64,000 nt of DNA from Bacteroidales bacterium (GTDB lineage Bacteria; Bacteroidota; Bacteroidia; Bacteroidales; UBA12077). How positions within the stretch are numbered: position 1 is the first letter of the stretch; every line of letters begins with the position of its first letter. Both the position numbers and the translations under genes were made by a program. The DNA lies in the NCBI GenBank assembly GCA_050179935.1, contig JBFXEQ010000008.1, positions 30,905 to 94,904 of the forward strand. The letters run 5' to 3'. This document shows, piece after piece, positions 1 through 64,000 of the stretch. The notes below the pieces were generated by a model. That model saw nothing but the letters and a program-made list of their open reading frames with translations, was not told the DNA's origin and ran no database searches.

Positions 1-125
1 AGAGTAACCATATCATCTGATTCGGATTTTTTCTGTTTATCAGAAGAACAGCTTGCAGCAAATAAAATCAGAAGTAAAATTGCCAGAAGACTTGAAACTT
101 TTTGAGGTATTTTTTTAATATTCAT
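1..125 (-). CDS. Lipoprotein, N-terminal fragment (gene continues beyond window start)
   Basis: Reverse complement from 125 reads MNIKKIPQKVSSLLAILLLILFAASCSSDKQK. This is a signal peptide with lipobox L-F-A-A-S-C. It is open to the window edge. Confidence 0.5.
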   Translation of the reverse strand, partial: MNIKKIPQKVSSLLAILLLILFAASCSSDKQKKSESDDMVT

Positions 126-340
126 AATGAACTGTTTTATTAATTGTTACCAATTTAAAACATTTTTTAGTAAAATTAACATTTTTTTTTAAAAAACAAA
201 ATATAAAATTATTAGCAATCTTTCGTTAATCAACACTTTTTAAATTAACTTAAATATTAATTTATTTTTTTTGTCCCTAATTGACCCAACTAATTTAGAA
301 AATTTAATTCTGAATTACCAATATTTATCATGTTTTATTC

Positions 341-348
341 TACTTTTG
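341..348 (+). promoter_or_regulatory. Bacteroidota-type -7 promoter box (TACTTTTG)
   Basis: Exact match to the TAnnTTTG consensus, 54 nt upstream of the ATG at 402. Confidence 0.3.
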
Positions 349-401
349 CAGTCAAGTATTTTACGGATAAGCCGAAATTGAACATAAACTGATTAGAATC
401 G

Positions 402-917
402 ATGACAAACAAAGAACTTATACGCGATCTAAATTCCAAAAATAATACAGTTATTAACAAAGCGCTTGACTTTGTTTCTGAAAATGGTAATCCTACAATA
501 ATACCAGAGCTAATAAATCTATTGGCTGAAAATAAGAATCAGGAGATTAAAGATAAAATCATATCAATTTTTGAGAACCTTCATGATCAAAACTCACTTC
601 CTTATTTGGTAACAGCTTTATCAGAAAAAAAACACATATCGATTAGAGCTATTTTGGTTGCTACTTGTTGGAAAAACAATATCAATTTTGACAATAGCAT
701 TGAACTATTTACTGATTTATTTATTGATGGTGATTTTTCAGAAGCCTTCGATGCATTTACCGTTATTGATGCTATGCAATTGGTTGCTGATGATAGTGCA
801 GCGATTTGTATAAATAAACTAAAGAATTACTACGAAAAAGCAGACGAACTTAAGAAATCAATTATTGGCGAGTTAATAAAAATAATTCAGAATCATAGAA
901 AAAACCCCGCTAAGTAA
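402..917 (+). CDS. Hypothetical alpha-helical repeat (HEAT-like) protein
   Basis: 171-aa ORF with helical repeat-like sequence (IIPELINLLAENKNQEIKDKIISIF, LPYLVTALSEKKH). Followed by a hairpin terminator. No family recognised with certainty. Confidence 0.5.
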   Translation: MTNKELIRDLNSKNNTVINKALDFVSENGNPTIIPELINLLAENKNQEIKDKIISIFENLHDQNSLPYLVTALSEKKHISIRAILVATCWKNNINFDNSIELFTDLFIDGDFSEAFDAFTVIDAMQLVADDSAAICINKLKNYYEKADELKKSIIGELIKIIQNHRKNPAK

Positions 918-928
918 GCGGGATTTTT
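906..928. terminator. Bidirectional rho-independent terminator between convergent genes
   Basis: Stem CCCGCT (906-911) / AGCGGG (917-922), loop AAGTA. Flanked by an A-run on the left and a T-run (924-928) on the right. Confidence 0.6.
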
Positions 929-930
929 GC

Positions 931-1899
931 CTATTGGATACTTGAGAAATACTTCATAAACTGCGATCGTTCATAGATTTGTGGATCTTCAATTTTACTA
1001 AAACTCATTTTACCTCTGAATTCACTTATTGATTTGTATCCATTTTTACTCATCCAGGCTTCAACCTCTTTTATCATTGTTTCCAGATAATCAATTCCAT
1101 TTTTATATAATGTTGAACAAACCTGAACCGCAGTTGCACCAGCCAATATCTGCTTAATTACAGCACTACCATCATGCACACCTGTCGATGCAGCAATATC
1201 AACTTTTGCAACAGTTGATGAAACAATACCTACCCAACGTAGCGAATATCTTAAATCTGCCGGAGAACTAAAAACATCAGCTGAAGTAAATTTCATAGTA
1301 TTAATATCAATATCGGGTGAATATAATCGATTAAACAAAACAACACCAGGTACATGAAGCTTTTGAACCAACCCAACAAGGTTTGAGAAATAAAAACTAA
1401 GTTTAAATGCAAACGGAATGGTTAGTATTTTTTTCAGTTTCTCGGCTAGTTCCAGATAAATACCTTCATATTTTTCGGATGACACATTTCGATCGATAGG
1501 CAAAACATATACATTAACCTCTAAAGCATCGGCTCCGGCAAGTTCTATCTTCTTTGCAAAATCAATCCAATCTTTTGATGTAACACAATTAATACTTGCG
1601 ATAACTGGAATTGATACAGCTGCTTTAGCTTCTTTAATTAAATCAAGGTATTCCTGAACACTATTATTTTTTAGGTAATAGTTTATATAATCAGCAGCTT
1701 CGGGATAATCGGAATGAGTACCCAGTTTTTCTGCATCCATCCTTATTTGCTCTTCGAATAACGATTTTAATACAACTGCTCCAGCACCCTTAGTCTCGAG
1801 TTTTTTAATTTTCTCGACACTATTGGTTAATCCTGAACTCCCAACTATAATTGGATTCTTTAATTTCAGTCCGAGGTAAGTGGTTTCTAGTTTGTTCAT
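931..1899 (-). CDS. Dihydroorotate dehydrogenase-like protein (TIM-barrel flavoenzyme, PyrD/PreA-like)
   Basis: 322 aa. N-terminus TTYLGLKLKNPIIVGSSGLT and later ADALEVNVY and GVHDGSAVIKQILAGATAVQVCS are typical of the DHOD-like family. Confidence 0.8.
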   Translation of the reverse strand: MNKLETTYLGLKLKNPIIVGSSGLTNSVEKIKKLETKGAGAVVLKSLFEEQIRMDAEKLGTHSDYPEAADYINYYLKNNSVQEYLDLIKEAKAAVSIPVIASINCVTSKDWIDFAKKIELAGADALEVNVYVLPIDRNVSSEKYEGIYLELAEKLKKILTIPFAFKLSFYFSNLVGLVQKLHVPGVVLFNRLYSPDIDINTMKFTSADVFSSPADLRYSLRWVGIVSSTVAKVDIAASTGVHDGSAVIKQILAGATAVQVCSTLYKNGIDYLETMIKEVEAWMSKNGYKSISEFRGKMSFSKIEDPQIYERSQFMKYFSSIQ

Positions 1900-1927
1900 A
1901 GTTACTATTTTAAATTGTTATCTTATA

Positions 1928-2590
1928 TTATCTTTCACCAAAAATTAAACTTCCAATCCGAACCATAGTTGCTCCTTCTTCAATTGCTATTTTATAATCT
2001 CCCGACATACCCATGGATATTTCTTTAAAATCTTGTTTTTGCAGAAAGTAAGTATTTTTTAACTGATTAAATATATGAACTAATTCTTTGAATTCAGCAC
2101 GAACAACCTGGGTATTTTCTGTAAAAGTAGCCATTCCCATAACACCCACAATATTAACATTTTGCAGTAATAAAAATTCCGATGAACTAAGCATCTCAGT
2201 TGCTTCAATTAAATCGAATCCAAATTTAGTTTCTTCTTTGGCAATATGAAACTGCAACAGACAATTTATAACTCGATTGTTTTTATTTGCCTCCTTGCTG
2301 ATAACCTGAAGTAATTTAAAACTATCAACACCATGAATGAGATAAACAAATGGAGTAATATATTTTACTTTATTTGTCTGCAAATGGCCAATCATATGCC
2401 ATTCAATATCTTTTGGAAGAGCACTATACTTCTCTGTAAGTTCTTGCGGTCGATTCTCTCCAAAAATTTTATATCCTGAATTGTAAATTTCTAAAATTTG
2501 TTCTATCGGTTTAGTTTTAGAAACAGCAATAAGTTTAACACTCTTAGGTATTTCACTTATTATATTTTGGAGATTCTCAGCAATACTCAT
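1928..2590 (-). CDS. yggS: YggS-family pyridoxal-phosphate homeostasis protein
   Basis: 220 aa. Contains AVSKTKP (PLP lysine), FGENRPQE, HMIGHLQTNKVKY and RIGSLIFGER, the hallmark YggS/PROSC motifs. Confidence 0.9.
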   Translation of the reverse strand: MSIAENLQNIISEIPKSVKLIAVSKTKPIEQILEIYNSGYKIFGENRPQELTEKYSALPKDIEWHMIGHLQTNKVKYITPFVYLIHGVDSFKLLQVISKEANKNNRVINCLLQFHIAKEETKFGFDLIEATEMLSSSEFLLLQNVNIVGVMGMATFTENTQVVRAEFKELVHIFNQLKNTYFLQKQDFKEISMGMSGDYKIAIEEGATMVRIGSLIFGER

Positions 2591-2697
2591 AAAATCTAAT
2601 CCTATAAATTAATTAAAACCAAAAGTACAAAAACAAAGAATCAAAAAAAATAGGGATTGAAAAATCAATCCCTATCAATTTATGTAAAAATCATTAA

Positions 2698-3945
2698 TTA
2701 AATCTTATGTATAACAAGTCCGCTTCTTAATTTTGGTTCAAACCAGGTAGTTTTTGGAGGCATGATATTTCCGCTATCAGCTATATCAATTAATTGTTTC
2801 ATTGATACAGGATATAACGCAAACGCTACTTTCATATCGCCGCTATCAACACGTTTTTTAAGTTCACCTAACCCACGAATACCACCAACAAAATCAATAC
2901 GTTTTGATGTACGTAAATCACTTATTCCTAACACTTTATCAAGCACCAGGTTTGATAAAACCGTTACATCAAGAACCCCAATTGGATCGTTATCATTATA
3001 GGTACCGGGCTTTGCATTTAGTTTATACCATTTACCACCTAAATACATACTAAACTCGTGCAATTTAGATGGTTTATAAATTTCTGAACCCATTAAAGAA
3101 AGGTCGAAAGAAACTTTTAATCGTTCAATTAATTGTTCTTCTGATAATCCATTCAGATCCTTTACTGTACGATTGTAATCAATAATATTTAACTGATTAT
3201 CAGGAAAATGAACTGCCATAAAGAAATTATATTCTTCGTTCCCTGTATGTTTTGGGTTTTTAGATTTTCTCTCTATTCCTATTCTTGCAGCAGCAGCAGT
3301 TCTATGGTGACCATCAGCTACGTATGTAAAAGGAACTTTGGTTGCAAATAAATCCTCAAGTTTTTTATTTGTTTTAAGATCATTTACTGGCCAAAAATGA
3401 TGACCAAATCCATCTTCGGCAACAAAGTCATATTCAGCTTTTTCTTTTTTGACAATATTCTCAACTATTGCATCAATCTCGGGAACAGCACGGTATGAAA
3501 AGAAAACCGGTTCTATATTTGCATTTGTATATCGAGTAAGAATCATACGGTCCTCTTCTTTATCAGGACGAGTTAATTCGTGTTTTTTAATTATTCCGTT
3601 ATGATAATCATCACAAGCAGCACAACCTACAATTCCATATTGTGTTCGGCCATTCATGGTTTGTGCATAAATATAAAATTTAGCTTCTTTATCCTCAACC
3701 AACCATCCTTTTTGTTGAAACATGTTGAAATTGTCAACAGCTTTATTATAAACAGTTTCAGAATGAACATCTGTCCCAGCAGGGCAATCTATCTCAGCTT
3801 TAGTGATATGTAATAAAGAACAATCTTTTCCTTTAGCCATTACAGCAGCCTCATCACTATTCATCACATCATAAGGCAAACATGCCAAATCTTTTGAAAT
3901 CTCCTTTGGAGGTCGTAATCCTTTAAATGGTTTTACTATTGCCAT
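2698..3945 (-). CDS. DUF1015 domain-containing protein
   Basis: 415 aa. The N-terminus MAIVKPFKGLRPP and the YVADGHHR motif are characteristic of DUF1015. It lies downstream of serA as in many Bacteroidota. Confidence 0.85.
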   Translation of the reverse strand: MAIVKPFKGLRPPKEISKDLACLPYDVMNSDEAAVMAKGKDCSLLHITKAEIDCPAGTDVHSETVYNKAVDNFNMFQQKGWLVEDKEAKFYIYAQTMNGRTQYGIVGCAACDDYHNGIIKKHELTRPDKEEDRMILTRYTNANIEPVFFSYRAVPEIDAIVENIVKKEKAEYDFVAEDGFGHHFWPVNDLKTNKKLEDLFATKVPFTYVADGHHRTAAAARIGIERKSKNPKHTGNEEYNFFMAVHFPDNQLNIIDYNRTVKDLNGLSEEQLIERLKVSFDLSLMGSEIYKPSKLHEFSMYLGGKWYKLNAKPGTYNDNDPIGVLDVTVLSNLVLDKVLGISDLRTSKRIDFVGGIRGLGELKKRVDSGDMKVAFALYPVSMKQLIDIADSGNIMPPKTTWFEPKLRSGLVIHKI

Positions 3946-3968
3946 TGTATTTAAGTTTAATGTTTTAT

Positions 3969-4087
3969 GTTAAAAGTTAAAAGTTGAAGGTTGAAAGTTA
4001 AAAGAGGAATGTAGAAAGTTAATAATCTTACTAACATTTTCTAATTTCATTTTAAGAACCTTTAACTTGTAACCTTTAACTTTGAAC
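3969..4087. repeat. ORF-less hairpin built from heptamer arrays (TTRAARG)n and their complement
   Basis: The left arm 3969-4004 (gttaaaagttaaaagttgaaggttgaaagttaaaag) is imperfectly complementary to the right arm 4057-4087 (aacctttaacttgtaacctttaactttgaac). About 52 nt of loop separates them. It occupies the whole serA-DUF1015 spacer. Confidence 0.6.
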
Positions 4088-4092
4088 TAAAT

Positions 4093-5016
4093 TTATTTAT
4101 TTACTTTAAAACGAATATCACCCTTTTCGAAGAAATCAACTATTTGTTTTGCAGCAGCAATACCTGCATTAATATTAGCTTCTTCGGTCTGAGCACCCAT
4201 TTTCTTTGGTGTAAAATAGAATCGTCCTTTGTATTTTTCTTCGAACACTGCTTTACAATCTGGCTCGATATCAGACACATACTGAAAATCTGATCTTTCT
4301 TCCATTAACTTAAGAAGTTCATCCTCGTTAATAACCTCTTTTCGGGCAGTATTAACTAATACAGCTCCTTTTGGCATTGATGAAAGAAGGGCATGATTAA
4401 TTGATTTTTTTGTTTTATCATTTGCAGGAATATGCAATGAGATATATTGGCAATTTTTATATAGTTCTTCAACTGTAGCAACTACTTTAACGCCATCTTT
4501 TTCGATATCGGCTTTATTAACAAATGGATCGAAAGCAAATACTTCCATTCCGAAACCTTTGGCAATTTTGGCAACCAATTTACCAACATTTCCATATGCA
4601 TGAATACCCAGTTTTTTCCCTGATAATTCGGTTCCTGAGCCACCATTAAATTGCTTACGTGCTTGATAAACCATCATTCCTAATGCTAATTCGGCAACTG
4701 CATTTGAGTTCTGGCCTGGAGTATTCATAGCAACTACCCCTTTTGCTGTACATGCAGCAAGGTCAATATTATCGTAACCTGCACCTGCACGAACAACAAT
4801 TTTAAGATTTTTGCCAGCTTCGATAACTTCTTTATCAGCTTTATCACTTCGGATTATAACTGCATCAACATCGGCAACAGCTTTTACAAAGTCAGATTGA
4901 GCGGTATATTTTTCTAATAAAACAAGCTGATAGCCTGCTTTTTCGACAACTTGTCTTATTCCGTCCACTGCTACTTTAGCAAATGGTTTATCGGTTGCAA
5001 CTAGTACTTTTTTCAT
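4093..5016 (-). CDS. serA: D-3-phosphoglycerate dehydrogenase / D-isomer 2-hydroxyacid dehydrogenase
   Basis: 307 aa. Contains the NAD-binding motif GIHAYGNVGKLVA, plus RAGAGYDNID and a catalytic-region HIP motif. Linked with serC. Confidence 0.85.
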   Translation of the reverse strand: MKKVLVATDKPFAKVAVDGIRQVVEKAGYQLVLLEKYTAQSDFVKAVADVDAVIIRSDKADKEVIEAGKNLKIVVRAGAGYDNIDLAACTAKGVVAMNTPGQNSNAVAELALGMMVYQARKQFNGGSGTELSGKKLGIHAYGNVGKLVAKIAKGFGMEVFAFDPFVNKADIEKDGVKVVATVEELYKNCQYISLHIPANDKTKKSINHALLSSMPKGAVLVNTARKEVINEDELLKLMEERSDFQYVSDIEPDCKAVFEEKYKGRFYFTPKKMGAQTEEANINAGIAAAKQIVDFFEKGDIRFKVNK

Positions 5017-5021
5017 GATTG

Positions 5022-5490
5022 TTAGTTTAAAGTTAAAGGTTTAAGGTTAAAGGTTATGATTAAGTTAAAAGTTAAAGACTTAATTATTAATATGCTTTTC
5101 AAGATACTTAATTAAAGAAGAAATCATTTTGGCTAATTCTGTGCACTTATCTTTGTGAATTAAAAATAAATCTTTATCAATGTAACCAAATCGATCCATT
5201 AAATAGAGCATGTTTCTTAATTCGCCCAGAGATCCTTTAGCAATGAATAAAAATTTGACAAATTGTTTATTACTTCCATATTCAAATCCTTCAGAAATAT
5301 TATTCGATACAGAAATAGCAGCTCTTTTTATTTGATCACAAAATGGGTAATCTTTTGAAACCGGGCCATTTTTTATTAAAGCATAAAAGTCGAAGGCAAG
5401 ATCGATTGATTTTTTCCAAATCTCAAGGTCTTCAAAACTTGTCGCTTTTGCCATCGACTTTTAACTTTTAACTTTTAACCTATAACCAGA
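5022..5490. repeat. Inverted heptamer-repeat arms enclosing the four-helix-bundle gene (IVS-like cassette)
   Basis: 5064-5077 (gttaaaagttaaag) is complementary to 5456-5480 (gacttttaacttttaacttttaacc), with at least 13 contiguous bp plus a 1-nt bulge. Further (GTTAAAG/GGTTAAAGG)n copies lie at 5025-5060. The arms abut the ORF stop and start. Confidence 0.6.
5080..5454 (-). CDS. Four-helix-bundle protein (23S rRNA intervening-sequence protein family)
   Basis: 124 aa. LEIWKKSIDLAF, QIKRAAISVSNNISEG and AKGSLGELRNMLYL match the TIGR02436-type four-helix-bundle family. Confidence 0.85.
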   Translation of the reverse strand: MAKATSFEDLEIWKKSIDLAFDFYALIKNGPVSKDYPFCDQIKRAAISVSNNISEGFEYGSNKQFVKFLFIAKGSLGELRNMLYLMDRFGYIDKDLFLIHKDKCTELAKMISSLIKYLEKHINN

Positions 5491-5493
5491 TTG

Positions 5494-6567
5494 TTACGCA
5501 TTTTTAGCTTCGTATTCTTTCATAGCATTCACTAATGCCTGAACATCTTCCATTGAACAAGCGTTGTAAGTAGAAGCACGGAATCCACCAACAGAACGGT
5601 GACCTTTAATTCCAATACAGTTTTTAGATTTTGCAAAAGCAATAAAATCTTCTTCTTTGTCTTTATACTGATCTTTCATAACGAATACAATATTCATACG
5701 CGAACGATCTTCTTTAACAACAGGACATACAAACATTTTACTGTTATCAATTGCACCATATAAAAGATTTGCTCTATCGCTAGCTAGTTTATCCATTGCC
5801 TTAACACCACCCAATGATTTAACCCATTTTAAAGTTTCGCGAACAGTAAAAATATTAACACAAGGAGGAGTATTGTACATTGAACCACCATCAACATGTG
5901 TTTTATATTGAAGCATCGTTGGGATTTTGCGATCAGCAACCACATTATTTAAATATTCATTTTTAATGATTACAAACGTAACACCGGCTGGGCCTAAGTT
6001 TTTCTGAGCACCACCATAAATCATCACATATTTTGAAACATCGATTGGACGACTTAAGAAATCGGATGATACATCGGCGATAAGTGGTTTACCAAAGCTA
6101 TAATCTTCGAAAATCTCAGTACCACGAATTGTATTGTTTGTAGTAATATGAACGTAATCAACATCGGCGGGGATATTATAACCTTTAGGAATGTATGTAA
6201 ACTTTTTATCTTCAGAAGAAACGACTTCAACTTCGCCCCATAATTTTGCTTCTTTTATGGCTGCTGTTGACCATGTGCCTGTATTGAGGTAAAAAGCTTT
6301 CTTTTTTAAGAAATTATAAGGGATCATACAGAATTGCATGCTTGCTCCTCCTCCTAAAAACAATACAGAATATCCTTCAGGAATATTCAACAATTCTTTC
6401 ATTAAAGCTACTGTTTCGTTTAATATAGCTTCAAAATCTTTACTACGATGTGAAACTTCGAGAATTGACTGACCAATTCCGTTAAGATCCAGAACTGCTT
6501 CTGCTGTGTTTTTTAAAGCAGGATCAGATAATTTACATGGACCAGCATTAAAAATATGTTTTCTCAT
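5494..6567 (-). CDS. serC: 3-phosphoserine aminotransferase
   Basis: 357 aa. FNAGPCKL at the N-terminus, [15 protein letters not shown], the [15 protein letters not shown]-lysine region and [10 protein letters not shown] are classical SerC motifs. Confidence 0.9.
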
Positions 6568-6619
6568 AATAATATGGTTTTAAAATTTGTTAACTATTAT
6601 TGAATTTGATTGCAAGATG

Positions 6620-6627
6620 CAAAATTA
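6620..6627 (-). promoter_or_regulatory. -7 promoter box for the serC operon (TAATTTTG on the minus strand)
   Basis: Plus strand reads CAAAATTA, the reverse complement of TAnnTTTG. It lies 53 nt upstream of the serC ATG at 6567. Confidence 0.3.
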
Positions 6628-6723
6628 TTCTTGATTAAAAATATCAAAAGATATGATGTGAAACATCTTTTAAGAAATAGTAAAGGTACACAATCTAAAA
6701 ATGATTAAAAAATCTAAATCGTT

Positions 6724-7434
6724 TTACTTTAAGATTAGGCAGTTATCAATATACATAGGAATTACATCAGTAATATCCAAGGTCAGGCAATATCTTATTA
6801 TTTCAACCATTCCAAGATTCTCCAGTCTTTTATACTGGAATGATTTTTTTAAGTAATTTTCTAAGTTGGATTTTGCAAAATTCCAATTATCCATTGAACT
6901 TGTGGCTGCATCGTTATGCAAACAAAACCTCTGCGATTTAACCAGTTTTTCGGATAAAGCCCCAGCAAAAATCATATCTTCTAAACAAAAATCACCTTCC
7001 CAACCTGAACATAATATAATAATATCTTTATCAAGTTTAATAAGGTAATTGGCTATTGCGGATATATTTAAAAATGAGGCTGTTAACACAACATCATTTT
7101 TGTTGCATAAATTAATGGTTTGAGTTCCATTGGTGGTGCTGTAAACAATGGTTTTATCTTTTATTTTTTCGGCTAAAAACTCAAAAGGAGAATTTCCAAA
7201 ATCGGCAAAATCGATTTTCTTTCCGTTACGTTCTGCAGCAACAAGAAATCCTTTTTTCTTATATTCTTTTGCAATTTCGAGGCTTTCGACTGGTATTACT
7301 TTAGATGCACCATTCATTAACATTGTACATATTATGGATGTTGCTCTGAATATATCAACAATGACAATTGCTTTGCCCTGATGATCAAATGATTTAAATA
7401 AAGATGGTACAATGCAAACTTCAATTGTATTCAT
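6724..7434 (-). CDS. 2-phosphosulfolactate phosphatase family protein (ComB-like)
   Basis: 236 aa. VDIFRATSIICTML, ERNGKKIDFADFGNSP and YSTTNGT match the ComB family. Confidence 0.75.
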   Translation of the reverse strand: MNTIEVCIVPSLFKSFDHQGKAIVIVDIFRATSIICTMLMNGASKVIPVESLEIAKEYKKKGFLVAAERNGKKIDFADFGNSPFEFLAEKIKDKTIVYSTTNGTQTINLCNKNDVVLTASFLNISAIANYLIKLDKDIIILCSGWEGDFCLEDMIFAGALSEKLVKSQRFCLHNDAATSSMDNWNFAKSNLENYLKKSFQYKRLENLGMVEIIRYCLTLDITDVIPMYIDNCLILK

Positions 7435-7462
7435 GGTTCAAATCTAATTAAACTCTTTTCAG

Positions 7463-7556
7463 TTACACAGAGTAAAAATGAATTAGAAGGAGTTTCACAG
7501 AGAATAAAAAATTTCTCTTTTTTCTCATGGGTTTCTCTTTCTTTCTCTGTGTAACA
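7463..7556. repeat. Inverted/direct copies of GTTWCACAGAG in the spacer upstream of the comB-like gene
   Basis: gttacacagag (7463-7473) and gtttcacagag (~7492-7502) lie on the plus strand. The exact reverse complement ctctgtgtaac lies at 7546-7556, preceded by a TTTCTC-rich run. Confidence 0.4.
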
Positions 7557-7633
7557 ATATTTCGGGAAACAATAATCAAATTTAGCAAAAATCAGTATGC
7601 AATAGAACTTATATTACTAAACTAATGTGAATT

Positions 7634-7659
7634 AAAAACCCCACTCAATTGAGCAGGGT
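7634..7659 (-). terminator. Rho-independent terminator downstream of gcvT
   Basis: Minus strand reads ACCCTGCTCAATTGAGTGGGGTTTTT. This gives an 8-bp stem (two G-U pairs), a 4-nt loop and a T-run. Confidence 0.5.
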
Positions 7660-7678
7660 CATAATTTAGAATCATTTT

Positions 7679-8785
7679 TTATTTTTTCTCATGAAAAGGT
7701 GGACGGGTAACTACAGCTTTAAGTTTTTTATCGCGAATACCGATAAAAATTTCAGTTCCTTCTTTCCAGAATCCTTTTTTAAGATAAGCCATTCCAACGC
7801 CTTGTTTTAAGATTGGGGACATGGTTCCTGAAGTAATTTCGCCTATTTCATTATCCTGAGCATCATAAACTTTGTAATGCTGACGAGGAATACCTCTATC
7901 AATCATGATGAATCCTTTTAAACGATCACCTGAATTTTCGTTTTTAATTTTCTCCCACTTTTCACGATCAATAAAATCATTTCCGTCAACAAATTTGGTA
8001 ATCCAACCTAAACCAGCTTCAATAGCAGATGTTTGGTCGTTAATATCGTTACCATATAAACAAAAACCTGATTCAAGTCGTAAAGTATCGCGAGCGCCTA
8101 AACCAATTGGTTTAATTCCGAATTCAGCACCAGCTTCAAAAACTGCTTTCCATAGTTTATCGGCATCTTTATTATCGATATAGATTTCGCAACCTCCTGA
8201 ACCTGTATAACCAGTAGTTGAGAAAAGTACATCTTTAATTCCGGCAAAGTCGCAAACCTGGAATGTATAATATTCCATATCAACAACATTTGCTTTAGTA
8301 AGCTTTTGCATAGCTTTTAAAGCAAGCGGTCCTTGAATTGCAAGTTGGGCTGTTTTATCAGATGCATTAACAACATCTTTGCCAACCTCAAGTCCCATTT
8401 CTTTTGCATGCTTTGTAACCCACGCCCAGTCTTTATCAATATTAGCAGCATTCACAACTAATAAATATTTCTGGTCATCAAATTTGTAAACTAACAGGTC
8501 GTCAACAATACCACCTTTTCCGTTAGGAAAACATGAATACTGAACTTTACCATTAAATAATTCAGCTACATTATTCGAAGTAACTTTCTGCACCAAAGCG
8601 AACGCTTTTGGACCAGTGATCCAGAATTCGCCCATATGTGAAACATCAAAAACACCAACTTTTTCGCGAACAGTCATGTGTTCGTCGTTTATTCCACTAT
8701 ATTCAATTGGCATATTGTAACCTGCAAATTCATGCATTTTTGCTCCCAGTTCAATATGATACTTTGTAAATGCTGTACTTTTCAT
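7679..8785 (-). CDS. gcvT: Glycine cleavage system aminomethyltransferase T
   Basis: 368 aa. [33 protein letters not shown] and [11 protein letters not shown] are canonical GcvT motifs. Confidence 0.9.
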
Positions 8786-8820
8786 TATATGATAATTTAG
8801 AAGATTTTATAAATGTGCCA

Positions 8821-8828
8821 CAAAGCTA
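8821..8828 (-). promoter_or_regulatory. -7 promoter box for gcvT (TAGCTTTG on the minus strand)
   Basis: Plus strand reads CAAAGCTA, the reverse complement of TAnnTTTG. It lies 36 nt upstream of the ATG at 8785. Confidence 0.35.
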
Positions 8829-8931
8829 CTATTTTTTAAAAATAAAAATTATGTTTTACATACAATAATTATTAAATGAAAGGGCAACATTTTAAGTTAC
8901 CCTTTGATATTATTAAGATTGCAAATAAGCT

Positions 8932-11010
8932 TTACTTACTAAGAACTTTAAACTCAACCCTTCGGTTTTGTGCACGACCATCAGGAGTAGAATTATCAGC
9001 AACCGGCTGATTAAATGAATAGCCTTTGTATTCCAATCTTGATTTTTCTATTCCTCTGCCAATGAGGTATTCAACTACGCTTTTTGCTCTTGATTCTGAT
9101 AATTTAAGGTTTGCCTGATATCCACCAATATTATCAGTATGTCCAGAAATTTCGAGGCGAATTGTGGTATTATCTGTTAAAAGTTTAAGAACACGTTCCA
9201 ATTCGGCATATGACTCAGATTTTAGAGTAGCTTTGTTGGTTTCGAAGAAAATATTATTTAAAATAACTTTTGCTCCAACTTCAACTTTATCGAGTTGAAA
9301 GTTAGCTTGAATTTTACTCTCTACAATTTTCTTATCTATTAAAGAAACCAGCTTTACATAAAATAAATAATCTTTTGCAGTTATTTCAACACCATAATCT
9401 TTATGTTGATTAATTTTAACCTTATAATTTCCCAAAGAATCAGATATACCTGTAGCTATAATTTTACTCTGTTCCATATCAATCACTTCTATTTTGGCTG
9501 AGATTGGATTACCTGATTTTGAATCAGTAATCAAACCAACCATATAAAGTGCTGTATCCATTTTTAGTTCTAATGGTTTGGAATAAAACAAATAATAATC
9601 TGGTTTATAATTCCATGCAAGCAATTCACTCCTTGTACCCATTTTAAGCTCTTTTTCTTCACCCAGAAAAACTATTTTATAAATATCCAGAGCACCAACA
9701 CCATTTTCGCGAATTGAAGAATAATAAGCTTGTTTTTCGTTTTCTTCAATCTTAAAGAAAACTTCGTCATTTGGTGTATTTATAGGGTAACCAAGATTTT
9801 TTGGTTCACCCCAATTCCCTTCTGAATCTTTTTCTGAAACAAAAACATCGTATCCACCCATTGAATTATGGCCTTTGGAGCTAAAATAAAGTTTGTCGCC
9901 TTTAGGACTAAGAAAAACACCCTCTTCATTAAACTGTGTATTAATTTTTGGTCCAAGGTTAAATGGTTCCGACCACTTTTCGTTTTCATTTAGCACACAA
10001 TAATAAATATCCATACCTCCTAGAGTTGATTCGTACCTGTCGGAAACGATATACATTTCTCTTCCATCCTTACTAATAGACATTGTAGTTTCGGCATACT
10101 TACTCGATATTTTACCTGGAACTTTACCAGGTGATTTCCAGCCACCTTCTTTTAGCTCGCTAACAAGAATATCACCACCATCTTCTTTACCGTTATAAAC
10201 AAAGATTTTATTACCATCAGCAGAGAATGCAAGCACAGACTCATTATTTTTTGAGTCGATTCTATCCTCAACTAATTTGGCAGATAACCAGATGTCCGAG
10301 CTTTGTTCTGAAACAAAAATATTCTCAAAATATTTATAATCCTCGTCATATCTCTTATCCTTTTCTTCTATTGGTCTTCTTGAGGTAAAATACAATTGAT
10401 TTTGGTTTGGATGTAACACAGGATTATAATCATCATATTTAGAATTAACTTTGTCGCCAATATTTGTAATAATGACTCTTGCAGGATTGCTTACTAAATC
10501 CTTACCATATTTGCACTCTTTAATAAGTTTATCAACGTTTGCTTTAATCTCATCCATATTATTCTCTGTAAATAAGGCATAATAGGATTTATAATGATTA
10601 ATTGCTTTATCAAAATCTAAATTTAACTGATAGGAACGTCCTAATAATAAATGAATGTCTTGGGCTATTTTTTCGTTTTTACTATATGCTTTAAGTAAAA
10701 ATTCAGTTGAGTTTTTAAACTTATCAGAAACAAGGTAACAAACACCAATCTTATAATTTAATGCAGCACAATCGGAGTTATATTTATAGGCTCTTAAAAA
10801 ATAATATAGAGCATCGGGCAATGCACCAATACCTTGTTCATAAAGCTTATCTCCTTTTTTGGCATCATCCCAGGCCTCTTCAAAACCAGTTTCTTTATGT
10901 TCGATATTAAAATCACTCTTTTTGATTTCAATATTTTCCTGTGCTATTGAATAAAATCCAATATTAGCAACAACCATAAGGGTTAAAAGAGTATTTTTTA
11001 TAAATTTCAT
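8932..11010 (-). CDS. OmpA-family envelope protein with N-terminal TPR, central TolB-like beta-propeller repeats and C-terminal OmpA domain
   Basis: 692 aa with a signal peptide. Contains repeated LYFSS/IYFTS-type WD40-like (PD40) motifs. The C-terminus (NIFFETNKATLKSES, GHTDNIGG, NLKLSESRAKSV, NRRVEFKV) is a classical OmpA_C peptidoglycan-binding domain. Confidence 0.8.
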   Translation of the reverse strand: MKFIKNTLLTLMVVANIGFYSIAQENIEIKKSDFNIEHKETGFEEAWDDAKKGDKLYEQGIGALPDALYYFLRAYKYNSDCAALNYKIGVCYLVSDKFKNSTEFLLKAYSKNEKIAQDIHLLLGRSYQLNLDFDKAINHYKSYYALFTENNMDEIKANVDKLIKECKYGKDLVSNPARVIITNIGDKVNSKYDDYNPVLHPNQNQLYFTSRRPIEEKDKRYDEDYKYFENIFVSEQSSDIWLSAKLVEDRIDSKNNESVLAFSADGNKIFVYNGKEDGGDILVSELKEGGWKSPGKVPGKISSKYAETTMSISKDGREMYIVSDRYESTLGGMDIYYCVLNENEKWSEPFNLGPKINTQFNEEGVFLSPKGDKLYFSSKGHNSMGGYDVFVSEKDSEGNWGEPKNLGYPINTPNDEVFFKIEENEKQAYYSSIRENGVGALDIYKIVFLGEEKELKMGTRSELLAWNYKPDYYLFYSKPLELKMDTALYMVGLITDSKSGNPISAKIEVIDMEQSKIIATGISDSLGNYKVKINQHKDYGVEITAKDYLFYVKLVSLIDKKIVESKIQANFQLDKVEVGAKVILNNIFFETNKATLKSESYAELERVLKLLTDNTTIRLEISGHTDNIGGYQANLKLSESRAKSVVEYLIGRGIEKSRLEYKGYSFNQPVADNSTPDGRAQNRRVEFKVLSK

Positions 11011-11025
11011 GTATATCTGTTTTAA

Positions 11026-12075
11026 TTATTCACATTCGTTCATATACTTCTCAGCATCATTCAGACCAAGCTCTTTAGCTTTTTTCCAATCGGTGCAAGC
11101 TTCATTAAATTTACCTAAAAACTCCTGAGCATAGCCTCTGTTAAGAAATGCCTCCGCATATTTGGGATTAAGCTCAATTGCTTTGGTTAAGTTTTTTACA
11201 GCAGTTATATAATTTTGCATTTTAACATTGGTAATTCCTAAATTATTATGTGCCTCTGCATAGTCTTTTTTAATTTCTATAACTTTGTTAAAATCATTCA
11301 TGGCAGCTTCGTAATTAGCCATTTGGTAATAAGCAATGCCTCGGTTATTAATAGCTAAATAATATTTTGGATTTAGCTGAATTGCTTTTGAATAGTCTTC
11401 TATTGCTCCTTTAAAATCACCTAACTTAATTTTACAGCTACCCATATTATCAAAAGCAGTAATTAATTCGGAGTTAAGCTTAAGTGCCTGATTATAATCA
11501 TTTATAGCTCCCTGATAATCATTCAACATTTTTTTTGAGCTTGCTCTTTCGTGATATGCATAGGTAAAATTTGGGTTTTTATCAATAGCCATGGTAAAAT
11601 CAATCATGGCATTGGTATAATCTTCTAATACAAAATTTACCAACCCTCTGTAATAATATGCTTCGGGGTTTACAAAACCTTTTTGAATTGCTTTATTTAA
11701 ATTGCTGTAAGCCGATTTATAATTTTTATCGATATACTCCAAAAAACCCATGCAATAATAAGCTTCAGCAAGTTGATCATTAAGTTCTATAGCTATGTTT
11801 ATATCTTTTTTAGCAAGGTCAAACTGACTATTTCTGATTTTTATCTTTCCTCTTTCGAGATATGGGAGATCAAATTCGGGAAAAATAAAAAGCGCCTCAT
11901 CAAACTTTAAATGAGCTTTGGTATAATCATCAGATTCAATAAGCTTTACACCTTCGTTATAAAGTAATTGAGCTTTTTTCTTGATTTCTTGTTGTGTGCC
12001 TGATAAATTATCATTAGTTTGAGCATACAAGTAACCCGATATGATTATTAATATAACTGTAAATAATTGTTTCAT
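11026..12075 (-). CDS. Tetratricopeptide-repeat protein (secreted)
   Basis: 349 aa with a signal peptide. Contains about 8 consecutive 34-aa repeats with the A-x-x-x-Y/F-x-x-A-I-x-L-N-P pattern. Confidence 0.8.
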   Translation of the reverse strand: MKQLFTVILIIISGYLYAQTNDNLSGTQQEIKKKAQLLYNEGVKLIESDDYTKAHLKFDEALFIFPEFDLPYLERGKIKIRNSQFDLAKKDINIAIELNDQLAEAYYCMGFLEYIDKNYKSAYSNLNKAIQKGFVNPEAYYYRGLVNFVLEDYTNAMIDFTMAIDKNPNFTYAYHERASSKKMLNDYQGAINDYNQALKLNSELITAFDNMGSCKIKLGDFKGAIEDYSKAIQLNPKYYLAINNRGIAYYQMANYEAAMNDFNKVIEIKKDYAEAHNNLGITNVKMQNYITAVKNLTKAIELNPKYAEAFLNRGYAQEFLGKFNEACTDWKKAKELGLNDAEKYMNECE

Positions 12076-12254
12076 AAGTAAAGTATATGAGCGTTTAAAA
12101 TAATGATTAATTCTTACGTATTTTTAATAAAAATAATTTAAGTTTATAAAATCTTATTGTAAAAATAAAAAATTTAAACTCATTATTGACCATTTAACAA
12201 AATGAATTTACAATAATTAGGGTAAAATGATTTATTTTGTTAGAAATTGCAAGT

Positions 12255-12614
12255 ATGAAAAAAGAATGGAAAATAATAGATGTTTCTTATTTAAACTCAA
12301 TCAGTAATAGCGACAATAAATTTATCAATGAACTGATTGATATATTCCTAGAACAAATACCTGATTACCAAGACAGATTAGTTAGCTTACATAAAGAAAA
12401 TGACTTTGAAAACCTTGCCAGAATAGCACATAAAGCCAAATCAGCTATTATAATGATGGGGATGAATGAGCTTGCATCGGATTTAAAAAAATTAGAAGAA
12501 AATGCAAAAGAGAAAAAAAATATTGGCGATTATCACGAAATAATTGTTAAATTTGTAAATGACACAAATTCTGCAATTTCAGAATTAAAAGAACTTAAAG
12601 AAACAATCAAATAA
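12255..12614 (+). CDS. Stand-alone Hpt (histidine phosphotransfer) domain protein
   Basis: RIAHKAKSAIIMMGM contains the HK-x-K-S phospho-His motif. The ORF track begins at a TTG (12237); the first ATG at 12255 is preferred. Confidence 0.65.
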   Translation: MKKEWKIIDVSYLNSISNSDNKFINELIDIFLEQIPDYQDRLVSLHKENDFENLARIAHKAKSAIIMMGMNELASDLKKLEENAKEKKNIGDYHEIIVKFVNDTNSAISELKELKETIK

Positions 12615-12636
12615 TATTAACCAAAATCAGTGATCT

Positions 12637-12975
12637 ATGTTAAAACACGAATCCAAAAACGGTGTTGAAGTATTAGCTTTCGATAATATCAATAAGCTGA
12701 ATATTTTAATTGCTCAATCACTTAAAGAAGAGGTAGCTCAATATTTATCAAAACCAAATACAAAATTGATTTTAAATCTAAAAGGTATTGAATATGTTGA
12801 CAGTTCTGGTTTTGGGGCACTACTTTCAATTCTAAGGAATGCAAAAAACAATGATAGTCAGTTTAAAATCTGCAATATATCAAAAGATGTAATGGAATTA
12901 GTTAAATTATTGCAGTTACATAATGTTTTTGATATCTGCGATGATGTTTCGGACTGCTTAAAAAATTTCGAATAG
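12637..12975 (+). CDS. STAS-domain anti-sigma-factor antagonist
   Basis: 112 aa. YVDSSGFGALLS (phosphorylatable Ser region) is typical of the SpoIIAA/RsbV family. Confidence 0.8.
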   Translation: MLKHESKNGVEVLAFDNINKLNILIAQSLKEEVAQYLSKPNTKLILNLKGIEYVDSSGFGALLSILRNAKNNDSQFKICNISKDVMELVKLLQLHNVFDICDDVSDCLKNFE

Positions 12976-13003
12976 AAAAAAACCGGCCCAGGCCGGTTTT
13001 TTA
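12975..13003. terminator. Bidirectional rho-independent terminator (STAS gene / clpB)
   Basis: Stem ACCGGC (12982-12987) / GCCGGT (12992-12997), loop CCAG. An A7 run precedes it and a T6 run follows. Confidence 0.7.
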
Positions 13004-15592
13004 TTTATTAATAAATATAAGCTTTTCTCCCTGCTTATCAATCCAAATAGTTTTATCTTTAGAAATGGTATTGGCCAAGATCTGTTTTGAAAGTTCGTTC
13101 AACACCAATCGCTGCATATTACGTTTAACAGGCCTTGCCCCATAATGAGGATCAAAGCTGATATCAGCAAGCCATTCGATTGCATTGTACTTCATCTCTA
13201 TTGAGATATTTTGCAATTTAAGCATCGCTTTTACCATATCAAACTGCAATTTTACTATATCTACTACTTCTGATTTTGTTAAAGGCGTAAACATTACAAT
13301 CTCATCAACTCTGTTAATAAATTCGGGACGTATGGTTTGCTTTAACAATGTTAAAACCTCAGACTTTGTATCCTCAATAATTTCTTCCCTATTTTTTTCA
13401 TTCATTTTCTGAATACCTTCCTGAATAATATGTGAACCAATATTTGATGTCATTATTACTATGGTATTCTTGAAGTTTACCGTTCGGCCTTTATTATCAG
13501 TTAACCGACCATCGTCAAGAACCTGAAGCAAAATATTAAAGACATCGGGATGCGCTTTTTCGATTTCATCGAGTAAAATAACTGAATAGGGTTTTCGTCG
13601 TACAGCTTCTGTTAACTGTCCGCCTTCATCATAGCCGACATATCCGGGAGGAGCACCAACCAAACGTGATACAGAATGTCGTTCCTGATATTCAGACATA
13701 TCAATACGTGTAATCATATTTTCATTATCGAACAGAAAATCAGCCAATGCTTTTGCTAACTCTGTTTTTCCGACACCAGTAGTTCCTAAAAAAATAAAAG
13801 AGCCAATTGGTCGTTTTGTATCCTGCAAACCTGCTCTGCTACGTCGTACAGCATCGGAAACAGCTGTAATTGCTTCATCCTGTCCAATTACCCTCTTATG
13901 TAATTCTGATTCAAGATTAAGTAGTTTTTCGCGTTCGCTTTGCAACATCCTGCTTACCGGAATACCTGTCCACTTAGCTACAATCTCAGCAATATCATCG
14001 CTGTTTACCTCTTCGTTAATCATAGCCGAATCTTTTTGAATCTCATGTAATTCACCTTTTAAAGCATTCACTTTGTTTTCCAGCTCTTTTATTTTTCCAT
14101 AGCGCAACTCTGCTACTTTACCATAATTACCTTCGCGTTCGGCTTGGTCAGCATCGAGTTTTGAATGTTCGATATTTTCTTTTAATTCCTGAATTTGATT
14201 AGCTAGATTTTTTTCGTTTTGCCACTTTGCTCGTAGCTTGTTTCTTTCGTCAGATAAATTCGCAATCTGCTCACTCAGTTCACCAACTTTCCTCTTATCT
14301 CCTTCTCTTTTGATCGCTTCGCGTTCTATTTCAAGCTGCTTTATGTGTCTTTCAATTTCGTCAATATTTTCAGGAACAGAATTCATTTCGAGTCGAAGTT
14401 TTGATGCAGCTTCATCGATCAAATCAATAGCTTTATCGGGTAAAAAACGATCGGAGATATATCGTTGAGAAAGCTCAACAGCAGCAATTATTGCATCATC
14501 TAAAATACGCACTTTATGATGCGACTCATAGCGTTCTTTTAATCCTCGCAGAATTGAAATTGCACTCAGTGTATCGGGTTCATCGACCATAACCTTTTGG
14601 AATCGTCGTTCCAAGGCTTTATCATTCTCAAAGTACTTTTGATACTCATTTAATGTAGTAGCACCAATAGCTCTGAGTTCGCCACGAGCCAATGCTGGTT
14701 TAAGAATATTTGCAGCATCCATAGCACCTTCAGATTTACCTGCTCCAACTAAGGTATGAATCTCATCAATAAAAAGAATTATATCACCATCGGATGAAAT
14801 AACCTCGTTTACCACTGATTTTAAGCGTTCCTCGAATTCACCTTTATATTTTGCTCCAGCAATAAGTGCTCCCATATCCAAAGCATAAACCTCCTTGTTT
14901 TTTAGGTTCTCAGGAATGTCGCCGCTCAAAATACGATGCGCAATACCTTCGGCAATAGCTGTTTTACCAACACCAGGCTCACCAATCAATATAGGATTAT
15001 TTTTTGTTCTACGTGATAAAATCTGAAGTACACGACGAATCTCATCATCGCGACCAATTACAGGATCAAGTTTTCCCGCTCTTGCCTGCTCAATTAAATT
15101 AATTGCAAATCGATTTAAGGAGTTGAAAGTATCCTCAGCGGTCTGACTTTTTACATTCGAACCTTTTCGTAAATCATGAATAGCGAGCTTAAGGCCTTTT
15201 TCTGAGATTCCGTTATCTTTCATTAGTTGCGATACAGCGTCGCCAGAAGATAAAATACCCAACAGGATATGTTCGATGGAAACAAACTGATCACCCATTT
15301 CTTTTGAAAAAGCCAATGCTTTTTGCAAGGATTTATTTGCTGTATTAGATAAATACGGCTCTCCACCAGAAACTTTGGGATAAGAAAGAATAATCTTATC
15401 TATAGTTTTTTGAAAGATTATTAAATCAACATTTAGTTTTTTAAATAAAAATGCTGATATATTCTCTCCTTCAGAGAAGATACTCTTTACCAAATGTGCA
15501 TTCTCAACTGCTTGCTGTTGATTGCCTTGTGCAATGTTAAATGCTTGCTGAATTGCTTCCTGCGATTTTATTGTAAAATTTTCTGTTTTCAT
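13001..15592 (-). CDS. clpB: ATP-dependent chaperone ClpB
   Basis: Two AAA+ modules with Walker A GEPGVGKT and GTTGVGKT. It also has a long coiled-coil M-domain and the Clp N-domain. The start is set at the ATG 15592 ([17 protein letters not shown]); the ORF-track extension to 15673 begins with TTG and is non-homologous. Confidence 0.9.
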
Positions 15593-15777
15593 TTCTAAAG
15601 ATTTATCTAATAAATCTCTCTTCAAAAAAATTGCCAACTTAAATTTAAGCCAAAATGTCTTTAAAATCAACAATTACGTGGCCAAAATGGCAGTCAAAGT
15701 GTACTTTGAGCTTTATGAGTAAATTTCTTTCTTTATAGAAATCATTAAACTTTTATAACTTCGCAAAAATTCAATGA

Positions 15778-16563
15778 ATGAAACACTATTTGTTGCATAT
15801 GAAAATCCTTGAAATAATTAAGGATAATTGTGAAATAGAAATTACATATAATAATAAAAAAACACGTATATATTTTTCATCTTCATTAAAAGAATTACGA
15901 TTTACAGAAGAAGACCAACTTACAAGCTTTTTAAAACCAAAAGAATTTCAGCTCCGTAAAATTTTGCATAACAAACAAGCAGAAACCTTTTTTGTAGGTT
16001 TTGAGTTAAACTTTGTTTTACAGGAAAAGCTTTTCGATCCATCGTTTTATGATAGAAAGAAAGTTACAGTGCTTAACAATTTAAAAAATACCTATTTAGT
16101 AAAAAAGAAAAAATACAAATCAAAAAAAATTGTTGAAGTTTATACTGATGGATCATTTTTAAAAGAAAAGAAATCGGGTGGATTTGCCATATTAATAAGA
16201 CCAATTGCTGAAGAACCAGTATTACATTCGTTTAGAACCAAGAAAAAAGGAAGTAACCTTATTGAACTTTTAGCTGTTATTAAGGGTTTAGAATTACTAA
16301 GGAGTGAGAATAAACTTTGCATCTTAACCGACAGTCAATATGTAATAAAAGGAATCACAGAGTGGATCCCTATTTGGATTATAAATAACTGGTACACAGC
16401 TAATGGCACCAAAGCAAAAAGTTTAAATGCATGGAAAAAAGCATATAAACTGGTACAAGGAAAATATATCGAATTTGTATGGATTAAAGCTCATACCAAT
16501 CATCCCGAAAACACTTTATGTGATATAAGAGCCAAGCAAATAGCAAATTATAATATAAAATGA
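15778..16563 (+). CDS. rnhA: Ribonuclease HI with an unrecognised ~120-aa N-terminal extension
   Basis: The C-terminal ~140 aa carries the DEDD set: VYTDGS, ELLAVIKGLE, ILTDSQYV, and KAHTNHPENTLCDIRAK. The N-terminal region has no motif I recognise. Confidence 0.75.
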   Translation: MKHYLLHMKILEIIKDNCEIEITYNNKKTRIYFSSSLKELRFTEEDQLTSFLKPKEFQLRKILHNKQAETFFVGFELNFVLQEKLFDPSFYDRKKVTVLNNLKNTYLVKKKKYKSKKIVEVYTDGSFLKEKKSGGFAILIRPIAEEPVLHSFRTKKKGSNLIELLAVIKGLELLRSENKLCILTDSQYVIKGITEWIPIWIINNWYTANGTKAKSLNAWKKAYKLVQGKYIEFVWIKAHTNHPENTLCDIRAKQIANYNIK

Positions 16564-17129
16564 AAAAAATAAGTAAACAACCCATGACCCTCATTTATCC
16601 TGTTCCAGCATTTATGGTAAGTTGCGGAGTAAATGAACAGGAATTTAACATCATATCCATTGCATGGACAGGTACTATTTGTTCAACTCCACCAATGTGT
16701 TATATTTCGATACGTCCAGAAAGACATTCGTATGAGATAATTAAGCGAACAGGAGAATTTGTAATTAATTACACCACAAAAGAACTTGTATTTGCCATGG
16801 ATTGGTGTGGCCGAAACTCTGGAAAAGATCATAAAAAATTTAAAGAGATGAATCTTACTCCAGCTAAAGCAGAAAAAGTATCGTGCCCGGTAATTAATGA
16901 ATCGCCTGTAAATATTGAATGTAAAGTAACAGAGATTATCACGTTAGGTTCGCATGATATGTTTATTGCAGAAGTATTAAATATTCAGGTAGCTGAAAAT
17001 TATTTAAATCCAAAATCCGGAACAATTAATATTCAAAACAATGAGTTAATAGCCTATTCACAAGGCAATTATCTTGATCTTGGTAAAATCATCGAACAAT
17101 CAGGATTCTCGATAAAAAATAAACAATAA
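16560..17129 (+). CDS. Flavin reductase-like domain protein
   Basis: 189 aa. The pattern NIISIAWTGTICSTPPMCYISIRPERHSYEII is typical of the flavin_reduct family. Its start overlaps the rnhA stop by 4 nt (ATGA). Confidence 0.75.
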   Translation: MKKISKQPMTLIYPVPAFMVSCGVNEQEFNIISIAWTGTICSTPPMCYISIRPERHSYEIIKRTGEFVINYTTKELVFAMDWCGRNSGKDHKKFKEMNLTPAKAEKVSCPVINESPVNIECKVTEIITLGSHDMFIAEVLNIQVAENYLNPKSGTINIQNNELIAYSQGNYLDLGKIIEQSGFSIKNKQ

Positions 17130-17135
17130 TTCTTC

Positions 17136-17143
17136 TATCTTTG
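17136..17143 (+). promoter_or_regulatory. -7 promoter box (TATCTTTG)
   Basis: Exact TAnnTTTG match, 29 nt upstream of the ATG at 17172. Confidence 0.3.
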
Positions 17144-17171
17144 TTCACGTTTTCAAAATTATAAAAACTTA

Positions 17172-19526
17172 ATGAAGAGATATTTATTCAGTTTTGTACT
17201 GTTAATTATAAGCTGTACTTATACAATTGCACAAACAAAACCCAAATTAACACAAACCATACGAGGTGTTGTTATTGATAAAGAAACACAAGTTCCAGTT
17301 CCTGGAGTTAATATTGTTGTTGTTAATACCAATCCACAAAAAGGAACTGTAACAAATGAGAATGGATTATTTAGGCTAGAAAATGTGGAAATTGGAAGAC
17401 AGGCATTGCAGGTTAGTTCAGTAGGATATAAAACCCAATCATTCGACAATATTGTGCTTGTATCTGCAAAGGAAACTGTTATGCGCATTGAGCTAGAAGG
17501 TTCTGTTACTTCACTTGATGAAGTGGTTGTAAAAGCAAATGCACGAAAAGATCAGTCAATAAATAAGATGGCAACAATAAGCGCCCGCTCTTTTACTGTT
17601 GATGAAACCAGTCGTTATCCGGGTAGTTATGGCGATCCAGCACGTATGGCAGCGAACTATGCAGGCGTTATGTCGGTTAGAGATAACCGAAACGATATTG
17701 TTATACGAGGCAATTCATCCACAGGATTATTATGGAGGCTAGATGGCGTTGAAATTCCGAATCCAAATCATTTCGCTGCCTCGGGAACAACAGGCGGACC
17801 AATTACCATTTTAAACAATAACCTTTTAACCAATTCTGATTTTCTTACCGGGGCATTCCCTGCCGAATACGGAAATGCGCTAGCCGGTGTTTTTGATTTA
17901 AAAATGCGAACAGGTAATAACGAAAAACGAGAGTATTGGCTCGAGCTGGGTTATAATGGGCTGGAATTTGGAACTGAAGGACCTTTTTCTTCAAACAATA
18001 AAGCATCTTATCTTATTGCATACCGCTATTCGATGGTTGATATTCTTGATTTATTAGGCGCAGAGGTTGAAACAACAAAATATCAGGATTTAACAGTTAA
18101 ACTAAATTTCCCTACATCAAAAGGCAGATGGACACTTTTAGGCATTGGAGGAACAAGTTATATTGAGATGTTTGATTCGAATGATAAACAAAGTGACTGG
18201 ACATTTGATGAATGGGGCGAAGATTTGAGTAACGGATCTCAAATTGGAGCTTTATCATTAACAAACCTACAATTTTTATCAAGTAATACACGTATTCAAA
18301 CATCCGTTTCACTGCAAGGTTCTGAAGTAACTACAAAAATTGATACATTTAATTTAGCCAATCAATCTCCTTTTTTATGGGCTGGTGAAAAATCAACTGA
18401 GGTAAAAGCAAGTATTGGATCGCAACTAAATACAAAACTAAATTCCAAAAACAATTTAAGCCTAGGTTTTATTCTTGATCGCTACTACATCAATTTCGCA
18501 GATAGTAGTATTTCTAATGGTATTTACGATATTGATACTGATATAAAAGATGCCTTTAATCTATATCAGCTTTATACTCAGCTTAAACATAAATTTACCG
18601 ACAATACTGAGTTATATTTAGGTTTACATGGGCAATTCCTGGACTTAAACAATACATACGCAATTGAACCAAGAATGGGATTCAGTTGGGATATCAATGA
18701 AAAAAACACAGTAAAACTTGGCTATGGCTTGCATGCACAAATGCAACTCAGAGCTGTTTATTTTGCCCAAACGAAATTAACATCAGGTGAATATATTACA
18801 ACCAACAAAAACCTTGATTTCTCAAAGAGTCACCAGATCGTTTTGGGTTATGATCATTTATTCAACGAATCACTGCGATTTAAGTTTGAAACCTATTATC
18901 AGTATTTATATGATATACCGGTAAAACAAACACTCCCTCAATATTCTGTTTTAAATTTTGGGGCTGAATATTTTATTGAAAGAATTGACAGCTTAGAAAA
19001 TAAAGGAACTGGAGAGAATTATGGAATTGAACTCACACTTGAACGATTTTTAAAGAACGATTTTTATTTTCTGATTACTGCTTCATTATATAACTCTACC
19101 TACACCGGATACGATAAAATTGAGCGAAATACAGCATTTAACGGGCAGTTCGCATTTAATGCACTTGCAGGATACGAAATAAAAGTATATACTAACAATA
19201 TAATAAGTCTTGGACTAAGAACATCTTATGCCGGTGGTCGTCCGTACGTTCCTTTTGATGTGGACCAAACCCTCACACAAGGACAGGAAGTACTCGACTG
19301 GGATAATGCATATACTCTAAGACCAAGTAATTATTTCAGAGTAAACCTGCGTGTAGGTTATAAACGAAACCGTAAAAAGTTTAGCATTGAATATGCCATG
19401 GATTTGCAATATCGCACAAACTACACCAGTGTTTACGAAAGAAGAATTGACCCTACTAATGGAAAAGTTTATAATAATTATGAAATGGCACTTTATCCAA
19501 TGGCTTTATGGAGAATCCAGTTCTAA
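17172..19526 (+). CDS. TonB-dependent-receptor-like outer-membrane protein with CarboxypepD_reg N-terminal domain
   Basis: 784 aa with a signal peptide. IRGVVIDKETQVPVPGVNIVVVN...GLFRLENV is the carboxypeptidase-regulatory-like fold. This is followed by a plug-like region and a long beta-barrel ending in the aromatic terminal residue WRIQF. Confidence 0.75.
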   Translation: MKRYLFSFVLLIISCTYTIAQTKPKLTQTIRGVVIDKETQVPVPGVNIVVVNTNPQKGTVTNENGLFRLENVEIGRQALQVSSVGYKTQSFDNIVLVSAKETVMRIELEGSVTSLDEVVVKANARKDQSINKMATISARSFTVDETSRYPGSYGDPARMAANYAGVMSVRDNRNDIVIRGNSSTGLLWRLDGVEIPNPNHFAASGTTGGPITILNNNLLTNSDFLTGAFPAEYGNALAGVFDLKMRTGNNEKREYWLELGYNGLEFGTEGPFSSNNKASYLIAYRYSMVDILDLLGAEVETTKYQDLTVKLNFPTSKGRWTLLGIGGTSYIEMFDSNDKQSDWTFDEWGEDLSNGSQIGALSLTNLQFLSSNTRIQTSVSLQGSEVTTKIDTFNLANQSPFLWAGEKSTEVKASIGSQLNTKLNSKNNLSLGFILDRYYINFADSSISNGIYDIDTDIKDAFNLYQLYTQLKHKFTDNTELYLGLHGQFLDLNNTYAIEPRMGFSWDINEKNTVKLGYGLHAQMQLRAVYFAQTKLTSGEYITTNKNLDFSKSHQIVLGYDHLFNESLRFKFETYYQYLYDIPVKQTLPQYSVLNFGAEYFIERIDSLENKGTGENYGIELTLERFLKNDFYFLITASLYNSTYTGYDKIERNTAFNGQFAFNALAGYEIKVYTNNIISLGLRTSYAGGRPYVPFDVDQTLTQGQEVLDWDNAYTLRPSNYFRVNLRVGYKRNRKKFSIEYAMDLQYRTNYTSVYERRIDPTNGKVYNNYEMALYPMALWRIQF

Positions 19527-19571
19527 ATAATTCTGCATTGAAATTAAAAGATAATTGCTTAAGATTTTAAG

Positions 19572-20915
19572 ATGAAAATACTTCTCATAAATACTCCCCG
19601 TTCGCCCCATAATATGATTCTTGAATCGGCTCCAGAAGAAGCCAAACATTTTATACATAAAAAGCTTATTGGACCACCTCTTGGACTATTAACAATTGCA
19701 GCAGCAGTTAAGGATTATGATGTAACTGTTTTCGATACAAAAGGAGAATACGATTTACATCCAGAAAAAACACCGCCACTAAAAGAGTTGGTTCATAAAC
19801 TATTAAAACAATACAATCCAGATATTGTAGGAACCACTACAATTGCATCAGAGTTTTATTATGCAATTGAAATATTACAAGAAACAAAAAAATACAACCC
19901 CGAAATTTTAACCGTTATTGGTGGATTACATGCTACCATTGCAACATCAGACTTTACTGATTCTTCGATTGATTTAGTTTTACCAGGTCAATCAGCATTT
20001 GTTTTCAGAGAAGTAGTTCAAGCCAAAGAAAAAGGACTGTCTTTTGAAAACATTGGAGGATTATTTATTCAGAAAAACGGTCACCTTATTCCATCTAAAG
20101 GAATTGCAAAAGAAGTGAATGCAGCGAATGCAGATTTTCTAATGCCCGACAGAAAACATTTAGAAAGATGGAAAGAAACATATAAGGTTGGAAACAGTCC
20201 TTTTCCTTCAACTTATATTTTTTCTTCGCTTGGATGCCCTTATAAATGTACGTTTTGCTCCATATGGTGTCAGTTTGATGGAAGATACTATCAGCGAAAA
20301 GTCGAAAGCGTTATCGATGAGCTTAAAATGGTTGATGATTATCCTATTGTTCGTTTTGCCGATGCCAATACAATAGTAGGAAATAATTTTATAAACAAAC
20401 TTTTTGATCGGATACAGGAAGAAGGTATTCGTAAAGATTATATCATGGATATTCGCTCTGATACTGCAGTTAAATATCCAAAATTGATAGAAAAACTGGC
20501 TAAAGGAGGATTAAAGGTTGTAATATGTGGGTTTGAATCGTTTCGTGAAGAAGAACTCAAAAAATATAATAAGAGCAGCGAAGCCAAATTGATTCATGAA
20601 GCAATTGAAATTTTTCACCAGAACGGGATAATGTTGCGTGGCAATTATGTTATTCCTAACGATTATGATGAATCTGATTTTAAAGCATTGTCAGATTATA
20701 CATCATCTCACCGGGTAACATATGCTGGTTATACCATTTTATCTCCTATGCCTGGAACACCTTATTATAACGAAGTTAAAGATCAAATCATCGATCATGA
20801 TTTATCTAAATATAATTTTTTTAATAGTGTATTAAAAACAAAACTTCCACTCGAAAAGTATTACGAAAATGTCGGAAAACTTTGGCTTATTAAAAAAGGA
20901 ACCGATGTAATTTAA
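19572..20915 (+). CDS. B12-binding-domain radical SAM protein (paralog 1 of 3)
   Basis: 447 aa. It has an N-terminal cobalamin-binding-like Rossmann segment (PPLGLLTIAAAVK...DIVGTT) and the cluster motif CPYKCTFC (CxxxCxxC). Confidence 0.8.
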   Translation: MKILLINTPRSPHNMILESAPEEAKHFIHKKLIGPPLGLLTIAAAVKDYDVTVFDTKGEYDLHPEKTPPLKELVHKLLKQYNPDIVGTTTIASEFYYAIEILQETKKYNPEILTVIGGLHATIATSDFTDSSIDLVLPGQSAFVFREVVQAKEKGLSFENIGGLFIQKNGHLIPSKGIAKEVNAANADFLMPDRKHLERWKETYKVGNSPFPSTYIFSSLGCPYKCTFCSIWCQFDGRYYQRKVESVIDELKMVDDYPIVRFADANTIVGNNFINKLFDRIQEEGIRKDYIMDIRSDTAVKYPKLIEKLAKGGLKVVICGFESFREEELKKYNKSSEAKLIHEAIEIFHQNGIMLRGNYVIPNDYDESDFKALSDYTSSHRVTYAGYTILSPMPGTPYYNEVKDQIIDHDLSKYNFFNSVLKTKLPLEKYYENVGKLWLIKKGTDVI

Positions 20916-21038
20916 CCCTCCAAATCATACTTTAATCACTAATATTCTGACATTTACGTTAAAATTATAAATCGGTATAATTATTGATGATTCAATATTT
21001 ATATTTAAAAATTTATTACCTTAGCTTAACAATTAAAA

Positions 21039-21428
21039 ATGGAGGAAATTATAAAAATGAAAAAAGCAATTTACACCATTACAACATTGGTAATTTTTTT
21101 AGTTTTCAGTACCGGGGCGTTTGCAAATAAAACAGGGGTTAAAATAATTGCCCCCGAAAAAGCAACTAAGGGAACTGAAATTACCATTAAGATTGAAGTT
21201 AATCACATAGGAAACACCAAAGGTCACTATACCGATTGGGTTCTGGTAAAAGTAAACGGAAAAGAATTCAAAAAGTGGGAATATAATCCCAGCAGTTTAC
21301 CTGAAAATCAGAATTTTGTTCTTGAGTTTACAATAAAAGCAGAGGAAAACATGGAAATTATTGCCGAAGGAAACTGCAACAAACACGGGTCTAAAGGAGA
21401 AAATAAAGTATTCATTAAAGTCGAATAA
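21039..21428 (+). CDS. Secreted superoxide-reductase-like (SORL / desulfoferrodoxin centre-II-like) domain protein
   Basis: It has a signal peptide. NHIGNTKGHYTDW resembles the H-x5/6-H-x-I-x-W segment of SOR, and CNKHG resembles the SOR CNxHG motif. The first His ligand (EKHVP region) is not evident. An alternative start lies at 21057. Confidence 0.45.
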   Translation: MEEIIKMKKAIYTITTLVIFLVFSTGAFANKTGVKIIAPEKATKGTEITIKIEVNHIGNTKGHYTDWVLVKVNGKEFKKWEYNPSSLPENQNFVLEFTIKAEENMEIIAEGNCNKHGSKGENKVFIKVE

Positions 21429-21429
21429 T

Positions 21430-21615
21430 ATGATTTTCGGAATCAATATTATTTTATGGCTTGGAATAATAAATCTTTTTTTGGCATTATTCCAATTGAT
21501 GAGCGGCTTACGTTACATAAAAGTTAAATACAGGCTGCATAAAACACTTGGTATTATATTCTTCTTTACTGCATTTACACATGGAATTTATGCATTAGTA
21601 ATAAATTATATTTAA
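21430..21615 (+). CDS. Small two-TM membrane protein with two intramembrane His
   Basis: 61 aa from the ATG at 21430, 1 nt after the upstream stop. It has two hydrophobic helices with His in HKTLGIIFFF and FTHGIY. The ORF-track start 21361 overlaps the upstream gene and is rejected. Confidence 0.45.
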   Translation: MIFGINIILWLGIINLFLALFQLMSGLRYIKVKYRLHKTLGIIFFFTAFTHGIYALVINYI

Positions 21616-21640
21616 AATTAAACCTTAATTAAAATTAATT

Positions 21641-22255
21641 ATGAAAAGTTTAAAATTGATTCTTGTATCACTTATTTTTTTAAGTGTTACTTCTGTTCAG
21701 GCACAGAAAATAAAAGTTACAGAAGGTGACCTTACTTTCTTAAAAGGGCAAACCCAAGTACTTGTTGAGTACGATTATAGCCAACTAGCTGTAGGCAAAT
21801 TTGACAAAGAAGAAGATTATGTTGCCAAAAAAGTTTCGGAATACAATGCAAAGAATCCAGGTACTGGTGACGAGTGGAAAGTAAAATGGGAAGCAGATAG
21901 AGAAGGTCGTTATCATCCAAAATTTGAAGAATTACTAAATAGCTACACTTCAAAAGCAAATTGCAGTTTTGATCAAACAAATATTAATGCACCATATACT
22001 ATGATTTTAAAAACAACCTTTACTGAACCAGGTTGGAATATTGGTATTTCAAGAATGGATGCTTCAATTAATGTTGAAATCATTTTTGTTGAAACGGTTA
22101 ATCATGACAACAAATTAGCTGTAATAACAATGACAGGTGTTCCTGGCCGTGGTGCTATGGGTAATGATTATGATACCGGTTTCAGAATTCAGGAAGCTTA
22201 CGCAAAATGCGGAAAAGAAACTGGCGCATTTTTAGTTAAAAAAGTTTTTAAATAA
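21641..22255 (+). CDS. Secreted hypothetical protein
   Basis: 204 aa with a signal peptide (LIFLSVTSVQA-QK). No family recognised. Confidence 0.55.
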   Translation: MKSLKLILVSLIFLSVTSVQAQKIKVTEGDLTFLKGQTQVLVEYDYSQLAVGKFDKEEDYVAKKVSEYNAKNPGTGDEWKVKWEADREGRYHPKFEELLNSYTSKANCSFDQTNINAPYTMILKTTFTEPGWNIGISRMDASINVEIIFVETVNHDNKLAVITMTGVPGRGAMGNDYDTGFRIQEAYAKCGKETGAFLVKKVFK

Positions 22256-22276
22256 TCTTTAATTTTTATACAAAAA

Positions 22277-22305
22277 GGGAAATCTATAACTGATTTCCCT
22301 TTTTT
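22277..22305. terminator. Bidirectional rho-independent terminator closing the minus-arm operon
   Basis: Stem GGGAAATC (22277-22284) / GATTTCCC (22292-22299), loop TATAACT. An A5 run precedes it and a T6 run follows. Confidence 0.7.
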
Positions 22306-22309
22306 GTTT

Positions 22310-23206
22310 TTATAATTTGTTTATTGGAATAAACTTAAAGGTTCCATCAATAAAGCGGGCAATTTTTGAAAGATCTTTGCCAGATCCACATTCATAAAAT
22401 TCATTAACCCCATCATTTAAAAGCATCTGCATGGTTTTATACCAATTTATTTTTGATGTAAGGTTATAAACCAGCTCTTTTCGAATTTCATCCACCGAAT
22501 TTATTGTCCTTTGATCATAGGTAGAAATTATTAAAAATTGGGGCGTATTTATCTCTAAGGTATTTATAAAACCTGCAAATCGATCAGCAAAACCGCTTAA
22601 ATATTTAGAATGATAAGGTGTTTTTACATTAAACTCCACGGCATTTAGTGCTCCTTCTGCTTTGGCCAACCCAAGAAGTATATTCACATTATGCTTTTTT
22701 CCGGCAATTACATGCGAAAACTCACTGTTTGTGTTAATAATTTCAATTTCAGAACTTGATTGATTTATTAATTGACTGATATCATCATTACTCAAACCAA
22801 TAACTCCGCCCATTCCATATTTTCCGGAGCAAGAAAGTTCATTAACCAGTTTAAAGGCATTAAAGATTATTTGAATTCCATCCTCCAATTTAATCGATCC
22901 AGCAGCATAAAGACTTGCATATATTCCCATGCTATAACCGGCAACAAAATCAGGTTTTACATCTTTTTTCTTCAATAAATCTGCAAAAGCACAGCTAAAT
23001 ATGTAGGCAATAATTTGCGCCAACAACTCATCTTTTTTATATTCGATAGCTGAATATGAGAATTCGGGCAAATCAATCCCCAATTTATTGGATGCCCTGT
23101 TGATATAGTCTTTAAAATTAATTCCAGAGCTAGCAATTGTCTCAATCTCTTTTTGCGTATAATCAGTTATAAAAGCAGGAAAAATAAATGCTCGCTTATG
23201 AATCAT
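22310..23206 (-). CDS. FabD-like acyl-carrier-protein S-acyl(malonyl)transferase
   Basis: 298 aa. It has the FIFPAF N-terminus, the nucleophile elbow GYSMG (GHSxG variant), and a His in KTPYHSKYL equivalent to the FabD AFHS. Confidence 0.7.
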   Translation of the reverse strand: MIHKRAFIFPAFITDYTQKEIETIASSGINFKDYINRASNKLGIDLPEFSYSAIEYKKDELLAQIIAYIFSCAFADLLKKKDVKPDFVAGYSMGIYASLYAAGSIKLEDGIQIIFNAFKLVNELSCSGKYGMGGVIGLSNDDISQLINQSSSEIEIINTNSEFSHVIAGKKHNVNILLGLAKAEGALNAVEFNVKTPYHSKYLSGFADRFAGFINTLEINTPQFLIISTYDQRTINSVDEIRKELVYNLTSKINWYKTMQMLLNDGVNEFYECGSGKDLSKIARFIDGTFKFIPINKL

Positions 23207-23214
23207 AAAGTACG

Positions 23215-23580
23215 TTAATTTAACAATAAAACTGTGCAGATTATATATTGATCTGTTTCTCTAAAGTTAATATCAATTTTTTTTATTCCTTTTTTTGCTA
23301 TTTCGATGGTTATTAATGCTGATGGTTCAATTTTATAATCATTCTCAGTAAAAAGAATTTCAATATCACACCAGCTTATATTTAATGAATTAATTGCTTT
23401 ATAAAATGCCTCTTTAAAACAAAAGCCTTTTAAAAAGGCTTTCTTACCATAGTATGAGTAATTCTCAATCTCTCGTGTTGTAAAAATATCATAAATCAAA
23501 TCGGACAGTATTCCATTTTGGAAATAATGTTTATCGAATCGGTTTATTTCTTCAATATCGATACCACATGAGAGTACCAT
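23215..23580 (-). CDS. AcpS-type 4'-phosphopantetheinyl transferase
   Basis: 121 aa. GIDIEEINRF and FCFKEAFYKA match the AcpS motifs. Confidence 0.75.
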   Translation of the reverse strand: MVLSCGIDIEEINRFDKHYFQNGILSDLIYDIFTTREIENYSYYGKKAFLKGFCFKEAFYKAINSLNISWCDIEILFTENDYKIEPSALITIEIAKKGIKKIDINFRETDQYIICTVLLLN

Positions 23581-23591
23581 TCGACATGAGT

Positions 23592-23897
23592 TTATTCGAA
23601 ATTTAAAATACTATTTTCGTGTTCAATTATTAATAACTGCATATCAATAAGTTCTCCAACCGTTTTTACCGGATGTTTAACTGCGTATTTACCTATTGTT
23701 TTTAATTCGATATTTAAGCTGTATTTCTTCTTGAAAATCTCGATAAGTTCAAGAAACATCAACGAGTCGCCATCTAAATCGCTAATAATATTTGTTTTAT
23801 CTGAAATATCTTCAATTGGAGTTTCACATTCTTCGGCAAAAAATTCGTAAACGATTGTTTTTACCTCTTCTTTTATTTTATCTGTAATCTGAGCCAT
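23592..23897 (-). CDS. Acyl carrier protein (divergent)
   Basis: 101 aa. DLDGDSLMFLELIE contains the DSL phosphopantetheine-attachment serine. Confidence 0.7.
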   Translation of the reverse strand: MAQITDKIKEEVKTIVYEFFAEECETPIEDISDKTNIISDLDGDSLMFLELIEIFKKKYSLNIELKTIGKYAVKHPVKTVGELIDMQLLIIEHENSILNFE

Positions 23898-23908
23898 TTT
23901 ATAATAAT

Positions 23909-24277
23909 TTATTCGCTGATTAATTTATCTACTTCTTCTTTTGTTAATTGGTTCCAATCCGGATTAATAAATTGGTTGTTTTCGATTGTAAAATCAACTC
24001 TGAAAAATGTTTCTCTATTAAATTCAAGTTTGGTATTTTTATCGGGAGTATGTTCAATAAAAACGAAATTATTAGGATTGATTTCAAATTTATTACATAA
24101 TTCCATCGCAAGCTTTGTATTCCATTCGGTAATTGATGTTCCAGGGTTTTTATCATATAAATCGGTTGCAATGACAATTGTATTATGGGCCTTCTTAACA
24201 ATTTTCAATCCACAAATCGATGGTAAATCCCAAAGGCCTTTAAAATTATATAACTGATCTTGATATTTATTCTCCAT
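23909..24277 (-). CDS. Hypothetical protein, no recognisable family
   Basis: 122-aa ORF packed 11-14 nt from both neighbours in the operon. No motif recognised. Confidence 0.55.
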   Translation of the reverse strand: MENKYQDQLYNFKGLWDLPSICGLKIVKKAHNTIVIATDLYDKNPGTSITEWNTKLAMELCNKFEINPNNFVFIEHTPDKNTKLEFNRETFFRVDFTIENNQFINPDWNQLTKEEVDKLISE

Positions 24278-24291
24278 ATTGCAATCTGAAT

Positions 24292-25566
24292 TTAAACAAT
24301 TTTTGAGCTAACAGATTTACCAAAACTAACTTTTGACAAATCCTGACGTCTTTTCTTATAGGTACCATCTTCTATTTCTCTTGAAACAACCTGTTTAAGT
24401 AATTTAAACATTTTCTCTTCCTGTGTTTCGTCTTTATAGAAAGTATCCCAGGCATATTGATATAATTCTTGTAATCTTTCAGCACTCATGTGTTTAGGAT
24501 GATAAACTACCTGACCTGCATTATAGTTATCCCAATTATGATCAAAAATTCTATTTTGCTTAACCAGATCGACATATGCTTTAGTATGCGGAAATGGGGC
24601 AAGAACAGTAAACTCAGCTAAATCTAGATCAATCTCGAGCAAGAAGTCGATTAATCGTTTTATATCATCCTCTGTTTGATCATCAAGACCAAGAAGAATA
24701 GTTCCTTCAACTCCAATTCCGTAATCGTGATATCTCTTAACGCGTTGCTTAATATAGTCGGAAGTATCAAATACCGCCTGATAAACATACCATGCACCTG
24801 CCTGTGCTGCTAAATCGAGCACTTCGGGTTTATCTTCGATGGTATGACTACACCATTTTTTCTTAAATGGGATCATGGCTTTAAACAGCTCTTTTTCCCA
24901 TTCGGTATCCTGAGCCAATGAATTATCAACAATAAATAATCTGTTATTATCAATGGTGGCAAGCTCTTCGACTACTTTGTGTACAGGTCGTGGTCTGAAA
25001 TGACGACCACCCAAATACGATACAGCACAAGGATAGCAACTATATTTACAGCCACGTGATGCATGAAACGTATCAACCATTTGTACTCCTTTGTGATAAT
25101 ATAAATCTCTCTTATAAAGTTCACGACGTGCAGGGCCCACAATTTCGATTGGAGGTAAATCGTTCATAAAATTGTAAACTTTTTTAAGTTCACCTTTCCT
25201 GAAATCATTAAAAACCTGATCCATATGACCTTCGGATTCGCCCAGGAAAACCGAATCGGCATGTAACATGGTTTCTTCAGCATGTAACATGGTTGAGATA
25301 CCACCGAAAATAACTTTTTTTCCACGTTTCCTATATTCATCAGCAATAGCCCATCCACGTTTTACCTGTGTAGTGAGGAGCATTGAAATTCCGACAAAAT
25401 CAACATTATCGTCGTAGCGCAATTCTTCTAAGTTCTCATCAATAAACTCAACCTCAAAATCGTTTGGAATGGCAGCTGCAAAAACAATTGCACCATGAGG
25501 TGGAAGATTAAATGTTGTTTGCCCTTCGAGTTTTCTCCATTTTGGAAATACTAATTGAAATTTCAT
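24292..25566 (-). CDS. B12-binding-domain radical SAM protein (paralog 2 of 3)
   Basis: 424 aa. It has an N-terminal B12-binding-like segment (VDFVGISMLLTTQ) and the motif CKYSCYPC. Confidence 0.8.
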   Translation of the reverse strand: MKFQLVFPKWRKLEGQTTFNLPPHGAIVFAAAIPNDFEVEFIDENLEELRYDDNVDFVGISMLLTTQVKRGWAIADEYRKRGKKVIFGGISTMLHAEETMLHADSVFLGESEGHMDQVFNDFRKGELKKVYNFMNDLPPIEIVGPARRELYKRDLYYHKGVQMVDTFHASRGCKYSCYPCAVSYLGGRHFRPRPVHKVVEELATIDNNRLFIVDNSLAQDTEWEKELFKAMIPFKKKWCSHTIEDKPEVLDLAAQAGAWYVYQAVFDTSDYIKQRVKRYHDYGIGVEGTILLGLDDQTEDDIKRLIDFLLEIDLDLAEFTVLAPFPHTKAYVDLVKQNRIFDHNWDNYNAGQVVYHPKHMSAERLQELYQYAWDTFYKDETQEEKMFKLLKQVVSREIEDGTYKKRRQDLSKVSFGKSVSSKIV

Positions 25567-25573
25567 ATATTAA

Positions 25574-26677
25574 TTATTTTGTTTTTATTTCACAGTATTT
25601 ATAATTATTCTGCGTCATCCAGGATTTTAAAACACTGTTAATTATTGTTTTGTTTTCCTCGGGTAATGTATATTTATTTTTTTGATAATCACTTATACTT
25701 AAAAGAAAATCATTTAGTTTCAAATCAAATTCGTTAGAATAATCGATATTAAAATGCTTGTATATCGCTTTTATTATTTCTTTTGGATTTTTCTCAAATT
25801 CCTCAAATTTAATCTCGTACTGTCGCTCTTCTGGTAATTTATTAAGATCGTTCTCAATTGTATTAAGCATATCATTTAATACTTCAGATACTTCTAAAAT
25901 TGTTGGTTTTTGCCAATGAGTATTCATCGAGTTTTGTGTACCAACAATATCCCACATTCGCTGAGTTGAAGGTACTACACTGTATGGATGCCTTATGATA
26001 TGCACATACCTGGCATTTGGAAAAATCTCATTTAAAACAGGTATTCGCAATGAATGAAATGGATTTTTTATAAGAATCGTTTTAGGGCTATAGATTAATA
26101 GTTTTTTATAAAAATAAATTAATGAATCTTTCCATTTCTGCAATTTTTCATTTTTTGGTAAAAACCCTGGGTAATTTTTTAAAAAATAGCCTCCTTTTTT
26201 TGGAAAGATAACTTGCTCCAAAGGCGAATAAACTGATAATCTGAATAAAGCATATTCATCTTCCAAAGGTTCGTCTAAGCCTAACTTAACCTGATCCATA
26301 GGCCGAGTACCTTTAATCATACGACTCATAAGCGGTTCGTACGATTTACGAGAGGTAAGAAAGCTATCGGGTATTGATGCCTGAAAAACTGTTGGAGTAA
26401 CAAAGTTTTGATCTAAACTTAATAACTGATGAAGAAAAGTACTACCAGTTCTCCAATGACCAATAATAATTACGGGATTATCAGATAGTTTTTGGTTTTT
26501 GATTTTTTCTCCATAAATCTTATTCTCTTTTCGGTGAAAAATTGAAGCCCACGCTCCATTTTGAAATAAGAATAAAAAGCGAACCAGATATTTCGGGTAA
26601 ATTGAAATACCATTTCGTGCAACAAGTTTTAAGAATCTTGTTAGTCTTGTTCCCGCAATAAGATATGCGCTTTTCAT
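25574..26677 (-). CDS. Sulfotransferase-family protein
   Basis: 367 aa. GHWRTGSTFLHQLL matches the PAPS 5'-phosphosulfate-binding loop. IIRHPYSVVPS matches the 3'-phosphate-binding R-x-P-x5-S region. Confidence 0.7.
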   Translation of the reverse strand: MKSAYLIAGTRLTRFLKLVARNGISIYPKYLVRFLFLFQNGAWASIFHRKENKIYGEKIKNQKLSDNPVIIIGHWRTGSTFLHQLLSLDQNFVTPTVFQASIPDSFLTSRKSYEPLMSRMIKGTRPMDQVKLGLDEPLEDEYALFRLSVYSPLEQVIFPKKGGYFLKNYPGFLPKNEKLQKWKDSLIYFYKKLLIYSPKTILIKNPFHSLRIPVLNEIFPNARYVHIIRHPYSVVPSTQRMWDIVGTQNSMNTHWQKPTILEVSEVLNDMLNTIENDLNKLPEERQYEIKFEEFEKNPKEIIKAIYKHFNIDYSNEFDLKLNDFLLSISDYQKNKYTLPEENKTIINSVLKSWMTQNNYKYCEIKTK

Positions 26678-26704
26678 TCGTTAACGATTATAAAAAATAT
26701 AAAT

Positions 26705-26980
26705 CTATGCCTTATTGTTTATTATAAAATCGGCAATTGTATTTACATTTTTTAATACTTCGCGGGCAAGATTCTGATCATCGATACGAACATTAAATTG
26801 TCTTTGAACAGCCATAACTAATTCAATAGCATCGATAGAATCGAGACCTAATGTATTTTCGCCTCCGAACAGTGGTATTTCATCATCAATATCAGCAGCA
26901 GCAATATCAGGAATGTTAAGTGTTTTAATAATCAGATCTTTAATCTCCAGCTTCAAATCATTTAGATTTTTTTCTTCCAT
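26705..26980 (-). CDS. Acyl carrier protein
   Basis: 91 aa. LGLDSIDAIELV is the canonical ACP attachment motif. Confidence 0.85.
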   Translation of the reverse strand: MEEKNLNDLKLEIKDLIIKTLNIPDIAAADIDDEIPLFGGENTLGLDSIDAIELVMAVQRQFNVRIDDQNLAREVLKNVNTIADFIINNKA

Positions 26981-26988
26981 CGTAAAAT

Positions 26989-28005
26989 TTAATTTAAACT
27001 TTTAACAACTAGTTTTAATTCTTTATAAAATGCCTCCTCAGCATCGGCACGATCAAGAATCATCTTACTAAGCTCGGTTAGTTTATCATGTCCCAGATCG
27101 CGGTTTTTACTAATTTTTGCAGCAAAGTAAGAAATATTTCTCCAACCATCTCCAATTTCCATCATCTTTTTTGACAAAACATCAAGTTCGGTACTATTAA
27201 ATAATTGAGCAGCTTGACGAAGAAAAGTAGCGTACATAAACCTAAAACCAGCTCCACCGGTTCCCTGATCTTCGAGAAAAATATTTATTTTGGTTATTTC
27301 GTGCGATAAATGATCTATATCGCGGGTAAGTTTTGGCCATCCAACAACTTTTCGTCCAAACATACGTATGCCTCTAATACCAATAAACGGAGGCTGAATA
27401 CCAATCATATTATTGATTGTTTCTTTAATTCCTTTGATGATAATTTTTTTTTGGTCAAACGATTGAGGAATAGAATCAATATAATACATAAATCCCTTGG
27501 GTGCTAAATATCCTTTAGCAAATCGGGCTTTTTGCAAACTACCTTTATGCAGCTTGGCAAGCTTCGGAAAATAACTATCGCTAACTATGTAATGATCGCC
27601 CTCTTTTCCTACAATAGTAATAAAATGAATATTTGCATGTACCCGCTCCCATTCAGGAATATAATCCATGTAATACAAATCAACCTGCACAGCAACAGGT
27701 ATTCCCTTTGCAATTAAAGAATCGAGCTGCTGTTCTGCTTTTTCGGGATTTCTGAATTTCTCTGATTTAAATTTAATACCAATTCTTTTGGCTACTTTTT
27801 TCCTTAGTTTACCAGGTTTTGTACGCAAAATAAACATTGGGAAATTTAAATTAGGAGTGTGCGTTAAATAACCAAAATAAAGTCCACTACCCATACCAAA
27901 AATCATTGGTTCGGTAATTGTAAGGCCTTTGTGGTTTAATAATGCAGTAAGTGTACCCGATTCGCAATGGGCAGCCATATTATGTTTAAAAGATTCAATA
28001 ATCAT
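26989..28005 (-). CDS. BtrH N-terminal-domain / DUF4872-like protein (papain-like Cys acyltransferase/peptidase fold), paralog A
   Basis: 338 aa. AAHCESGTLTALLNHKGL...IFGMGSGLYF matches the BtrH_N Cys motif. It aligns end to end with the 338-aa protein at 35843-36859. Confidence 0.65.
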   Translation of the reverse strand: MIIESFKHNMAAHCESGTLTALLNHKGLTITEPMIFGMGSGLYFGYLTHTPNLNFPMFILRTKPGKLRKKVAKRIGIKFKSEKFRNPEKAEQQLDSLIAKGIPVAVQVDLYYMDYIPEWERVHANIHFITIVGKEGDHYIVSDSYFPKLAKLHKGSLQKARFAKGYLAPKGFMYYIDSIPQSFDQKKIIIKGIKETINNMIGIQPPFIGIRGIRMFGRKVVGWPKLTRDIDHLSHEITKINIFLEDQGTGGAGFRFMYATFLRQAAQLFNSTELDVLSKKMMEIGDGWRNISYFAAKISKNRDLGHDKLTELSKMILDRADAEEAFYKELKLVVKSLN

Positions 28006-28006
28006 T

Positions 28007-28507
28007 TTATTTATTTAATTCGAATTTTGTAATTACTAAACATGAGTTTTGTGTTTTGGTTTGTTTAACACGATAATTTTTTTCGTTTGGTTTTCCGTCT
28101 TTAGTTTCATTATCTCTACCCTCAACAGTTATAACCTGAAATAAGTTCGAAACCGGAACATCAAATACTTCGGCATATTTTAATAAATCTGAAACAGTGG
28201 CTTTTTGAAATCCTTTTAATTTCAAATGTTTTTTAACTTTAAATATCGATAATCCAGCTCTACTCGATAATTCGTACACATTAAAATCGTGAATTATACG
28301 GTAATACTCAATCGGACTAATTTGGCATTCTTTAAGCTGATTTAACAACGAGAACCTTAATTTTTCCATTTTATCGAAAAAATCATCGATATAATTCTTT
28401 GATAAATGCGATCCGGTAACCAATGGTCCAAATGTGCCATCCTCTTTCTCTACATAAAGCAAGAGCTGATGAGGTTCGTAATCGACAAATGCTTCCTTTT
28501 CTTTCAT
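28007..28507 (-). CDS. Small HTH-like protein, paralog A (first gene of the minus arm)
   Basis: 166 aa. The segment ISPIEYYRIIHDFNVYELSSRAGLSIFKVKKHLKLKGFQKATVSDLLKYAEVFDVPVSNLFQ aligns with 35429-35833. It has an XRE/Cro-like helix-turn-helix appearance. Confidence 0.5.
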   Translation of the reverse strand: MKEKEAFVDYEPHQLLLYVEKEDGTFGPLVTGSHLSKNYIDDFFDKMEKLRFSLLNQLKECQISPIEYYRIIHDFNVYELSSRAGLSIFKVKKHLKLKGFQKATVSDLLKYAEVFDVPVSNLFQVITVEGRDNETKDGKPNEKNYRVKQTKTQNSCLVITKFELNK

Positions 28508-28566
28508 ACCAGATTATTAATGATACGTTACTTCACAAGATACAGAATTATCAATCTTTCGGTTTG

Positions 28567-28819
28567 AAACTATTTAAAAATTCTGTTCTGTTTTCGGGTT
28601 ACTAAATTATACTAAATAAATAAATCACCAAAATTTTTAAAATAGTGTAATAAGCAGAAAATAATTAGCAAACACCTTAAAACCATCAAAATATTAATAT
28701 AACTAATACCTGATTTTAAAACTATTTTTCTGGATTTCATCAAAATATGTTTAAAAAAACCTTTTAATAAGATAGCTGTTTAATAAAAGTAAAAACTATT
28801 TATTAAATTTGCACTATTT
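28567..28819. promoter_or_regulatory. Repeated AAACTATTT motif in the divergent promoter region
   Basis: Exact 9-mer AAACTATTT at 28567-28575, 28719-28727 and 28793-28801, plus CACTATTT at 28812-28819. All lie inside the 380-bp spacer between the two arms. Confidence 0.35.
28804..28811 (+). promoter_or_regulatory. -7 promoter box for the plus-arm operon (TAAATTTG)
   Basis: Exact TAnnTTTG match, 77 nt upstream of the ATG at 28888. The context TAAATTTGCACTATTTA resembles TAATTTTGCACTTTACTA at 39146. Confidence 0.35.
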
Positions 28820-28887
28820 ATAAATTAAGGAAAATAGTCCAATTTATTGATTAACTGAATATTAATATCAAATAATATTAAATTACT

Positions 28888-30429
28888 ATGGTAATTATTG
28901 GAGGGAGAAACCTCAACATTGACGATTTTTACAAGATTTTATTTAAAGACGAAAAGGTAGAACTAGATTCATCAGCCTTAATAAAAGTAAAAGAGAATTA
29001 TGATTTTTTAAGTGAGTTTTCGAAGAATAAAGTTATTTATGGGATTAATACGTGTTTTGGTCCCATGGCTCAGTATAAAATCAGCGATGTTGACCAGGTT
29101 CAACTGCAATTAAACCTAATTCGCAGTCATGCTGCCGGCTCGGGAAATCCGTTACCCGAAATTTATGTAAAAGCAGTAATGGTTGGCCGTTTAAATACAT
29201 TTATGCGTGGTTTTTCTGGCGTTCATGTTGATGCAGTGCATTTATTAAAAGAATTTATTAACAGACATATCTATCCGAAAATTTTAGAACATGGAGGAGT
29301 TGGCGCAAGTGGAGATTTAGTGCAGTTAGCTCATTTAGCATTAAATTTAATTGGAGAAGGGGAAATCTATTTTGATGGTAAGTTTAGGCCTGCAAAAGAG
29401 GTTTTTAAAGCAAATAATCTAACTCCATTAAAGGTTTATTTGCGTGAAGGTTTAGCATTAATCAATGGAACCTCTTGTATGACTGGTATTGGATTAATAA
29501 ACCTTATACATGCCAAAAATATTTTAAATTGGTCACTCATCTCTTCAACATTAACAAACGAAGTTGTTGAATCAGCTGATGATCACTTTTCTAAAGAACT
29601 TAACCAGGTTAAACTCCATAAAGGACAAAACCTTATTGCTCAAGAAATGTGCAGAATTGTTGAATCGAGCAAATTGATTCAAAAGAGAGCTGATCTGTTT
29701 TATAATAATAAAATTGATGTTGGAGTAATAAAAGTAAAAGTTCAGGAATATTACTCCCTTCGATGCGTACCCCAAGTTCTTGGACCCATCTATGAAACAA
29801 TTGAAAATGCAGAAAAAGTACTTATTAATGAAGTAAACTCTGTTAACGATAACCCTATTATTGATAAAGGAAATGTTGATGTTTTTCATGGTGGGAATTT
29901 CCATGGCGACTATGTTTCTTTAGAAATGGACAAACTTAAGATTGTAATAACCAAGTTAACTATGCTTGTTGAAAGACAGATTAACTATTTATACAACAAT
30001 AAGATAAACGAAAAATTTCCGCCTTTTGCAAACCTAGGAGTAATTGGCTTAGATTTAGGTTTACAGGCAGCTCAATTTACCGCAACATCTACTACTGCCG
30101 AAAATCAAACCCTGTCAAATCCAATGTATATTCATAGCATACCAAATAATGGAGATAATCAGGATATTGTTAGTATGGGGACAAACGCAGCTATAATGAC
30201 AAAAAAAGTTATTGAGAATTCATATCAAGTATTAGCAATTAAATATTTAAGTTTACTTCAGGTAATTGACTATATGAATTTTAAAGATAGAATTTCTGAT
30301 ACTGGTAAGGATATTTATAATAAGATGAGAGCTATTGTTCCAAAAATTATTAAAGATGAGCCTTTGTACGTTCATATTGAAAATATTAAACAGTATTTAG
30401 TTCAAAACAGACCAAACCGCATTAATTAA
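28888..30429 (+). CDS. MIO-dependent aromatic amino acid ammonia-lyase (HAL/TAL/PAL family)
   Basis: 513 aa. GVGASGDLVQLAHLA contains the Ala-Ser-Gly MIO triad. YGINTCFGPMA and NLIRSHAAGSG match family motifs. Confidence 0.9.
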   Translation: MVIIGGRNLNIDDFYKILFKDEKVELDSSALIKVKENYDFLSEFSKNKVIYGINTCFGPMAQYKISDVDQVQLQLNLIRSHAAGSGNPLPEIYVKAVMVGRLNTFMRGFSGVHVDAVHLLKEFINRHIYPKILEHGGVGASGDLVQLAHLALNLIGEGEIYFDGKFRPAKEVFKANNLTPLKVYLREGLALINGTSCMTGIGLINLIHAKNILNWSLISSTLTNEVVESADDHFSKELNQVKLHKGQNLIAQEMCRIVESSKLIQKRADLFYNNKIDVGVIKVKVQEYYSLRCVPQVLGPIYETIENAEKVLINEVNSVNDNPIIDKGNVDVFHGGNFHGDYVSLEMDKLKIVITKLTMLVERQINYLYNNKINEKFPPFANLGVIGLDLGLQAAQFTATSTTAENQTLSNPMYIHSIPNNGDNQDIVSMGTNAAIMTKKVIENSYQVLAIKYLSLLQVIDYMNFKDRISDTGKDIYNKMRAIVPKIIKDEPLYVHIENIKQYLVQNRPNRIN

Positions 30430-30435
30430 TAAAGA

Positions 30436-31164
30436 ATGAAATACGCATTAGTTACAGGTGGATCAAGGGGCATTGGAAAAGCAATCTGCTTAAGAATTGC
30501 TCAAATGGGATATACTGTAATCATTAACTATAGGAATAACGACGAAGAAGCGAATAATACACTCCAACTAATCAAATCTGAAGGAGGTAATGCTGAATTA
30601 TTAAAATTTGATGTTTCTGATCCTGAACAAATAAAATCTGCCATCGAAAACTGGAAATCAACCCATGCCGATCAGCATATTGAAGTTCTTATTAATAACG
30701 CTGGTATTCGCAAAGACGGGTTGATCATGTGGATGAAAGATGATGAATGGAATGATGTTATCTCAACCAATCTAAATAGTTTCTTTCAGGTAACCCGACT
30801 TCTTGTTACCGATATGCTTGTAAAAAGATATGGACGAATTGTAAATGTTGTGTCTTTATCGGGAATAAAGGGTTTACCAGGACAAACAAATTATTCAGCA
30901 GCAAAAGGAGGCGTAATTGCAGCCAGTAAAGCACTAGCACAGGAAGTAGCGAAGAAAAACGTTACTGTGAACTGTGTTGCTCCAGGTTTTATAAAAACTG
31001 ATATGACAAAAGAACTTGATGAGAATCAGTTAAAACAAATGATTCCAATGAGTCGGTTTGGAAAACCAGAAGAAGTAGCCGAAGCTGTGGCTTTTCTTGC
31101 ATCAGACAAAGCCTCGTATATTACAGGAGCAGTTATTTCAGTTAACGGAGGATTATATACATAA
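30436..31164 (+). CDS. fabG: 3-oxoacyl-ACP reductase (SDR)
   Basis: 242 aa. It has TGGSRGIGKAI (cofactor binding), NNAG, and the YSAAKGG catalytic YxxxK. Confidence 0.9.
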   Translation: MKYALVTGGSRGIGKAICLRIAQMGYTVIINYRNNDEEANNTLQLIKSEGGNAELLKFDVSDPEQIKSAIENWKSTHADQHIEVLINNAGIRKDGLIMWMKDDEWNDVISTNLNSFFQVTRLLVTDMLVKRYGRIVNVVSLSGIKGLPGQTNYSAAKGGVIAASKALAQEVAKKNVTVNCVAPGFIKTDMTKELDENQLKQMIPMSRFGKPEEVAEAVAFLASDKASYITGAVISVNGGLYT

Positions 31165-31193
31165 TAACCATAAAAACACTTTAAAGTACTTAT

Positions 31194-32417
31194 ATGAATA
31201 GAGTGGTTATAACAGGAATGGGGATTTATTCCACGATTGGCAAAAATATCGAAGAAGTAAGGCAATCATTATATATTGGTCGTTCAGGTATTGGTTTTGA
31301 TCCTTATCGAAAAGAACTGGGATTTAGATCCGGACTAACCGGAGTACTTGAAATGCCAAACCTGAAAGGTGAAATTACACGTCGTCAAAGAGTTGGTATG
31401 GCCGAAGAAGCAGATTACGCCTATGTTGCTACTGTAGAAGCTTTAAAACAATCGAAAATTGATGCAGATTTTTTAGATAAAAATGATATTGGTATTTTAT
31501 ATGGTAACGATAGCTCAGGAAAAGCAGTTTGTGATGCCTACGATGTATTAAAAGAAAAAAAAGATACAGCATTGTTGGGTTCTGGAGCTATCTTTCAATC
31601 AATGAACTCAACCATAACAATGAATTTATCTACCATTTTTAAATTAAAAGGAATAAATCTTACCATTAGCGCAGCTTGTGCCAGCGGCTCTCACTCAATT
31701 GGAATGGGATATTTCTTTATTCGAAACGGTTTGCAAGATATTATAATATGTGGTGGTGGACAGGAAATAAATTTTCATTCAATGAGCAGTTTTGATGGAC
31801 TAAGCGCTTTTTCAATTCGCGAAAGTGAACCTCAAAAAGCCTCACGGCCATTCGATCGTGATCGGGATGGATTAGTTCCCAGTGGTGGAGCAGCAACCGT
31901 TATACTCGAAAGTTATGAATCAGCTGTACGAAGAGGAGCTCCAATACTTGCTGAAGTTATCGGGTATGGATTTTCATCAAATGGCGATCATATTTCTGTT
32001 CCAAATGTCGAAGGACCAGCAAAATCGCTCGAAATGGCACTACGAGATGCAAACGTTAAAGCATCAGAAATAGATTATATTAATGCACATGCAACAGCAA
32101 CTCCCGTTGGTGATTTAAATGAAGCACAAGCTATTTCTAAAGTTTTTGGACCTAAAACACCTTATATTAGTTCTACAAAATCAATGACTGGCCATGAAAT
32201 GTGGATGGGTGGCGCAAGTGAGATTATTTATTCCATTTTGATGATGCAAAGCTCATTTATAGCCCCAAATATAAATTTCGAAAATCCTGATGAGTACTCA
32301 GCTAAACTAAATATAACAGCAGAAACAATAAAAAATAAAAATATAGATCTGTTCCTTTCTAACTCTTTTGGGTTTGGTGGAACAAACTCAACACTGATTG
32401 TGAAAAAAATTAAATAA
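31194..32417 (+). CDS. Beta-ketoacyl-ACP synthase (KAS I/II type), KS-1
   Basis: 407 aa. The catalytic triad is present: AACASGSHS (Cys), INAHATATPVGD (His), SMTGHEMWMGG (His). Confidence 0.9.
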   Translation: MNRVVITGMGIYSTIGKNIEEVRQSLYIGRSGIGFDPYRKELGFRSGLTGVLEMPNLKGEITRRQRVGMAEEADYAYVATVEALKQSKIDADFLDKNDIGILYGNDSSGKAVCDAYDVLKEKKDTALLGSGAIFQSMNSTITMNLSTIFKLKGINLTISAACASGSHSIGMGYFFIRNGLQDIIICGGGQEINFHSMSSFDGLSAFSIRESEPQKASRPFDRDRDGLVPSGGAATVILESYESAVRRGAPILAEVIGYGFSSNGDHISVPNVEGPAKSLEMALRDANVKASEIDYINAHATATPVGDLNEAQAISKVFGPKTPYISSTKSMTGHEMWMGGASEIIYSILMMQSSFIAPNINFENPDEYSAKLNITAETIKNKNIDLFLSNSFGFGGTNSTLIVKKIK

Positions 32418-32439
32418 TTAAATCTGAGAGGATTAAAAA

Positions 32440-32688
32440 ATGGATAAGCAGGAGATTATTACCAAAATAAACAGCTTTTTAATTGAGGAATTCGAACTTG
32501 AAGAAAACCAGTTACAGCCAAATGCAAGTTTAAAAGAGACCTTAGAGATAGATAGCCTTGATTATGTTGATTTGGTAGTTATTATAGAAAGAAACTTCGG
32601 ATTCAAAGTAAAAGGAGGAGATTTTGCCACCATAAAAACACTCCAGGATTTTTATGACTACATCATAAAACATGCTAATTCGAATTAA
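32440..32688 (+). CDS. Acyl carrier protein
   Basis: 82 aa. LEIDSLDYVDLV is the attachment motif. Confidence 0.85.
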   Translation: MDKQEIITKINSFLIEEFELEENQLQPNASLKETLEIDSLDYVDLVVIIERNFGFKVKGGDFATIKTLQDFYDYIIKHANSN

Positions 32689-32723
32689 TCTGAGATAAAG
32701 AAAGCTTACGGAGGGTTTTTTGG

Positions 32724-33620
32724 ATGCCATCATGGAAAGGTCAGTCACGCGGAACGGTATTAGGGTATAAGATTTTTGTTTTTACACTAAAACATCTTGG
32801 GCTTTCATTTGCTTATTTTATATTGATTTTTGTTGCATTTTACTTTTTTCTATTTTCATCAGCCAGTACAAAGGAAATCTATTTCTATTTCAGGAAGATT
32901 CATAAATTTTCAGTTCTAAAATCCATTTTCGGAGTATATCGCAATTACTATACTTTTGGGCAGGTTTTGCTCGATAAGTTTGCCATTTTAGGTGGTCTTA
33001 AAGGTAAATTCACTTACAACTTTGACGGAGAGCATCATTTGCAACAAATGGCTAATGAAAAAACAGGGGGAATAATTGTAACAGCTCATATGGGAAGCTT
33101 TGAAACTGCTGGTCAGTTGCTCGAGCGAATTAATTCAAGAATCAATCTTATTATGCTCGATGCAGAGCACAAACAAATAAAACAGTACGTTTCTGATGTT
33201 TTAAGCAATAAAGGAATTAACCTTATTGCAATACAAGACGATATGTCTCATGTAGTACCAATTAGTACGGCTCTAATCAACAAAGAACTAATTGCAATTG
33301 CAGGTGATCGGTTTATGAACGATAATAAAGCGTTTAAGGTAGATTTTATGGGCAAAAAAGCTTTTTTCTCTAGTGGCCCATTTTATCTGGCTGCCCGATT
33401 TGGCGTTCCGGTAACTTATGCCTTTGCGATGAAGGAATCGAAAACACATTATCACTTTTTTGCATCAGCACCTATTTATATTACTAAAACAACTAAAAAA
33501 GAAGAACAGGATAAAGTTCTGCAACAATATGTTGAGCAATATGCGAAGGAATTTGAAAAAATGGTACGTAAATATCCTTATCAATGGTTTAATTATTACC
33601 CTTTCTGGGAAAAAAACTAA
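32724..33620 (+). CDS. Lysophospholipid/lipid A-biosynthesis-type acyltransferase (LPLAT, HtrB/LpxL-like)
   Basis: 298 aa. It has an N-terminal TM segment, the length and layout of the LPLAT acyltransferases found in aryl-polyene clusters, and the segments VTAHMGSFE and IAGDR. Confidence 0.65.
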   Translation: MPSWKGQSRGTVLGYKIFVFTLKHLGLSFAYFILIFVAFYFFLFSSASTKEIYFYFRKIHKFSVLKSIFGVYRNYYTFGQVLLDKFAILGGLKGKFTYNFDGEHHLQQMANEKTGGIIVTAHMGSFETAGQLLERINSRINLIMLDAEHKQIKQYVSDVLSNKGINLIAIQDDMSHVVPISTALINKELIAIAGDRFMNDNKAFKVDFMGKKAFFSSGPFYLAARFGVPVTYAFAMKESKTHYHFFASAPIYITKTTKKEEQDKVLQQYVEQYAKEFEKMVRKYPYQWFNYYPFWEKN

Positions 33621-33623
33621 ATA

Positions 33624-34982
33624 ATGAAAGAGAATAAAATATTACTTATATCAGCCAACCAGCATATTATTCCATATCCAGTATATCCAATTGGGTTGGC
33701 ATATATATCAACATTTTTAAAAGAAAAACTCCCGAATTATACAATCCAGCTATCTGACCTGAATTTGTCATCAATCGAGGATGTAAAAAAGATGATATCC
33801 GAATATAATCCAAAATATATCGGTGTTTCATTCAGGAATGTTGATGATGTTAACTCCTATAACCGCGAATATTTTATTAATCATTATAAAAAGTTAATCG
33901 AATCAATCCGTGAGGTAACCAAAGCCTATATTATAATTGGCGGTTCAGGATTTTCAATTTTTCCTGAGCTTATGTATAAAAAACTAAATCCTGATTTTGG
34001 TATTTATGGCGAAGGCGAAGAAAGTTTTTTAAAACTAATTACCGCGCTGGATAATAACGATGATTATACCAATATTAGTCGGTTAATCTATTCGAAAAAT
34101 GGACAGTGTATCTTTAACAAAAAAGAAAGCTATTTCAGCGATTTGTCACTAAACTTTGATGAAAGCATCATCGATTTTTATTGGCAGCGAAGCGGAATGC
34201 TCAATATTCAAACAAAAAGAGGTTGTCCGTATAATTGTATTTATTGCACCTATCCGGTAATCGAAGGTAAAAAAGTAAGAACATTAAATACCGATAAAAT
34301 TATACAAACCTTAAAAACCCTTTATTATCAAAAAGGAATTGATTACGTATTTTTTACAGATTCAGTATTCAATATAAAAAACGAATATAATTACGAACTG
34401 GCAGAAAAAATAATTCATAGCGGGATAAAGATTAAATGGGGTGGATATTTTACATTTACAAATTTACCTGAAAATCTGCTGGTTTTACTTAAAAAATCAG
34501 GACTAAGCCATATTGAGTTTGGTACCGAATCGATATCAGACAAAAGTCTTAAAAACTATGGTAAAAACTTTACCGTAAATGATGTGTTAGAGAAATCAGC
34601 CCTCTGCAATAAACTCGAAATTGATTTTGCTCATTTTCTTATTCTTGGCGGATATGGCGAAACAGAAGAAACAGTTAATGAGACTTTTGAAAACTCAAAA
34701 AAAATCGATAGATCAGTATTCTTTCCCTTTGTAGGCATGCGCATTTATCCTGGTACAAAATTGCACGAATATGCTTTAGCAGAAGGCAAACTTAGAAAAG
34801 AAGAAGATTTGATCGAACCAAAATATTATATTTCGGACAAAGTTAATTACGACACATTAAAACAAAGAGCAAAAAATACCGGTCGCAGATGGGTATTTCC
34901 GGATGAAGATGCAAGTGAAGTTATGAATAAGTTACGACTTAAAAATAAAAAAGGACCACTATGGGAATACTTGATCATGTAA
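33624..34982 (+). CDS. B12-binding-domain radical SAM protein (paralog 3 of 3)
   Basis: 452 aa. It has an N-terminal B12-binding-like segment (YPIGLAYISTFLK...YIGVSFRN) and the motif CPYNCIYC. Confidence 0.8.
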   Translation: MKENKILLISANQHIIPYPVYPIGLAYISTFLKEKLPNYTIQLSDLNLSSIEDVKKMISEYNPKYIGVSFRNVDDVNSYNREYFINHYKKLIESIREVTKAYIIIGGSGFSIFPELMYKKLNPDFGIYGEGEESFLKLITALDNNDDYTNISRLIYSKNGQCIFNKKESYFSDLSLNFDESIIDFYWQRSGMLNIQTKRGCPYNCIYCTYPVIEGKKVRTLNTDKIIQTLKTLYYQKGIDYVFFTDSVFNIKNEYNYELAEKIIHSGIKIKWGGYFTFTNLPENLLVLLKKSGLSHIEFGTESISDKSLKNYGKNFTVNDVLEKSALCNKLEIDFAHFLILGGYGETEETVNETFENSKKIDRSVFFPFVGMRIYPGTKLHEYALAEGKLRKEEDLIEPKYYISDKVNYDTLKQRAKNTGRRWVFPDEDASEVMNKLRLKNKKGPLWEYLIM

Positions 34983-35404
34983 TTGCTGAAGGAGAAATTA
35001 TTCAGAGATTTATTCCTCAGCGAAGCCCAATGATTATGGTTGAAAAACTGCATATGGCCGAAGGAGGTAAAACCATCAGCAGTTTAACCATAAAAGCAGA
35101 AAATATTTTTTGTAAAGATGATTTGCTTGAAGAGCCCGGATTAATTGAGAATATTGCTCAAACTGCCGCATTAGGAGTTGGATTTGCATTCAGTAACGAG
35201 AATAAAAACATTCCTACCGGTTATATTGGGGCTGTTCAGAAGCTTGCTATTCATTTACTTCCTAAGGTTGGATCTACCATTATTACTGAGGTAAATGTTG
35301 AGCATGAAGTTTTTAACACTACCTTAATTAATGGTAAAATTACCTGCAACAATGAACTAATTGCCGAATGTACAATGAAGATTTTTTTAGATGAGAAAAA
35401 ATAA
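34961..35404 (+). CDS. Hotdog-fold 3-hydroxyacyl-ACP dehydratase-like protein (DH-1)
   Basis: 147 aa. FIPQRSPMIMVEKL and GLIENIAQTAAL resemble the dehydratases of APE/flexirubin clusters. The start overlaps the upstream gene by 22 nt and is uncertain. Confidence 0.65.
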   Translation: MGILDHVIAEGEIIQRFIPQRSPMIMVEKLHMAEGGKTISSLTIKAENIFCKDDLLEEPGLIENIAQTAALGVGFAFSNENKNIPTGYIGAVQKLAIHLLPKVGSTIITEVNVEHEVFNTTLINGKITCNNELIAECTMKIFLDEKK

Positions 35405-35428
35405 ATCTGAAAATTAAAATCTACACAA

Positions 35429-35833
35429 ATGGAAAAAAATAAAGTACCCCAGGACGAAGGAATCACAGCAGGAATAACCAGAGAAGTACAATATGCCATT
35501 GATGAAAACGGTAAATATATAAAAACATTTAGTAAAGGTTGGGAGCCCAAAAATATTGTTAATTCAATTGCTTGGGATCTAATAAATGAACGTGTTGAAA
35601 TGGCTGATGAGAAAATTCGTAAGGGCAAAGCCAGCCCTATTTTGCATTTTATGGAGAAACATCAGATGAATATTTCTATCCTAGCTGATTATACTGAGAT
35701 TCCCAGAATTAAAGTTTGGTGGCATTTGAAACCAAAAGGATTTAAGAACATCAAGGATGAATATCTCAAAGCATATTCACAAGTTTTTGAGGTAAGTATT
35801 GAGGAGATTATTCAATTTAATCCAACTAAATAA
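35429..35833 (+). CDS. Small HTH-like protein, paralog B
   Basis: 134 aa. ASPILHFMEKHQMNISILADYTEIPRIKVWWHLKPKGFKNIKDEYLKAYSQVFEVSIEEIIQ aligns with 28007-28507. Confidence 0.5.
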   Translation: MEKNKVPQDEGITAGITREVQYAIDENGKYIKTFSKGWEPKNIVNSIAWDLINERVEMADEKIRKGKASPILHFMEKHQMNISILADYTEIPRIKVWWHLKPKGFKNIKDEYLKAYSQVFEVSIEEIIQFNPTK

Positions 35834-35842
35834 AGTTACAAA

Positions 35843-36859
35843 ATGGATTTGAACACAAAATTAGAGTTTCAGCATATACCAGCAGGACATTGTGAGAACG
35901 GAGTAATATCGAGTCTTTTAAAATATCATGGGTTAGAATTAAGCGAAGCTATGATTTTTGGAATTGGCAGCGGACTGTTTTTTGCATATATGCCATTTGT
36001 AAAAGTAAATGGTATTCCTACAGCATCATTTAGGCCAGTGCCGGGGATGATTTTTACCCGTGCTGCGAAAAGACTTGGCATAAAAATGAAAAAACAAACC
36101 TTTCGTAATCAGCCTAAAAGAGCAATGGAAGAGCTCGACAGAACTCTTGCACAAGGACTTCCGGTTGGTATTCAAGGTGGAGTTTATCATTTATCGTATT
36201 TTCCACCTGCCTATCGCTTTCATTTTAATGCTCATAACTTAACTGTTTTCGGAAAAGAGGAGAACACCTATTTTATTAGCGATCCCGTTATGGAATACTC
36301 CACTACGTTAACATACGACGAAATGGTGAAAGTACGATTTGCAAAAGGAGCTTTTCCACCAAATGGCCGAATGTATTACCCTATAAGTATTCCTGATAAA
36401 ATAGATCTGCCATCAGCAATAAAAAAAGGCATCAAACAAACCTGCGAATACATGTTAACAATACCTGTTCCATTATTTGGCGTAAAAGGGATAAGATATC
36501 TGGCTGGCAGAATGCGGAAATGGCCAAATCGATTAGGACCCAAGAAAGCGGCTATTTATCTTGCACAAGTGGTAAGAATGTTAGAAGAAATAGGAACCGG
36601 AGGCGCTGGATTTAGATTTATTTATGCTGCCTTTTTGCAAGAATCTGCAATCGTGTTGGAAAATCCTAAATTTGAAGATTTATCGAAAGAGATGACAAAA
36701 ATTGGTGATATGTGGAGGAAGTTTTCTTCGCAAGCAGCCCAAACCTGTAAAGGAAGATCTGCAGAACCTGATGGGTATAATACAGCTGCTAATTTATTGT
36801 TAGAAATTGCAGATGCTGAAGAGAAATTATTTAAAGAACTAAGGAAAACGATTAACTAA
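35843..36859 (+). CDS. BtrH N-terminal-domain / DUF4872-like protein, paralog B
   Basis: 338 aa. Contains AGHCENGVISSLLKYHGL...IFGIGSGLFF. The shared blocks VRFAKGAFPPNGRMYY, GVKGIR, IGTGGAGFRFIYAAFL and ADAEEKLFKEL match paralog A. Confidence 0.65.
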   Translation: MDLNTKLEFQHIPAGHCENGVISSLLKYHGLELSEAMIFGIGSGLFFAYMPFVKVNGIPTASFRPVPGMIFTRAAKRLGIKMKKQTFRNQPKRAMEELDRTLAQGLPVGIQGGVYHLSYFPPAYRFHFNAHNLTVFGKEENTYFISDPVMEYSTTLTYDEMVKVRFAKGAFPPNGRMYYPISIPDKIDLPSAIKKGIKQTCEYMLTIPVPLFGVKGIRYLAGRMRKWPNRLGPKKAAIYLAQVVRMLEEIGTGGAGFRFIYAAFLQESAIVLENPKFEDLSKEMTKIGDMWRKFSSQAAQTCKGRSAEPDGYNTAANLLLEIADAEEKLFKELRKTIN

Positions 36860-37617
36860 TGCAAAAAAATCAACCCATAATTGAATTAAAACATCTGACC
36901 AAGATCTATAAAGGCTCTCATGAACCAGCAATTGATAATCTTAATCTAGAGATTGAAGCTGGCGAAATATACGGACTGCTTGGCCCAAATGGAGCAGGAA
37001 AAACAACTACTATTTCAATTCTCTGTGGACTGTTCTATCCAACTGCCGGAAATGTTTTTATTGATGGAATGGAATATGCCCATTCGGCCGAAAAAATTAA
37101 AAGTGTTATCGGCGTTGTTCCTCAGGATATAGCCTTGTACCCATCATTAACTGCAAAAGAAAATCTGATCTTTTTTGGTCATCTGTACGGATTAAAAGGA
37201 AAACAGCTTAGAGAAAGAATAAACGAATGTCTCGAATTATTTGGGTTAGAAAATTCGATGAATAGAAAAATAAAAACCTACTCGGGCGGAATGAAACGAA
37301 GAATAAACCTGATTGCAGGGATTCTTCATAAACCTAAAGTAATCTTTTTAGATGAGCCTACTGTTGGTGTTGATGTACAGTCGAGAAATGTTATTCTAAA
37401 TCACCTTAGAAATATAAATAAAGATGGAACAACTTTAATTTATACTTCTCATTACATGGAGGAAGCAGAGAATTTCTGCACACGTGTTGCTATTATAGAT
37501 GAAGGAAAAATAATTACAGAAGGTAGACCAAAAGAATTAATTAAGAATAATAAAGAATTTAAAGATCTGGAAAGTATGTTCTTGCATTTAACAGGTAAAG
37601 CCCTTCGCGACGAATAA
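36859..37617 (+). CDS. ABC transporter ATP-binding protein
   Basis: 252 aa. It has Walker A GPNGAGKTT, signature YSGGMKRR and Walker B IFLDEPT. Confidence 0.9.
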   Translation: MQKNQPIIELKHLTKIYKGSHEPAIDNLNLEIEAGEIYGLLGPNGAGKTTTISILCGLFYPTAGNVFIDGMEYAHSAEKIKSVIGVVPQDIALYPSLTAKENLIFFGHLYGLKGKQLRERINECLELFGLENSMNRKIKTYSGGMKRRINLIAGILHKPKVIFLDEPTVGVDVQSRNVILNHLRNINKDGTTLIYTSHYMEEAENFCTRVAIIDEGKIITEGRPKELIKNNKEFKDLESMFLHLTGKALRDE

Positions 37618-37627
37618 AATTAAAACT

Positions 37628-38911
37628 ATGTTACGACTATTTTCATCAATATATAAAGAGTTTCTTGTATTAATAAGAGACCGTGCAGGATTGGCAATAT
37701 TATTTCTTATGCCGCTTATACTCATAATTATTATGACACTGATACAGGATGCCACTTTTAAAACTGTAAAAGATGCCAACATATCAATGATACTGGTAAA
37801 TAACGACCGTGATAGTTTAGGCGAAGCCATAAGAGAAGGATTAATAGAATCAAAGTTCTTTCAGATTGTTGAAGAGATTGATGGTAAGAAGATAACAGAG
37901 CAAGAAGCAATAGATGCTGTAGCCCAGGGAAAATATAAAATCGGTATAATTATTCCGGAACGAGCCACCGAGACTATTCGCGGAAATGTGGATGCGCTTA
38001 TTAATAAATCGTTTAAAACGTATTCAATACCCGGGGTTAAAAAACGAACTAAAAAAAGTTCAATTGATATAACCATCTATATCGATCCAGCTACCAGTCA
38101 TTCGTTTAAAAATTCTGTAATGAGCTCGCTAAAAGAATTTACATCACAACTAGAAATCAAATTATTTTTTCAAAATTTCTCTGTTGCTTTAGCTGAGATG
38201 TTTCCCGATCAAAAAGCAGTTGAATTTGAAAGTTTTCAGACGATAAAGTATAAAGAGGTTTATGCTTCAACTACAAATAGTGAAATACTACCAAATTCGG
38301 TGCAACACAATGTTCCTGCATGGACAATGTTTGCCATGTTTTTTATTATTCTGCCATTAGCTGGCAATATAATTAAGGAACGTGACGAAGGAAGTGCTTT
38401 TAGATTAAAAACAATGCCTGGGTCGTATATTACGGTTATGTTTAGTAAGATTCTGATTTTTTTATGCGTTTCGTTTCTGCAGTTTATGCTTATGTTAATG
38501 GTTGGAAAATACCTTATGCCAGCCATGGGATTACCCCAATTAGAAATTGGCTCACATAAACTTGCACTTGTATTGTTGGCTCTTTCATCGGGATTAGCTG
38601 CAACAGGATTGGGTGTTGCGATAGGAACAATAGCTACTACCCACGAGCAATCATCAACCTTTGGAGCTGTAACTATAATTATTTTTGCGGCACTAGGTGG
38701 AATCTGGGTTCCAATTTATGTTATGCCTCATTATATGAGAATAATGAGTCAGTTTTCGCCATTAAACTGGGGATTGAGCGGATTTTATGATATTTTTCTA
38801 CGAAATGGTGATATAATCAATATTTTGCCAGAAATGTTAAAGCTATTATTCTTCTTTGCCGTAATGCTTTTAATCGCAGTAGGTTATAATAGAATTCATC
38901 GATCAAAATAA
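37628..38911 (+). CDS. ABC-2-type transporter permease
   Basis: 427 aa. It has one N-terminal TM, a large extracytoplasmic loop, then 5 C-terminal TM helices, which is the ABC-2 permease layout. Confidence 0.8.
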   Translation: MLRLFSSIYKEFLVLIRDRAGLAILFLMPLILIIIMTLIQDATFKTVKDANISMILVNNDRDSLGEAIREGLIESKFFQIVEEIDGKKITEQEAIDAVAQGKYKIGIIIPERATETIRGNVDALINKSFKTYSIPGVKKRTKKSSIDITIYIDPATSHSFKNSVMSSLKEFTSQLEIKLFFQNFSVALAEMFPDQKAVEFESFQTIKYKEVYASTTNSEILPNSVQHNVPAWTMFAMFFIILPLAGNIIKERDEGSAFRLKTMPGSYITVMFSKILIFLCVSFLQFMLMLMVGKYLMPAMGLPQLEIGSHKLALVLLALSSGLAATGLGVAIGTIATTHEQSSTFGAVTIIIFAALGGIWVPIYVMPHYMRIMSQFSPLNWGLSGFYDIFLRNGDIINILPEMLKLLFFFAVMLLIAVGYNRIHRSK

Positions 38912-38966
38912 CAAAACAACATTCATTACTAAAAACCTTAGAAATATCATTATAAAAAAATAATTA

Positions 38967-39153
38967 AAAGCTAATTTGAATGTCCGTTTTATGTCATAAA
39001 TATTATGTAAATAAATTGAAAATCAATTTGTTTGCCCCAAACCCCTAAAGGGTGCAAATTGATTTTCTTCACACCCTTTAGGGACGGGGCAAATGAAGAA
39101 AATCATTAACAACAATTATGAATAAAAGCGGACAATCGTTAAAGCTAATTTTG
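38967..39153. repeat. MITE-like / structured intergenic element with nested inverted repeats and flanking direct repeats
   Basis: Direct repeats AAAGCTAATTTG (38967-38978) and AAAGCTAATTTTG (39141-39153). Outer inverted repeat tgtccgttttat (38981-38992) / ataaaagcggaca (39122-39134). Inner stems 39031-39054 / 39072-39093 (8+12 bp). A competing perfect 13-bp pair lies at 39018-39030 / 39055-39067. Confidence 0.55.
39146..39153 (+). promoter_or_regulatory. -7 promoter box for the thioesterase-KS operon (TAATTTTG)
   Basis: Exact TAnnTTTG match, 23 nt upstream of the start at 39176. Confidence 0.35.
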
Positions 39154-39175
39154 CACTTTACTAAAAAAATACAAA

Positions 39176-39604
39176 TTGAATAAAAAAGAATTGATACATA
39201 GGACCGAAACTACTATAAGATTTAGTGAGGTGGATTCAATGGGAATAGTGTGGCACGGAAACTATGCCAAGTTCTTTGAAGATGGAAGAGAGGATTTCGG
39301 AAAGACCTATGGAATAAGCTATTTAAATGTTTATGAAAATAAACATATGACTCCATTGGTAAAATTAACTTTCGATTACAAAATGCCACTCGAATATGGA
39401 GATACAGCAATAATCGAAACTCGTTATATCGATCATGATGCTGCAAAAATTCATTTTGAATATACTATTTTCAATAAAAAAACGAATAAAATTTGCGCCA
39501 CAGGTGAGAGCATTCAAGTGTTTATTGATTTTAACCGTGAACTAATGCTTACTCCTCCTGCTTTTTTCGTTGATTGGAAAAAGAAAATGGGATTAATAGA
39601 ATAA
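39176..39604 (+). CDS. 4HBT/YbgC-type acyl-CoA/ACP thioesterase (hotdog fold)
   Basis: 142 aa. RFSEVDSMGIVWHGNYAKFFEDGRE is the classical 4HBT catalytic-Asp segment. The start is a TTG (no upstream ATG in frame), so its exact position is uncertain. Confidence 0.8.
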   Translation: MNKKELIHRTETTIRFSEVDSMGIVWHGNYAKFFEDGREDFGKTYGISYLNVYENKHMTPLVKLTFDYKMPLEYGDTAIIETRYIDHDAAKIHFEYTIFNKKTNKICATGESIQVFIDFNRELMLTPPAFFVDWKKKMGLIE

Positions 39605-39607
39605 AAG

Positions 39608-40768
39608 ATGAACAAGGTTTACACTCTTAGCGATAACATCATTACGTCTTTAGGATTTACTACCAAAGCAAATTTTAGTGCATTAAAAGAAGGAATCTCA
39701 GGTATTGCACAAACAAACGATCCTAAAATTACTCAAATCCCTATGTACACATCAATTGTGGATTCGGAGATGTTAAAAAATGAGTTTACTCAGTTTGGTG
39801 ATACATCAGATTTTACTCGCCTAGAGCAGTTAATGATCTTGTCGATCGAAAAAGCATTAAAAGGATCATCCATTAACCCAAAACGGAATGACACTATTTT
39901 TGTATTTTCTTCAACCAAAGGAAATATAGACCTATTAGAAAATCGTCGTCAGGAGTTTGAACACGATAGAGTAAATCTTTGGGCTTTGAGTGAGGTTATT
40001 ACCAAATTTTTTGGCAATAAAAACAACCCCATTTTTATTTCAAATGCATGCGTTTCGGGCGTTACAGCAATTACAACTGCTGCACACCTTCTGCAATCGG
40101 GCAAATATAAAAATGCTATTGTATGTGGAGGCGACATTATTTCAGAGTTTACGCCATCAGGGTTTCAATCTTTTAAAGCAATTAGTTCAAATCCATGCAG
40201 ACCTTTTGATGCAACCCGCGATGGAATTACTCTTGGCGAAGGAGTTGGAACAATAGTTCTAACAACTCAGAAAAATCTTGTAAAAGAATCAAACCCAGTA
40301 ATATTTAGAGGTGGAGCAAATAGTAACGATGCTAATCATATTTCAGGTCCTTCAAGAACCGGTGATGGATTGTATTTTGCTATTCGCAATGCATTAACCG
40401 ACTCTAATAAAACAAATAAAAACATTGATTATATCTCAGCACATGGTACTGCTACTCTTTATAACGATGAGATGGAGTCAAAAGCAATCGCCCTTGCCGG
40501 ACTGGAAAACATTGCAGTTAATAGCTTAAAAGGATATTGGGGTCATACATTGGGTGCTGCAGGTATAATTGAATGTATAGCAGGTATCCACTCAATAAAA
40601 GAAAATTGCCTAATAAAATCATTGGGATTTAATGAATTAGGTGTAAGCATCCCTTTAAAAATCATTACAAAATTTGAAACAAAAGTGATTAAAAATTTCT
40701 TGAAAACTGCATCTGGGTTTGGAGGTAGCAATGCTGCTATTTATTTTTCAGAAGAAAATGCAGATTAA
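39608..40768 (+). CDS. Beta-ketoacyl synthase, KS-2
   Basis: 386 aa. The triad is present: SNACVSGVTAI (Cys), ISAHGTATLYND (His), GYWGHTLGAAG (His). Confidence 0.8.
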   Translation: MNKVYTLSDNIITSLGFTTKANFSALKEGISGIAQTNDPKITQIPMYTSIVDSEMLKNEFTQFGDTSDFTRLEQLMILSIEKALKGSSINPKRNDTIFVFSSTKGNIDLLENRRQEFEHDRVNLWALSEVITKFFGNKNNPIFISNACVSGVTAITTAAHLLQSGKYKNAIVCGGDIISEFTPSGFQSFKAISSNPCRPFDATRDGITLGEGVGTIVLTTQKNLVKESNPVIFRGGANSNDANHISGPSRTGDGLYFAIRNALTDSNKTNKNIDYISAHGTATLYNDEMESKAIALAGLENIAVNSLKGYWGHTLGAAGIIECIAGIHSIKENCLIKSLGFNELGVSIPLKIITKFETKVIKNFLKTASGFGGSNAAIYFSEENAD

Positions 40769-41414
40769 AAGCAACCAAATGGAAAATGTAATTACTAAAT
40801 ATTGCCAAATCGATTCAAGCCAGGTTATTGTTGATGGAAAAGTTGAATTCGAAAATTCAGCAAATGAGCCATTTGTAGAATTTATGAAATCCATTTACAA
40901 ACAATATGATATAAAATACCCTAAGTATTTTAAAATGGATAATTTATGCAAAATAGCATTCATGGCTTCTGAAATAATTCTAAAAGATAATTCAGCTATA
41001 AAACAAATAGATCCTACACGTATTGGCGTTATACTTCAGAATTCGCATTCTACTATTGATACCGACATAAGTTACCTAAATACCATAAAAGATAAATCAA
41101 ACTATTATCCTAGCCCAGCAATTTTTGTATATACATTGCCAAATGTAATGATTGGAGAGATTTGTATTAAAAATAAGTTTCAAGGTGAAAGCACCTGCTT
41201 TATTGCAAAGGAGTTTGATGCAGAATTTATTACCGAATATGTAAATAATTTACTCGATTCAGGCAAAGTTGATATTTGTCTTACAGGATGGGCTGATTAT
41301 GTTGAAAACAATTACATTACAAAGCTATTTTTAGTAGAAAAAATTAAGGAAAATCAAAAAGATAATATTAGTTTTAGGCCGGAAAATTTAAAAAATAAAA
41401 TAAAAGAGGGATAA
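40758..41414 (+). CDS. Thiolase-fold half-domain-like protein of unknown role
   Basis: About 218 aa from the ATG at 40758, overlapping the upstream stop by 11 nt; an alternative ATG lies at 40779. SPAIFVYTLPNVMIGEICIKN resembles KS-like accessory proteins. No Cys-His-His triad is evident. Confidence 0.45.
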   Translation: MQIKSNQMENVITKYCQIDSSQVIVDGKVEFENSANEPFVEFMKSIYKQYDIKYPKYFKMDNLCKIAFMASEIILKDNSAIKQIDPTRIGVILQNSHSTIDTDISYLNTIKDKSNYYPSPAIFVYTLPNVMIGEICIKNKFQGESTCFIAKEFDAEFITEYVNNLLDSGKVDICLTGWADYVENNYITKLFLVEKIKENQKDNISFRPENLKNKIKEG

Positions 41415-41417
41415 AAA

Positions 41418-41672
41418 ATGGAATCATTAATTCAGAAAATTAAAGAACAAGTAATCGAAGTATTAAATTTAGAAGAAGTAACACCACAAGATATTGATAC
41501 CGATGCTCCCCTTTTTGGAGATGGTTTAGGTCTCGATTCAATCGATGCATTAGAATTAATCGTATTGCTCGAAAAACAGTATGGTATTAAAATTGAAGAT
41601 CCAAAAGACGGAAAAAAAATATTCTTTTCAATTCGTACCATTGCAGAATATATCGAATCACATAAAAAATAA
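41418..41672 (+). CDS. Acyl carrier protein
   Basis: 84 aa. LGLDSIDALELI is the attachment motif. Confidence 0.85.
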   Translation: MESLIQKIKEQVIEVLNLEEVTPQDIDTDAPLFGDGLGLDSIDALELIVLLEKQYGIKIEDPKDGKKIFFSIRTIAEYIESHKK

Positions 41673-41693
41673 CGTTTAAAAGGAACCTGTTAC

Positions 41694-42893
41694 ATGTCCA
41701 AAAGAATTTTTATTACCGGTATAGGAATAATTTCTGGTATTGGTAATAATGTTGAAGAAACCCTAGAATCTATTCGAATTGGTAAATCGGGCGTGGGTAA
41801 AATTACCCATCTTGAAACCTTTCATAAAGATACAATTCCTGTTTCGGAAGTAAAATACACCAATGAAGAATTAATCACGCTATTAGGATTGAATAATAGT
41901 GAGCCCTATACACGTGCTACATTAATGGGAATTATGGCTGCTGCGGAAGCAGTAAAAAGTGCAGGTATTACGAATATGAGCGATAAAAGAACAGGAGTAA
42001 TTTCGGGTACTACTGTTGGCGGAATGGACAAGAGTGAGCAGTTTTATCACGATTTCTTAACCGAAGGAAAACATATTAAATATATCGAATCGCACGATTG
42101 TGGTGATAGTACCGAACGTATTGCCGATTATATCAAGGTAAAAGATTTTGTATCGACAACAAGTACAGCATGTTCAAGCGCAGCAAACTCAATTATGTTT
42201 GGAGCACGATTAATAAAAAACAACCGACTTGACAGAGTTATAGCTGGAGGGACTGAATCCTTGACAAAATACCATTTAAATGGTTTTAATACATTAATGA
42301 TTCTTGATCGTGAGCTTTGTAAACCATTTGATGAGAATAGAAAAGGGTTAAACTTAGGCGAAGGAGCTGCTTTTGTTGTGCTCGAATCAGAAGATATAGT
42401 TCGGGAAACAGGAAAAAAAGTATTCTGCGAACTCACAGGTTATGGTAATGCATGCGAAGCATTTCATCAGACAGCATCAACACCCGAAGGTAAAGGTGCT
42501 TACCTGGCAATGAAAAAAGCATTAGACCGTAGCGGATTAAAACCTGAACAAATCGATTACATTAACGCACATGGCACAGGAACCGAAAATAACGATATTT
42601 CCGAAGGTCGTGCAATTCAAAATTTATTTGGAGAAAATCCACCTAGAGTAAGCTCAACAAAATCATTTACTGGTCATACTACTAGTGCTGCAGGTGGTAT
42701 TGAAGCTGTACTTTCAGTTTTGGCTATACAACATAACATAATATATCCAAACATGAATTTTCATCAACAGATGAAAGAACTTAGCTATAAACCTGTAACT
42801 CATCTGATGGAAAATGTAAAAGTTGATCATGTTTTGTCGAATTCGTTTGGTTTTGGAGGTAATAATTCGGCATTAATTTTTTCGAGAGTTTAA
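41694..42893 (+). CDS. Beta-ketoacyl-ACP synthase II-like, KS-3
   Basis: 399 aa. The triad is present: TSTACSSAANSI (Cys), INAHGTGTENND (His), SFTGHTTSAAG (His). Confidence 0.9.
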   Translation: MSKRIFITGIGIISGIGNNVEETLESIRIGKSGVGKITHLETFHKDTIPVSEVKYTNEELITLLGLNNSEPYTRATLMGIMAAAEAVKSAGITNMSDKRTGVISGTTVGGMDKSEQFYHDFLTEGKHIKYIESHDCGDSTERIADYIKVKDFVSTTSTACSSAANSIMFGARLIKNNRLDRVIAGGTESLTKYHLNGFNTLMILDRELCKPFDENRKGLNLGEGAAFVVLESEDIVRETGKKVFCELTGYGNACEAFHQTASTPEGKGAYLAMKKALDRSGLKPEQIDYINAHGTGTENNDISEGRAIQNLFGENPPRVSSTKSFTGHTTSAAGGIEAVLSVLAIQHNIIYPNMNFHQQMKELSYKPVTHLMENVKVDHVLSNSFGFGGNNSALIFSRV

Positions 42894-42895
42894 TT

Positions 42896-43960
42896 ATGGA
42901 AGTATTTATTAAAGGAACTGGAATTATTTCTCCTCAAAAAACGACTGATAACAGCGATTTTTTAAACGATATTGTAGTACACGAGAAAGATACACTAAAC
43001 TGCGTTGAACCATTTTATAAAGAATATATAAATCCTATTCAGTTGCGCAGAATGAGTCGTTTAATAAAAATGAGCATTAGCGCATCAAAGATTTGTTTAA
43101 AAGAAGCCGGTATTGAAAATCCAGGAGCAATAATTTCTGGAACTGGTTTAGGATTGGTTGAAGATACTGAGAAATTTTTAAATTCTGTGTTAGACTATAA
43201 AGAACAATTCCTCACTCCTACTTCATTTATACAATCTACTCACAACACAATAAGCGGACAAGTTGCTATTGCTTTACAATGTTTTAATTACAATAATACT
43301 TACTCGCACCGTGGCTTTTCTTTCGAAAGTGCTTTGCTGGATGCCATGCTTCTTATTAATGATAAAGATGCTGAAAATGCCCTTGTAGGAGGATTTGATG
43401 AGATCACCGAACAACATCATAGTATCCTTAAAAAAACCAAATGGGTAAAAAAGGAACAAGTAAAACATCTTGACTTATTGAATTATAAAACTCCAGGCAC
43501 TGTTGATGGTGAAGGTGTTTCGTTCTTCGCGCTTACAAATAAAAGAGAAGAAGGAACTTACGCTCAGATAAAAAACATATCCACATTATATAAACCAAAA
43601 GATTATAAAGAAATCGAGGATCATATTGAGAAATTTCTTGCAGATAATGGAGTTTCGAAAAAGGATCTTGATCTGGTTGTTCTTGGTTTAAACGGAAATA
43701 CGGATACCGATGGCATTTATTATCATTTAACAGAAAATTATTTTAATACCAATTATGCTTATTTTAAGCATCTTTGCGGCGAATATCATACTGTTGGAGC
43801 ATTTGCATTATGGTTTGGGGCAAAATGTATTAAACATCAGACAGTTCCCGAAATTGCGATCTTCAATAAGCAAAACTTTACAAAAAAACCAATAAAAAAT
43901 ATATTGGTTTATAATCATTTTAAAAACATAAATCACTCATTTTATTTATTAAATCAATGA
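42896..43960 (+). CDS. Ketosynthase-like protein lacking the active-site Cys (chain-length-factor-like partner)
   Basis: 354 aa with KS-like architecture. The position of the nucleophile reads FIQSTHNTISGQ (no Cys) and no HGTGT/GH motifs are present. The start lies 2 nt after the KS-3 stop. Confidence 0.65.
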   Translation: MEVFIKGTGIISPQKTTDNSDFLNDIVVHEKDTLNCVEPFYKEYINPIQLRRMSRLIKMSISASKICLKEAGIENPGAIISGTGLGLVEDTEKFLNSVLDYKEQFLTPTSFIQSTHNTISGQVAIALQCFNYNNTYSHRGFSFESALLDAMLLINDKDAENALVGGFDEITEQHHSILKKTKWVKKEQVKHLDLLNYKTPGTVDGEGVSFFALTNKREEGTYAQIKNISTLYKPKDYKEIEDHIEKFLADNGVSKKDLDLVVLGLNGNTDTDGIYYHLTENYFNTNYAYFKHLCGEYHTVGAFALWFGAKCIKHQTVPEIAIFNKQNFTKKPIKNILVYNHFKNINHSFYLLNQ

Positions 43961-44718
43961 TTAGACTAAGAACTACAATCGTTCTTTATGTCATTGTTTT
44001 AGTCCTGGTTTATCTCTTTCTTCCATGGAAAGGAGCATTTCTTTTTTTATTAACCCTAATTTTTCTTTTTATTTTAGGTTATGGATCATTTTCAATCTGT
44101 TCTAACCTATACGTACAAGCATTTTGCAAAGGAGATTCATCAGAAAAAAAAGTTGCAATAACCTTTGATGATGGTCCTCATGGGGAAATAACTCCTGAAA
44201 TACTTAACCTACTTGAATTATATAAAGCCCAAGCAACTTTTTTTTGTAAAGGAGAAAGCATTGAAAAAAACAAAGATTTGCTGAACGAAATTATTAATCG
44301 AGGTCATGTTATTGGGAATCATACCTATAGCCATTCGTATGGTAAAAATATGTACTCATCGAAGAAACTCATCGATGATATTCAGAAAAACCAGGATTTG
44401 ATTTTTGAAATCACAGGTAAAAAAGCAAGGCTTTTCAGACCACCTTTTGGAGTTACTAATCCTCCAATAGCCAACGCATTAAGAAAATTTAATTTCCATA
44501 TCATTGGATGGAGCTTGCGATCTTTCGATACTATTCATGAACCCAGTCAAGTAATTAAAAAAGTTAAAAATAATGTTAAACCCGGCGATATAATTTTGTT
44601 TCATGATAATCGATTAAATACTATCGAAATACTTAAGGAAATACTCGATTTTTTACAGAAAGAGAACTATGGCATGGTTCGTGTTGACGAACTTTTAAAT
44701 ATCGAAGCATATGAATAA
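43957..44718 (+). CDS. Polysaccharide deacetylase (NodB/CE4) family protein with N-terminal TM segments
   Basis: 253 aa. It has TFDDGPH (motif 1), GNHTYSH (motif 2) and RPPFG (motif 3). Confidence 0.8.
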   Translation: MIRLRTTIVLYVIVLVLVYLFLPWKGAFLFLLTLIFLFILGYGSFSICSNLYVQAFCKGDSSEKKVAITFDDGPHGEITPEILNLLELYKAQATFFCKGESIEKNKDLLNEIINRGHVIGNHTYSHSYGKNMYSSKKLIDDIQKNQDLIFEITGKKARLFRPPFGVTNPPIANALRKFNFHIIGWSLRSFDTIHEPSQVIKKVKNNVKPGDIILFHDNRLNTIEILKEILDFLQKENYGMVRVDELLNIEAYE

Positions 44719-45349
44719 ACATATCATCTTTTTACTAGCTTTTCAGATTACAATACTTATCTCCATAGCTCAGGAAAAAGGGTTTAAACCAATCGAAAAT
44801 GCTGCAATTTTTAAGGAAAAACTTAATAAATTAACTGAAAATACAACAACTATTCAAAGTGATTTTACACAGGAGAAACATCTAAGTTTTTTATCTGAAA
44901 ACATTATATCGAAAGGAAAGTTCGCGTTTAAAACTCCAAATTTACTTCGTTGGGAATATGCCGAACCGATTAATTATATTATCGTTTTTAATAATACAAG
45001 CATTTTAATAAGTGACGATGGTAAAATAAGTTCGTTTGATGCCCAATCGAATCGAATGTTTAGCGAGATTAATAATATGATGGTGGGAACCATTCAGGGG
45101 AGTTTATTTAATGATTCGGAGCGTTTTAATGTAAAATACTTTGAATCGGAAAAACAGTATTTGCTTGAGTTGGAACCCAAAATGGCTGAAATGAAAGGCA
45201 TGCTAAAAACTATAAAGATATTTATTGATAAAACCGACAATTCTGTTTCAAGTATTAAAATGATTGAAACATCAGATGATTATACAAAAATTGATTTTGT
45301 AAACCGAAAACTAAACCTACCAATAATTGATGAAAAATTTAAGTTATAG
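44711..45349 (+). CDS. LolA-like outer-membrane lipoprotein-carrier family protein
   Basis: 212 aa with a signal peptide. FTQEKHLSFLSENIISKGKFAFKTPNLLRWEY matches the LolA-like pattern found in APE clusters. Confidence 0.7.
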   Translation: MNKHIIFLLAFQITILISIAQEKGFKPIENAAIFKEKLNKLTENTTTIQSDFTQEKHLSFLSENIISKGKFAFKTPNLLRWEYAEPINYIIVFNNTSILISDDGKISSFDAQSNRMFSEINNMMVGTIQGSLFNDSERFNVKYFESEKQYLLELEPKMAEMKGMLKTIKIFIDKTDNSVSSIKMIETSDDYTKIDFVNRKLNLPIIDEKFKL

Positions 45350-45435
45350 AAATAATATATAGCTTATAAAACCCAAACCCTTATCTAACAACCTAAAAAA
45401 CAACTCAATAGAAAATATTAAAAAATAAATTCAAT

Positions 45436-45458
45436 ATTAGTTGCAGATGTCAACTAAT
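45436..45458. promoter_or_regulatory. Palindromic operator candidate upstream of marR (ATTAGTTG-N7-CAACTAAT)
   Basis: Perfect 8-bp arms at 45436-45443 and 45451-45458. It lies immediately upstream of the -7 box TATATTTG (45465-45472), which is 25 nt before the ATG at 45497. Confidence 0.45.
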
Positions 45459-45496
45459 TCAATTTATATTTGCAGACTAAATTAAATTATATTCCT

Positions 45497-45940
45497 ATGG
45501 ATGATAAATATATATCGATGATGCAGTTTAGTAAGCTTATGCGTGATGTTTTCAGAGTAATAAAAAAACGTATTAGCGAAACTAATCAGGAAGATTTAAA
45601 AATCACAACCGAACAAATTGGCTTGTTACATGCAATAAGTATCAAAGACGAGGATGTAATTCAGAAAGACATGGCTGAAATTATGTGTAAGGATAAATCA
45701 GCCATATTAAGGCTAATTGATTCATTAGAAGAAAAAGAGTTAATACGAAGAGTGGTTGATAAAAATGACAGACGTAAAAACTATCTAATGATAACTAAAC
45801 ACGGAGAGCGGGTTTTAAAAAACTACCTTGATATCGTTTACCAAATAATGGATGAGCTGCGAGCAGGAATCTCTGAATCTGAAATAATAACCTATAAGAT
45901 GGTTTTAACAAAGGTTATGAGCAACGCTGAGAATCTTTAA
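45497..45940 (+). CDS. MarR-family transcriptional regulator
   Basis: Winged-helix segment QKDMAEIMCKDKSAILRLIDSLEEKELIRRVVDKNDRRKNYLMITKHGE. The ORF-track start 45470 is a TTG; the ATG at 45497 is preferred. Confidence 0.8.
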   Translation: MDDKYISMMQFSKLMRDVFRVIKKRISETNQEDLKITTEQIGLLHAISIKDEDVIQKDMAEIMCKDKSAILRLIDSLEEKELIRRVVDKNDRRKNYLMITKHGERVLKNYLDIVYQIMDELRAGISESEIITYKMVLTKVMSNAENL

Positions 45941-45954
45941 TTTTTTTTGTGTTT

Positions 45955-45975
45955 ATAGTTGATATTTTCAACTAT
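45955..45975. promoter_or_regulatory. Second palindromic operator candidate upstream of the tolC-like gene (ATAGTTG-N7-CAACTAT)
   Basis: Perfect 7-bp arms at 45955-45961 and 45969-45975. It shares the core TAGTTG-N7-CAACTA with the site at 45436. Confidence 0.45.
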
Positions 45976-46058
45976 TGATACTTTAAACTATTCTAAAAAA
46001 AATATGTCCATAAATACATTACAATTCAAAATTAAATATAAAAATCAAATTACCACAA

Positions 46059-47360
46059 ATGAAAAATCATTTTAAAACAGTTTTAGTTGGTATTTCCTGT
46101 CTATGCATAATAACATCGAAAGCACAGGAACCAATAGTGCTATCGCTTGATAGTGCAATTAACTATGCAATAGAACACAACAAAACGCTTATAAACTCTA
46201 AGTTTACGATAGATAAGTCGAAACAAAAAAAGCTCGAAACAATAGCTCAGGGCTTACCACAAGTAAGCGCATCTATTGATTACACCAACTTTTTAGGAGC
46301 AGAAGCTTCTTTGCAAATGAGTGAGCAGGCACCACCCATTACCATTGAATTTAATCCTACCAGCAATTTTAAGGCGAGTGTCAGCCAGTTAATATTTAAT
46401 GGAAGCTATTATATTGGTATTCAATTATCGAACCTGGCTAAAACAATGGCTGAACAAAGCTATATTAAAGACGAAATGACCGTAAAGGAACAGGTAATTC
46501 AGGCCTACTATATGGTATTGGCTAGTGAGCGGATATTAAACATAGTTAAAGACAATAAAACAAATGCTACCACAATATATGAAAAAACAAAAAACCTCGC
46601 TAATGCAGGAATAATTGAACAAACAGATGAAAAGAAACTTTCGTTAATGGTTGCAAATGTTGATAATGCAATAAGGTCAACTGAGAGACAAGTTCAGCTG
46701 GGTTATAATCTGCTACGAATGCAATTAGGGCTTGAAGCCAATCAAACAATTCGTCTTTCGTCAAATCTTGATGAATTAGCTCAGCGGTTTATCGGAAACA
46801 GCATATTGAACAATACTTTTGCGATTGAAAACAATTTGGATTTTAAACTATTATCCTTACAAGGAGAAATGGCTAAAAAACAGGTAACTTTAAAAAAAGC
46901 CAGCAATCTGCCTTCATTAGTAGCCTTTTATTCTTATACAAAAAAAATTAAAGAGCCATTGTTTGATATGACTCCTAAAAATGTACTTGGATTAACCTTA
47001 AACATCCCTATTTTTTCGAGTGGCCAGCGATACACTCAATTGAATCAAGCAAAAATAGATTTACAAATGGTAGAGAATACCAAAGATTTAGTAACGGAAC
47101 AACTAACTATTCAGGAACAACAGCTTCGTTTTAACTATAAAAACTTGCTGGAGCAATTTGAAACACAAAAAGCAAATGTTGAAATTGCCAGGGAAGTGCT
47201 AAATCATATGAACTTAAAATATGAGCAGGGATTAGTGTCGAGCCTCGAATTAACAAGTGCAAACAACGATTATTTAACAGCAGAAACAAATTATACCAGC
47301 ACCATGCTTCAGTTACTTAATGCCGAATTATCATTACGAAAAATTAACAGTACCATTTAA
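46059..47360 (+). CDS. TolC-family outer-membrane efflux protein
   Basis: 433 aa with a signal peptide and two OEP repeats with a coiled-coil pattern. Confidence 0.85.
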   Translation: MKNHFKTVLVGISCLCIITSKAQEPIVLSLDSAINYAIEHNKTLINSKFTIDKSKQKKLETIAQGLPQVSASIDYTNFLGAEASLQMSEQAPPITIEFNPTSNFKASVSQLIFNGSYYIGIQLSNLAKTMAEQSYIKDEMTVKEQVIQAYYMVLASERILNIVKDNKTNATTIYEKTKNLANAGIIEQTDEKKLSLMVANVDNAIRSTERQVQLGYNLLRMQLGLEANQTIRLSSNLDELAQRFIGNSILNNTFAIENNLDFKLLSLQGEMAKKQVTLKKASNLPSLVAFYSYTKKIKEPLFDMTPKNVLGLTLNIPIFSSGQRYTQLNQAKIDLQMVENTKDLVTEQLTIQEQQLRFNYKNLLEQFETQKANVEIAREVLNHMNLKYEQGLVSSLELTSANNDYLTAETNYTSTMLQLLNAELSLRKINSTI

Positions 47361-47371
47361 TACAAACATAT

Positions 47372-48427
47372 ATGAACACAAAAAGAAATTTAATATTATC
47401 GATAAGTGCAGGATTATTAATCATTGCATCATCGTGCACAAAAAAGAATGACAAAGCTGAAACAGTTCAACAAACCGAAATAAAACAATCTGTTCCGGTA
47501 AAAACGATGATTGTAAAACATACAACAATTGATCGCGCCATTGATTATACAGCCTCATTAGCACCGTTCGAGGAAGTACATTTGGCTCCGTCAACACCCG
47601 GAAGAATTGAAAAGATAAATGTTGAAATAAGCGACCATGTTAGCAAAGGACAAGTAATTGCATTAATGGACAGAACAAATCTGGAACAAGCCAGAATAAA
47701 CCTAATGAAACTAGAAACAGATTATAAACGGTTAGATACATTAATGAAAACCAAGAGTATAGCCGAACAACAGTATGATCAGATAAAATCAGCATACGAA
47801 TTGGCACGAAACAGTTACCAGTTTTTACTTGAAAATACCCAGCTAAAAGCACCATTCTCAGGAGTTATTTCTGGAAAATATTTCGAAGATGGTGAAATAT
47901 ATTCAGGTGCTCCTAATACAGCAGTAGGTAAAGCCGCATTAGTATCCATTGTACAGATTAACCAACTAAAAGCCTTAATAGGTATTTCTGCTAGTTACTT
48001 TCCATATGTTTCTTTAGGAATGAAAGCTGATATTGTATCCGAAATTTATCCAGACCAATCGTTTATAGGCGAAATTTATAGGATTTATCCAACTATTGAT
48101 AATACAACAAAAACTTTTACTGTAGAAGTTCGGGTTCAGAATGACAACCTAAAACTTCGACCAGGAATGTTTTCGAAAATAAAACTTAAATTGGGTAAAG
48201 GAGAAGCAATCCTTGTTCCAACTATTGCATTAATTAAACAAACAGGAACAAACGACATGTATGTTTTTGTTAATAAAAATAATACAGCAATAAAACAACC
48301 TATTAAAATGGGTCGAATTATTGATGATAATACTGAAATTTTGGAAGGATTAAACGAAGGTGATGAGATTGTTATTGTAGGGCAAAATAAACTCGAAAAT
48401 CAAACTCCAATAACAATACATCAGTAA
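47372..48427 (+). CDS. Efflux RND periplasmic adaptor (membrane fusion protein)
   Basis: 351 aa. It has a lipoprotein signal (IASSC), then a biotinyl-lipoyl-like hairpin and beta-barrel segments typical of the HlyD/AcrA family. Confidence 0.85.
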   Translation: MNTKRNLILSISAGLLIIASSCTKKNDKAETVQQTEIKQSVPVKTMIVKHTTIDRAIDYTASLAPFEEVHLAPSTPGRIEKINVEISDHVSKGQVIALMDRTNLEQARINLMKLETDYKRLDTLMKTKSIAEQQYDQIKSAYELARNSYQFLLENTQLKAPFSGVISGKYFEDGEIYSGAPNTAVGKAALVSIVQINQLKALIGISASYFPYVSLGMKADIVSEIYPDQSFIGEIYRIYPTIDNTTKTFTVEVRVQNDNLKLRPGMFSKIKLKLGKGEAILVPTIALIKQTGTNDMYVFVNKNNTAIKQPIKMGRIIDDNTEILEGLNEGDEIVIVGQNKLENQTPITIHQ

Positions 48428-48471
48428 TTCAGTCTTTATTAAACAAAATTAATTGATAAAAAACCAATATT

Positions 48472-51400
48472 ATGAGTTTATATAGCACCGCAGTAAAAAA
48501 ACCCGTAAGTACGATCATGATTTTTATTGGAGTGATCATTTTCGGAATTTTTTCATATTTTCAATTACCGGTGGATTTTTTCCCAAAAATGGATCCGCCA
48601 TACATCTCTGTAATAACATTCTACTCTGGAGCCAACGCTGCTGATGTTGAGCAAAATATAACCCGTAAACTTGAAGATAGTTTCGGATCGTTAACCAACT
48701 TAAAAAATATGACCTCCACATCGAAAGATAATATTTCAGTTGTGATGTTAGAATTTGAGTGGGGAGCAAACCTCGATGAAGCTACCAATGAAGTTAGAGA
48801 TGCCGTTGGATTGGCAGAACGAAGCTTACCCGAAGAGGTTGAGAGTCCGACAATATTTAAAATAAGTACCAGTATGATTCCGGTTTTGATGTTCTCAATC
48901 ACATCTGAAGAAAGTTATGCAGGTATTAAGGATATTTTAGATGATAAGCTTATTCAACCATTAAACCGTATTGAAGGAGTTGGAAACATTATTCAAATGG
49001 GAGCTCCCATAAGAGCTATTATGGTTGATGTTGATCCCCGAAAATTAGATGCATATAACTTAACCGTTGAGCAGATTTCAGGAATTCTGGCAGCCAATAA
49101 TCTTAATGTACCTTCAGGTAACCTTGAAATGGGTAAATCTGATTTAGCTCTAAGGTTACAGGGAGAATTTATAAATAGCGATGTTGTTAGAAATATCATT
49201 ATAAGTAATATAAACGGTAAAACTGTATATCTTAAAGATATCGCAACGGTTCAGGATGGCCTAAAAGATGTTAAATCGTATGAACGATCGAATGGAGGAA
49301 AAAGTGTTCGTGTAATGATTCAAAAACAATCGGATGCCAATACGGTTACCGTTGCAAATAGTATTAAAGAAAAACTCGCAGAGATTGAAAAAAACTTGCC
49401 ATCCGATATTAAGGTTGAAGTACTTTTCGATTCATCTTTAAATACGGTCGATTCGATAAACAATCTTTCAGAGACATTATTGTATGCCCTGCTATTTGTG
49501 GTTATCGTAGTACTTTTTTTCTTAGGTAGATGGAGAGCCACTTTTATAGTTTCACTTTCAATTCCAATATCTCTTATTGTAGGTTTTATTTACATGTATT
49601 TATCGGGCGGAACCATAAATCTGATTACCCTTTCGTCCTTATCAATTGCAATTGGGATGGTTGTAGATGACTCTATCGTTGTACTCGAAAATATAACTAA
49701 AAAGTTTGAACGAGGAGGCTTTGCGCGCGAATCGTCAATTTATGGAACCAACGAAGTTAGTTTGGCTGTAATTGCTTCAACTCTTACTATTATAGCCGTT
49801 TTTCTTCCATTAACTATGTTAGGCGGAATGACAGGTATTCTTTTTAAACCACTTGGATGGGTAGTTACTATCACAATTGCAACATCAGTGATTGTTGCGT
49901 TAACTCTTGTTCCTATGCTATCATCAAAGATTTTACGAACTAAAAACCCTGCTAGAAATACAATTGGAGGAAAAATATACTGGTTCTCACAAGATCAGCT
50001 CGAGAAAATGGATAATATCTATGAAAAATCTCTTGCATGGTCCGTTAGTAATCGATGGACAACTATTATAATTGCTACGGTTATTTTTATTTCTTCCCTT
50101 TTTCTTATAAATGTTATTGGTACTGAATTTATGCCATCATCTGATAATGATCGAATTTCAGCTCAGGTAAAACTGGCCCAAGGAACTAACCTGGATGAAA
50201 CTATTTTGACTGCTCAATACCTCGATTCTGTTTTTATGGCAAAATACCCTGAAATTGAAATTATTTCGACAAGTGCAGGTTCGGGTGATGAAAACAGTAT
50301 GGCCGCTATCTTTTCAGAAACAGGTAATTACATTATTAATTACACTTTTAAAATGAAACCACGCGATAAACGCGAAAAAGATATCTTTCAGATTGCCAAT
50401 GAGATGCGAGGCGATATTGAAAAACGACCCGAAATTGAGAAATACTATGTTGATGCAGGAAGCTCACGTAGCTCTGGTGGAATGGGTATGGGAGGCGGAA
50501 GCGTGCTGGAGGTAAAGGTTTTCGGAAATGATTTCGACAAGACTAACATTCTTGCAGAACAAATTTCACAAGCATTAAATAAAATTGATGGAGCCAAAGA
50601 CGTTCTTGTTAGTCGCGATAAGGAAAAAACTGAACTTCAGTTGATCCTTGATAACGAGAAAATGACCTCATTTGGTTTAAATACTGCTTCAGTAGCTACT
50701 GCTATTCGTAACCGTATTACTGGGGTAACAGCAACTAAATACAAGGAAGACGGTAACGAATATGATGTTATTGTTCGGTATGATGAACAATTCAGACAAT
50801 CGACAGAAGATATTGAAAACATTAGTATTGCAACACCTTATGGAAAGATGATAAAACTAGGCGAAATAACTAAACTTAAAAGCTTTTACTCGCCACCAAA
50901 TATCGAAAGGGAAAATAAGGTTAGAGTTGTAACAGTATCATCTGCTATATCAGGTTCAGATTTGGGAACAGTAAAAACAGCTATTGAAGCAGCAGTATCA
51001 AAAATGGAGGTTCCAAGTGATGTTTCAATCGAATTTGGTGGAAGCGTTGAAGACATGCAGGAATCATTTAGTGATCTAATTTTACTAATCTTATTATCGC
51101 TTGTTTTAGTTTATATTGTTATGGCATCGCAATTCGAATCGCTTTCAGAACCGTTTATAATTATGTTTTCTATTCCCTTTGCGTTATCTGGCGTATTAAT
51201 AACCTTGTACATTTTTAGTTCAACCATAAATATCATCTCATTAATAGGTATTGTAATGCTTATAGGTATTGTAGTAAAAAATGGTATTGTTTTGGTTGAT
51301 TATACTAATCTTTTGGTTGACAAAGGCTACTCCTTGAGACAAGCGGTTATTGCTGCAGGCCGATCACGATTGCGACCCGTACTTATGACATCATTAACAA

Positions 51401-51594
51401 CCATATTGGCAATGATACCAATGATAGCAAGTACAGGTAGTGGATCTGAAATGTGGAAACCAATGGGTATTGCCATATTTGGGGGATTAACATTCTCTAC
51501 ACTTATCACTCTGATTCTAATACCTACAATTTACACCATTTTTGGAGTAGGAAAAATTAACAGAACGCGAAAAAAAGCAATAGCAAACCAATAA
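48472..51594 (+). CDS. Efflux RND permease (AcrB/HAE1-like)
   Basis: 1040 aa. It has the 12-TM, two-large-loop architecture and the conserved segments SIAIGMVVDDSIVVLENI and GIVVKNGIVLVDY. Confidence 0.9.
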   Translation: MSLYSTAVKKPVSTIMIFIGVIIFGIFSYFQLPVDFFPKMDPPYISVITFYSGANAADVEQNITRKLEDSFGSLTNLKNMTSTSKDNISVVMLEFEWGANLDEATNEVRDAVGLAERSLPEEVESPTIFKISTSMIPVLMFSITSEESYAGIKDILDDKLIQPLNRIEGVGNIIQMGAPIRAIMVDVDPRKLDAYNLTVEQISGILAANNLNVPSGNLEMGKSDLALRLQGEFINSDVVRNIIISNINGKTVYLKDIATVQDGLKDVKSYERSNGGKSVRVMIQKQSDANTVTVANSIKEKLAEIEKNLPSDIKVEVLFDSSLNTVDSINNLSETLLYALLFVVIVVLFFLGRWRATFIVSLSIPISLIVGFIYMYLSGGTINLITLSSLSIAIGMVVDDSIVVLENITKKFERGGFARESSIYGTNEVSLAVIASTLTIIAVFLPLTMLGGMTGILFKPLGWVVTITIATSVIVALTLVPMLSSKILRTKNPARNTIGGKIYWFSQDQLEKMDNIYEKSLAWSVSNRWTTIIIATVIFISSLFLINVIGTEFMPSSDNDRISAQVKLAQGTNLDETILTAQYLDSVFMAKYPEIEIISTSAGSGDENSMAAIFSETGNYIINYTFKMKPRDKREKDIFQIANEMRGDIEKRPEIEKYYVDAGSSRSSGGMGMGGGSVLEVKVFGNDFDKTNILAEQISQALNKIDGAKDVLVSRDKEKTELQLILDNEKMTSFGLNTASVATAIRNRITGVTATKYKEDGNEYDVIVRYDEQFRQSTEDIENISIATPYGKMIKLGEITKLKSFYSPPNIERENKVRVVTVSSAISGSDLGTVKTAIEAAVSKMEVPSDVSIEFGGSVEDMQESFSDLILLILLSLVLVYIVMASQFESLSEPFIIMFSIPFALSGVLITLYIFSSTINIISLIGIVMLIGIVVKNGIVLVDYTNLLVDKGYSLRQAVIAAGRSRLRPVLMTSLTTILAMIPMIASTGSGSEMWKPMGIAIFGGLTFSTLITLILIPTIYTIFGVGKINRTRKKAIANQ

Positions 51595-51604
51595 AACAAT
51601 TCGA

Positions 51605-51898
51605 ATGAAAGCAGTATTTATATCATATAATCAATCGCTAACCGAAATGGTTCAGTTAGTATTGAATAAGCACGGAATTAAAGGTTATACCCAATGGACA
51701 GATATTAAAGGTACCGGATCAGTAAAAGGTGAGCCTCATGAAGGCTCACATACCTGGCCCGAACTAAATAATGCTCATTTAACAATTGTTGATGACGCAA
51801 AAGTATCACCATTGCTCGAAAGTCTTGAGAATCTGAATAAAGAAGTCGAAAAGCATGGCTTAAGAGCATTCGTTTGGAATGTCGAAAAAACGGTATAA
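51605..51898 (+). CDS. Small cytoplasmic protein trailing the RND pump (PII-like / transporter-associated; tentative)
   Basis: 97-aa ORF starting 10 nt after the pump gene. It resembles small proteins that I recall following Bacteroidota RND operons. Family assignment is not verified. Confidence 0.45.
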   Translation: MKAVFISYNQSLTEMVQLVLNKHGIKGYTQWTDIKGTGSVKGEPHEGSHTWPELNNAHLTIVDDAKVSPLLESLENLNKEVEKHGLRAFVWNVEKTV

Positions 51899-51942
51899 CA
51901 AATTCATAAATAAATTTTATAGGTTTTAATCAACACCAATCA

Positions 51943-51979
51943 GCTTAATCACGATCCCACAAATTGATCGTGATTAAGC
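51943..51979. promoter_or_regulatory. Perfect 14-bp palindrome (terminator hairpin or TetR operator)
   Basis: GCTTAATCACGATC (51943-51956), a 9-nt spacer, then GATCGTGATTAAGC (51966-51979). It ends 13 nt before the tetR ATG. No T-run follows, so an operator role is at least as likely as termination. Confidence 0.5.
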
Positions 51980-51992
51980 AATTTACAAAACT

Positions 51993-52600
51993 ATGAATGA
52001 GTTATTAATCAGAATCTCCAATCTGTTCAGAAAATATGGTGTAAAAAGCATTACCATGGATGATATTGCTAATAACCTTGGTATATCGAAAAAAACATTG
52101 TACCAATATTTTAAGAATAAAACAGATCTGGTAAACAAAACGGCTCAATTTGAAACTGAACTGGAATTTGAAGAAATTAATAACCTGCAAAATAGTTATG
52201 AAAATGCACTTGAACAACTTATTGCCATAAGTAATCAATTAGTCAAGAAAAGCTGTAGAATAAATTCCTCAGTGCTTTATAGTTTAAACAAATACTATCC
52301 TTTGATTTTAGAAGAAGTAAGAAGCAAGCGGAAAGCTTTTATTATTAATTTTTAAAAAACAATTTTGAACTAGGCATAAAACAAGGTATTTATAAGCCAA
52401 CCCTAAGTTCTGATCATATTCAGGCATTTTACATTTACTTATTTGATCAAAGAGGTATCGAAATTTATAGTGATTGGTTAAATGAAGATTTCGACAATCG
52501 TTTTAACGAGTTGATAAAATATCATCTGCGCGCAATCGTCAATATAAACAAAATAGATTGGATTGAAAAAGACAAATTTTTACTTGATAAAAAACTATGA
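51993..52600 (+). pseudogene. TetR/AcrR-family regulator interrupted by a frameshift in a T5A6 homopolymer run
   Basis: Frame 1 (51993-52355) encodes the HTH segment VKSITMDDIANNLGISKKTLYQYFKNKTDLV and stops at TAA 52353. The shifted frame continues from 52349 as FLKNNFELGIKQGIYKP...KYHLRAIVNI...LDKKL to TGA 52600. One extra T in tttttaaaaaa (52349-52359) would restore a ~202-aa protein. Confidence 0.7.
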
Positions 52601-52760
52601 ATCAACCATTTTATATCTTTCAAATAATTCGATTTATTATAAACTTCCAATAATTAGTAAAAGATTCAGACTTTGCTTTAGTAATATTTTTATGGTTTTG
52701 AATAGTCCGTTACTTTTATTTAATTTAGCGCAAAAATTAATAAAAACGGTACTAGAAAAC

Positions 52761-53447
52761 ATGTGTAATAAATCTCTAATACTTGCGATTAAATCTCAAC
52801 CCGAAATAAATCCTGCTAAGTACAGATTTTTTATACTATTATTCGTACTTTTTTTTATTAGCTCCTGCACAAATCCATATAAAAATCTTGTAAAAACCGA
52901 ATACCCAGCTAATAATATTAAAATAATTCCTTTTGCTTTACCTCATTCAGAAAAAACAATAATTTACAAAGCAGACATCAATTTCTATAAAAATAACTTT
53001 GGTGGTTTGCTGGTTATCAAAAAAATTGCCGATAAAAATTATAGATTAGCTCTAACCACTCAGTTTGGACTAAAAATTTTTGATTTTGAACTGAACCAAG
53101 GCAAACTAACCGTTGTTTTCTGTATCGATCAACTTAATAAAGAGTTAATAATTAAAACATTTGAAGAGGATTTTAGCTTGTTACTTTTGCAACATGATTT
53201 TGAAAAACTAATTGAACTTAACAACCCTGAAACAAAGCAAAAAATTTGGGAGCTGAAATCAGGCAAAATGAGTACTTATTATATTCAGAACAACGAATCA
53301 ACATCCATTGACAACATAAGCAAAAGAAAGCGAAATTCTGAAAAAATATCAGTAGGTTTGCATAAATATAATAACGATTTGCCGGGAGAAATAAACCTGG
53401 AGCATCGCAATATAAAACTGAAAATGAATTTAAAACTTTTACAATAA
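52761..53447 (+). CDS. Lipoprotein (possibly DUF3261-like, as in aryl-polyene export modules)
   Basis: The start is set at the ATG 52761 (MCNKS...KYRFFILLFVLFFISSC, with lipobox). The ORF-track start 52563 is a TTG overlapping the tetR 3' end. The DUF3261 assignment rests on position, size and lipoprotein nature only. Confidence 0.55.
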   Translation: MCNKSLILAIKSQPEINPAKYRFFILLFVLFFISSCTNPYKNLVKTEYPANNIKIIPFALPHSEKTIIYKADINFYKNNFGGLLVIKKIADKNYRLALTTQFGLKIFDFELNQGKLTVVFCIDQLNKELIIKTFEEDFSLLLLQHDFEKLIELNNPETKQKIWELKSGKMSTYYIQNNESTSIDNISKRKRNSEKISVGLHKYNNDLPGEINLEHRNIKLKMNLKLLQ

Positions 53448-53819
53448 ATGCTATTAAAAGATTTTTATAAGATACTTGAAATAACTACAAAAGATAACGA
53501 AAACATAACCGTTTTAGTTGAGTTAAATAAAAATCACGAGGTTTACAAAGGTCATTTTCCTGGGAATGCTGTAGTACCAGGCGTTTGTCTTACTCAATTG
53601 ATTAAAGAATCGATGGAGGCTATCGAAAAAAAAAATCTAATGCTCGTATATGCCGATTATATTAAGTTTATGGCAATCGTTAATCCCGAGATAAACAATA
53701 AACTTTATATTGATCTCAAGATAAAAGTAAAAGAAGATAACATCAAACAAGTTACCAGCGAAACCCATTTTAATGGAACTGTTTTTTACAAATTTAAAGG
53801 CGATTTTAAAGCAAAATAA
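53448..53819 (+). CDS. FabA/FabZ-like 3-hydroxyacyl-ACP dehydratase (DH-2)
   Basis: 123 aa. HFPGNAVVPGVCLTQLIKES is the catalytic His-Pro-Gly hotdog motif. Confidence 0.75.
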   Translation: MLLKDFYKILEITTKDNENITVLVELNKNHEVYKGHFPGNAVVPGVCLTQLIKESMEAIEKKNLMLVYADYIKFMAIVNPEINNKLYIDLKIKVKEDNIKQVTSETHFNGTVFYKFKGDFKAK

Positions 53820-53827
53820 AGAATTGT

Positions 53828-55039
53828 ATGGTTGATACTGCGGGGAAATATAAGGAAATATTTGAACAAAAAAAGTGTTGTGTAATTATTCCTACGTATA
53901 ATAACGAAAAAACACTTGCTGCAGTTATTAATGGAGTTTTAAACTACACAAATCAGGTTATTGTTGTAAATGATGGTTCTACTGATTCTACATCAAATAT
54001 TCTGTCATCCTTTACTAATTTAGATATTGTAAGTTACCCTAAAAACAAAGGAAAAGGTTATGCTCTTCGCAAAGGACTCCGATTTGCCTGGGAAAAAGGA
54101 TTTAAGTATGCAATAACTATTGATTCCGATGGTCAGCATGATGTAACCGATCTTCCAAAATTTATTGAAAAACTCGATGAATCGCCAAATGCAATAATTA
54201 TTGGTAGTCGAAATATGGATCAGTCGAGTGTTCCGGGAAAAAGCAGTTTTGGGCATAAATTCTCGAATTTTTGGTTTCGGTTTGAAACTGGAATTGATGC
54301 CCCTGACACCCAATCTGGATTCAGGCTTTACCCACTTGAGTCTCTTAGCAAAATGATCTTTTTTACCCGAAAATATGAGTTTGAGATTGAAGTAATAGTG
54401 CGTGCTGCATGGAAAGGTGTTGAGGTAACATCAGTTCCAATTCAGGTATATTATGCTCCCAAAGAAACCAGGGTTTCGCATTTTAGACCATTCAGAGATT
54501 TTACAAGAGTTAGTATTCTTAATACCATACTTGTGTTTTATGCATTGCTAATTGTTAAGCCTTTTAAATTTGTTCGAAGCATTAACAAAAAGAACATTCA
54601 GGAATTTTACCAAAAACAGGTCTTACAAAACGAAGAACCAAATCACAAGATTACCTTTGCTCTTATGCTTGGATTATTTATGGGTGTTGCGCCTGTTTGG
54701 GGTTACCAAATGATAATCGCTTTTGGACTGGCACACCTTCTAAAACTGAATAAAGTTTTGGTTATTGTAGCTTCAAACATAAGTATTCCGCCAATGATCC
54801 CAATCATATTGTTCGCAAGTTTTAAAACCGGTGGTCTTTTTATGGATGCAAATAAATTAACCTTACAATACTCATCGGGAATTAATCTTGAAATGATTAA
54901 AGATAATTTACTCCAGTATCTTATTGGAAGTCTTGCCTTTGGAGTAATTTTAGCTATCACGATGGGATTAATATCTTACATTTTGTTATCTTTATTCAGA
55001 AAGAAAAACCAATTGCAGGAAGAATTGGTTAAACAATAG
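53828..55039 (+). CDS. Family-2 glycosyltransferase fused to a C-terminal multi-TM (DUF2062-like) domain
   Basis: 403 aa. It has VIIPTYNNEKTL...VVNDGSTDST and DSDGQH (DxD), and the C-terminal ~130 aa form TM helices. Confidence 0.8.
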   Translation: MVDTAGKYKEIFEQKKCCVIIPTYNNEKTLAAVINGVLNYTNQVIVVNDGSTDSTSNILSSFTNLDIVSYPKNKGKGYALRKGLRFAWEKGFKYAITIDSDGQHDVTDLPKFIEKLDESPNAIIIGSRNMDQSSVPGKSSFGHKFSNFWFRFETGIDAPDTQSGFRLYPLESLSKMIFFTRKYEFEIEVIVRAAWKGVEVTSVPIQVYYAPKETRVSHFRPFRDFTRVSILNTILVFYALLIVKPFKFVRSINKKNIQEFYQKQVLQNEEPNHKITFALMLGLFMGVAPVWGYQMIIAFGLAHLLKLNKVLVIVASNISIPPMIPIILFASFKTGGLFMDANKLTLQYSSGINLEMIKDNLLQYLIGSLAFGVILAITMGLISYILLSLFRKKNQLQEELVKQ

Positions 55040-55049
55040 CCCTATAATT

Positions 55050-58000
55050 ATGTCCGAAATTATAACATCCCTTTTCGACAGGATCCAAAAATCAAGAATT
55101 ATATTTATCCTTTTAATGCTAGGCATTTTAGGACTTTCGGTTTTTTTTGCTTCGAAAATCCGGTTTGAGGAAGATATAACAAAAATGTTGCCTTCGGATA
55201 AGCAAATTGCCAAAATAAACTTGGTTTCTCAGAATCTTAATTTTGCCGACAAACTAATTGTAAGTCTATCATTATCTGATACTAATTCATTAGCTGCTCC
55301 CGAAAAACTAATTAACATTGCTGATCAGTTATATAACGGATTAACAGCGCTTCAACCAGATTATGTTTCTGAAATCACTTATTCTGTTTCAGAAAATGTT
55401 ATCTCCGATTTGTACGATATTTACCTAAACAACCTTCCTGTTTTTCTCGATAAGGATGATTACATCAAAATTGATAGTTTGCTTAGCCAATCTGCAATTG
55501 ATAATGCTATAAAAAACAATTACAAAACGCTTATTTCACCTGCCAGCATGGTAATGAAACAGTTTGTAGTTAAGGATCCACTTCATTTAACACCTATTGC
55601 ATTAAACCGACTGAGTTCATTTCAAGTTGATGAAAACCATACTATTTACCAAGGAAAAGTATTTACAAAAGATCATAAAAACCTGACATTATTTTTAACC
55701 ACTACTTATCCATCATCCGAAACAAATAAAAACGGGGTTCTAATTCAAAAGCTGGATCAAATAATTGACAGTTTGAATGTTAGTTATCAGAATGAATATA
55801 AAATTCAATACTATGGAGCAGCTGCTGTTGCAGTAGGTAATGCAAACAGAATAAAAACAGATATTTCGGTAACCCTTTCTATTGCTATCATTGGATTAAT
55901 TATATTTTTAAGTTTGTTTTTCAGAAAAAAGAGTATTTTCTTTTTAATCTTTCTTCCTGCCCTACTCGGTGGCACTGTAGCTGTTGCAGCAATGTTTTTA
56001 ATAAAAGGGAAAGTATCAGTAATTTCGCTGGCTTTTGGTTCTGTGTTATTAGGTATTACGGTTGATTTCTCCTTACATCTGTTTGCTCATTTAAAAAGTA
56101 TTGGATCGATCAGAAAAGTAATAAAAGATATTGCCCTTCCGGTAATGGTAAGTAGTTCGACAACTGCATTTGCATTTCTCTGTTTGCTTTTTGTTAGTTC
56201 GCGTGCATTGCAAGATATGGGTTTATTTGCAGCTATTGCAGTTTTTCTTGCAGCACTTTTTTCAATTACTGTATTGCCCCAACTTATCAGATACAATCCA
56301 AATGACAATTACGAGCGACCTCCCAAAAACTATATCGAAAGGTTTACCTCCTATCAATTTGAGAAAAACAAATATGTGTTGTTTTTTATCGTTGCATTTA
56401 CTGTTGTCTCATTATTTTTTACAAGTAAACCTACTTTCGAAAATGAATTAGACAATATGAATTACATGTCCGATAAGCTAAAACAAGCTGAAAAAAACTT
56501 AAACAAAACATCGCAAGTAACTTTAAAATCTGTGTACCTGGTTTCGTATGGCACGAATCTACAGGAAGCACTCGAAAACTCAGAAAAAACGCTACCAACG
56601 CTCGACTCGCTTAAACAACAAAAAATCATCAATCAATATACCTCTGTTAGCTCCATTCTTATTTCAGAATCTCTTCAAAAAGAAAGAATTGATCGATGGA
56701 ATAATTTTTGGACACAAGAGAAGAAGAACGAAATCAGAAACAACATTATTAAGTCAGGATTAGAGGTTAAATTTAAACAAGATGCTTTTAACTCTTTTTT
56801 CGAACTGTTGGATAAAGATTTTCAGCCTATTCAAATAGATCAGTTGGGTAATTTATATCCTTTATTTGTCAAAGATTACGTTACGATACATGACAGCATT
56901 ACTACCGTTGTAAATATTCTTAAGACCGAAGAAAACCTAAAACCTACAGTTTATAGCTCGTTCGAAAATCAGGAGAATAACATTGTCTTCGATAAAAAAT
57001 ACATGACAAACAGTTTAGTAAAAGCACTAAAAGACGATTTAAGCTTACTTGTAAACCTTTCATTGTTAGTTGTTTTTGCTATCCTTTTATTATCATTCGG
57101 TCGAATTGAACTTGCCATAATTACAATAATCCCAATGATAATAAGCTGGATCTGGACTTTGGGAATAATGGGGATGTTTAATATTCATTTTACCATCTTT
57201 AACATTGTAATTTCCACATTTATCTTCGGGTTAGGCGATGATTACAGTATTTTCATTATGCGTGGCCTCTTGCAAGAGTATAAATATGGCGAGAAGAACG
57301 TTGAATCATTTAAAACATCTATTTTATTATCGGTTATTACAACATTGGTCGGAATTGGAGTGCTAATTTTTGCTAAACATCCGGCACTAAGATCAATAGC
57401 ATTGCTTTCAATTATAGGAATTGTTTCAGTAATTGTAATTTCTTACACTTTAATTCCATTTATTGTAAATCACTTTTTGCTTACACGAAAAAATAAGGCT
57501 AAAGTAGCCTACTCGTTACAAGAAGTAATAAATTCGAGTATTGCCTGGACAATTTTTATCGGAACGTCCATTCTTGTTACAATTTTTGGGTTTATACTAT
57601 TTAAAGTATTGCGGTTAAAAAATAATTGGGCAAAAATAATATTCAATAAATCGATTGTTGCTTCTTCTGCCTTTTTGTTTTATGGAATGTTCAATATTCG
57701 TAAAAAAATAATAAATCCAACAAAAGAAAAACTTAAGAAACCAGCCATTGTCATTTGCAACCATCAATCGCATATCGATTTGGTATATAACCTGCAGATT
57801 TCGTCAAAGCTTATTGTTTTAACTAATGATTGGGTTCAGAATAGCAAAATATATGGCAAGATTGTTCAGATGGCCGATTTTTACCCAGTTTCTGAAGGAT
57901 ATGAAAATCTTTTACCCAGACTTCGCGAAAAGGTGAACGAAGGATATTCAATCCTGGTATATCCTGAAGGAACAAGGTCTGCAGATTTAAAGATGAAACG

Positions 58001-58910
58001 TTTCCATAAAGGAGCTTTTTATTTGGCAGAAATGCTGAATCTCGATATTGTACCAATAATATTCCACGGAACTGGTTATTGCATGACCAAAGGAGATGAT
58101 TTACTGGTTAAAAACGGAACTATATATGTTCGATACCTTGATAGAATTACTCCCGAGAATAAAGATTACGGATCAACCTATTCTGAAAGAGCCAAACAGA
58201 TTAGTAAATACATGAAAAACGTTTACAATCAGATGCGTTCTGAAATTGAAGATACAGGGTATTATCGCGATAAACTGATAAAAAACTACATATATAAAGG
58301 ACCTGTTCTTGAGTGGTATTTAAAAGTTAAGCTGAAACTCGAGAACAATTATGAGCTGTTTAATAAGCTAATACCCCGAAAAGGTAAAATTTATGACATT
58401 GGTTGTGGTTATGGATATATGTCGTATATTCTTCATTTTGTTTCAGAAGAGAGAATTATTAAAGGTATTGATTACGACGAAGAAAAAGTTTTAGTTGCTA
58501 ACAATTGCCCCTCAAAAAATGAAAAGATAAACTTCGAAAGTGCTGATATTACGAAATACCAATTCGAGCCAGCGGATGTTTTTCTGTTAAGTGATGTGTT
58601 GCATTACATCCCCAAACAAAAGCAAGAGGAGCTTATCGATAGAATGGTAAATAATTTGAATGATAATGGAATGATCATTATTCGAGACGCAAACACAAAT
58701 CTTAAAAAACGACATAAGGGAACAAAATTTACGGAGATTTTCTCAACAAAAATTCTAGGTTTTAATAAAACAGCCGATGAATCGAAACAGTTGTATTTTG
58801 TTTCAGAAGATAGAATCAGGAGTATATTCAGCAAGTACAACCTAAATGTAGAAGTAATTGATGAAACAAAGCATACTTCGAATGTTTTGTATGTAATTAG
58901 AAAAATATAA
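55050..58910 (+). CDS. Triple-fusion protein: MMPL/RND-like exporter + PlsC-type acyltransferase + class-I SAM methyltransferase
   Basis: 1286 aa. Residues ~1-800 form two 5-6-TM bundles separated by soluble loops (MMPL layout). VICNHQSHIDL (HX4D) and YPEGTRS are the PlsC motifs I/III. IYDIGCGYGYMS is SAM motif I, and LLSDVLHY follows near the C-terminus. Confidence 0.8.
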   Translation: MSEIITSLFDRIQKSRIIFILLMLGILGLSVFFASKIRFEEDITKMLPSDKQIAKINLVSQNLNFADKLIVSLSLSDTNSLAAPEKLINIADQLYNGLTALQPDYVSEITYSVSENVISDLYDIYLNNLPVFLDKDDYIKIDSLLSQSAIDNAIKNNYKTLISPASMVMKQFVVKDPLHLTPIALNRLSSFQVDENHTIYQGKVFTKDHKNLTLFLTTTYPSSETNKNGVLIQKLDQIIDSLNVSYQNEYKIQYYGAAAVAVGNANRIKTDISVTLSIAIIGLIIFLSLFFRKKSIFFLIFLPALLGGTVAVAAMFLIKGKVSVISLAFGSVLLGITVDFSLHLFAHLKSIGSIRKVIKDIALPVMVSSSTTAFAFLCLLFVSSRALQDMGLFAAIAVFLAALFSITVLPQLIRYNPNDNYERPPKNYIERFTSYQFEKNKYVLFFIVAFTVVSLFFTSKPTFENELDNMNYMSDKLKQAEKNLNKTSQVTLKSVYLVSYGTNLQEALENSEKTLPTLDSLKQQKIINQYTSVSSILISESLQKERIDRWNNFWTQEKKNEIRNNIIKSGLEVKFKQDAFNSFFELLDKDFQPIQIDQLGNLYPLFVKDYVTIHDSITTVVNILKTEENLKPTVYSSFENQENNIVFDKKYMTNSLVKALKDDLSLLVNLSLLVVFAILLLSFGRIELAIITIIPMIISWIWTLGIMGMFNIHFTIFNIVISTFIFGLGDDYSIFIMRGLLQEYKYGEKNVESFKTSILLSVITTLVGIGVLIFAKHPALRSIALLSIIGIVSVIVISYTLIPFIVNHFLLTRKNKAKVAYSLQEVINSSIAWTIFIGTSILVTIFGFILFKVLRLKNNWAKIIFNKSIVASSAFLFYGMFNIRKKIINPTKEKLKKPAIVICNHQSHIDLVYNLQISSKLIVLTNDWVQNSKIYGKIVQMADFYPVSEGYENLLPRLREKVNEGYSILVYPEGTRSADLKMKRFHKGAFYLAEMLNLDIVPIIFHGTGYCMTKGDDLLVKNGTIYVRYLDRITPENKDYGSTYSERAKQISKYMKNVYNQMRSEIEDTGYYRDKLIKNYIYKGPVLEWYLKVKLKLENNYELFNKLIPRKGKIYDIGCGYGYMSYILHFVSEERIIKGIDYDEEKVLVANNCPSKNEKINFESADITKYQFEPADVFLLSDVLHYIPKQKQEELIDRMVNNLNDNGMIIIRDANTNLKKRHKGTKFTEIFSTKILGFNKTADESKQLYFVSEDRIRSIFSKYNLNVEVIDETKHTSNVLYVIRKI

Positions 58911-58913
58911 TTG

Positions 58914-59010
58914 TTCTTCCCTTTACCCCTATGGTTCCCTCAATAGGACACATAACTTTGAACAAATTTTATTCTCCCTTGAGGGAGATACCCGAAGGGT
59001 AGAGGGTGAA
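58914..59010. repeat. GC-enriched imperfect inverted repeat with competing local hairpin
   Basis: ccctttaccc (58919-58928) pairs with gggtagaggg (58997-59006). tccctcaa (58936-58943) pairs with ttgaggga (58979-58986). The local hairpin tctccc (58973-58978) / gggaga (58983-58988) uses the same bases. Confidence 0.45.
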
Positions 59011-59035
59011 AAAAGAAATATTGAAATAACAAAAT

Positions 59036-60529
59036 ATGCCCAAATACGATGTTGTAATTATAGGAAGCGGATTAGGAGGATTACTTTGCGGAGCAATACT
59101 TAGCAAAGAAGGCAAATCTGTATGCATTCTCGAAAAGCATCATCAGTTTGGCGGTAACCTGCAAACTTTTAAGCGTGATGGTAAAATATTCGATACCGGA
59201 TTTCATTATATCGGCGGGTTAAACAAAGGACAAAACCTTTATCAGTATTGGGATTATATTGGAATTATTGATAAACTTAAGCTCAAACGATTAGACACTG
59301 ATTGCTTTGACAGAATTGGGTTTAATACTCAGGAATATTGCTTTGCACAAGGATTTGACAACTTTATCGAAAATTTATTATTTAAATTTCCTTCAGAAAA
59401 AAATGCATTAACCATTTACAAATCTAAAATAAAGGAAGTTTGTAATCATTTTCCACTTTACAATCTTCAGCAGCCCAATAATATAAGCTCAGAACAGCAA
59501 TACCTGGAAACCAGTATTGGTGATTTTTTGGCATCGATAACCACCAATAAAACTTTACAACATGTACTTGCCGGAAACAATATGTTGTATGCCGGATCAC
59601 CAGAAAAAACATCACTTGGAATCCACGCGCTAATCGAGAACTCTTTTATCGATGGAGGGGCGTATCGTTTTATTGATGGAAGTTCACAAATAACTGATCA
59701 TCTGGTAAATATAATAAAAAAAAATGGAGGGGTTTTAAAAAGGAATAGCGAAGTGATCAATTTTACAAATAAAAATGATCAACTCTGTTCTGCTCAGCTT
59801 AAAAATGGAGAACAAATTGAAGGACAAAAATTTATATCAGCAATTTCGCCCTATTCAACTCTTAATATGATTGATTCAGATTTAATCCGAAAACCATATC
59901 GTGACCGAATAAATGGCTTGAAAGAAACCATTTCTGCGTTTATTTTATATGTATCATTTAAACCAGATACATTTAACTTTTTAAACTATAATTATTATCA
60001 CCATAATCAAAATTCGGTTTGGACAATCAATGAATATGATGCTGATAAATGGCCTCAGAACTATTTGTTTTTAACTCCCCCATCTGCTGTTTCAGAAGAA
60101 TACGCTCAAACAGCTACAGCCCTAACTTACATGAAATTTGATGAACTAAATGCATGGGAGAGCACAAAAACAGGACGCCGTGGTGCAGATTATGATGATT
60201 TTAAACAACAAAAAGCAGAAAAACTAATCCTCGAAATTGATAAAAAGTTCCCTGGTTTTAAAAACAGTATTCAAAACTATTACACTTCCACGCCCCTAAG
60301 CTATCGCGACTACACGGGAACACGATTTGGTTCGTTGTATGGAATTGAGCATGACTGCCGCAATGCATTAAAAACATCAATTCTGGTGCGAACCAAGATA
60401 CCTAATTTATTATTAACCGGACAGAATATTAACCTGCACGGTGCGTTAGGAGTAACTGTTGGATCGGTTATGACTTGCTCCGAAATACTTGGTACAGATT
60501 ATTTATTACAAAAAATCAATAATGCATAA
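59036..60529 (+). CDS. FAD-dependent oxidoreductase of the phytoene-desaturase (CrtI-like) family
   Basis: 497 aa. YDVVIIGSGLGGLLCGAILSKEGKSVCILEKHHQFGGN is the dinucleotide-binding motif, and the C-terminus reads LLLTGQNINLHGALG. Confidence 0.8.
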   Translation: MPKYDVVIIGSGLGGLLCGAILSKEGKSVCILEKHHQFGGNLQTFKRDGKIFDTGFHYIGGLNKGQNLYQYWDYIGIIDKLKLKRLDTDCFDRIGFNTQEYCFAQGFDNFIENLLFKFPSEKNALTIYKSKIKEVCNHFPLYNLQQPNNISSEQQYLETSIGDFLASITTNKTLQHVLAGNNMLYAGSPEKTSLGIHALIENSFIDGGAYRFIDGSSQITDHLVNIIKKNGGVLKRNSEVINFTNKNDQLCSAQLKNGEQIEGQKFISAISPYSTLNMIDSDLIRKPYRDRINGLKETISAFILYVSFKPDTFNFLNYNYYHHNQNSVWTINEYDADKWPQNYLFLTPPSAVSEEYAQTATALTYMKFDELNAWESTKTGRRGADYDDFKQQKAEKLILEIDKKFPGFKNSIQNYYTSTPLSYRDYTGTRFGSLYGIEHDCRNALKTSILVRTKIPNLLLTGQNINLHGALGVTVGSVMTCSEILGTDYLLQKINNA

Positions 60530-62210
60530 ACTAAAAAGAATAGGTAAAATCCTGATAAAATCCTTAGCTATTTTAGCTTTGGTAATAATTATACTAATGG
60601 TTGCTTTTAAGTTAATAACAAGGCTTAATACACCAGAAATAACCAATAACGAAATCGAGAACTTACAGGTAACGCAAATCGATTCATCATTTTATTTTAT
60701 AAAGAATAACTGGCTACAGAAAAACGATCATGGTTTATGGGAGATGTATATCGAGGGTGAAGCTTACGAAAGAGGCATTATCAATGGAAAACTAACTAAA
60801 AAACTGATTGAAAAGCAGGAGAATGCATTTATAAACCAAATTAAAGTTATGATTCCTTCAGAGTCGTATCTTAAATTTTTAAAAAACTTCCTTGCATTCT
60901 TTAATCGCAATATTGATAAGCATGTTATTCCAGAATATTTAAATGAGATTTATGGAATCTCGCAATCAGCATCGGAACAATTCAATTTTATTGGATCTAA
61001 TTACCATCGAATTTTAAATTATCATGCTGCGCACGATATTGGTCATGCTTTGCAAAACATGAATCTTGTTGCATGTACCGCTTTTGCAGGATGGGATTCA
61101 AATTCCGAGGATAGTTCGCTAATTATTGGACGCAATTTCGATTTTTATGTGGGTGATGAGTTTGCCGAGGATAAAATAATTATGTTTTGCAATCCGGAAA
61201 ATGGCTACAAGTTTATGATCATAACCTGGGGCGGAATGATTGGAGCCACATCAGGAATGAACGATCAAGGGTTAACAGTAACATTAAATGCTTCAAAATC
61301 ATCCATCCCATTTGGAGCAGCAACACCAATTTCTTTAGTTGCCCGAGAAATTTTACAGTACGCCTCAACTATTGATGAAGCATATGAGATAGCTAAAAAA
61401 CGAAAAACATTTGTGTCCGAATCGTTATTTATTGGATCGGCAAAAGATGAAAAAACAGCTATAATTGAGAAATCACCCGATAAACAAGCTCTATTCGAAA
61501 CAAATACTGATTTTATAATTTGCAGTAATCATTTTCAGAACAAAGATATGACTCATCCTGAATTATTAAATGCTGACACATCTGATTATGCCACACTTTA
61601 CCGATTTAAGCGTGTAAATGAGTTATTCGAACAAAACCCAAAACTGAATATTCATAAAGTTGTTCAAATCTTGAGAAATCAAAATGGTTTAAACAATAAA
61701 AATATCGGGATGGGAAACGAAAAGGCTGTTAACCAACTAATTGCACACCATGCTGTTATATTTAAACCTGAAGAGCTAAAAGTTTGGGTTTCAACATCGC
61801 CATTTCAACTGGGTGAGTTTGTATGTTACGATCTGAAAAAGGTATTTGAAAATGCAGAATCAATAAAATCCATTCAAGTTATAAACGAAGAGAATTTAAC
61901 CATACCGGCCGATTCGTTTTTATTTTCAAATGATTATCAAAAATTTAACCGATTTAAAGAGATACGAAATCAAATTCAGGCTGCCATAAAATCAAACCAA
62001 AAGATTATCGACGAAGATTATCTTTTTAATGAGATTATTGAACTTAATCCAGAGTTTTTCGAGACCTATGTTTATTTGGGCGATTATTTCTCCCATTTTA
62101 GCATAACTGACAAAGCTGCTCTGGCCTATAAAAAATCGCTTACAAAAGAAATCCCGAATATTTATCAGGCTGAAAATATAAAATCAAAACTCAACAACTT
62201 AACCAAATAG
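60522..62210 (+). CDS. C45-family (acyl-CoA:6-aminopenicillanic-acid acyltransferase-like) Ntn protein with N-terminal TM anchor
   Basis: VACTAFAGW is the candidate Cys nucleophile. SLIIGRNFDF and GMIGATSGMNDQGLTVTLN are typical C45 motifs. The start is set at the ATG 60522 (MHKLKRIGK...), overlapping the upstream stop by 8 nt. Confidence 0.65.
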   Translation: MHKLKRIGKILIKSLAILALVIIILMVAFKLITRLNTPEITNNEIENLQVTQIDSSFYFIKNNWLQKNDHGLWEMYIEGEAYERGIINGKLTKKLIEKQENAFINQIKVMIPSESYLKFLKNFLAFFNRNIDKHVIPEYLNEIYGISQSASEQFNFIGSNYHRILNYHAAHDIGHALQNMNLVACTAFAGWDSNSEDSSLIIGRNFDFYVGDEFAEDKIIMFCNPENGYKFMIITWGGMIGATSGMNDQGLTVTLNASKSSIPFGAATPISLVAREILQYASTIDEAYEIAKKRKTFVSESLFIGSAKDEKTAIIEKSPDKQALFETNTDFIICSNHFQNKDMTHPELLNADTSDYATLYRFKRVNELFEQNPKLNIHKVVQILRNQNGLNNKNIGMGNEKAVNQLIAHHAVIFKPEELKVWVSTSPFQLGEFVCYDLKKVFENAESIKSIQVINEENLTIPADSFLFSNDYQKFNRFKEIRNQIQAAIKSNQKIIDEDYLFNEIIELNPEFFETYVYLGDYFSHFSITDKAALAYKKSLTKEIPNIYQAENIKSKLNNLTK

Positions 62211-62252
62211 TTTTTTGCTTAAGTTGTCATTATTTTTTCATTATAAATAGCT

Positions 62253-62260
62253 TACTTTTG
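62253..62260 (+). promoter_or_regulatory. -7 promoter box (TACTTTTG)
   Basis: Exact TAnnTTTG match, 23 nt upstream of the ATG at 62283. Confidence 0.3.
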
Positions 62261-62282
62261 CAAGCATTCAAAACACATAACT

Positions 62283-63170
62283 ATGAAAATCAGACTTTTA
62301 ATTCAGGTACTAATTTTTGCCATATTGCTACAATCGTGTAAAAGCAGTTCATTTGTTTCAAAAATTTCAGAAGAAGCCGAAATAGCTTATAAAGCAGGTG
62401 ATTATGAGAAAGCCCTTGCTGTTTGTGAAAAAGAAATAACCGAAAAAGAAGCCAAGGGCAAAAGGGCAATAGGTCCTGTGTATGTTGGAGCTGGCAAAGC
62501 CTCACTCGAATTAAATCAAATAGATAAAGCACGAAAATACCTCGAAACAGCCAGAAGCTTAAGTTACTCATCACCTGATATGTATGAGTCACTTGCCCAG
62601 GTTTACCAAAGCATTGATAATCTTTCAAAAGAAATAACTGCTCTCGAAAATTATAAAAAGTTTTATCCACAAGGAGAAAAAACGACGACTATAAACATTC
62701 GTCTATTTGAAACTTATATTGAAAGTGAAAATTGGGAGCTAGCAAATAAATTATGGCCTGAGATTGAGCCGCAAGCTCAAAATGAAGTTAAGCTATTAAG
62801 TGGATATCTTCTGGTAAACAAGAAACTCGAAAACAATGCTGGCTGCGATAAATTGGCTCAGCAGGTATTAAAATTAGATGCTTCAAATATTACTGCACTT
62901 GAATGGTACGCAGAAAAATATTACTGGAAAGCTGAAAATTTGTATCTCTCAGAGATGAAAGCCTACAAAGCAAAAAGAACAAATAGCCAATACAGCAGAT
63001 TACTTAAAGCGTTGGAACAGGTTTATCCTGATTTTAGAAAATCGCGCGATTATTATTTAAAACTATATAAAATAGACCCTAAAAAGGAATATGCAAATTT
63101 TTTAGGCAATATTTTTACCCGATTAGATGATAAAACGAAGGCCGAATATTATTACAAAAAAGCGAAGTAA
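62283..63170 (+). CDS. TPR-like lipoprotein
   Basis: 295 aa. It has a signal peptide with lipobox LLQSC and helical repeats with a TPR-like A/Y/L spacing. Confidence 0.65.
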   Translation: MKIRLLIQVLIFAILLQSCKSSSFVSKISEEAEIAYKAGDYEKALAVCEKEITEKEAKGKRAIGPVYVGAGKASLELNQIDKARKYLETARSLSYSSPDMYESLAQVYQSIDNLSKEITALENYKKFYPQGEKTTTINIRLFETYIESENWELANKLWPEIEPQAQNEVKLLSGYLLVNKKLENNAGCDKLAQQVLKLDASNITALEWYAEKYYWKAENLYLSEMKAYKAKRTNSQYSRLLKALEQVYPDFRKSRDYYLKLYKIDPKKEYANFLGNIFTRLDDKTKAEYYYKKAK

Positions 63171-63180
63171 TTTAAGCTTG

Positions 63181-63360
63181 GTTAACTGGTGAATTTGTAA
63201 AAAGGTGAACTGGTAAATTAGTTTAATTGTAATCTTGTTAACATTAAACTAATAAACTAACAAACTAATAAACAAGTAAACTGTTGAATAAGTTCTTCAA
63301 AACACGAAATGCGAAATGCGAAACACGAAATACGAAACACGAAACTAAATTCCAGTTCAC
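63181..63360. repeat. Inverted-repeat-bounded block of tandem octamers and heptamers
   Basis: gtgaactgg (63205-63213) is the perfect reverse complement of ccagttcac (63352-63360). Between them lie 5 tandem octamers YAAACTAA-like (63245-63283) and 6 tandem heptamers AYRCGAA (63302-63343). Confidence 0.6.
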
Positions 63361-63405
63361 AGCAAAAATATTTTCAGTTTGTACCCGCTTTTAAGTTTTA
63401 GATAG

Positions 63406-63413
63406 TAAATTTG
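63406..63413 (+). promoter_or_regulatory. -7 promoter box (TAAATTTG)
   Basis: Exact TAnnTTTG match, 22 nt upstream of the ATG at 63435. Confidence 0.3.
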
Positions 63414-63434
63414 AAGCTTGTTAAAAAACAACAC

Positions 63435-64000
63435 ATGAAATCTTTTCCCGAAGAAATTGACTTTAAGTCAACAGAAGAAATTAAAAAGTACCAGGAAGAA
63501 AAACTACAGGAACTACTCGAATATGTAAATAACAACTCAGCATTTTATTCCGAACTTTTTAAAAAGAACGACATTAAAGTACCTGAAATTAAAACACTTA
63601 ACGATCTTCGTAAGCTACCCTTTACCTCAAAAGATGATTTATATTTAAGAAACGATGATTTTTTGTGTGTTAGTCGCAACAAGATCGTTGACTATATTAC
63701 AACCTCAGGTACATTAGGTGATCCGGTTACTTTTGCGATGACCGATTCTGATCTTGAACGATTAGCTTATAATGAATGTAAATCATTTAAAATATCGGAT
63801 GGCAAACCTGAAGATATTTACCAGCTTATGGTTACACTTGATCGTAGGTTTATGGCTGGGTTAGCTTATTTTCTAGGAATTAAAAAACTTGGAGCAGGCA
63901 TGGTTCGTGTTGGAAACGGAATGATAGAACTGCAATGGGATACTATTAAACGTATAAAGCCAAACGCACTCGTTGCTGTTCCATCGTTTATTCTTAAACT
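63435..64000 (+). CDS. Phenylacetate-CoA ligase (PaaK)-like adenylate-forming enzyme, N-terminal part (runs off window)
   Basis: The frame is open from the ATG 63435 to the window end. LPFTSKDDL, YITTSGTLGDPV (the TSGTTG-type P-loop) and IKPNALVAVPSFILK match the PaaK / coenzyme F390 synthetase-like family. It is not in the ORF track because no stop lies in the window. Confidence 0.75.
   Translation, partial: MKSFPEEIDFKSTEEIKKYQEEKLQELLEYVNNNSAFYSELFKKNDIKVPEIKTLNDLRKLPFTSKDDLYLRNDDFLCVSRNKIVDYITTSGTLGDPVTFAMTDSDLERLAYNECKSFKISDGKPEDIYQLMVTLDRRFMAGLAYFLGIKKLGAGMVRVGNGMIELQWDTIKRIKPNALVAVPSFILK

Follow-up and report, generated by a model that had tools for sequence, protein, structure and literature searches.

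A sulfotransferase joined to a second copy of the DarG/DarH/ACP unit in a flexirubin-type aryl-polyene cluster suggests a sulfated pigment lipid not described before

The 64-kb stretch of DNA from a Bacteroidales bacterium analyzed here (the window) holds a flexirubin/aryl-polyene (APE) pigment-lipid cluster, a type present in hundreds of anaerobic Bacteroidota. One arm of it, consisting of nine ORFs all on the minus strand (g1 to g9; Table 1), has as its conserved core a second copy of the cluster's acyl-transfer unit together with a lipid-type sulfotransferase (ST), a combination suggestive of a sulfated pigment lipid as yet undescribed. We give about an even chance to the following reading: three accessory modules of a flexirubin-type APE lipid cluster have fused in this lineage into one arm, which may optionally O-sulfate a membrane pigment lipid that DarH2 passes on from ACP1. 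The positions and spacing given in the initial annotation (nine minus-strand genes no more than 27 nt apart and a 380-bp divergent region) were exact on an ORF check, the gaps from g1 to g9 being 1, 8, 27, 7, 14, 11, 11 and 8 nt. The strong hairpin terminator claimed there was also recovered (z = -5.1 against shuffles), and because it is flanked by convergent genes, the arm and p204, it is bidirectional. The divergent region contains three direct copies of AACTATTT, out of 13 matches window-wide, and ACTATTT was found in the same orientation in 16 of 23 orthologous intergenic regions.

Table 1. Features of the nine-gene arm, its neighbors and its plus-arm paralogues in the window
Feature	Position	Strand	Evidence or remark
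g1, DarG-like small protein, 166 aa	28007..28507	-	first gene of invariant quartet
g2, DarH2, BtrH-type Cys acyltransferase (predicted)	26989..28005	-	BtrH_N + DUF4872, DarH equivalog
g3, ACP1, APE-type acyl carrier protein	26705..26980	-	PP-binding
g4, predicted Stf-type PAPS-dependent ST, N-terminal helical extension	25574..26677	-	Sulfotransfer_3
g5, B12-binding-domain radical SAM enzyme, uncharacterised family	24292..25566	-	B12-binding + Radical_SAM
g6, 122-aa protein, function unassigned	23909..24277	-	obligate g5 neighbor
g7, ACP2, divergent acyl carrier protein	23592..23897	-	PP-binding
g8, AcpS-type phosphopantetheinyl transferase	23215..23580	-	ACPS
g9, FabD-fold Ser-His acyltransferase or hydrolase, not malonyl-specific	22310..23206	-	Acyl_transf_1
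Terminator hairpin, arm / convergent p204	22272..22304	.	13-bp stem, -16.5 kcal/mol
Divergent promoter region common to the arm and the TAL (FlxA) arm	28508..28887	.	380 bp
Canonical DarG + DarH of the plus arm, paralogues of g1 and g2	35429..36859	+	DarG_fam, DarH models
APE-type ACP of the plus arm before KS3/CLF3, closest ACP1 paralogue	41418..41672	+	38% identity to g3
p204, secreted 204-aa protein, conserved quartet neighbor	21641..22255	+	no Pfam match
p129, secreted desulfoferrodoxin-like domain protein	21039..21428	+	Pfam Desulfoferrodox, E = 8e-8
Second B12-binding radical SAM enzyme, HpnR/BchE-like	19572..20915	+	Pfam B12-binding + Radical_SAM, both above cutoff
OMP784, TonB-dependent-receptor-like outer-membrane protein	17172..19526	+	CarboxypepD_reg + Plug

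Profile-HMM searches upheld the family assignments of the arm, with corrections for g1, g2 and g9. In the host cluster, FlxA (801 bits, cutoff 700), FlxB (409 bits, cutoff 340), DarG (135 bits, cutoff 70), DarH (461 bits, cutoff 300), LolA2 and LolB2 all exceeded their cutoffs, and KS/CLF pairs, an LpxL-like acyltransferase, a GT2 glycosyltransferase and an MMPL-AGPAT-MT fusion are also present. The g2 product matched the NCBIfam DarH equivalog model at 337 bits, above its cutoff, and is 39% identical to the plus-arm DarH, with Cys14, His127 and Asp143 invariant in both DarH clades. The g1 product is 24% identical to the plus-arm DarG (E = 7e-9) and matched DarG_fam at 49-51 bits (E = 6e-13), under the cutoff. 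What had been called a small HTH-like protein is a real gene, better described as a DarG-like paralogue; canonical DarG itself gives a weak Cro/C1 HTH_26 match. Judged by their sequences, g1 and g2 are paralogues of the plus-arm DarG and DarH. The DS serine of g3 is invariant in all 77 sequences compared.

DarG, DarH and a DarC-type ACP occur in the Chitinophaga and Flavobacterium flexirubin clusters and in the Azoarcus arcuflavin cluster, and g1, g2 and g3 are homologous to them in the same order. The initial view that BtrH-type transferases are absent from flexirubin pathways is wrong: NCBIfam has a curated model named 'BtrH-related acyltransferase DarH', a BtrH-like gene had already been listed for the Azoarcus DAR cluster in 2014, and the plus arm of the window carries DarG and DarH as well, so that such genes are standard in flexirubin/DAR clusters and no novelty here. 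The present arm differs from those clusters in being a second, divergent copy and in a quartet (g1 to g4) that always ends in the ST; no DarA/DarB dialkylresorcinol synthase was found in the window, and the arm is hosted by anaerobic lineages of the Bacteroidales type instead of the aerobic producers of flexirubin. With butirosin BtrH/BtrI, which transfer an acyl group from ACP to an acceptor, the arm shares BtrH_N and a dedicated ACP next to it, but it differs in the C-terminal domain (DUF4872), in acceptor and in pathway; a relationship by solved structure, or a close one by sequence, was not found. The role of DarH is that of its curated name, and we know of no demonstrated activity.

The g4 product scored 103 bits with Pfam Sulfotransfer_3, and among 26 ST sequences the motifs GHWRTGST, RHPxxVxPS and DEPxEDEY vary little or not at all. 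The PAPS motifs are intact on alignment, and g4 is a predicted PAPS-dependent enzyme. Its AF2 model (pLDDT 88) was most similar to the mycobacterial Stf1 (PDB 2ZQ5) and Stf9 (PDB 2Z6V) along its whole length, N-terminal helical extension included, and these were also the best matches of the ST family profile; they share the PAPS motifs with g4, although they are only about 16% identical to it and belong to another phylum, and g4 sits in a polyketide-type pigment cluster beside an ACP. JGI annotation labels the ST homologues Stf3-like lipid STs; Stf3 sulfates omega-hydroxy-dihydromenaquinone-9 to form lipid S881. Distant relatives of the ST carry fused MMPL, LPG_synthase_C (MprF-type), Rce1-like and APS-kinase domains, which likewise favors a lipid substrate. 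In the literature library searched, no paper connects a sulfotransferase with flexirubin, APE or DAR clusters, in agreement with the initial view that the ST is without precedent in such pathways. One operon, L088, lacks the ST but is identical in all else (the only one of this kind among four sampled), indicating that sulfation is an optional tailoring step; p204 is missing there along with the ST. The ACP1 gene lies directly upstream of the ST gene, with stop and start codons overlapping by 4 nt in some loci; such tight adjacency would also suit an ST whose substrate is ACP-bound.

Modularity was surveyed in 80 related genomes, with 41 fully flanked loci and 70 loci having enough upstream sequence. 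The whole nine-gene order, divergent from the TAL gene, was recognized in all 13 fully flanked loci with an ST identity of 60% or more, and this conservation far exceeds chance. Among other lineages, however, gene order differs and the arm splits into three modules: the quartet; the radical SAM enzyme and the 122-aa protein, usually with the TonB-receptor-like protein; and ACP, AcpS and acyltransferase. The quartet is intact in 68 of the 70 loci, whereas the 41 fully flanked loci contain g5 in 35, g6 in 34, OMP784 in 30, g7 in 17 and g9 in 16 cases. The link of the block to an aryl-polyene/flexirubin core is borne out by physical linkage and by co-occurrence across related loci, the quartet adjoining APE/flexirubin-type genes at every locus with annotatable surroundings, even in distant lineages. 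The ST directly follows DarG2-DarH2-ACP1 in the 68 loci, across orders and phyla (Chlorobiota, Fibrobacterota), while its surroundings are rearranged, which argues for a direct functional link with DarG2, DarH2 and ACP1.

The second module is centered on g5, the most conserved gene of the arm (median identity 72% where that of the ST is only 46%). Its scores for B12-binding (31.5 bits, E = 2e-7) and Radical_SAM (28.8 bits, E = 2e-6) are both just below the Pfam gathering scores, and it fell far under the cutoff of every NCBIfam equivalog, but all 51 sequences compared keep the CxxxCxxC cysteines. The g6 gene is directly 3' of g5 wherever both were mapped, and the order g5-g6-OMP784 occurs in other lineages. 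None of the 118 homologues of g6 is annotated, no Pfam or NCBIfam match was found, and its AF2 model (pLDDT 86) had no match among PDB folds at E <= 0.001 (best TM 0.35).

In the third module, DGDSLM of g7, including the DS serine, is invariant in 29 of 29 sequences, and g7 travels with g9; g8 (ACPS 40 bits, cutoff 25) is confined to the lineage with an ST at least 60% identical. The g9 product belongs to the FabD fold family, as first proposed (Acyl_transf_1, 47 bits; fabD model, 155 bits, under the cutoff of 261), and keeps Ser92 and His201. In all 28 orthologues, however, Arg117 is replaced by Ala or Val and Gln11 by Phe, so that g9 cannot be a malonyl loader; malonyl transacylase activity was accordingly rejected, and with it the idea that the arm has its own carrier loading machinery of the FabD type. 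The g9/ACP2 pair and an AMP-ligase are mutually exclusive (17 loci with the former only, 12 with the latter only and none with both), a complementarity confounded by phylogeny and accompanied by 12 of 41 loci with neither within 10 kb. No AMP-ligase was found in the window.

From these features we infer the following scheme. An acyl chain, polyene or fatty, would be made by the type II KS/CLF/KR/DH enzymes of the plus arm and carried on ACP1; DarH2 would take it onto Cys14 and esterify a hydroxyl acceptor; and the Stf-type ST would O-sulfate, with PAPS, a free hydroxyl of the resulting membrane lipid. The first module is a duplicate of the cluster's DarG/DarH/ACP hand-off unit, together with a dedicated ST. 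The sulfate would stay, giving an anionic outer-membrane pigment lipid. It may sit on a head group, but its retention on a membrane lipid is all that the evidence favors about the sulfated product. The second module, normally including OMP784, may perform radical chemistry, probably with cobalamin, for example a C-methylation. The third, with a private ACP, its own PPTase and an acyltransferase lacking the malonyl-binding arginine, would most likely prime an acyl (starter) unit other than malonyl, as an AMP-ligase apparently does in other lineages. Counting against the scheme, the window yielded neither DarA/DarB nor an AMP-ligase, and the loci examined showed no PAPS-supply gene close to the quartet.

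The initial annotation had instead read the nine genes as a self-contained pathway that loads (FabD-like), primes (AcpS) and decorates (radical SAM, ST) its own carrier-tethered unit, for example a sulfated head group, which the BtrH-like enzyme joins to the polyene. Close co-orientation, the 13 conserved loci and the presence of two ACPs, a PPTase and an acyltransferase agree with this, but farther from the close lineage the three modules lie apart, each placed independently, g7 to g9 are missing from 24 of the 41 fully flanked loci that keep the quartet, and conserved partners extend beyond the arm, through 17172-22255. Because FabD-like malonyl binding is impossible for g9, the paralogy of g1 to g3 with plus-arm genes indicates no distinct pathway, and the arm holds no KS, KR or DH to build the unit, we consider this reading unlikely. 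Alternatively, the ST might modify some other envelope lipid or glycolipid and be tied to the cluster only through common export and outer-membrane targeting genes (MMPL, LolA/B-like, ABC, TBDT-like). In favor of this, the domains fused to distant ST relatives include general lipid-handling ones; neither the window nor the 88 loci examined showed an APS-kinase or other PAPS-supply gene close to the quartet; and the ST is dispensable in L088. Its fixed place behind DarG2-DarH2-ACP1 amid rearranged surroundings is difficult to reconcile with such a bystander, which appears very improbable.

A third scheme follows the ACP-ST-TE tridomains of CurM (curacin A) and the olefin synthase (OLS; cyanobacterial 1-alkenes), in which, as here, an ST stands beside a carrier and a chain-releasing enzyme. 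The ST would sulfate a beta-hydroxyl on the ACP1-bound chain, DarH2 would play the part of the CurM thioesterase, and the sulfate would leave during off-loading by elimination, decarboxylation or cyclisation, giving a sulfate-free product. The ACP gene precedes the ST in 68 of 70 loci, sometimes overlapping it; CurM ST was the top PDB match in a single-sequence search, which also retrieved the OLS ST, in line with a common Sulfotransfer_3-type fold; and sulfation-assisted eliminations recur in the ST superfamily, with retinol dehydratase and LGS1 among the structural matches of the ST model. Stf1 and Stf9 nevertheless fit the family profile much better, and also the model (E = 1e-11 against 6e-7 for CurM; TM 0.57-0.66 against 0.36-0.39 for CurM/OLS); and no fusion to ACP, KS or TE occurs among the domain architectures of the ST relatives. 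Unlike the tridomains, the proteins here are discrete, with a papain-like BtrH-type releaser in place of an alpha/beta-hydrolase TE. Since L088 has the DarG2-DarH2-ACP operon without an ST, off-loading does not need sulfation, and we regard a transient sulfate as quite unlikely compared with one retained on a membrane lipid.

To our knowledge, the described Ape clusters hold no DarG/DarH, sulfotransferase or B12-radical SAM enzymes. Those of E. coli and Vibrio share with the present cluster type II KS/CLF pairs, two ACPs, an ApeP/ApeI-like DH, and LpxL-like acyltransferase, GT2, MMPL and LolA-like export genes. As for the genes between OMP784 and the arm, p204 was recognized in 25 of the 41 fully flanked loci, p129 is a neighbor conserved in the close lineage (13 of 41), and the second radical SAM enzyme, with HpnR as its top NCBIfam match (136 bits, under cutoff), travels with the module in 20 of 41.

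The nine minus-strand genes of the arm (g1 to g9) lie exactly where the initial annotation had placed them, separated by gaps of 1 to 27 nt, and profile searches upheld the families proposed for g2, g3, g4, g5, g7, g8 and g9, with no family match for g6. The acpS equivalog models score below their cutoffs for g8, the AcpS-type PPTase. The strong hairpin described at the end of the arm was borne out by folding (13-bp stem, -16.5 kcal/mol, z = -5.1) and separates the last gene of the arm from p204, which converges with it from the plus strand; at the other end a 380-bp spacer separates the arm from the next, divergent plus-strand gene. Three same-strand copies of AACTATTT, which occurs only 13 times in the whole 64-kb window, are found in this spacer, and ACTATTT is present in the same orientation in 16 of 23 orthologous intergenic regions; the repeated element may be a regulatory site for both divergent arms. 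A scan for sigma-70 promoters gave fewer matches than shuffled sequences did (24 versus 38), and so is uninformative for a Bacteroidota genome. An Rfam scan of the entire window, aimed at a cobalamin riboswitch or some different RNA element close to the TBDT and B12-binding radical SAM (B12-rSAM) genes, yielded no family that reached its gathering score.

Features of the window, with family assignments and scores
Feature	Position	Strand	Family or content	Score
ComB-type 2-phosphosulfolactate phosphatase gene	6724-7434
OMP784	17172-19526	plus	784 aa; CarboxypepD_reg + Plug; TonB-dependent-receptor-like
HpnR/BchE-like gene	19572-20915		B12-binding radical SAM
Desulfoferrodoxin-like gene	21039-21428		secreted, 129 aa; superoxide-reductase-type domain
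p204	21641-22255	plus	secreted, 204 aa; no family
Hairpin	22272-22304
Arm, g9 to g1	22310-28507	minus
g1, DarG-like		minus
g2, DarH2		minus	BtrH_N + DUF4872	profile search
g3, ACP1		minus	PP-binding	profile search
g4, sulfotransferase (ST)		minus	Sulfotransfer_3	102.9 bits (Pfam gathering threshold 27)
g5, putative B12-rSAM		minus	B12-binding + Radical_SAM	both marginally below Pfam gathering scores
g6, 122-aa protein		minus
g7, ACP2		minus	PP-binding	profile search
g8, AcpS		minus	ACPS domain	40.2 bits (Pfam cutoff 25)
g9, FabD-fold acyltransferase		minus	Acyl_transf_1	profile search
Divergent region	28508-28887		AACTATTT at 28568, 28720 and 28794
Plus-arm ACPs	32440-32688 and 41418-41672	plus
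Plus-arm DarG + DarH	35429-36859	plus		DarG 135 bits (cutoff 70), DarH 461 bits (cutoff 300)
Triple fusion	55050-58910		1286 aa; MMPL transporter + 1-acylglycerol-3-phosphate-type acyltransferase + SAM methyltransferase

In Gram-negative bacteria, few biosynthetic gene clusters are as widespread as those for aryl polyenes (APE) and flexirubins, whose lipid-anchored end products are still poorly defined, above all in anaerobes. Based on four markers scoring above their equivalog cutoffs (in parentheses), namely FlxA (TAL) with 801 bits (700), FlxB with 409 (340), LolA2 with 230 (125) and LolB2 with 148 (60), the plus arm is identified as a flexirubin-type aryl-polyene cluster. It carries two KS/CLF pairs, a FabB-like KS, an LpxL-like acyltransferase, an ApeP-like dehydratase, a 'lipid biosynthesis' B12-rSAM enzyme (TIGR04072, above cutoff), ABC and RND exporters, a GT2 and an MMPL-AGPAT-methyltransferase fusion. 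The scanned ORFs of the 64-kb window include no DarA/DarB or FabH-like gene, and DarA/DarB may be located elsewhere in the genome. Unlike the window, a few distant loci do have a DarB/FabH-like gene; in the Rikenellaceae loci L042, L043 and L049, a FabH-like gene, possibly of the DarB type, lies about 3 kb downstream of the sulfotransferase quartet g1-g4 (at about 14350-15390, minus strand). Although TAL is present, no AMP-ligase of the 4-coumarate-CoA/AMP type was found in the 64-kb window.

A search of the protein collection gave 512 close homologues of the sulfotransferase, and its relatives occur in 493 species-representative genomes. The best 80 of these 493 are all MAGs from Bacteroidales-type lineages (Marinilabiliales, Prolixibacteraceae including Draconibacterium, Rikenellaceae and Lentimicrobiaceae), together with Chlorobiota, one Fibrobacterota MAG and one MAG labelled Thiohalospira sp. 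One MAG, 'Bacteroidales bacterium BF4_75', is 97% identical, and the quartet also occurs in MAGs assigned to the cultured species Draconibacterium orientale. The contig labelled as Thiohalospira, a gammaproteobacterium, has the complete Bacteroidales-type arrangement with an ST of 64% identity, and its label is probably a MAG binning or labelling error.

When the window proteins were mapped onto all fetched homologous loci, g1-g2-g3 were found upstream of ST in 68 of the 70 loci with sufficient upstream sequence, and g1-g4 thus form an invariant quartet. The other genes are less constant: among the 41 loci flanked by 9 kb or more on each side, g5 is present in 35, g6 in 34, OMP784 in 30, p204 in 25, the HpnR-like rSAM gene in 20, g7 in 17, g9 in 16 and g8 in 13. 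The complete nine-gene arm divergent from FlxA is confined to loci with an ST of 60% identity or more (13 of 13); in other loci g5-g6-OMP784 stand before or after the quartet, and g7/g9 lie among other genes. Even in loci without an APE gene by homology mapping, Pfam annotation places the quartet in an APE-type operon, in the order C45 acyltransferase, g5, g6, OMP, LpxL-like acyltransferase, phenol-type O-methyltransferase, ABC permease, quartet and AMP-ligase. As judged from this variation in gene placement among lineages, the nine-gene 'operon' is a lineage-specific juxtaposition of three modules. It had been described as self-contained, which does not hold, as the modules separate in other lineages and conserved partners lie outside it, at 17172-22255. 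One neighbour there, p204, is missing along with ST in the Prolixibacteraceae-type operon of locus L088. Within the close lineage the secreted desulfoferrodoxin-like protein is conserved beside the arm, and may be a hint that this pigment cluster of an anaerobe has to do with oxidative stress.

Three genes of the quartet have counterparts in the plus arm. The g2 protein scores 337.2 bits against the DarH equivalog NF053550 (cutoff 300), matching over residues 6-331 to the 325-position model, and is 39% identical to the plus-arm DarH; H13-C14-E15, H127 and D143 are invariant across 70 DarH2 and four DarH sequences. By family g2 is a DarH-type (BtrH-related) acyltransferase, predicted to transfer an acyl group from ACP to an acceptor; no solved-structure relative of it was found. 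The g1 protein, 24% identical to the plus-arm DarG, reaches 49 and 51 bits with the DarG models NF053536 and NF053545 (E = 6e-13), below the subfamily and equivalog cutoffs of 70 and 170. Being homologous and syntenic but under the cutoffs, it is a divergent paralogue, and the weak Cro/C1 HTH match of the canonical DarG makes the 'HTH-like' label given to g1 plausible, if unproven. ACP1 shares 38% identity with the plus-arm ACP located ahead of KS3/CLF3. The initial annotation knew of no characterised flexirubin pathway with a BtrH-type transferase, a view that is wrong because g2 is a DarH paralogue, the plus arm has its own DarH, and a BtrH-like gene beside darAB was already listed in 2014 for the dialkylresorcinol (DAR) cluster of Azoarcus (PMC3949708). 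A likely annotation trap is thereby corrected, in that the BtrH-like gene is in fact a canonical DarH.

PAPS sulfotransferases are recognized by a 5'-phosphosulfate loop, GxxRxGS/T-T, and a 3'-phosphate-binding Rx7S motif. In an alignment of 26 ST sequences (47-94% identical to the window protein), G73, H74, W75, R76, G78 and T80 of the loop GHWRTGST are invariant and T77 and S79 conserved in at least 90%; the named positions of the 3' motif (R229-H-P231-...-P236-S237) are invariant, and the acidic motif DEPxEDEY is invariant or nearly so. The AF2 model of ST (pLDDT 88) places the 5' loop after the first beta-strand. Neither the window nor any of the fetched loci contains an APS-kinase-like ORF that could provide a dedicated PAPS supply.

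Since the CurM ST ranked first in a single-sequence PDB search, a CurM-like activity on an ACP-bound substrate was considered. However, a family-profile search ranked the mycobacterial Stf9 and Stf1 first (5e-14 and 3e-13, versus 5e-8 for CurM/OLS), and the ST model, N-terminal helical extension included, matches Stf1/Stf9 along the entire length (E = 1e-11, TM 0.57-0.66), much better than it does CurM/OLS (E = 6e-7, TM 0.36-0.39). No TE gene is adjacent. In an exhaustive search yielding 3966 representatives, the multi-domain proteins among the best 150 (30-34% identity) are fused to MMPL, LPG_synthase_C (MprF-type) and Rce1-like membrane domains and to APS kinase, and none to ACP, KS or TE. 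Moreover, among four DarH2-clade proteins sampled on long contigs, ST follows ACP in three and is missing in the fourth; there (L088, 8001-10859) an AMP-ligase directly follows ACP, and a gene for an unknown protein of about 237 aa is absent as well. By the profile and fold searches, the fusion partners and the ST-less operon, the CurM/OLS-type activating enzyme is downgraded. A related alternative is that the discrete ACP, Stf-type ST and BtrH-type Cys enzyme act together on a carrier-bound polyketide chain; sulfate would be the leaving group, and its loss would drive elimination, decarboxylation or ring closure as the chain is off-loaded. If true, this trio would parallel the CurM ACP-ST-TE system without being homologous to it, and would be spread over roughly 500 species of anaerobic Bacteroidota; with the ST-less operon and the Stf-like, lipid-domain affinities of ST against it, we consider it improbable.

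Based on the motifs, the profile and structure matches, the fusions and the ST-less operon, we favour sulfation of a membrane lipid at the product level, PAPS-dependent and optional, and disfavour an obligatory activation step. The fuller reading, in which g1-g4, g5-g6 and g7-g9 are accessory modules of a flexirubin-type cluster with optional O-sulfation of its membrane pigment lipid, has in our view about an even chance of being correct. There are two caveats: no quartet has an APS kinase nearby, and simple tailoring does not explain the adjacency of the ACP1 and ST genes, which overlap by 4 nt in some loci.

Full-text literature searches revealed no paper in which a sulfotransferase or sulfated product is linked to flexirubin, aryl-polyene or dialkylresorcinol clusters. 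We classify the system as a flexirubin/APE-type cluster in which a duplicated DarG/DarH/ACP hand-off unit is coupled to an Stf-type ST, with anaerobe-style B12-rSAM accessories. The module, a four-gene unit now defined as DarG-like, DarH-like, ACP and Stf-type ST, is real, strongly conserved, widespread and undescribed, yet it amounts to a tailoring variant of a known pathway, with chemistry that we infer. We predict as its product a sulfated, and thus anionic, pigment lipid located in the outer membrane of these anaerobic Bacteroidota, which would be a chemotype so far undescribed. Experimental handles are provided by the natural ST-less variant, the quartet-bearing MAGs assigned to D. orientale, and the predicted mass shift of 80 Da.

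The most conserved gene of the arm is g5 (median identity 72%, where ST has 46%). All of 51 sequences retain the cysteines of its [4Fe-4S] motif CxxxCxxC (C173, C177 and C180), and a putative N-terminal B12-binding domain scores 31.5 bits with PF02310, slightly below the gathering score of 32.1. In the PDB sequence search AprD4 was the sole, weak match (E = 1e-4), and profile searches found no characterised rSAM family above cutoff. All homologues of g6 are unannotated, and its confident AF2 model matched no PDB fold at E <= 0.001. OMP784 directly follows g5-g6 in other lineages, lies on the opposite strand here, and is probably part of the same functional unit. When the HpnR/BchE-like gene, which travels with the quartet in 20 of 41 loci, is counted, the cluster holds three different B12-rSAM enzymes (at 19572, 24292 and 33624).

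In the third module, g9 retains the Ser92/His201 dyad (E. coli FabD numbering) and reaches 154.6 bits with the FabD model TIGR00128, under the equivalog cutoff of 260.9. In FabD, Arg117 and Gln11 bind malonyl; in 28 of 28 g9 orthologues these are replaced by Ala or Val and by Phe, respectively. A malonyl-CoA:ACP transacylase is therefore rejected, and a second likely annotation trap, a 'FabD' unable to bind malonyl, is corrected; these residues predict that g9 acts on a non-malonyl group, either as an acyltransferase or as a hydrolase. In the 10 kb around the quartet, g7/g9 occur without an AMP-ligase in 17 loci, an AMP-ligase without g7/g9 in 12, both in none and neither in 12, and this lack of co-occurrence suggests alternative priming systems, in a comparison confounded by phylogeny. 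At L084 (1-7900), ACP2 and a g9-type acyltransferase are found with two further B12-rSAMs, two crotonase-fold (ECH) genes, a short KS III-like gene, a 3-hydroxyacyl-CoA dehydrogenase and a 4HBT thioesterase, a group that looks like a sub-pathway making a modified short acyl unit.

The MMPL-acyltransferase-methyltransferase fusion of the plus arm is also conserved beside the quartet in the Chlorobiota loci L003 and L030. The region left of about 15.7 kb is housekeeping throughout; the ComB-type gene there, another sulfur-metabolite enzyme, stands amid serA/serC-like and DUF1015 genes and is probably unrelated to the cluster.

Follow-up and report, generated by a model that had tools for sequence, protein, structure and literature searches.

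A flexirubin-type pigment cluster in an uncultured Bacteroidales bacterium, with darA and darB encoded elsewhere in the genome

Analysis of 64,000 nucleotides of contig JBFXEQ010000008.1 (the window) from an uncultured Bacteroidales bacterium revealed aryl-polyene-type genes without darA and darB, which raises the question of what this locus makes. A sequence-only reading had assigned the genes to the aryl-polyene/flexirubin type and had inferred from the missing pair that something other than a classical flexirubin may be made. The locus was compared with the flexirubin cluster of Flavobacterium johnsoniae UW101 (Fjoh_1075-1110; McBride 2009; tabulated in PMC3992019, Table S5) and with flxA-flxY and the separate darA-J locus of Chitinophaga pinensis (Schöner et al. 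2014, PMC3992019). The nearest relatives found were metagenome-assembled genomes only; an order-wide survey covered 201 genomes of the same order, 48 of them FlxA positive.

Searches with Pfam and NCBIfam profiles located every gene type listed earlier (Table 1). FlxA, FlxB, FlxY, LolB2 and two DarH-family proteins passed flexirubin-specific NCBIfam equivalog models, and DarG passed an NCBIfam subfamily model. By content and order, the plus-strand genes from flxA to beyond the window end form a flexirubin cluster arranged like Fjoh_1109-1075 and C. pinensis flxA-flxY, which bears out the assigned type. The order flxA-flxB-KS1-ACP3-LPLAT equals that of Cpin_1853-1857 and Fjoh_1109-1104, and the genes from flxH to flxO follow the published flx table. 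Like the window, F. johnsoniae encodes, in this sequence, TAL, SDR, KS, ACP, LPLAT, dehydratase, DarG, DarH, ABC ATPase, ABC permease, thioesterase, KS, KS-like protein, ACP, KS, CLF, deacetylase, LolA, LolB-like protein, dehydratase, GT2, exporter/acyltransferase, reductase, C45 protein and CoA ligase. In C. pinensis, too, flxA and flxY bound the polyene cluster, a holo-ACP synthase (FlxX, corresponding to the PPTase of the window) belongs to it and FlxU is the same exporter/acyltransferase/methyltransferase fusion. Neither a halogenase nor a separate FlxJ methyltransferase is present in the window cluster, unlike in C. pinensis (FlxK and FlxJ, respectively) and, for the halogenase, F. johnsoniae.

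Table 1. Features of the cluster, numbered from the first nucleotide of the window.
Feature	Position	Strand	Evidence
TonB-dependent-receptor-like outer-membrane protein (CarboxypepD_reg, weak Plug domain)	17172-19526	+	Pfam
rSAM0, B12-binding radical-SAM, weakly HpnR/BchE-like	19572-20915	+	Pfam, NCBIfam
Desulfoferrodoxin-like protein, 129 aa	21039-21428	+	Profile search
Unknown protein, 204 aa	21641-22255	+	
FabD-like malonyl-CoA:ACP transacylase	22310-23206	-	Pfam, NCBIfam
AcpS-type PPTase	23215-23580	-	Pfam, NCBIfam
ACP1	23592-23897	-	Pfam, NCBIfam
unk122, unknown protein, 122 aa	23909-24277	-	
rSAM1, B12-binding radical-SAM	24292-25566	-	
PAPS-type sulfotransferase	25574-26677	-	Sulfotransfer_3, E = 4e-29
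ACP2	26705-26980	-	
BtrH2, second DarH-family BtrH-like acyltransferase	26989-28005	-	DarH model, 337 bits (cut-off 300)
DarG-like protein, 166 aa	28007-28507	-	DarG family, 49 bits (below cut-off)
flxA, tyrosine ammonia-lyase (MIO lyase)	28888-30429	+	FlxA model, 801 bits (cut-off 700)
flxB, FabG-type ketoreductase	30436-31164	+	FlxB model, 409 bits (cut-off 340)
KS1/flxC, Cys-His-His ketosynthase	31194-32417	+	Pfam, active-site alignment
ACP3/flxD	32440-32688	+	Pfam
LPLAT/flxE	32724-33620	+	Pfam
rSAM2, B12-binding radical-SAM, TIGR04072 family	33624-34982	+	TIGR04072, 420.6 bits (cut-off 360)
DH1/flxF, hotdog dehydratase	34961-35404	+	Pfam
darG	35429-35833	+	DarG_fam, 135 bits (cut-off 70)
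darH, BtrH-like acyltransferase	35843-36859	+	DarH model, 461 bits (cut-off 300)
ABC ATPase	36859-37617	+	Pfam
ABC-2 permease	37628-38911	+	Pfam
flxH, 4HBT thioesterase	39176-39604	+	Pfam
KS2/flxI, Cys-His-His ketosynthase	39608-40768	+	Pfam, active-site alignment
flxL, Cys-less KS-like protein, 231 aa, N-terminal domain only	40719-41414	+	Pfam, active-site alignment
ACP4/flxM	41418-41672	+	Pfam
KS3/flxN, Cys-His-His ketosynthase	41694-42893	+	Pfam, active-site alignment
flxO, Cys-less CLF-like KS partner	42896-43960	+	Pfam, active-site alignment
flxP, polysaccharide deacetylase (NodB)	43957-44718	+	Pfam
flxQ, LolA-like carrier	44711-45349	+	Pfam
Inserted efflux module: MarR, TolC-like OEP, HlyD-type adaptor, AcrB-type RND pump, P-II-like protein, split TetR	45470-52600	+	Pfam
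flxR, LolB2_flexi lipoprotein	about 52761-53447	+	LolB2_flexi, 148.5 bits (cut-off 60); start inferred from orthologues of 220-235 aa
DH2/flxS, hotdog dehydratase	53448-53819	+	Pfam
flxT, GT2+DUF2062	53828-55039	+	Pfam
flxU, single 1286-aa protein: MMPL/RND exporter, PlsC-type acyltransferase and SAM methyltransferase domains	55050-58910	+	Pfam
flxV, CrtI/retinol-saturase-like flavoprotein	59036-60529	+	
flxW, C45 Ntn acyltransferase	60489-62210	+	
TPR protein	62283-63170	+	
flxY, 4-coumarate-CoA ligase (PaaK-like), cut by the window end	63411-64000	+	Full gene C8:94315-95646; full-length protein, FlxY model, 707.9 bits (cut-off 520)

The four ACPs, the two hotdog dehydratases and the 4HBT, LPLAT, NodB, LolA and GT2 genes were present as described before. 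So were the three Cys-His-His ketosynthases, whose active sites are intact in the alignment, and their Cys-less partner, but a fifth KS-related gene (flxL) had been overlooked. The MMPL exporter and the methyltransferase, previously counted as separate entries, are domains of FlxU, which has full-length orthologues in relatives. The earlier list had also missed DarG/DarH, the ABC transporter, the C45 acyltransferase, the TPR protein, three B12 radical-SAM proteins, the sulfotransferase, the PPTase and the FabD-like protein. Profile searches found no FabI, FabK, FabV or MDR-type enoyl reductase anywhere in the window; this absence, noted before and shared with F. johnsoniae and the other model cluster, fits a conjugated polyene.

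Deletion of darB in F. johnsoniae causes pigment loss. The absence of darA and darB from the window was confirmed, and the suggested search of the remaining genome located the pair on contig C46: darB at C46:13026-14168 (DarB model, 600 bits; cut-off 550), preceded by a 306-aa darA candidate whose full-length homologues, named DarA by NCBI, are 61 to 65% identical. The accessory dar genes of the window (darG, darH, ABC ATPase and ABC permease) are the counterparts of darG, H, I and J in C. pinensis and of Fjoh_1098-1095 in F. johnsoniae. They lie beside the flx genes, whereas the C. pinensis counterparts lie beside darAB; in Lentimicrobiaceae and other metagenome-assembled genomes, darA-darB stand directly upstream of this module, and in a phylogenetic tree the DarH of the window falls in a clade of DarH proteins adjoining darAB in other genomes. 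A complete congeneric genome also contains the cluster, and there 430 kb separate darB from flxA. No darB was found close to flxA in 15 of 22 sampled FlxA- and DarB-positive genomes of the order, and an unlinked darAB has been published for C. pinensis (PMC3992019). Because the pair is present on C46 and the same split recurs in C. pinensis and these genomes, the missing darAB is no argument against a flexirubin product, and the earlier conclusion drawn from it is not supported. The pair might also have been expected immediately downstream of the window. This is not the case; in relatives with long contigs flxY is followed by FabF-like and FabH-like genes. The contig of the window ends 377 bp after flxY.

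The cluster is interrupted by an efflux module, as had been observed, between the export genes lolA and lolB2. F. johnsoniae lacks this insertion. Besides the window, only L007 and L010 carry it; in L008, L009, L011-L014 and G116 it is absent and the lolA-lolB2 gap measures 0 to 30 bp. The RND efflux module is thus a strain-variable passenger insertion.

Three departures from the model clusters were identified. The TIGR04072 radical-SAM gene (rSAM2) lies between the LPLAT and dehydratase genes, where F. johnsoniae has darA-darB; this family occurs in 18 of the 48 FlxA-positive genomes, in several of them 3 to 5 kb from flxA. The other two are a conserved divergent arm on the minus strand, encoding a second DarG/DarH pair (the DarG-like protein and BtrH2), two ACPs, the CurM-like sulfotransferase, rSAM1, the PPTase and the FabD-like protein and absent from F. 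johnsoniae, and upstream co-conserved genes that extend the unit to 17172, further than previously proposed. The published C. pinensis gene table contains neither radical-SAM nor sulfotransferase genes. The arrangement from 17172 to flxY is kept in four relatives, with protein identity falling to about 50 to 75%. The TonB-dependent-receptor-like gene holds its position in G002, G004, G006 and G116, in which the desulfoferrodoxin-like and 204-aa genes are co-conserved; in G103 and G132, which belong to distant families, it adjoins rSAM1 and unk122. rSAM0, which matched no NCBIfam equivalog model, is conserved among relatives as well as in G103 and G132; rSAM1 is 87 to 93% identical in close relatives and 69 to 76% in G103 and G132. 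The BtrH2-ACP2-sulfotransferase triad is kept in at least seven families, and BtrH2 forms a clade separate from DarH (support, 100/100).

Two other kinds of pathway resemble these additions. The "ladderane-type" lipid clusters of anammox bacteria and Desulfotalea carry a B12 radical-SAM gene (Rattray 2009, PMC2649909; review, PMC13459092), and rSAM2 passes the model with the short name rSAM_ladder_B12 (TIGR04072). With the window they share FabF paralogues forming an aryl-polyene-like set, together with a dedicated ACP, a FabZ-like dehydratase, a flavoprotein resembling phytoene desaturase, a polysaccharide deacetylase and the B12-binding radical-SAM protein, but the window has a tyrosine-derived starter (FlxA and FlxY), dar genes and no sign of cyclobutane lipids. 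The closest solved relatives of the sulfotransferase, which keeps the RTGST P-loop, are those of CurM (PDB entry 4gbm, E = 1e-9) and OLS (4gox), a weak likeness over about 120 residues. As in the ACP-sulfotransferase-thioesterase off-loading modules of CurM and OLS, its gene adjoins those of an ACP and an acyl-ACP-cleaving enzyme; in contrast to these modules, the window proteins are free-standing and the sulfotransferase is partnered by a BtrH-like Cys enzyme rather than by an alpha/beta-hydrolase thioesterase.

From gene content, order and distribution, we consider it probable that the window encodes the polyene half and accessory genes of a flexirubin-type pathway whose dialkylresorcinol (DAR) half, darA-darB, lies on C46. 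The polyenoyl chain might instead be placed on another acceptor by the LPLAT, the FlxU acyltransferase, BtrH2 or GT2, with the unlinked darAB making free dialkylresorcinols for a separate purpose, e.g., signaling or antioxidant protection. The unrelated neighbors of darAB on C46 would suit such a DAR-free lipid, which is a real alternative in this order because darAB is unlinked and DarB is absent from 26 of the 48 FlxA-positive genomes. Moreover, of the 10 further genomes that carry the sulfotransferase/BtrH2 module, 8 had no DarB at E <= 1e-40 at a completeness of at least 96%. For the present genome it is nevertheless quite unlikely: darG, darH and the ABC genes, contiguous with darAB elsewhere, sit inside the flx operon, FlxA and DarB co-occur far more often than expected (both in 22 of 201 genomes; Fisher's P = 2e-12), and C. 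pinensis, in which flexirubin production is proven, shows this split as well.

An unlikely reading would split the locus into a standard flexirubin pathway on the plus strand and an independent, merely adjacent pathway (17172-28507) for a sulfated or radical-SAM-alkylated acyl compound. The arm has ACPs, a PPTase and a FabD-like enzyme of its own, and G055 and G201 carry the ABC/DarG2/BtrH2/ACP2/sulfotransferase module on a contig other than that of flxA. Against this, the arm lacks a ketosynthase, and in all families examined the module lies beside flxY or flxA. Sulfotransferase orthologues, found in 11 of the 201 genomes, are nearly confined to FlxA-positive ones (10 of 11, P = 2.5e-6) and co-occur with an in-cluster TIGR04072 radical-SAM gene (9 of 11, P = 1e-8). 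The proposal that the KS/ACP set represents a duplicate of the housekeeping fatty acid synthase rather than a pigment pathway was refuted despite its FAS II-like components (FabF-, FabG-, FabZ- and FabD-like proteins and ACPs): housekeeping FabF-like (C5 and C2), FabG (C9), FabD (C38) and FabH (C31) paralogues, only 22 to 38% identical, are encoded elsewhere, the enoyl reductase is absent, and the genes pass flexirubin-specific models and are collinear with characterized clusters.

For the flexirubin-type pathway, the following route is proposed. The tyrosine ammonia-lyase activity of C. pinensis FlxA and the 4-coumarate-CoA ligase activity of FlxY have been shown biochemically (PMC3992019); by orthology, FlxA would convert tyrosine to 4-coumarate and FlxY would form 4-coumaroyl-CoA. 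This starter would be extended with malonyl units on dedicated ACPs by a type II, FAS-like machine comprising KS1, KS2, KS3, the Cys-less CLF-like partner, the FlxB ketoreductase and the two dehydratases. Since no enoyl reductase is encoded, each round would leave a double bond, yielding an aryl-polyenoyl-ACP. DarB and DarA would supply the 2,5-dialkylresorcinol. The most likely enzyme for transferring the polyenoyl chain from the ACP to a DAR hydroxyl is DarH, an ACP-dependent acyltransferase of the BtrH type, with the C45 enzyme FlxW as an alternative candidate; no experimental demonstration of the esterifying enzyme in any flexirubin producer was found in the literature. LolA, LolB2, the FlxU fusion, GT2, the deacetylase and the ABC transporter may serve to localize the pigment to the outer membrane. 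In the divergent arm, the PPTase and the FabD-like enzyme would provide holo-ACP and malonyl-ACP, and a second ACP/BtrH-like/sulfotransferase/B12 radical-SAM line would be added that, with rSAM2, probably acts in tailoring of the polyene chain or in synthesis of a second acyl partner.

These results indicate that this uncultured Bacteroidales bacterium possesses a complete flexirubin-type pigment gene cluster. Because the seemingly missing darA and darB are encoded elsewhere in the same genome, the cluster is largely ordinary except for the accessory arm with its sulfotransferase, carrier proteins and B12 radical-SAM enzymes, an undescribed part of such a cluster. The arm tracks FlxA and not DarB (3 of the 11 sulfotransferase genomes are DarB positive), and TIGR04072 has no known reaction, so the end product could differ from the classical structure. 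A pigment with further, non-classical tailoring may therefore be made, as suggested by the conserved sulfotransferase, BtrH-like, ACP and B12 radical-SAM genes and not by the missing darAB.

All substantial open reading frames from position 17172 to the end of the window were translated and scanned against Pfam and NCBIfam. The source genome comprises 3.6 Mb in 127 contigs and is 98% complete, and the window corresponds to C8:30905-94904; the G+C content is approximately 32%. The closest relatives found were MAGs labelled Bacteroidales or Bacteroidetes, e.g., GWF2_33_16 and GWB2_32_14. The scan revealed every gene type listed in the sequence-only reading, each where that reading had placed it, including four ACPs and two hotdog dehydratases. 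The exporter and the methyltransferase that it had named as individual genes are also present but are not separate, since Pfam analysis assigned them, together with an acyltransferase, to a single protein of 1,286 aa. This fusion has already been described for FlxU of Chitinophaga pinensis (PMC3992019), which ruled out the triple fusion as a lineage-specific trait.

Comparison with the flexirubin-specific NCBIfam models revealed matches above the cut-off for FlxA, FlxB, FlxY, LolB2_flexi and the DarG and DarH families. The gene order was compared with the C. pinensis clusters flxA-flxY and darA-J and with Fjoh_1075-1109 of Flavobacterium johnsoniae (supplement, Tables S4 and S5, PMC3992019). 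On the plus strand, the genes have the same order as in both species, including darG/darH/ABC and LolA/LolB2/FlxU. The order starts with TAL, SDR, KS, ACP, LPLAT, dehydratase, DarG, DarH, ABC ATPase, ABC permease and thioesterase. KS, KS-like, ACP, KS, CLF, deacetylase, LolA, LolB-like, dehydratase and GT2 follow, and the fusion protein FlxU, the reductase FlxV, the C45 enzyme FlxW and the ligase FlxY stand at the end. Read from the genes alone, the cluster is flexirubin-type and has a known arrangement, with darAB located elsewhere in the genome.

Features of the cluster and associated loci (window positions unless prefixed; C, contigs of the same genome; L004, a fetched locus; scores in bits, cut-off in parentheses)
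Feature	Coordinates	Model and score	Remarks
Upstream genes	17172-22255		Outer-membrane receptor-like, third B12 radical-SAM (rSAM0, 19572-20915, +), desulfoferrodoxin-like, 204-aa unknown
Divergent arm	22310-28507 (-)		Transcription order: DarG-like, second DarH-family BtrH-like acyltransferase (BtrH2), ACP (ACP2, 26705-26980), sulfotransferase, second B12 radical-SAM (rSAM1, 24292-25566), 122-aa unknown, another ACP, AcpS-type PPTase, FabD-like transacylase
FlxA	28888-30429	NF053541, 801 (700)
FlxB		409 (340)	Flexirubin ketoreductase model
Cys-His-His ketosynthases	starts 31194, 39608, 41694
rSAM2	33624-34982 (+)	TIGR04072, 420.6 (360)	Between LPLAT and first dehydratase
DarG family		135 (70)
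DarH		461 (300)
Second DarH-family protein		337 (300)
Spacer	38912-39175		265 bp, between ABC permease and thioesterase gene
Cys-less KS-like protein	start 40719		231 aa, N-terminal domain alone; 50-nt overlap with KS2 end, 40719-40768
Cys-less CLF-like partner	start 42896
Efflux module	45470-52600		MarR, OEP, HlyD, AcrB, P-II-like protein, TetR (51993-52600); between lolA and lolB2
LolB2	52563-53447	LolB2_flexi, 148 (60)	Mechanical ORF, 294 aa, TTG start; real start near 52761
FlxY		NF053551, 707.9 (520)	Full-length protein read from contig
Hairpin and start of new ORF	C8:95647-96023		Shortly ahead of contig end
DarA candidate	C46:12080-13000		306 aa, directly upstream of darB
DarB	C46:13026-14168	DarB, 600 (550)
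408-aa protein	C46:14248-15474 (L004:9249-10475)		3' of darB; two tandem adenylate-kinase matches
FabF/FabH-like genes	C2:105224-112808		Mid-contig
B12 radical-SAM paralogues	C59:441-1712, C22:2068-3345		Outside the cluster

When the KS-related proteins, five in number, were aligned, three Cys-His-His ketosynthases, a Cys-less CLF-like partner and a further Cys-less, KS-like protein were recognized. The latter is the counterpart of FlxL, a "condensing enzyme," and its pairing with KS2 is kept in all relatives. The sole SDR passes the ketoreductase model. No enoyl reductase of the FabI, FabK, FabV or MDR type was found in the cluster or elsewhere in the window. Thus, the cluster has the type II FAS-like KS/CLF/ACP/KR/DH set of flexirubin clusters and, like them, lacks an enoyl reductase. 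Flexirubin clusters normally include FlxV, a CrtI/retinol-saturase-like flavoprotein, which therefore says nothing about whether the chain is saturated. Schöner et al. found that FlxA of C. pinensis carries a histidine-ammonia-lyase-like selectivity motif, yet prefers tyrosine over phenylalanine approximately 1,000-fold (PMC3992019); such a motif in the window FlxA would therefore be expected and would not point to histidine use. The LolB2 reading frame is over-extended, with orthologues of 220 to 235 aa and a family model match that begins only at residue 88. The spacer between the ABC permease and thioesterase genes lies in an otherwise tightly packed operon and matched no Rfam family. An Rfam scan of the window yielded no match, including a cobalamin riboswitch ahead of the receptor-like gene or the radical-SAM genes.

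The sequence-only reading had noted that darA and darB are not in the window, which was confirmed, and had suggested that the product may therefore not be a classical flexirubin. Three loci were found when the whole genome was searched for FabH-type C-terminal domains; one of them, on contig C46, encodes DarB and is directly preceded by the darA candidate. The family models gave no usable Pfam or NCBIfam match for DarA, which was identified by homologue search; NCBI names its full-length homologues, which are 61 to 65% identical, "dialkylresorcinol condensing enzyme DarA." The pair (C46:12080-14168) lies mid-contig between unrelated neighbors. The gene that follows darB resembles a duplicated or fused adk. 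In close relatives, darB and the flx cluster are likewise on different contigs, and a same-genus genome that is complete (4.6 Mb) has flxA at 0.96 Mb and darB at 1.39 Mb. This split is shared by C. pinensis, for which flexirubin production is proven (PMC3992019). In an order-wide sample of 201 genomes, 48 had FlxA above the cut-off, 26 had DarB, and 22 had both (Fisher p = 2e-12). The two genes were within 30 kb on one contig in only 7 of these 22 genomes. This result indicates that unlinked darAB is the commoner state and that its absence from the window is uninformative on the product. Given the pair on C46, the split in C. pinensis and the low frequency of linkage, the suggestion of a nonclassical product on the grounds of missing darAB is not supported.

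MAGs that are more distant (Lentimicrobiaceae and others) have darA-darB directly ahead of a dehydratase-DarG-DarH-ABC module. The pair precedes the same module in F. johnsoniae, where two hypothetical genes are also present between the dehydratase and darG (PMC3992019). In the lineage of the window, the module stayed in the flx operon and darAB moved away. In a tree of the DarH family, DarH of the window falls within the clade formed by DarH proteins that are linked to darAB.

Other explanations of the gene content were considered. A location of darAB just downstream of the window was ruled out: the contig ends 1,119 bp past the window and 377 bp past flxY, its last gene, and the genes found after flxY in four relatives with long contigs are not darAB in any of the four, with FabF-like and FabH-like genes in three. 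In the genome studied here, the FabF/FabH-like genes are on contig C2, indicating a synteny break after flxY. Near the end of the contig lie a strong hairpin and the beginning of another reading frame. An Ape cluster of the E. coli/Xenorhabdus type would use a 4-hydroxybenzoate-type starter and contain no ammonia-lyase or DAR genes. FlxA, FlxY and DarG/DarH in the cluster and darAB in the genome ruled out this type, and the cluster was therefore filed as flexirubin-type. A duplicated housekeeping FAS as the source of the KS/ACP set was also ruled out.

The sequence-only reading correctly described the cluster as interrupted by an efflux module. This module was found only in the window, in its nearest relative (locus L007) and in one further MAG (locus L010). 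The genes lolA and lolB2 are 0 to 30 bp apart or overlap in seven other relatives, one of which is the complete genome of the same genus. Because 7 of 10 close relatives lack the module and have lolA abutting lolB2, an integral role in export was ruled out; the module is a strain-variable insertion, i.e., a passenger and not a pathway component. Its TetR gene is split in the window into a 120-aa N-terminal reading frame and a remainder in another frame, and is full length (199 to 213 aa) in the two insert-carrying relatives.

The published clusters of C. pinensis and F. johnsoniae list no radical-SAM gene, whereas the window contains such genes. rSAM2 occupies the spot of darA-darB in F. johnsoniae. 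It passes the TIGR04072 equivalog model (NCBI name, "lipid biosynthesis B12-binding/radical SAM protein"; short name, rSAM_ladder_B12) and has both the B12-binding and the radical-SAM Pfam domains. TIGR04072 proteins were found in 21 genomes of the order sample, 18 of which have FlxA (p = 3e-10), and the gene is 3 to 5 kb from flxA in several of the sampled genomes. Outside the cluster, the genome encodes further B12 radical-SAM paralogues; one resembles TIGR04072 but scores below the cut-off (316 bits), and the other shares 29% identity with rSAM1, the radical-SAM protein of the divergent arm.

The genes at 17172 to 22255 are co-conserved with the divergent arm, and the unit therefore starts at 17172 and not at 22310. 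The full arrangement was found in four relatives, with protein identities down to approximately 50 to 75%. Sulfotransferase orthologues (at least 40% identity) are present in 11 of the 201 genomes, from at least eight families. The triad of BtrH2, ACP2 and the sulfotransferase was kept wherever the flanking DNA sufficed; it adjoins flxY or flxA and is often accompanied by DarG-like and ABC genes of its own. Ten of the 11 sulfotransferase genomes have FlxA (p = 2.5e-6), but only 3 have DarB (p = 0.16); TIGR04072 is present in 9 (p = 1e-8). Apart from this genome and its genus mate, only one sampled genome combines the sulfotransferase, FlxA, DarB and TIGR04072. The BtrH2 proteins group apart from DarH in a clade of their own (support, 100/100).

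In the sulfotransferase, the PAPS P-loop (RTGST) and the 3'-phosphate-binding region are conserved. PAPS should be available, since the genome has two genes for APS kinase. The nearest solved structures are those of CurM (the best PDB match) and OLS, a weak similarity with E = 1e-9 over approximately 120 residues. These "activating" sulfotransferases act on ACP-bound beta-hydroxyacyl chains, and an alpha/beta-hydrolase thioesterase partner decarboxylates the product and eliminates sulfate. An ACP adjoins the sulfotransferase here; there is no alpha/beta-hydrolase thioesterase. No relevant paper emerged from a literature search on flexirubin or aryl-polyene clusters with sulfotransferase or radical-SAM genes.

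In C. pinensis, FlxA was shown to convert tyrosine to 4-coumarate and FlxY to form the CoA ester (PMC3992019). By analogy, FlxA (tyrosine ammonia-lyase type) and FlxY (4-coumarate-CoA ligase type) of the window would supply the 4-coumarate starter and its CoA ester. According to the functions of their families, extension without enoyl reduction would yield an aryl-polyenoyl-ACP, and DarB, a KAS III-type cyclase, and DarA, an aromatase, would form the dialkylresorcinol. In butirosin biosynthesis, BtrH transfers an acyl group from an ACP to an acceptor. Because of this activity and the constant association of DarH with darAB, DarH appears to be the best candidate for the esterification. FlxW is an alternative candidate proposed by Schöner et al. 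(PMC3992019). The arm PPTase matches FlxX of C. pinensis and, with the FabD-like enzyme, probably serves all four ACPs. Export may be handled by the Lol-like proteins, FlxU and the ABC transporter.

The statistical tie to FlxA and not to DarB suggests that the sulfotransferase/BtrH2/ACP2 line and the three radical-SAM proteins act on the polyene side. A tentative and rather doubtful extension is an undescribed aryl-polyene branch in anaerobic Bacteroidales. Its conserved module (DarG-like protein, BtrH-like acyltransferase, ACP, CurM-like sulfotransferase and usually B12 radical-SAMs, including the "ladderane-type" TIGR04072) would act on an ACP-bound aryl-polyene or coumaroyl starter to give a sulfated, sulfate-activated, radical-alkylated or cyclised pigment, and would replace the DAR partner in most carrier genomes and add to it in this genus. 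If this is true, sulfate activation could, e.g., lead by decarboxylation to a terminal alkene. The Bacteroidales clusters would represent a third case, a widespread one, and a second setting in which the action of TIGR04072 on a polyunsaturated acyl-ACP could be studied.

A flexirubin-like cluster without darAB is thus explained and ordinary, and missing darAB in a sequence window should not be read as new chemistry. What remains novel is the set of radical-SAM and sulfotransferase accessory genes, which are conserved: in many families, flxA is statistically associated with a module of a CurM-like sulfotransferase, an ACP and a BtrH-like protein, and TIGR04072, a family tied to candidate ladderane-lipid clusters, is here located inside a flexirubin operon.

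Follow-up and report, generated by a model that had tools for sequence, protein, structure and literature searches.

Two gene pairs on the divergent arms of the 64-kb stretch of DNA analysed here (hereafter the window) are, as far as their sequences tell, ancient paralogous copies of one two-gene module, DarG/DarH. The explanation that we favour, and hold to be fairly probable, is that in these modules DarH acts as a carrier-protein-dependent transacylase and that the small protein DarG is likely its subtype-specific partner. Of this picture, homology, fold, conserved triad, strict linkage and co-divergence are shown by the data below, and the substrates, the acceptor and a physical contact of DarG with DarH are inferred. 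The gene family is already known: NCBIfam names the small protein DarG and the larger one DarH ("BtrH-related acyltransferase"), and the same pair was listed as darD/darE in a 2014 paper on Azoarcus sp. BH72 (PMC3949708). DarG/DarH is a standard component of flexirubin and dialkylresorcinol clusters, a fact overlooked by the preliminary description of this locus, which had been made from the sequence and had noticed the two pairs.

Two paralogous gene pairs and their family assignment

Copy A lies on the plus strand, where the gene of its small partner DarG-A (35429-35833, 134 aa) is separated by a 9-nt gap from that of DarH-A (35843-36859, 338 aa), a BtrH-related papain-fold acyltransferase with Cys17, His131 and Asp147. 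Copy B lies on the minus strand and consists of DarG-B (28007-28507, 166 aa) and, after a gap of 1 nt, DarH-B (26989-28005, 338 aa), in which the invariant catalytic residues are the same as in copy A. All four open reading frames of the paralogous pairs first described were recovered at these positions, with a likeness far above chance: DarH-A and DarH-B share 39% identity over 330 residues (E 3e-81), and DarG-A and DarG-B share 24% over 108 residues (E 7e-9). The equal length of the two large proteins and their motifs HCE, IFGxGSGL, RFAKG, GTGGAGFRF and ADAEE were likewise found as described, and both proteins comprise Pfam BtrH_N plus DUF4872. The likeness of the small proteins, previously placed in a C-terminal block of about 60 aa, is real and is not confined there; in an alignment of 90 sequences they align over their full length and share one architecture, beyond which DarG-B has a C-terminal extension of ~35 aa. 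Since these identities are low and each copy belongs to a widespread subfamily of its own (90 clusters for that of DarG-B), the duplication is ancient, and a recent duplication was rejected on the same grounds.

In the NCBIfam assignment, both large proteins scored above the cut-off of 300 bits for DarH_acyl (NF053550), with 460.7 bits for copy A and 337.2 for copy B. DarG-A passed the DarG_fam cut-off (NF053536; 135.3 bits, cut-off 70) and DarG-B fell below it (49 bits). Neither small protein reached the equivalog cut-off of 170 bits for flexirubin_DarG (NF053545), copy A scoring 146 bits and copy B 51, and the Flavobacterium ortholog in locus L072 scored 210 bits. In the literature searched we found no experiments on DarG or DarH and no mention of DUF4872.

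Gene linkage of DarG and DarH

The preliminary description had proposed that the two proteins work as a unit, and had raised the question of whether the small gene always precedes a BtrH_N/DUF4872 gene. Among 80 surveyed loci anchored on DarH, DarG was found directly upstream in all 78 that were testable, which span Bacteroidales, Flavobacterium, Chryseobacterium, Draconibacterium, Chlorobiota and Chitinophagales, and hence several phyla. Look-ups anchored on the small protein gave the same picture, with a neighbouring BtrH_N+DUF4872 gene in 8 of 8. The gap between the two genes falls between -50 and +10 nt in 66 of the 78 loci, most commonly -1 or -4, and in most loci the stop codon of DarG overlaps the start codon of DarH. 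Adjacency survives where the neighbouring genes are rearranged (L049, L066) or missing (L036). Furthermore, the subtypes co-diverge, as A-type DarG pairs only with A-type DarH and B-type only with B-type. This adjacency, kept across phyla and rearrangements, together with the co-divergence, supports the proposal of a functional unit. Gene fusion was also considered as a sign of interaction and rejected: among the best 150 of 616 DarG-family representatives, the sole fusion joins DarG to a radical SAM domain and none joins it to DarH. Our reading of the linkage is that the overlapping codons would keep the production of DarG in step with that of DarH, and that each DarG most probably binds the DarH of its own subtype.

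Fold and catalytic residues of DarH

The AF2 model of DarH-A (pLDDT 93, pTM 0.90) was compared with known structures by Foldseek, which returned full-length matches to AziU3, CtaG and CcbD at TM 0.63-0.72. The top match was AziU3 (8gs1_B and 7wuw_C; E 2e-11 to 6e-11, TM 0.67-0.69), with TM values of 0.65-0.72 for CtaG and 0.63-0.67 for CcbD. Across 70 DarH sequences of the A and B types, H16-C17-E18, H131 and D147 do not vary. A direct search of the PDB with a single DarH sequence or a two-sequence profile gave nothing useful, and only the 70-sequence profile reached CtaG, aligning H131/D147 with H128/D144, whose role in CtaG catalysis is proven (PMC7183216); the spacing from His to Asp is 16 residues in both proteins. 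Judged by position only, Cys17 would be the counterpart of CtaG Cys11. BtrH, CtaG and AsbE take their acyl groups from carrier proteins (PMC12865890). In the window, the gene immediately after DarH-B encodes an ACP, and the plus arm holds three ACP genes.

These features suggest that DarH is a papain-fold transacylase of the BtrH/CtaG/AsbE/CcbD class. Its N-terminal domain with Cys17, His131 and Asp147 would be joined to the helical DUF4872 domain in a fold that, in CtaG, encloses a substrate chamber. The acyl chain of an acyl-ACP would first be transferred to Cys17 as a thioester and then passed from Cys17 to an acceptor nucleophile.

A peptidase acting on the small partner had also been put forward, and in its wider form this idea makes DarH a cysteine peptidase that cleaves the small HTH protein or is inhibited by it, with a toxin-antitoxin-like variant. 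BtrH_N does belong to the papain/C39 clan, and copy B has a weak Peptidase_C39_2 match. Type II toxin-antitoxin systems classically consist of a small Xre gene and a larger enzyme gene that overlap, a layout that the gene order here resembles, and HipB is among the fold matches of DarG. Nevertheless, we regard this idea as very improbable, because every characterised relative with the full-length two-domain fold is either a transacylase (BtrH, CtaG, AsbE, CcbD) or the lyase-like AziU3, and no protease is among them. Moreover, DarG/DarH always lie within ACP-rich biosynthetic operons in the surveyed loci. A reading as a defence or toxin-antitoxin system was rejected as well, since no PADLOC model matched beyond a weak generic HTH.

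Fold of DarG and the divergent promoter region

The AF2 model of DarG-A (pLDDT 87) consists of a β-hairpin (residues 18-36), a long helix (39-64) and an Xre-type five-helix domain (70-128). By Foldseek it resembles SinR, P22 c2 and C.AhdI, at rmsd 1.8-2.2 Å over 57-62 alignment columns, and its fold matches include, in addition to HipB, domains of the enzymes HEPD and HppE that have no regulatory role. Such a textbook Xre helix-turn-helix counts against the earlier suggestion that the small protein is not a transcription factor but perhaps a docking or adaptor subunit. It suits instead an account in which DarG is an ordinary Xre transcription factor, either an autoregulator or a repressor of the pathway, that is merely co-inherited with a DarH working alone. 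We consider this account unlikely, if deserving of real weight. It agrees with a weak match of DarG-A to Pfam HTH_26 (19.1 bits, below the gathering score of 22 bits; DarG-B gave no match), with the canonical 'LAxRxGIS' helix-turn pattern retained in B-type sequences, and with a basic, lysine-rich helix 3 that is compatible with DNA binding and also holds an invariant His. Several sources label DarG homologs as HTH regulators, BtrH and CtaG are reported to be active without a small partner, and in pair B and in locus L081 DarG is the first gene after a promoter region, as expected of an autoregulator.

Several observations speak against a regulator. The DarG gene lies in the middle of the operon, in most of the 78 loci with an overlap with that of DarH, and the linkage of the two has withstood every rearrangement. 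The most conserved surface residues of DarG (K97, H99 and Y116) are common to the A and B subtypes despite their different operons. The HTH domain is C-terminal, behind the conserved β-hairpin and helix module, and one fusion of a radical SAM domain to DarG is known. A further observation concerns the promoter region between the divergent arms (28508-28887). It is enriched in AAACTATTT, with three copies at 28567, 28719 and 28793, but this repeat is missing from most of 14 orthologous intergenic regions, whose DarG-B proteins are 60-92% identical, and it was therefore rejected as a conserved DarG operator. The only element conserved across these regions is the promoter-like TAAATTTGCA, found in the window at 28804-28813.

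Together with the matches to HEPD and HppE domains and the structures of AziU3 in complex with AziU2 (8gs1, 7wuw), where a protein of this fold already has a second polypeptide as its partner, these observations make it plausible but unproven that DarG is a partner of DarH rather than an ordinary regulator. It would probably dock or gate the acidic carrier protein, or else the acceptor, rather than repress the cluster. A likeness between DarG and AziU2 themselves is unsupported, since no 8gs1 or 7wuw chain is among the DarG structural matches shown.

Flexirubin-type genes around copy A

The window carries the flexirubin genes for FlxA tyrosine ammonia-lyase (801 bits, cut-off 700), FlxB reductase (409 bits, cut-off 340) and LolA2_flexi (230 bits, cut-off 125), as well as a KS/ACP polyene set. 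As described before, DarH-A is followed by an ABC ATPase (36859-37617) and an ABC-2 permease (37628-38911), both on the plus strand and assigned by Pfam, and most of the 80 loci surveyed have the same two genes after DarH. In contrast to most surveyed loci outside the window's clade, where DarA and DarB (the resorcinol-forming ketosynthase and the aromatase) adjoin DarG/DarH, a phmmer search of the 64-kb window with Flavobacterium queries returned no homolog of either (E<=1e-5). Locus comparison indicated that the place of DarA-DarB and of the dehydratase genes of ordinary flexirubin clusters is held by a B12-binding radical SAM gene and an ApeP/FabZ-like dehydratase gene (33624-35404, plus strand). 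The former was assigned by NCBIfam to TIGR04072 (421 bits, cut-off 360), the latter by an ApeP-like Pfam match on an ortholog. A clade that appears to lack DarA/DarB, with a B12 radical-SAM gene in their place, is new. The cluster has three B12 radical-SAM genes.

Because darA and darB alone yield resorcinol in E. coli (PMC3992019), DarG/DarH should act elsewhere in the pathway. Within this aryl-polyene (flexirubin-type) arm, copy A would probably off-load the polyenoyl chain to an acceptor. In ordinary flexirubin producers that acceptor would be the phenol of the dialkylresorcinol, and given that DarA/DarB are absent in the window's clade, the acceptor of copy A must be a different one. It counts against this role of DarH that published flexirubin models give the ester-forming step to FlxW.

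The copy B module

Downstream of pair B lies the ACP gene mentioned in the preliminary description (26705-26980, minus strand, 91 aa, Pfam PP-binding), followed on the same strand by a CurM-ST-like sulfotransferase gene (25574-26677, 367 aa, Pfam Sulfotransfer_3 103 bits). An ACP recurs after B-type DarH in loci L082-L086, and the sulfotransferase after the ACP is kept in L083-L086. On the JGI contig, B-type DarH is followed by a 101-aa product with no Pfam match. Sequence matches of the sulfotransferase in the PDB were limited to the ST of CurM (4gbm, E 9.6e-10) and the olefin-synthase ST (4gox, E 8.7e-5), which were the best, and one uncharacterised protein (2z6v). The minus arm contains no thioesterase, and DarH-B occupies the neighbouring position. 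Copy B is part of a recurring module of DarG-B, DarH-B, ACP and CurM-like sulfotransferase, which is new. With its own ACP and sulfotransferase, it would probably handle a sulfated acyl-ACP intermediate.

For pair B only, the sulfate may have a more specific use. AziU3/U2 makes aziridine via sulfate displacement (PMC12559475, PMC12865890), and an AziU2/AziU3-like or CurM-TE-like reaction with sulfate as leaving group can be envisaged here, in which the sulfotransferase would sulfate a hydroxyl of the ACP-bound chain and DarH-B, instead of carrying out a simple acyl transfer, would off-load the chain by elimination, cyclisation or alkyl transfer. Besides the window's clade, L084 and L085 have the module too, although their contexts are unrelated, and in L085 a MOT1-family anion permease adjoins the sulfotransferase. 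Among solved structures, the sulfotransferase is closest to two activating enzymes with acyl-ACP substrates, those of curacin (4gbm) and olefin synthase (4gox), and the top structural match of DarH is the sulfate-displacing AziU3, which works with AziU2. We still judge this use improbable: DarH-B keeps the full acyltransferase triad, its carrier is a PP-binding ACP instead of an amino-group carrier protein, the sulfotransferase is missing from three B-type contexts, the likeness to CurM ST spans only ~120 residues, and the sulfate might simply stay in the product.

Our favoured explanation, a DarH transacylase with DarG as its likely partner, can be extended to a bolder one that we would call a long shot. 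In this version DarG and DarH would be the two obligate subunits of one enzyme, which would represent a new, heteromeric branch of the CtaG/BtrH/AziU3 fold, with an Xre-fold protein recruited as a subunit that does not bind DNA. The B module would be a free-standing system that uses sulfate activation to off-load a lipid from its ACP, whether by elimination, by cyclisation or by alkyl transfer. Together with the B12 radical-SAM enzymes of this anaerobic Bacteroidales clade, it would put a different lipid partner in the place of flexirubin's oxygen-era dialkylresorcinol half.

Significance

In chemotaxonomy, flexirubin-type pigments are a hallmark of Bacteroidota, yet to our knowledge no enzyme has been demonstrated to join the flexirubin polyene to its lipid partner. 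DarH has the fold, the catalytic triad and the gene context expected of such an enzyme. Should DarG prove to be a subunit, it would clearly exemplify how an Xre helix-turn-helix fold can be reused in a partner of an enzyme, and the CtaG class of thiotemplated ligases, defined only recently, would gain a branch made of two proteins. With a second pair, a CurM-like sulfotransferase and three B12 radical-SAM genes, the cluster lacking DarA/DarB suggests that anaerobic Bacteroidales make an aryl-polyene lipid that has yet to be described.

Comparison with known systems

The window shares with the DarG/DarH systems of NCBIfam the order of small gene, BtrH-like gene and, usually, ABC ATPase and permease, and its FlxA, FlxB, LolA2 and KS/ACP set match flexirubin clusters. 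It differs in having a TIGR04072 gene instead of DarA/DarB, in its second, diverged pair, and in the scores of its small proteins, with DarG-B under the DarG_fam cut-off and DarG-A under that of the flexirubin equivalog. DarG resembles Xre/Cro-C1 regulators (SinR, P22 c2, C.AhdI, HipB) in the five-helix fold of its C-terminal 60 residues, but this HTH domain follows a β-hairpin and helix module and has an invariant His in helix 3. Moreover, the DarG gene is strictly tied to that of an enzyme, and no conserved operator was found.

DarH has in common with CtaG (closthioamide), BtrH (butirosin) and AsbE (petrobactin) the two-domain fold (papain-like N-domain and helical C-domain), the Cys-His-Asp triad and adjoining carrier-protein genes, and the movement of hydroxy-aryl acyl groups by CtaG and AsbE resembles the role proposed for DarH. 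On the other hand, sequence identity to these enzymes is ~14%, they form amides whereas DarH would form an ester or other bond, and they are reported without a small partner protein whereas DarH always comes with DarG. AziU3/AziU2 (and Vzb10/11), the aziridine synthase of azinomycin biosynthesis, offers the best fold match, a DarH-fold protein working in complex with a second polypeptide, and a step that follows a sulfotransferase, an order also suggested by the surroundings of pair B; its reaction, however, is not acyl transfer. Its substrate is reportedly carried on an amino-group carrier protein, as Kurosawa et al. are said to have described in 2022, in contrast to the PP-binding ACPs of the window. 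Finally, the B module resembles the ACP-ST-TE off-loading of CurM and olefin synthase in placing an ACP and an activating-type sulfotransferase beside a thioester-cleaving enzyme, although in those systems the enzyme is an α/β-hydrolase thioesterase and all are domains of one synthase, whereas the B module has a papain-fold DarH with DarG and consists of separate proteins.

DarG and DarH form a duplicated gene pair in a flexirubin-type cluster

The window, from a Bacteroidales MAG, carries a flexirubin-type aryl-polyene cluster with two divergent arms, each holding one copy of a gene pair that encodes DarG, a small HTH-fold protein, and DarH, a BtrH-like protein. Pair A lies on the plus strand (DarG, 35429-35833, 134 aa; DarH, 35843-36859, 338 aa, 9 nt after the small gene) and pair B on the minus strand (DarG-B, 28007-28507, 166 aa; DarH-B, 26989-28005, 338 aa, 1 nt from the small gene). 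The four ORFs, their order and near-zero spacing agree with the preliminary description, as do the genes that follow them: an ACP 3' of pair B, and ABC exporter genes (ATPase, then ABC-2 permease) 3' of pair A. Pairwise comparison confirmed the duplication, including the proposed paralogy of the large proteins (39% identity over 330 residues, E 3e-81), both of which contain BtrH_N and DUF4872 (Pfam, E 1e-42 to 1e-60). The small proteins share 24% identity (E 7e-9); their likeness had been placed at the C-terminus, but in a 90-sequence alignment they match over their entire length.

Family scoring against NCBIfam release 20 placed both large proteins in DarH_acyl, "BtrH-related acyltransferase DarH" (461 bits for copy A and 337 for copy B; cut-off 300). 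Small protein A belongs to DarG_fam, "DarG family dialkylresorcinol biosynthesis protein" (135 bits; cut-off 70), and copy B scored 49 bits, below the cut-off. The same arrangement adjoins darA/darB in Azoarcus BH72, where the arcuflavin study labelled the genes darD ("conserved hypothetical"), darE ("BtrH-like peptidase"), darF (ABC ATPase), and darI (ABC permease) (PMC3949708). The pair is already named and is widespread in flexirubin and dialkylresorcinol clusters; we found no experimental work on DarG or DarH in the literature.

The plus arm encodes FlxA tyrosine ammonia-lyase, FlxB reductase, KS, ACP, LpxL-like acyltransferase, a B12 radical SAM protein (TIGR04072), ApeP/FabZ-like dehydratase, DarG, DarH, ABC ATPase, ABC-2 permease, thioesterase, a KS/CLF/ACP/KS set, polysaccharide deacetylase, and LolA2. 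The minus arm encodes DarG-B, DarH-B, ACP, sulfotransferase, B12 radical SAM, a 122-aa protein, ACP, PPTase, and FabD-like acyltransferase. Downstream of its 424-aa B12 radical SAM gene, the B module invariably has a conserved gene for a product of about 122 aa (window, 23909-24277, minus strand; locus L083, 14272-14649; locus L084, 14209-14580), and none of the three had a Pfam or NCBIfam match. The pigment cluster has three B12-binding radical SAM genes within or next to it (19572-20915, plus; 24292-25566, minus; 33624-34982, plus), and together with a desulfoferrodoxin-like gene (21039-21428) they form a set that is kept in L083 and points to tailoring reactions that an anaerobe could run without oxygen. 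Directly 3' of LolA2 is a gene for a MarR/SlyA-like regulator, and then come those for a TolC-like channel, RND adaptor, RND pump, and PG0541-family protein; this stretch (45470-51898, plus strand) could serve to regulate and export the pigment or could be an efflux operon with no relation to it.

DarG and DarH are strictly coupled across genomes

Scanning one genome per species with a DarH alignment yielded 80 loci spanning Bacteroidales, Flavobacterium, Chryseobacterium, Draconibacterium, Rikenellaceae, Chlorobiota, and Chitinophagales. When every ORF was searched with HMMs, DarG lay directly upstream of DarH in 78 of the 80, that is, in every testable locus, since the remaining two end at a contig edge within 160 nt. 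Judged from longest-ORF starts, 66 of the 78 gaps were between -50 and +10 nt, most commonly -1 or -4. Look-ups anchored on the small protein also revealed a BtrH_N+DUF4872 gene immediately downstream in 8/8 contexts (six of the B-type subfamily, two of the A-type). Adjacency is kept in the rearranged Chlorobiota loci (DarG-DarH-ABC-ABC, then DarA-DarB), and a minimal five-gene operon of ApeP/FabZ-like dehydratase, DarG, DarH, ABC ATPase, and ABC-2 permease occurs among unrelated neighbours in L036 (7112-11062), L043, and L075, with no DarA/DarB within 8 kb. Partnering follows subtype: an A-type small protein is always found with an A-type large one, and a B-type with a B-type, so the duplication is old and took in both genes, which then diverged in step. 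The earlier proposal that the two proteins work as a unit is therefore well supported by strict adjacency, its survival of rearrangement, and the co-divergence of subtypes. This coupling makes a two-protein enzyme plausible, and DarG and DarH may bind physically.

The DarG family is of modest size, with 616 representative clusters at 50% identity, and almost every member stands alone as a protein 130-170 aa long. The metagenomic representative P0415 (446 aa), which fuses a radical SAM domain (15-115, CxxxCxxC) to a full DarG-like domain (321-445), was the sole multi-domain member among the best 150 of the 616.

DarG has a helix-turn-helix fold, and no conserved operator was detected

The DarG model (pLDDT 87) consists of a β-hairpin (18-36), a long helix (39-64), and a five-helix domain (70-128) that superposes on SinR, P22 c2, C.AhdI, and HipB at about 1.9 Å and also matches HTH-like domains of the enzymes HEPD/PhpD and HppE. 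Common to both subtypes are Y22, N42, S69-P70, L85, V96-K97, H99, F105, Y116-A117, F120, and L127, with H99 and Y116 invariant. On the one hand, this fold is compatible with DNA binding and allows DarG to be an ordinary regulator. On the other hand, its gene sits mid-operon and overlaps that of DarH, the same surface residues are kept across subtypes in different operons, and a search for a conserved operator detected none. The AAACTATTT repeat occurs three times (28567, 28719, 28793) in the 380-bp divergent region 28508-28887, but is missing from most of 14 orthologous intergenic regions. Gene position and residue conservation lend plausibility to the doubts about a transcription factor, although the fold does not. 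Further ACTATTT variants occur on both strands of 28508-28887. About 75 nt upstream of FlxA, TAAATTTGCA (28804-28813) is kept in 14/15 regions and resembles the Bacteroidetes -7 promoter element (consensus TAnnTTTG).

DarH resembles carrier protein-dependent transacylases

The AF2 model of DarH (pLDDT 93, pTM 0.90) matched, over its full length, AziU3 in the AziU2-AziU3 complex (E 2e-11, TM 0.68), CtaG (E 3e-10, TM 0.65-0.72), and CcbD, including its complex with a PCP domain (E 8e-8), in the PDB. CtaG, a proven PCP-dependent transacylase, has a C11/H128/D144 triad and works through an acyl-cysteine intermediate (PMC7183216). In its crystal structure, a papain-like N-domain and a five-helix C-domain together surround a reaction chamber, and the same study lists BtrH and AsbE as related proteins (PMC12865890). 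Among 70 sequences covering the two DarH subtypes, H16-C17-E18, H131, D147, and the GTGGxGxR motif of the helical domain are invariant, and a DarH profile aligned H131/D147 with H128/D144 of CtaG (E 0.002). Because of this fold and these residues, DarH is best read as an ACP-dependent transacylase, and the suggested peptidase acting on the small partner is unlikely.

In flexirubins, an ester bond joins the ACP-built polyenoic acid to the resorcinol phenol. Expression of darA and darB alone gives dialkylresorcinol (PMC3992019), so DarG and DarH must act elsewhere. In almost every ordinary cluster the DarH gene lies just behind those for DarA/DarB, and DarH would be the obvious candidate for ester formation, a step that the 2014 flexirubin model gave to FlxW.

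A cluster variant without DarA/DarB and a sulfotransferase-linked module

Besides the strict DarG-DarH coupling, a cluster variant without DarA/DarB and a sulfotransferase-linked B module are new here. No DarA/DarB homologs were detected anywhere in the 64-kb window. In its clade (window, L001-L016, L083, L086), the TIGR04072 protein (33624-34982, plus strand; 'lipid biosynthesis B12-binding/radical SAM protein' in NCBIfam) occupies exactly the slot where Flavobacterium, Chryseobacterium, and Draconibacterium clusters have DarA-DarB. In the Bacteroidales locus L048 (2525-12421), homologs of minus-arm genes (101-aa ACP, PPTase, FabD-like acyltransferase, 424-aa radical SAM) directly join DarA-DarB-DarG-DarH, which links minus-arm chemistry to the resorcinol branch.

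The presence of pair B is a second way in which the window and its close relatives depart from ordinary clusters. Pair B is part of a recurring four-gene module (DarG-B, DarH-B, ACP, sulfotransferase) found in the window's clade (L083, L086) and in two unrelated contexts (L084, L085); the sulfotransferase is absent from three other B-type contexts. In L085 an MFS_MOT1-family (sulfate/molybdate-type) permease gene (13011-14165) directly follows the sulfotransferase, which fits a need for sulfate supply. The only named solved-structure matches of the window's sulfotransferase (25574-26677, minus strand) were CurM (4gbm, E 9.6e-10) and olefin synthase (4gox). The acyltransferase triad is complete in DarH-B, so simple acyl transfer of a sulfated lipid is as possible for pair B as sulfate-leaving-group chemistry. 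Two likenesses make the latter a candidate mechanism: the activating sulfotransferases of CurM (curacin) and olefin synthase act on acyl-ACP, and AziU3/U2, the top structural match for DarH, likewise takes a sulfated intermediate (PMC12865890; PMC12559475).
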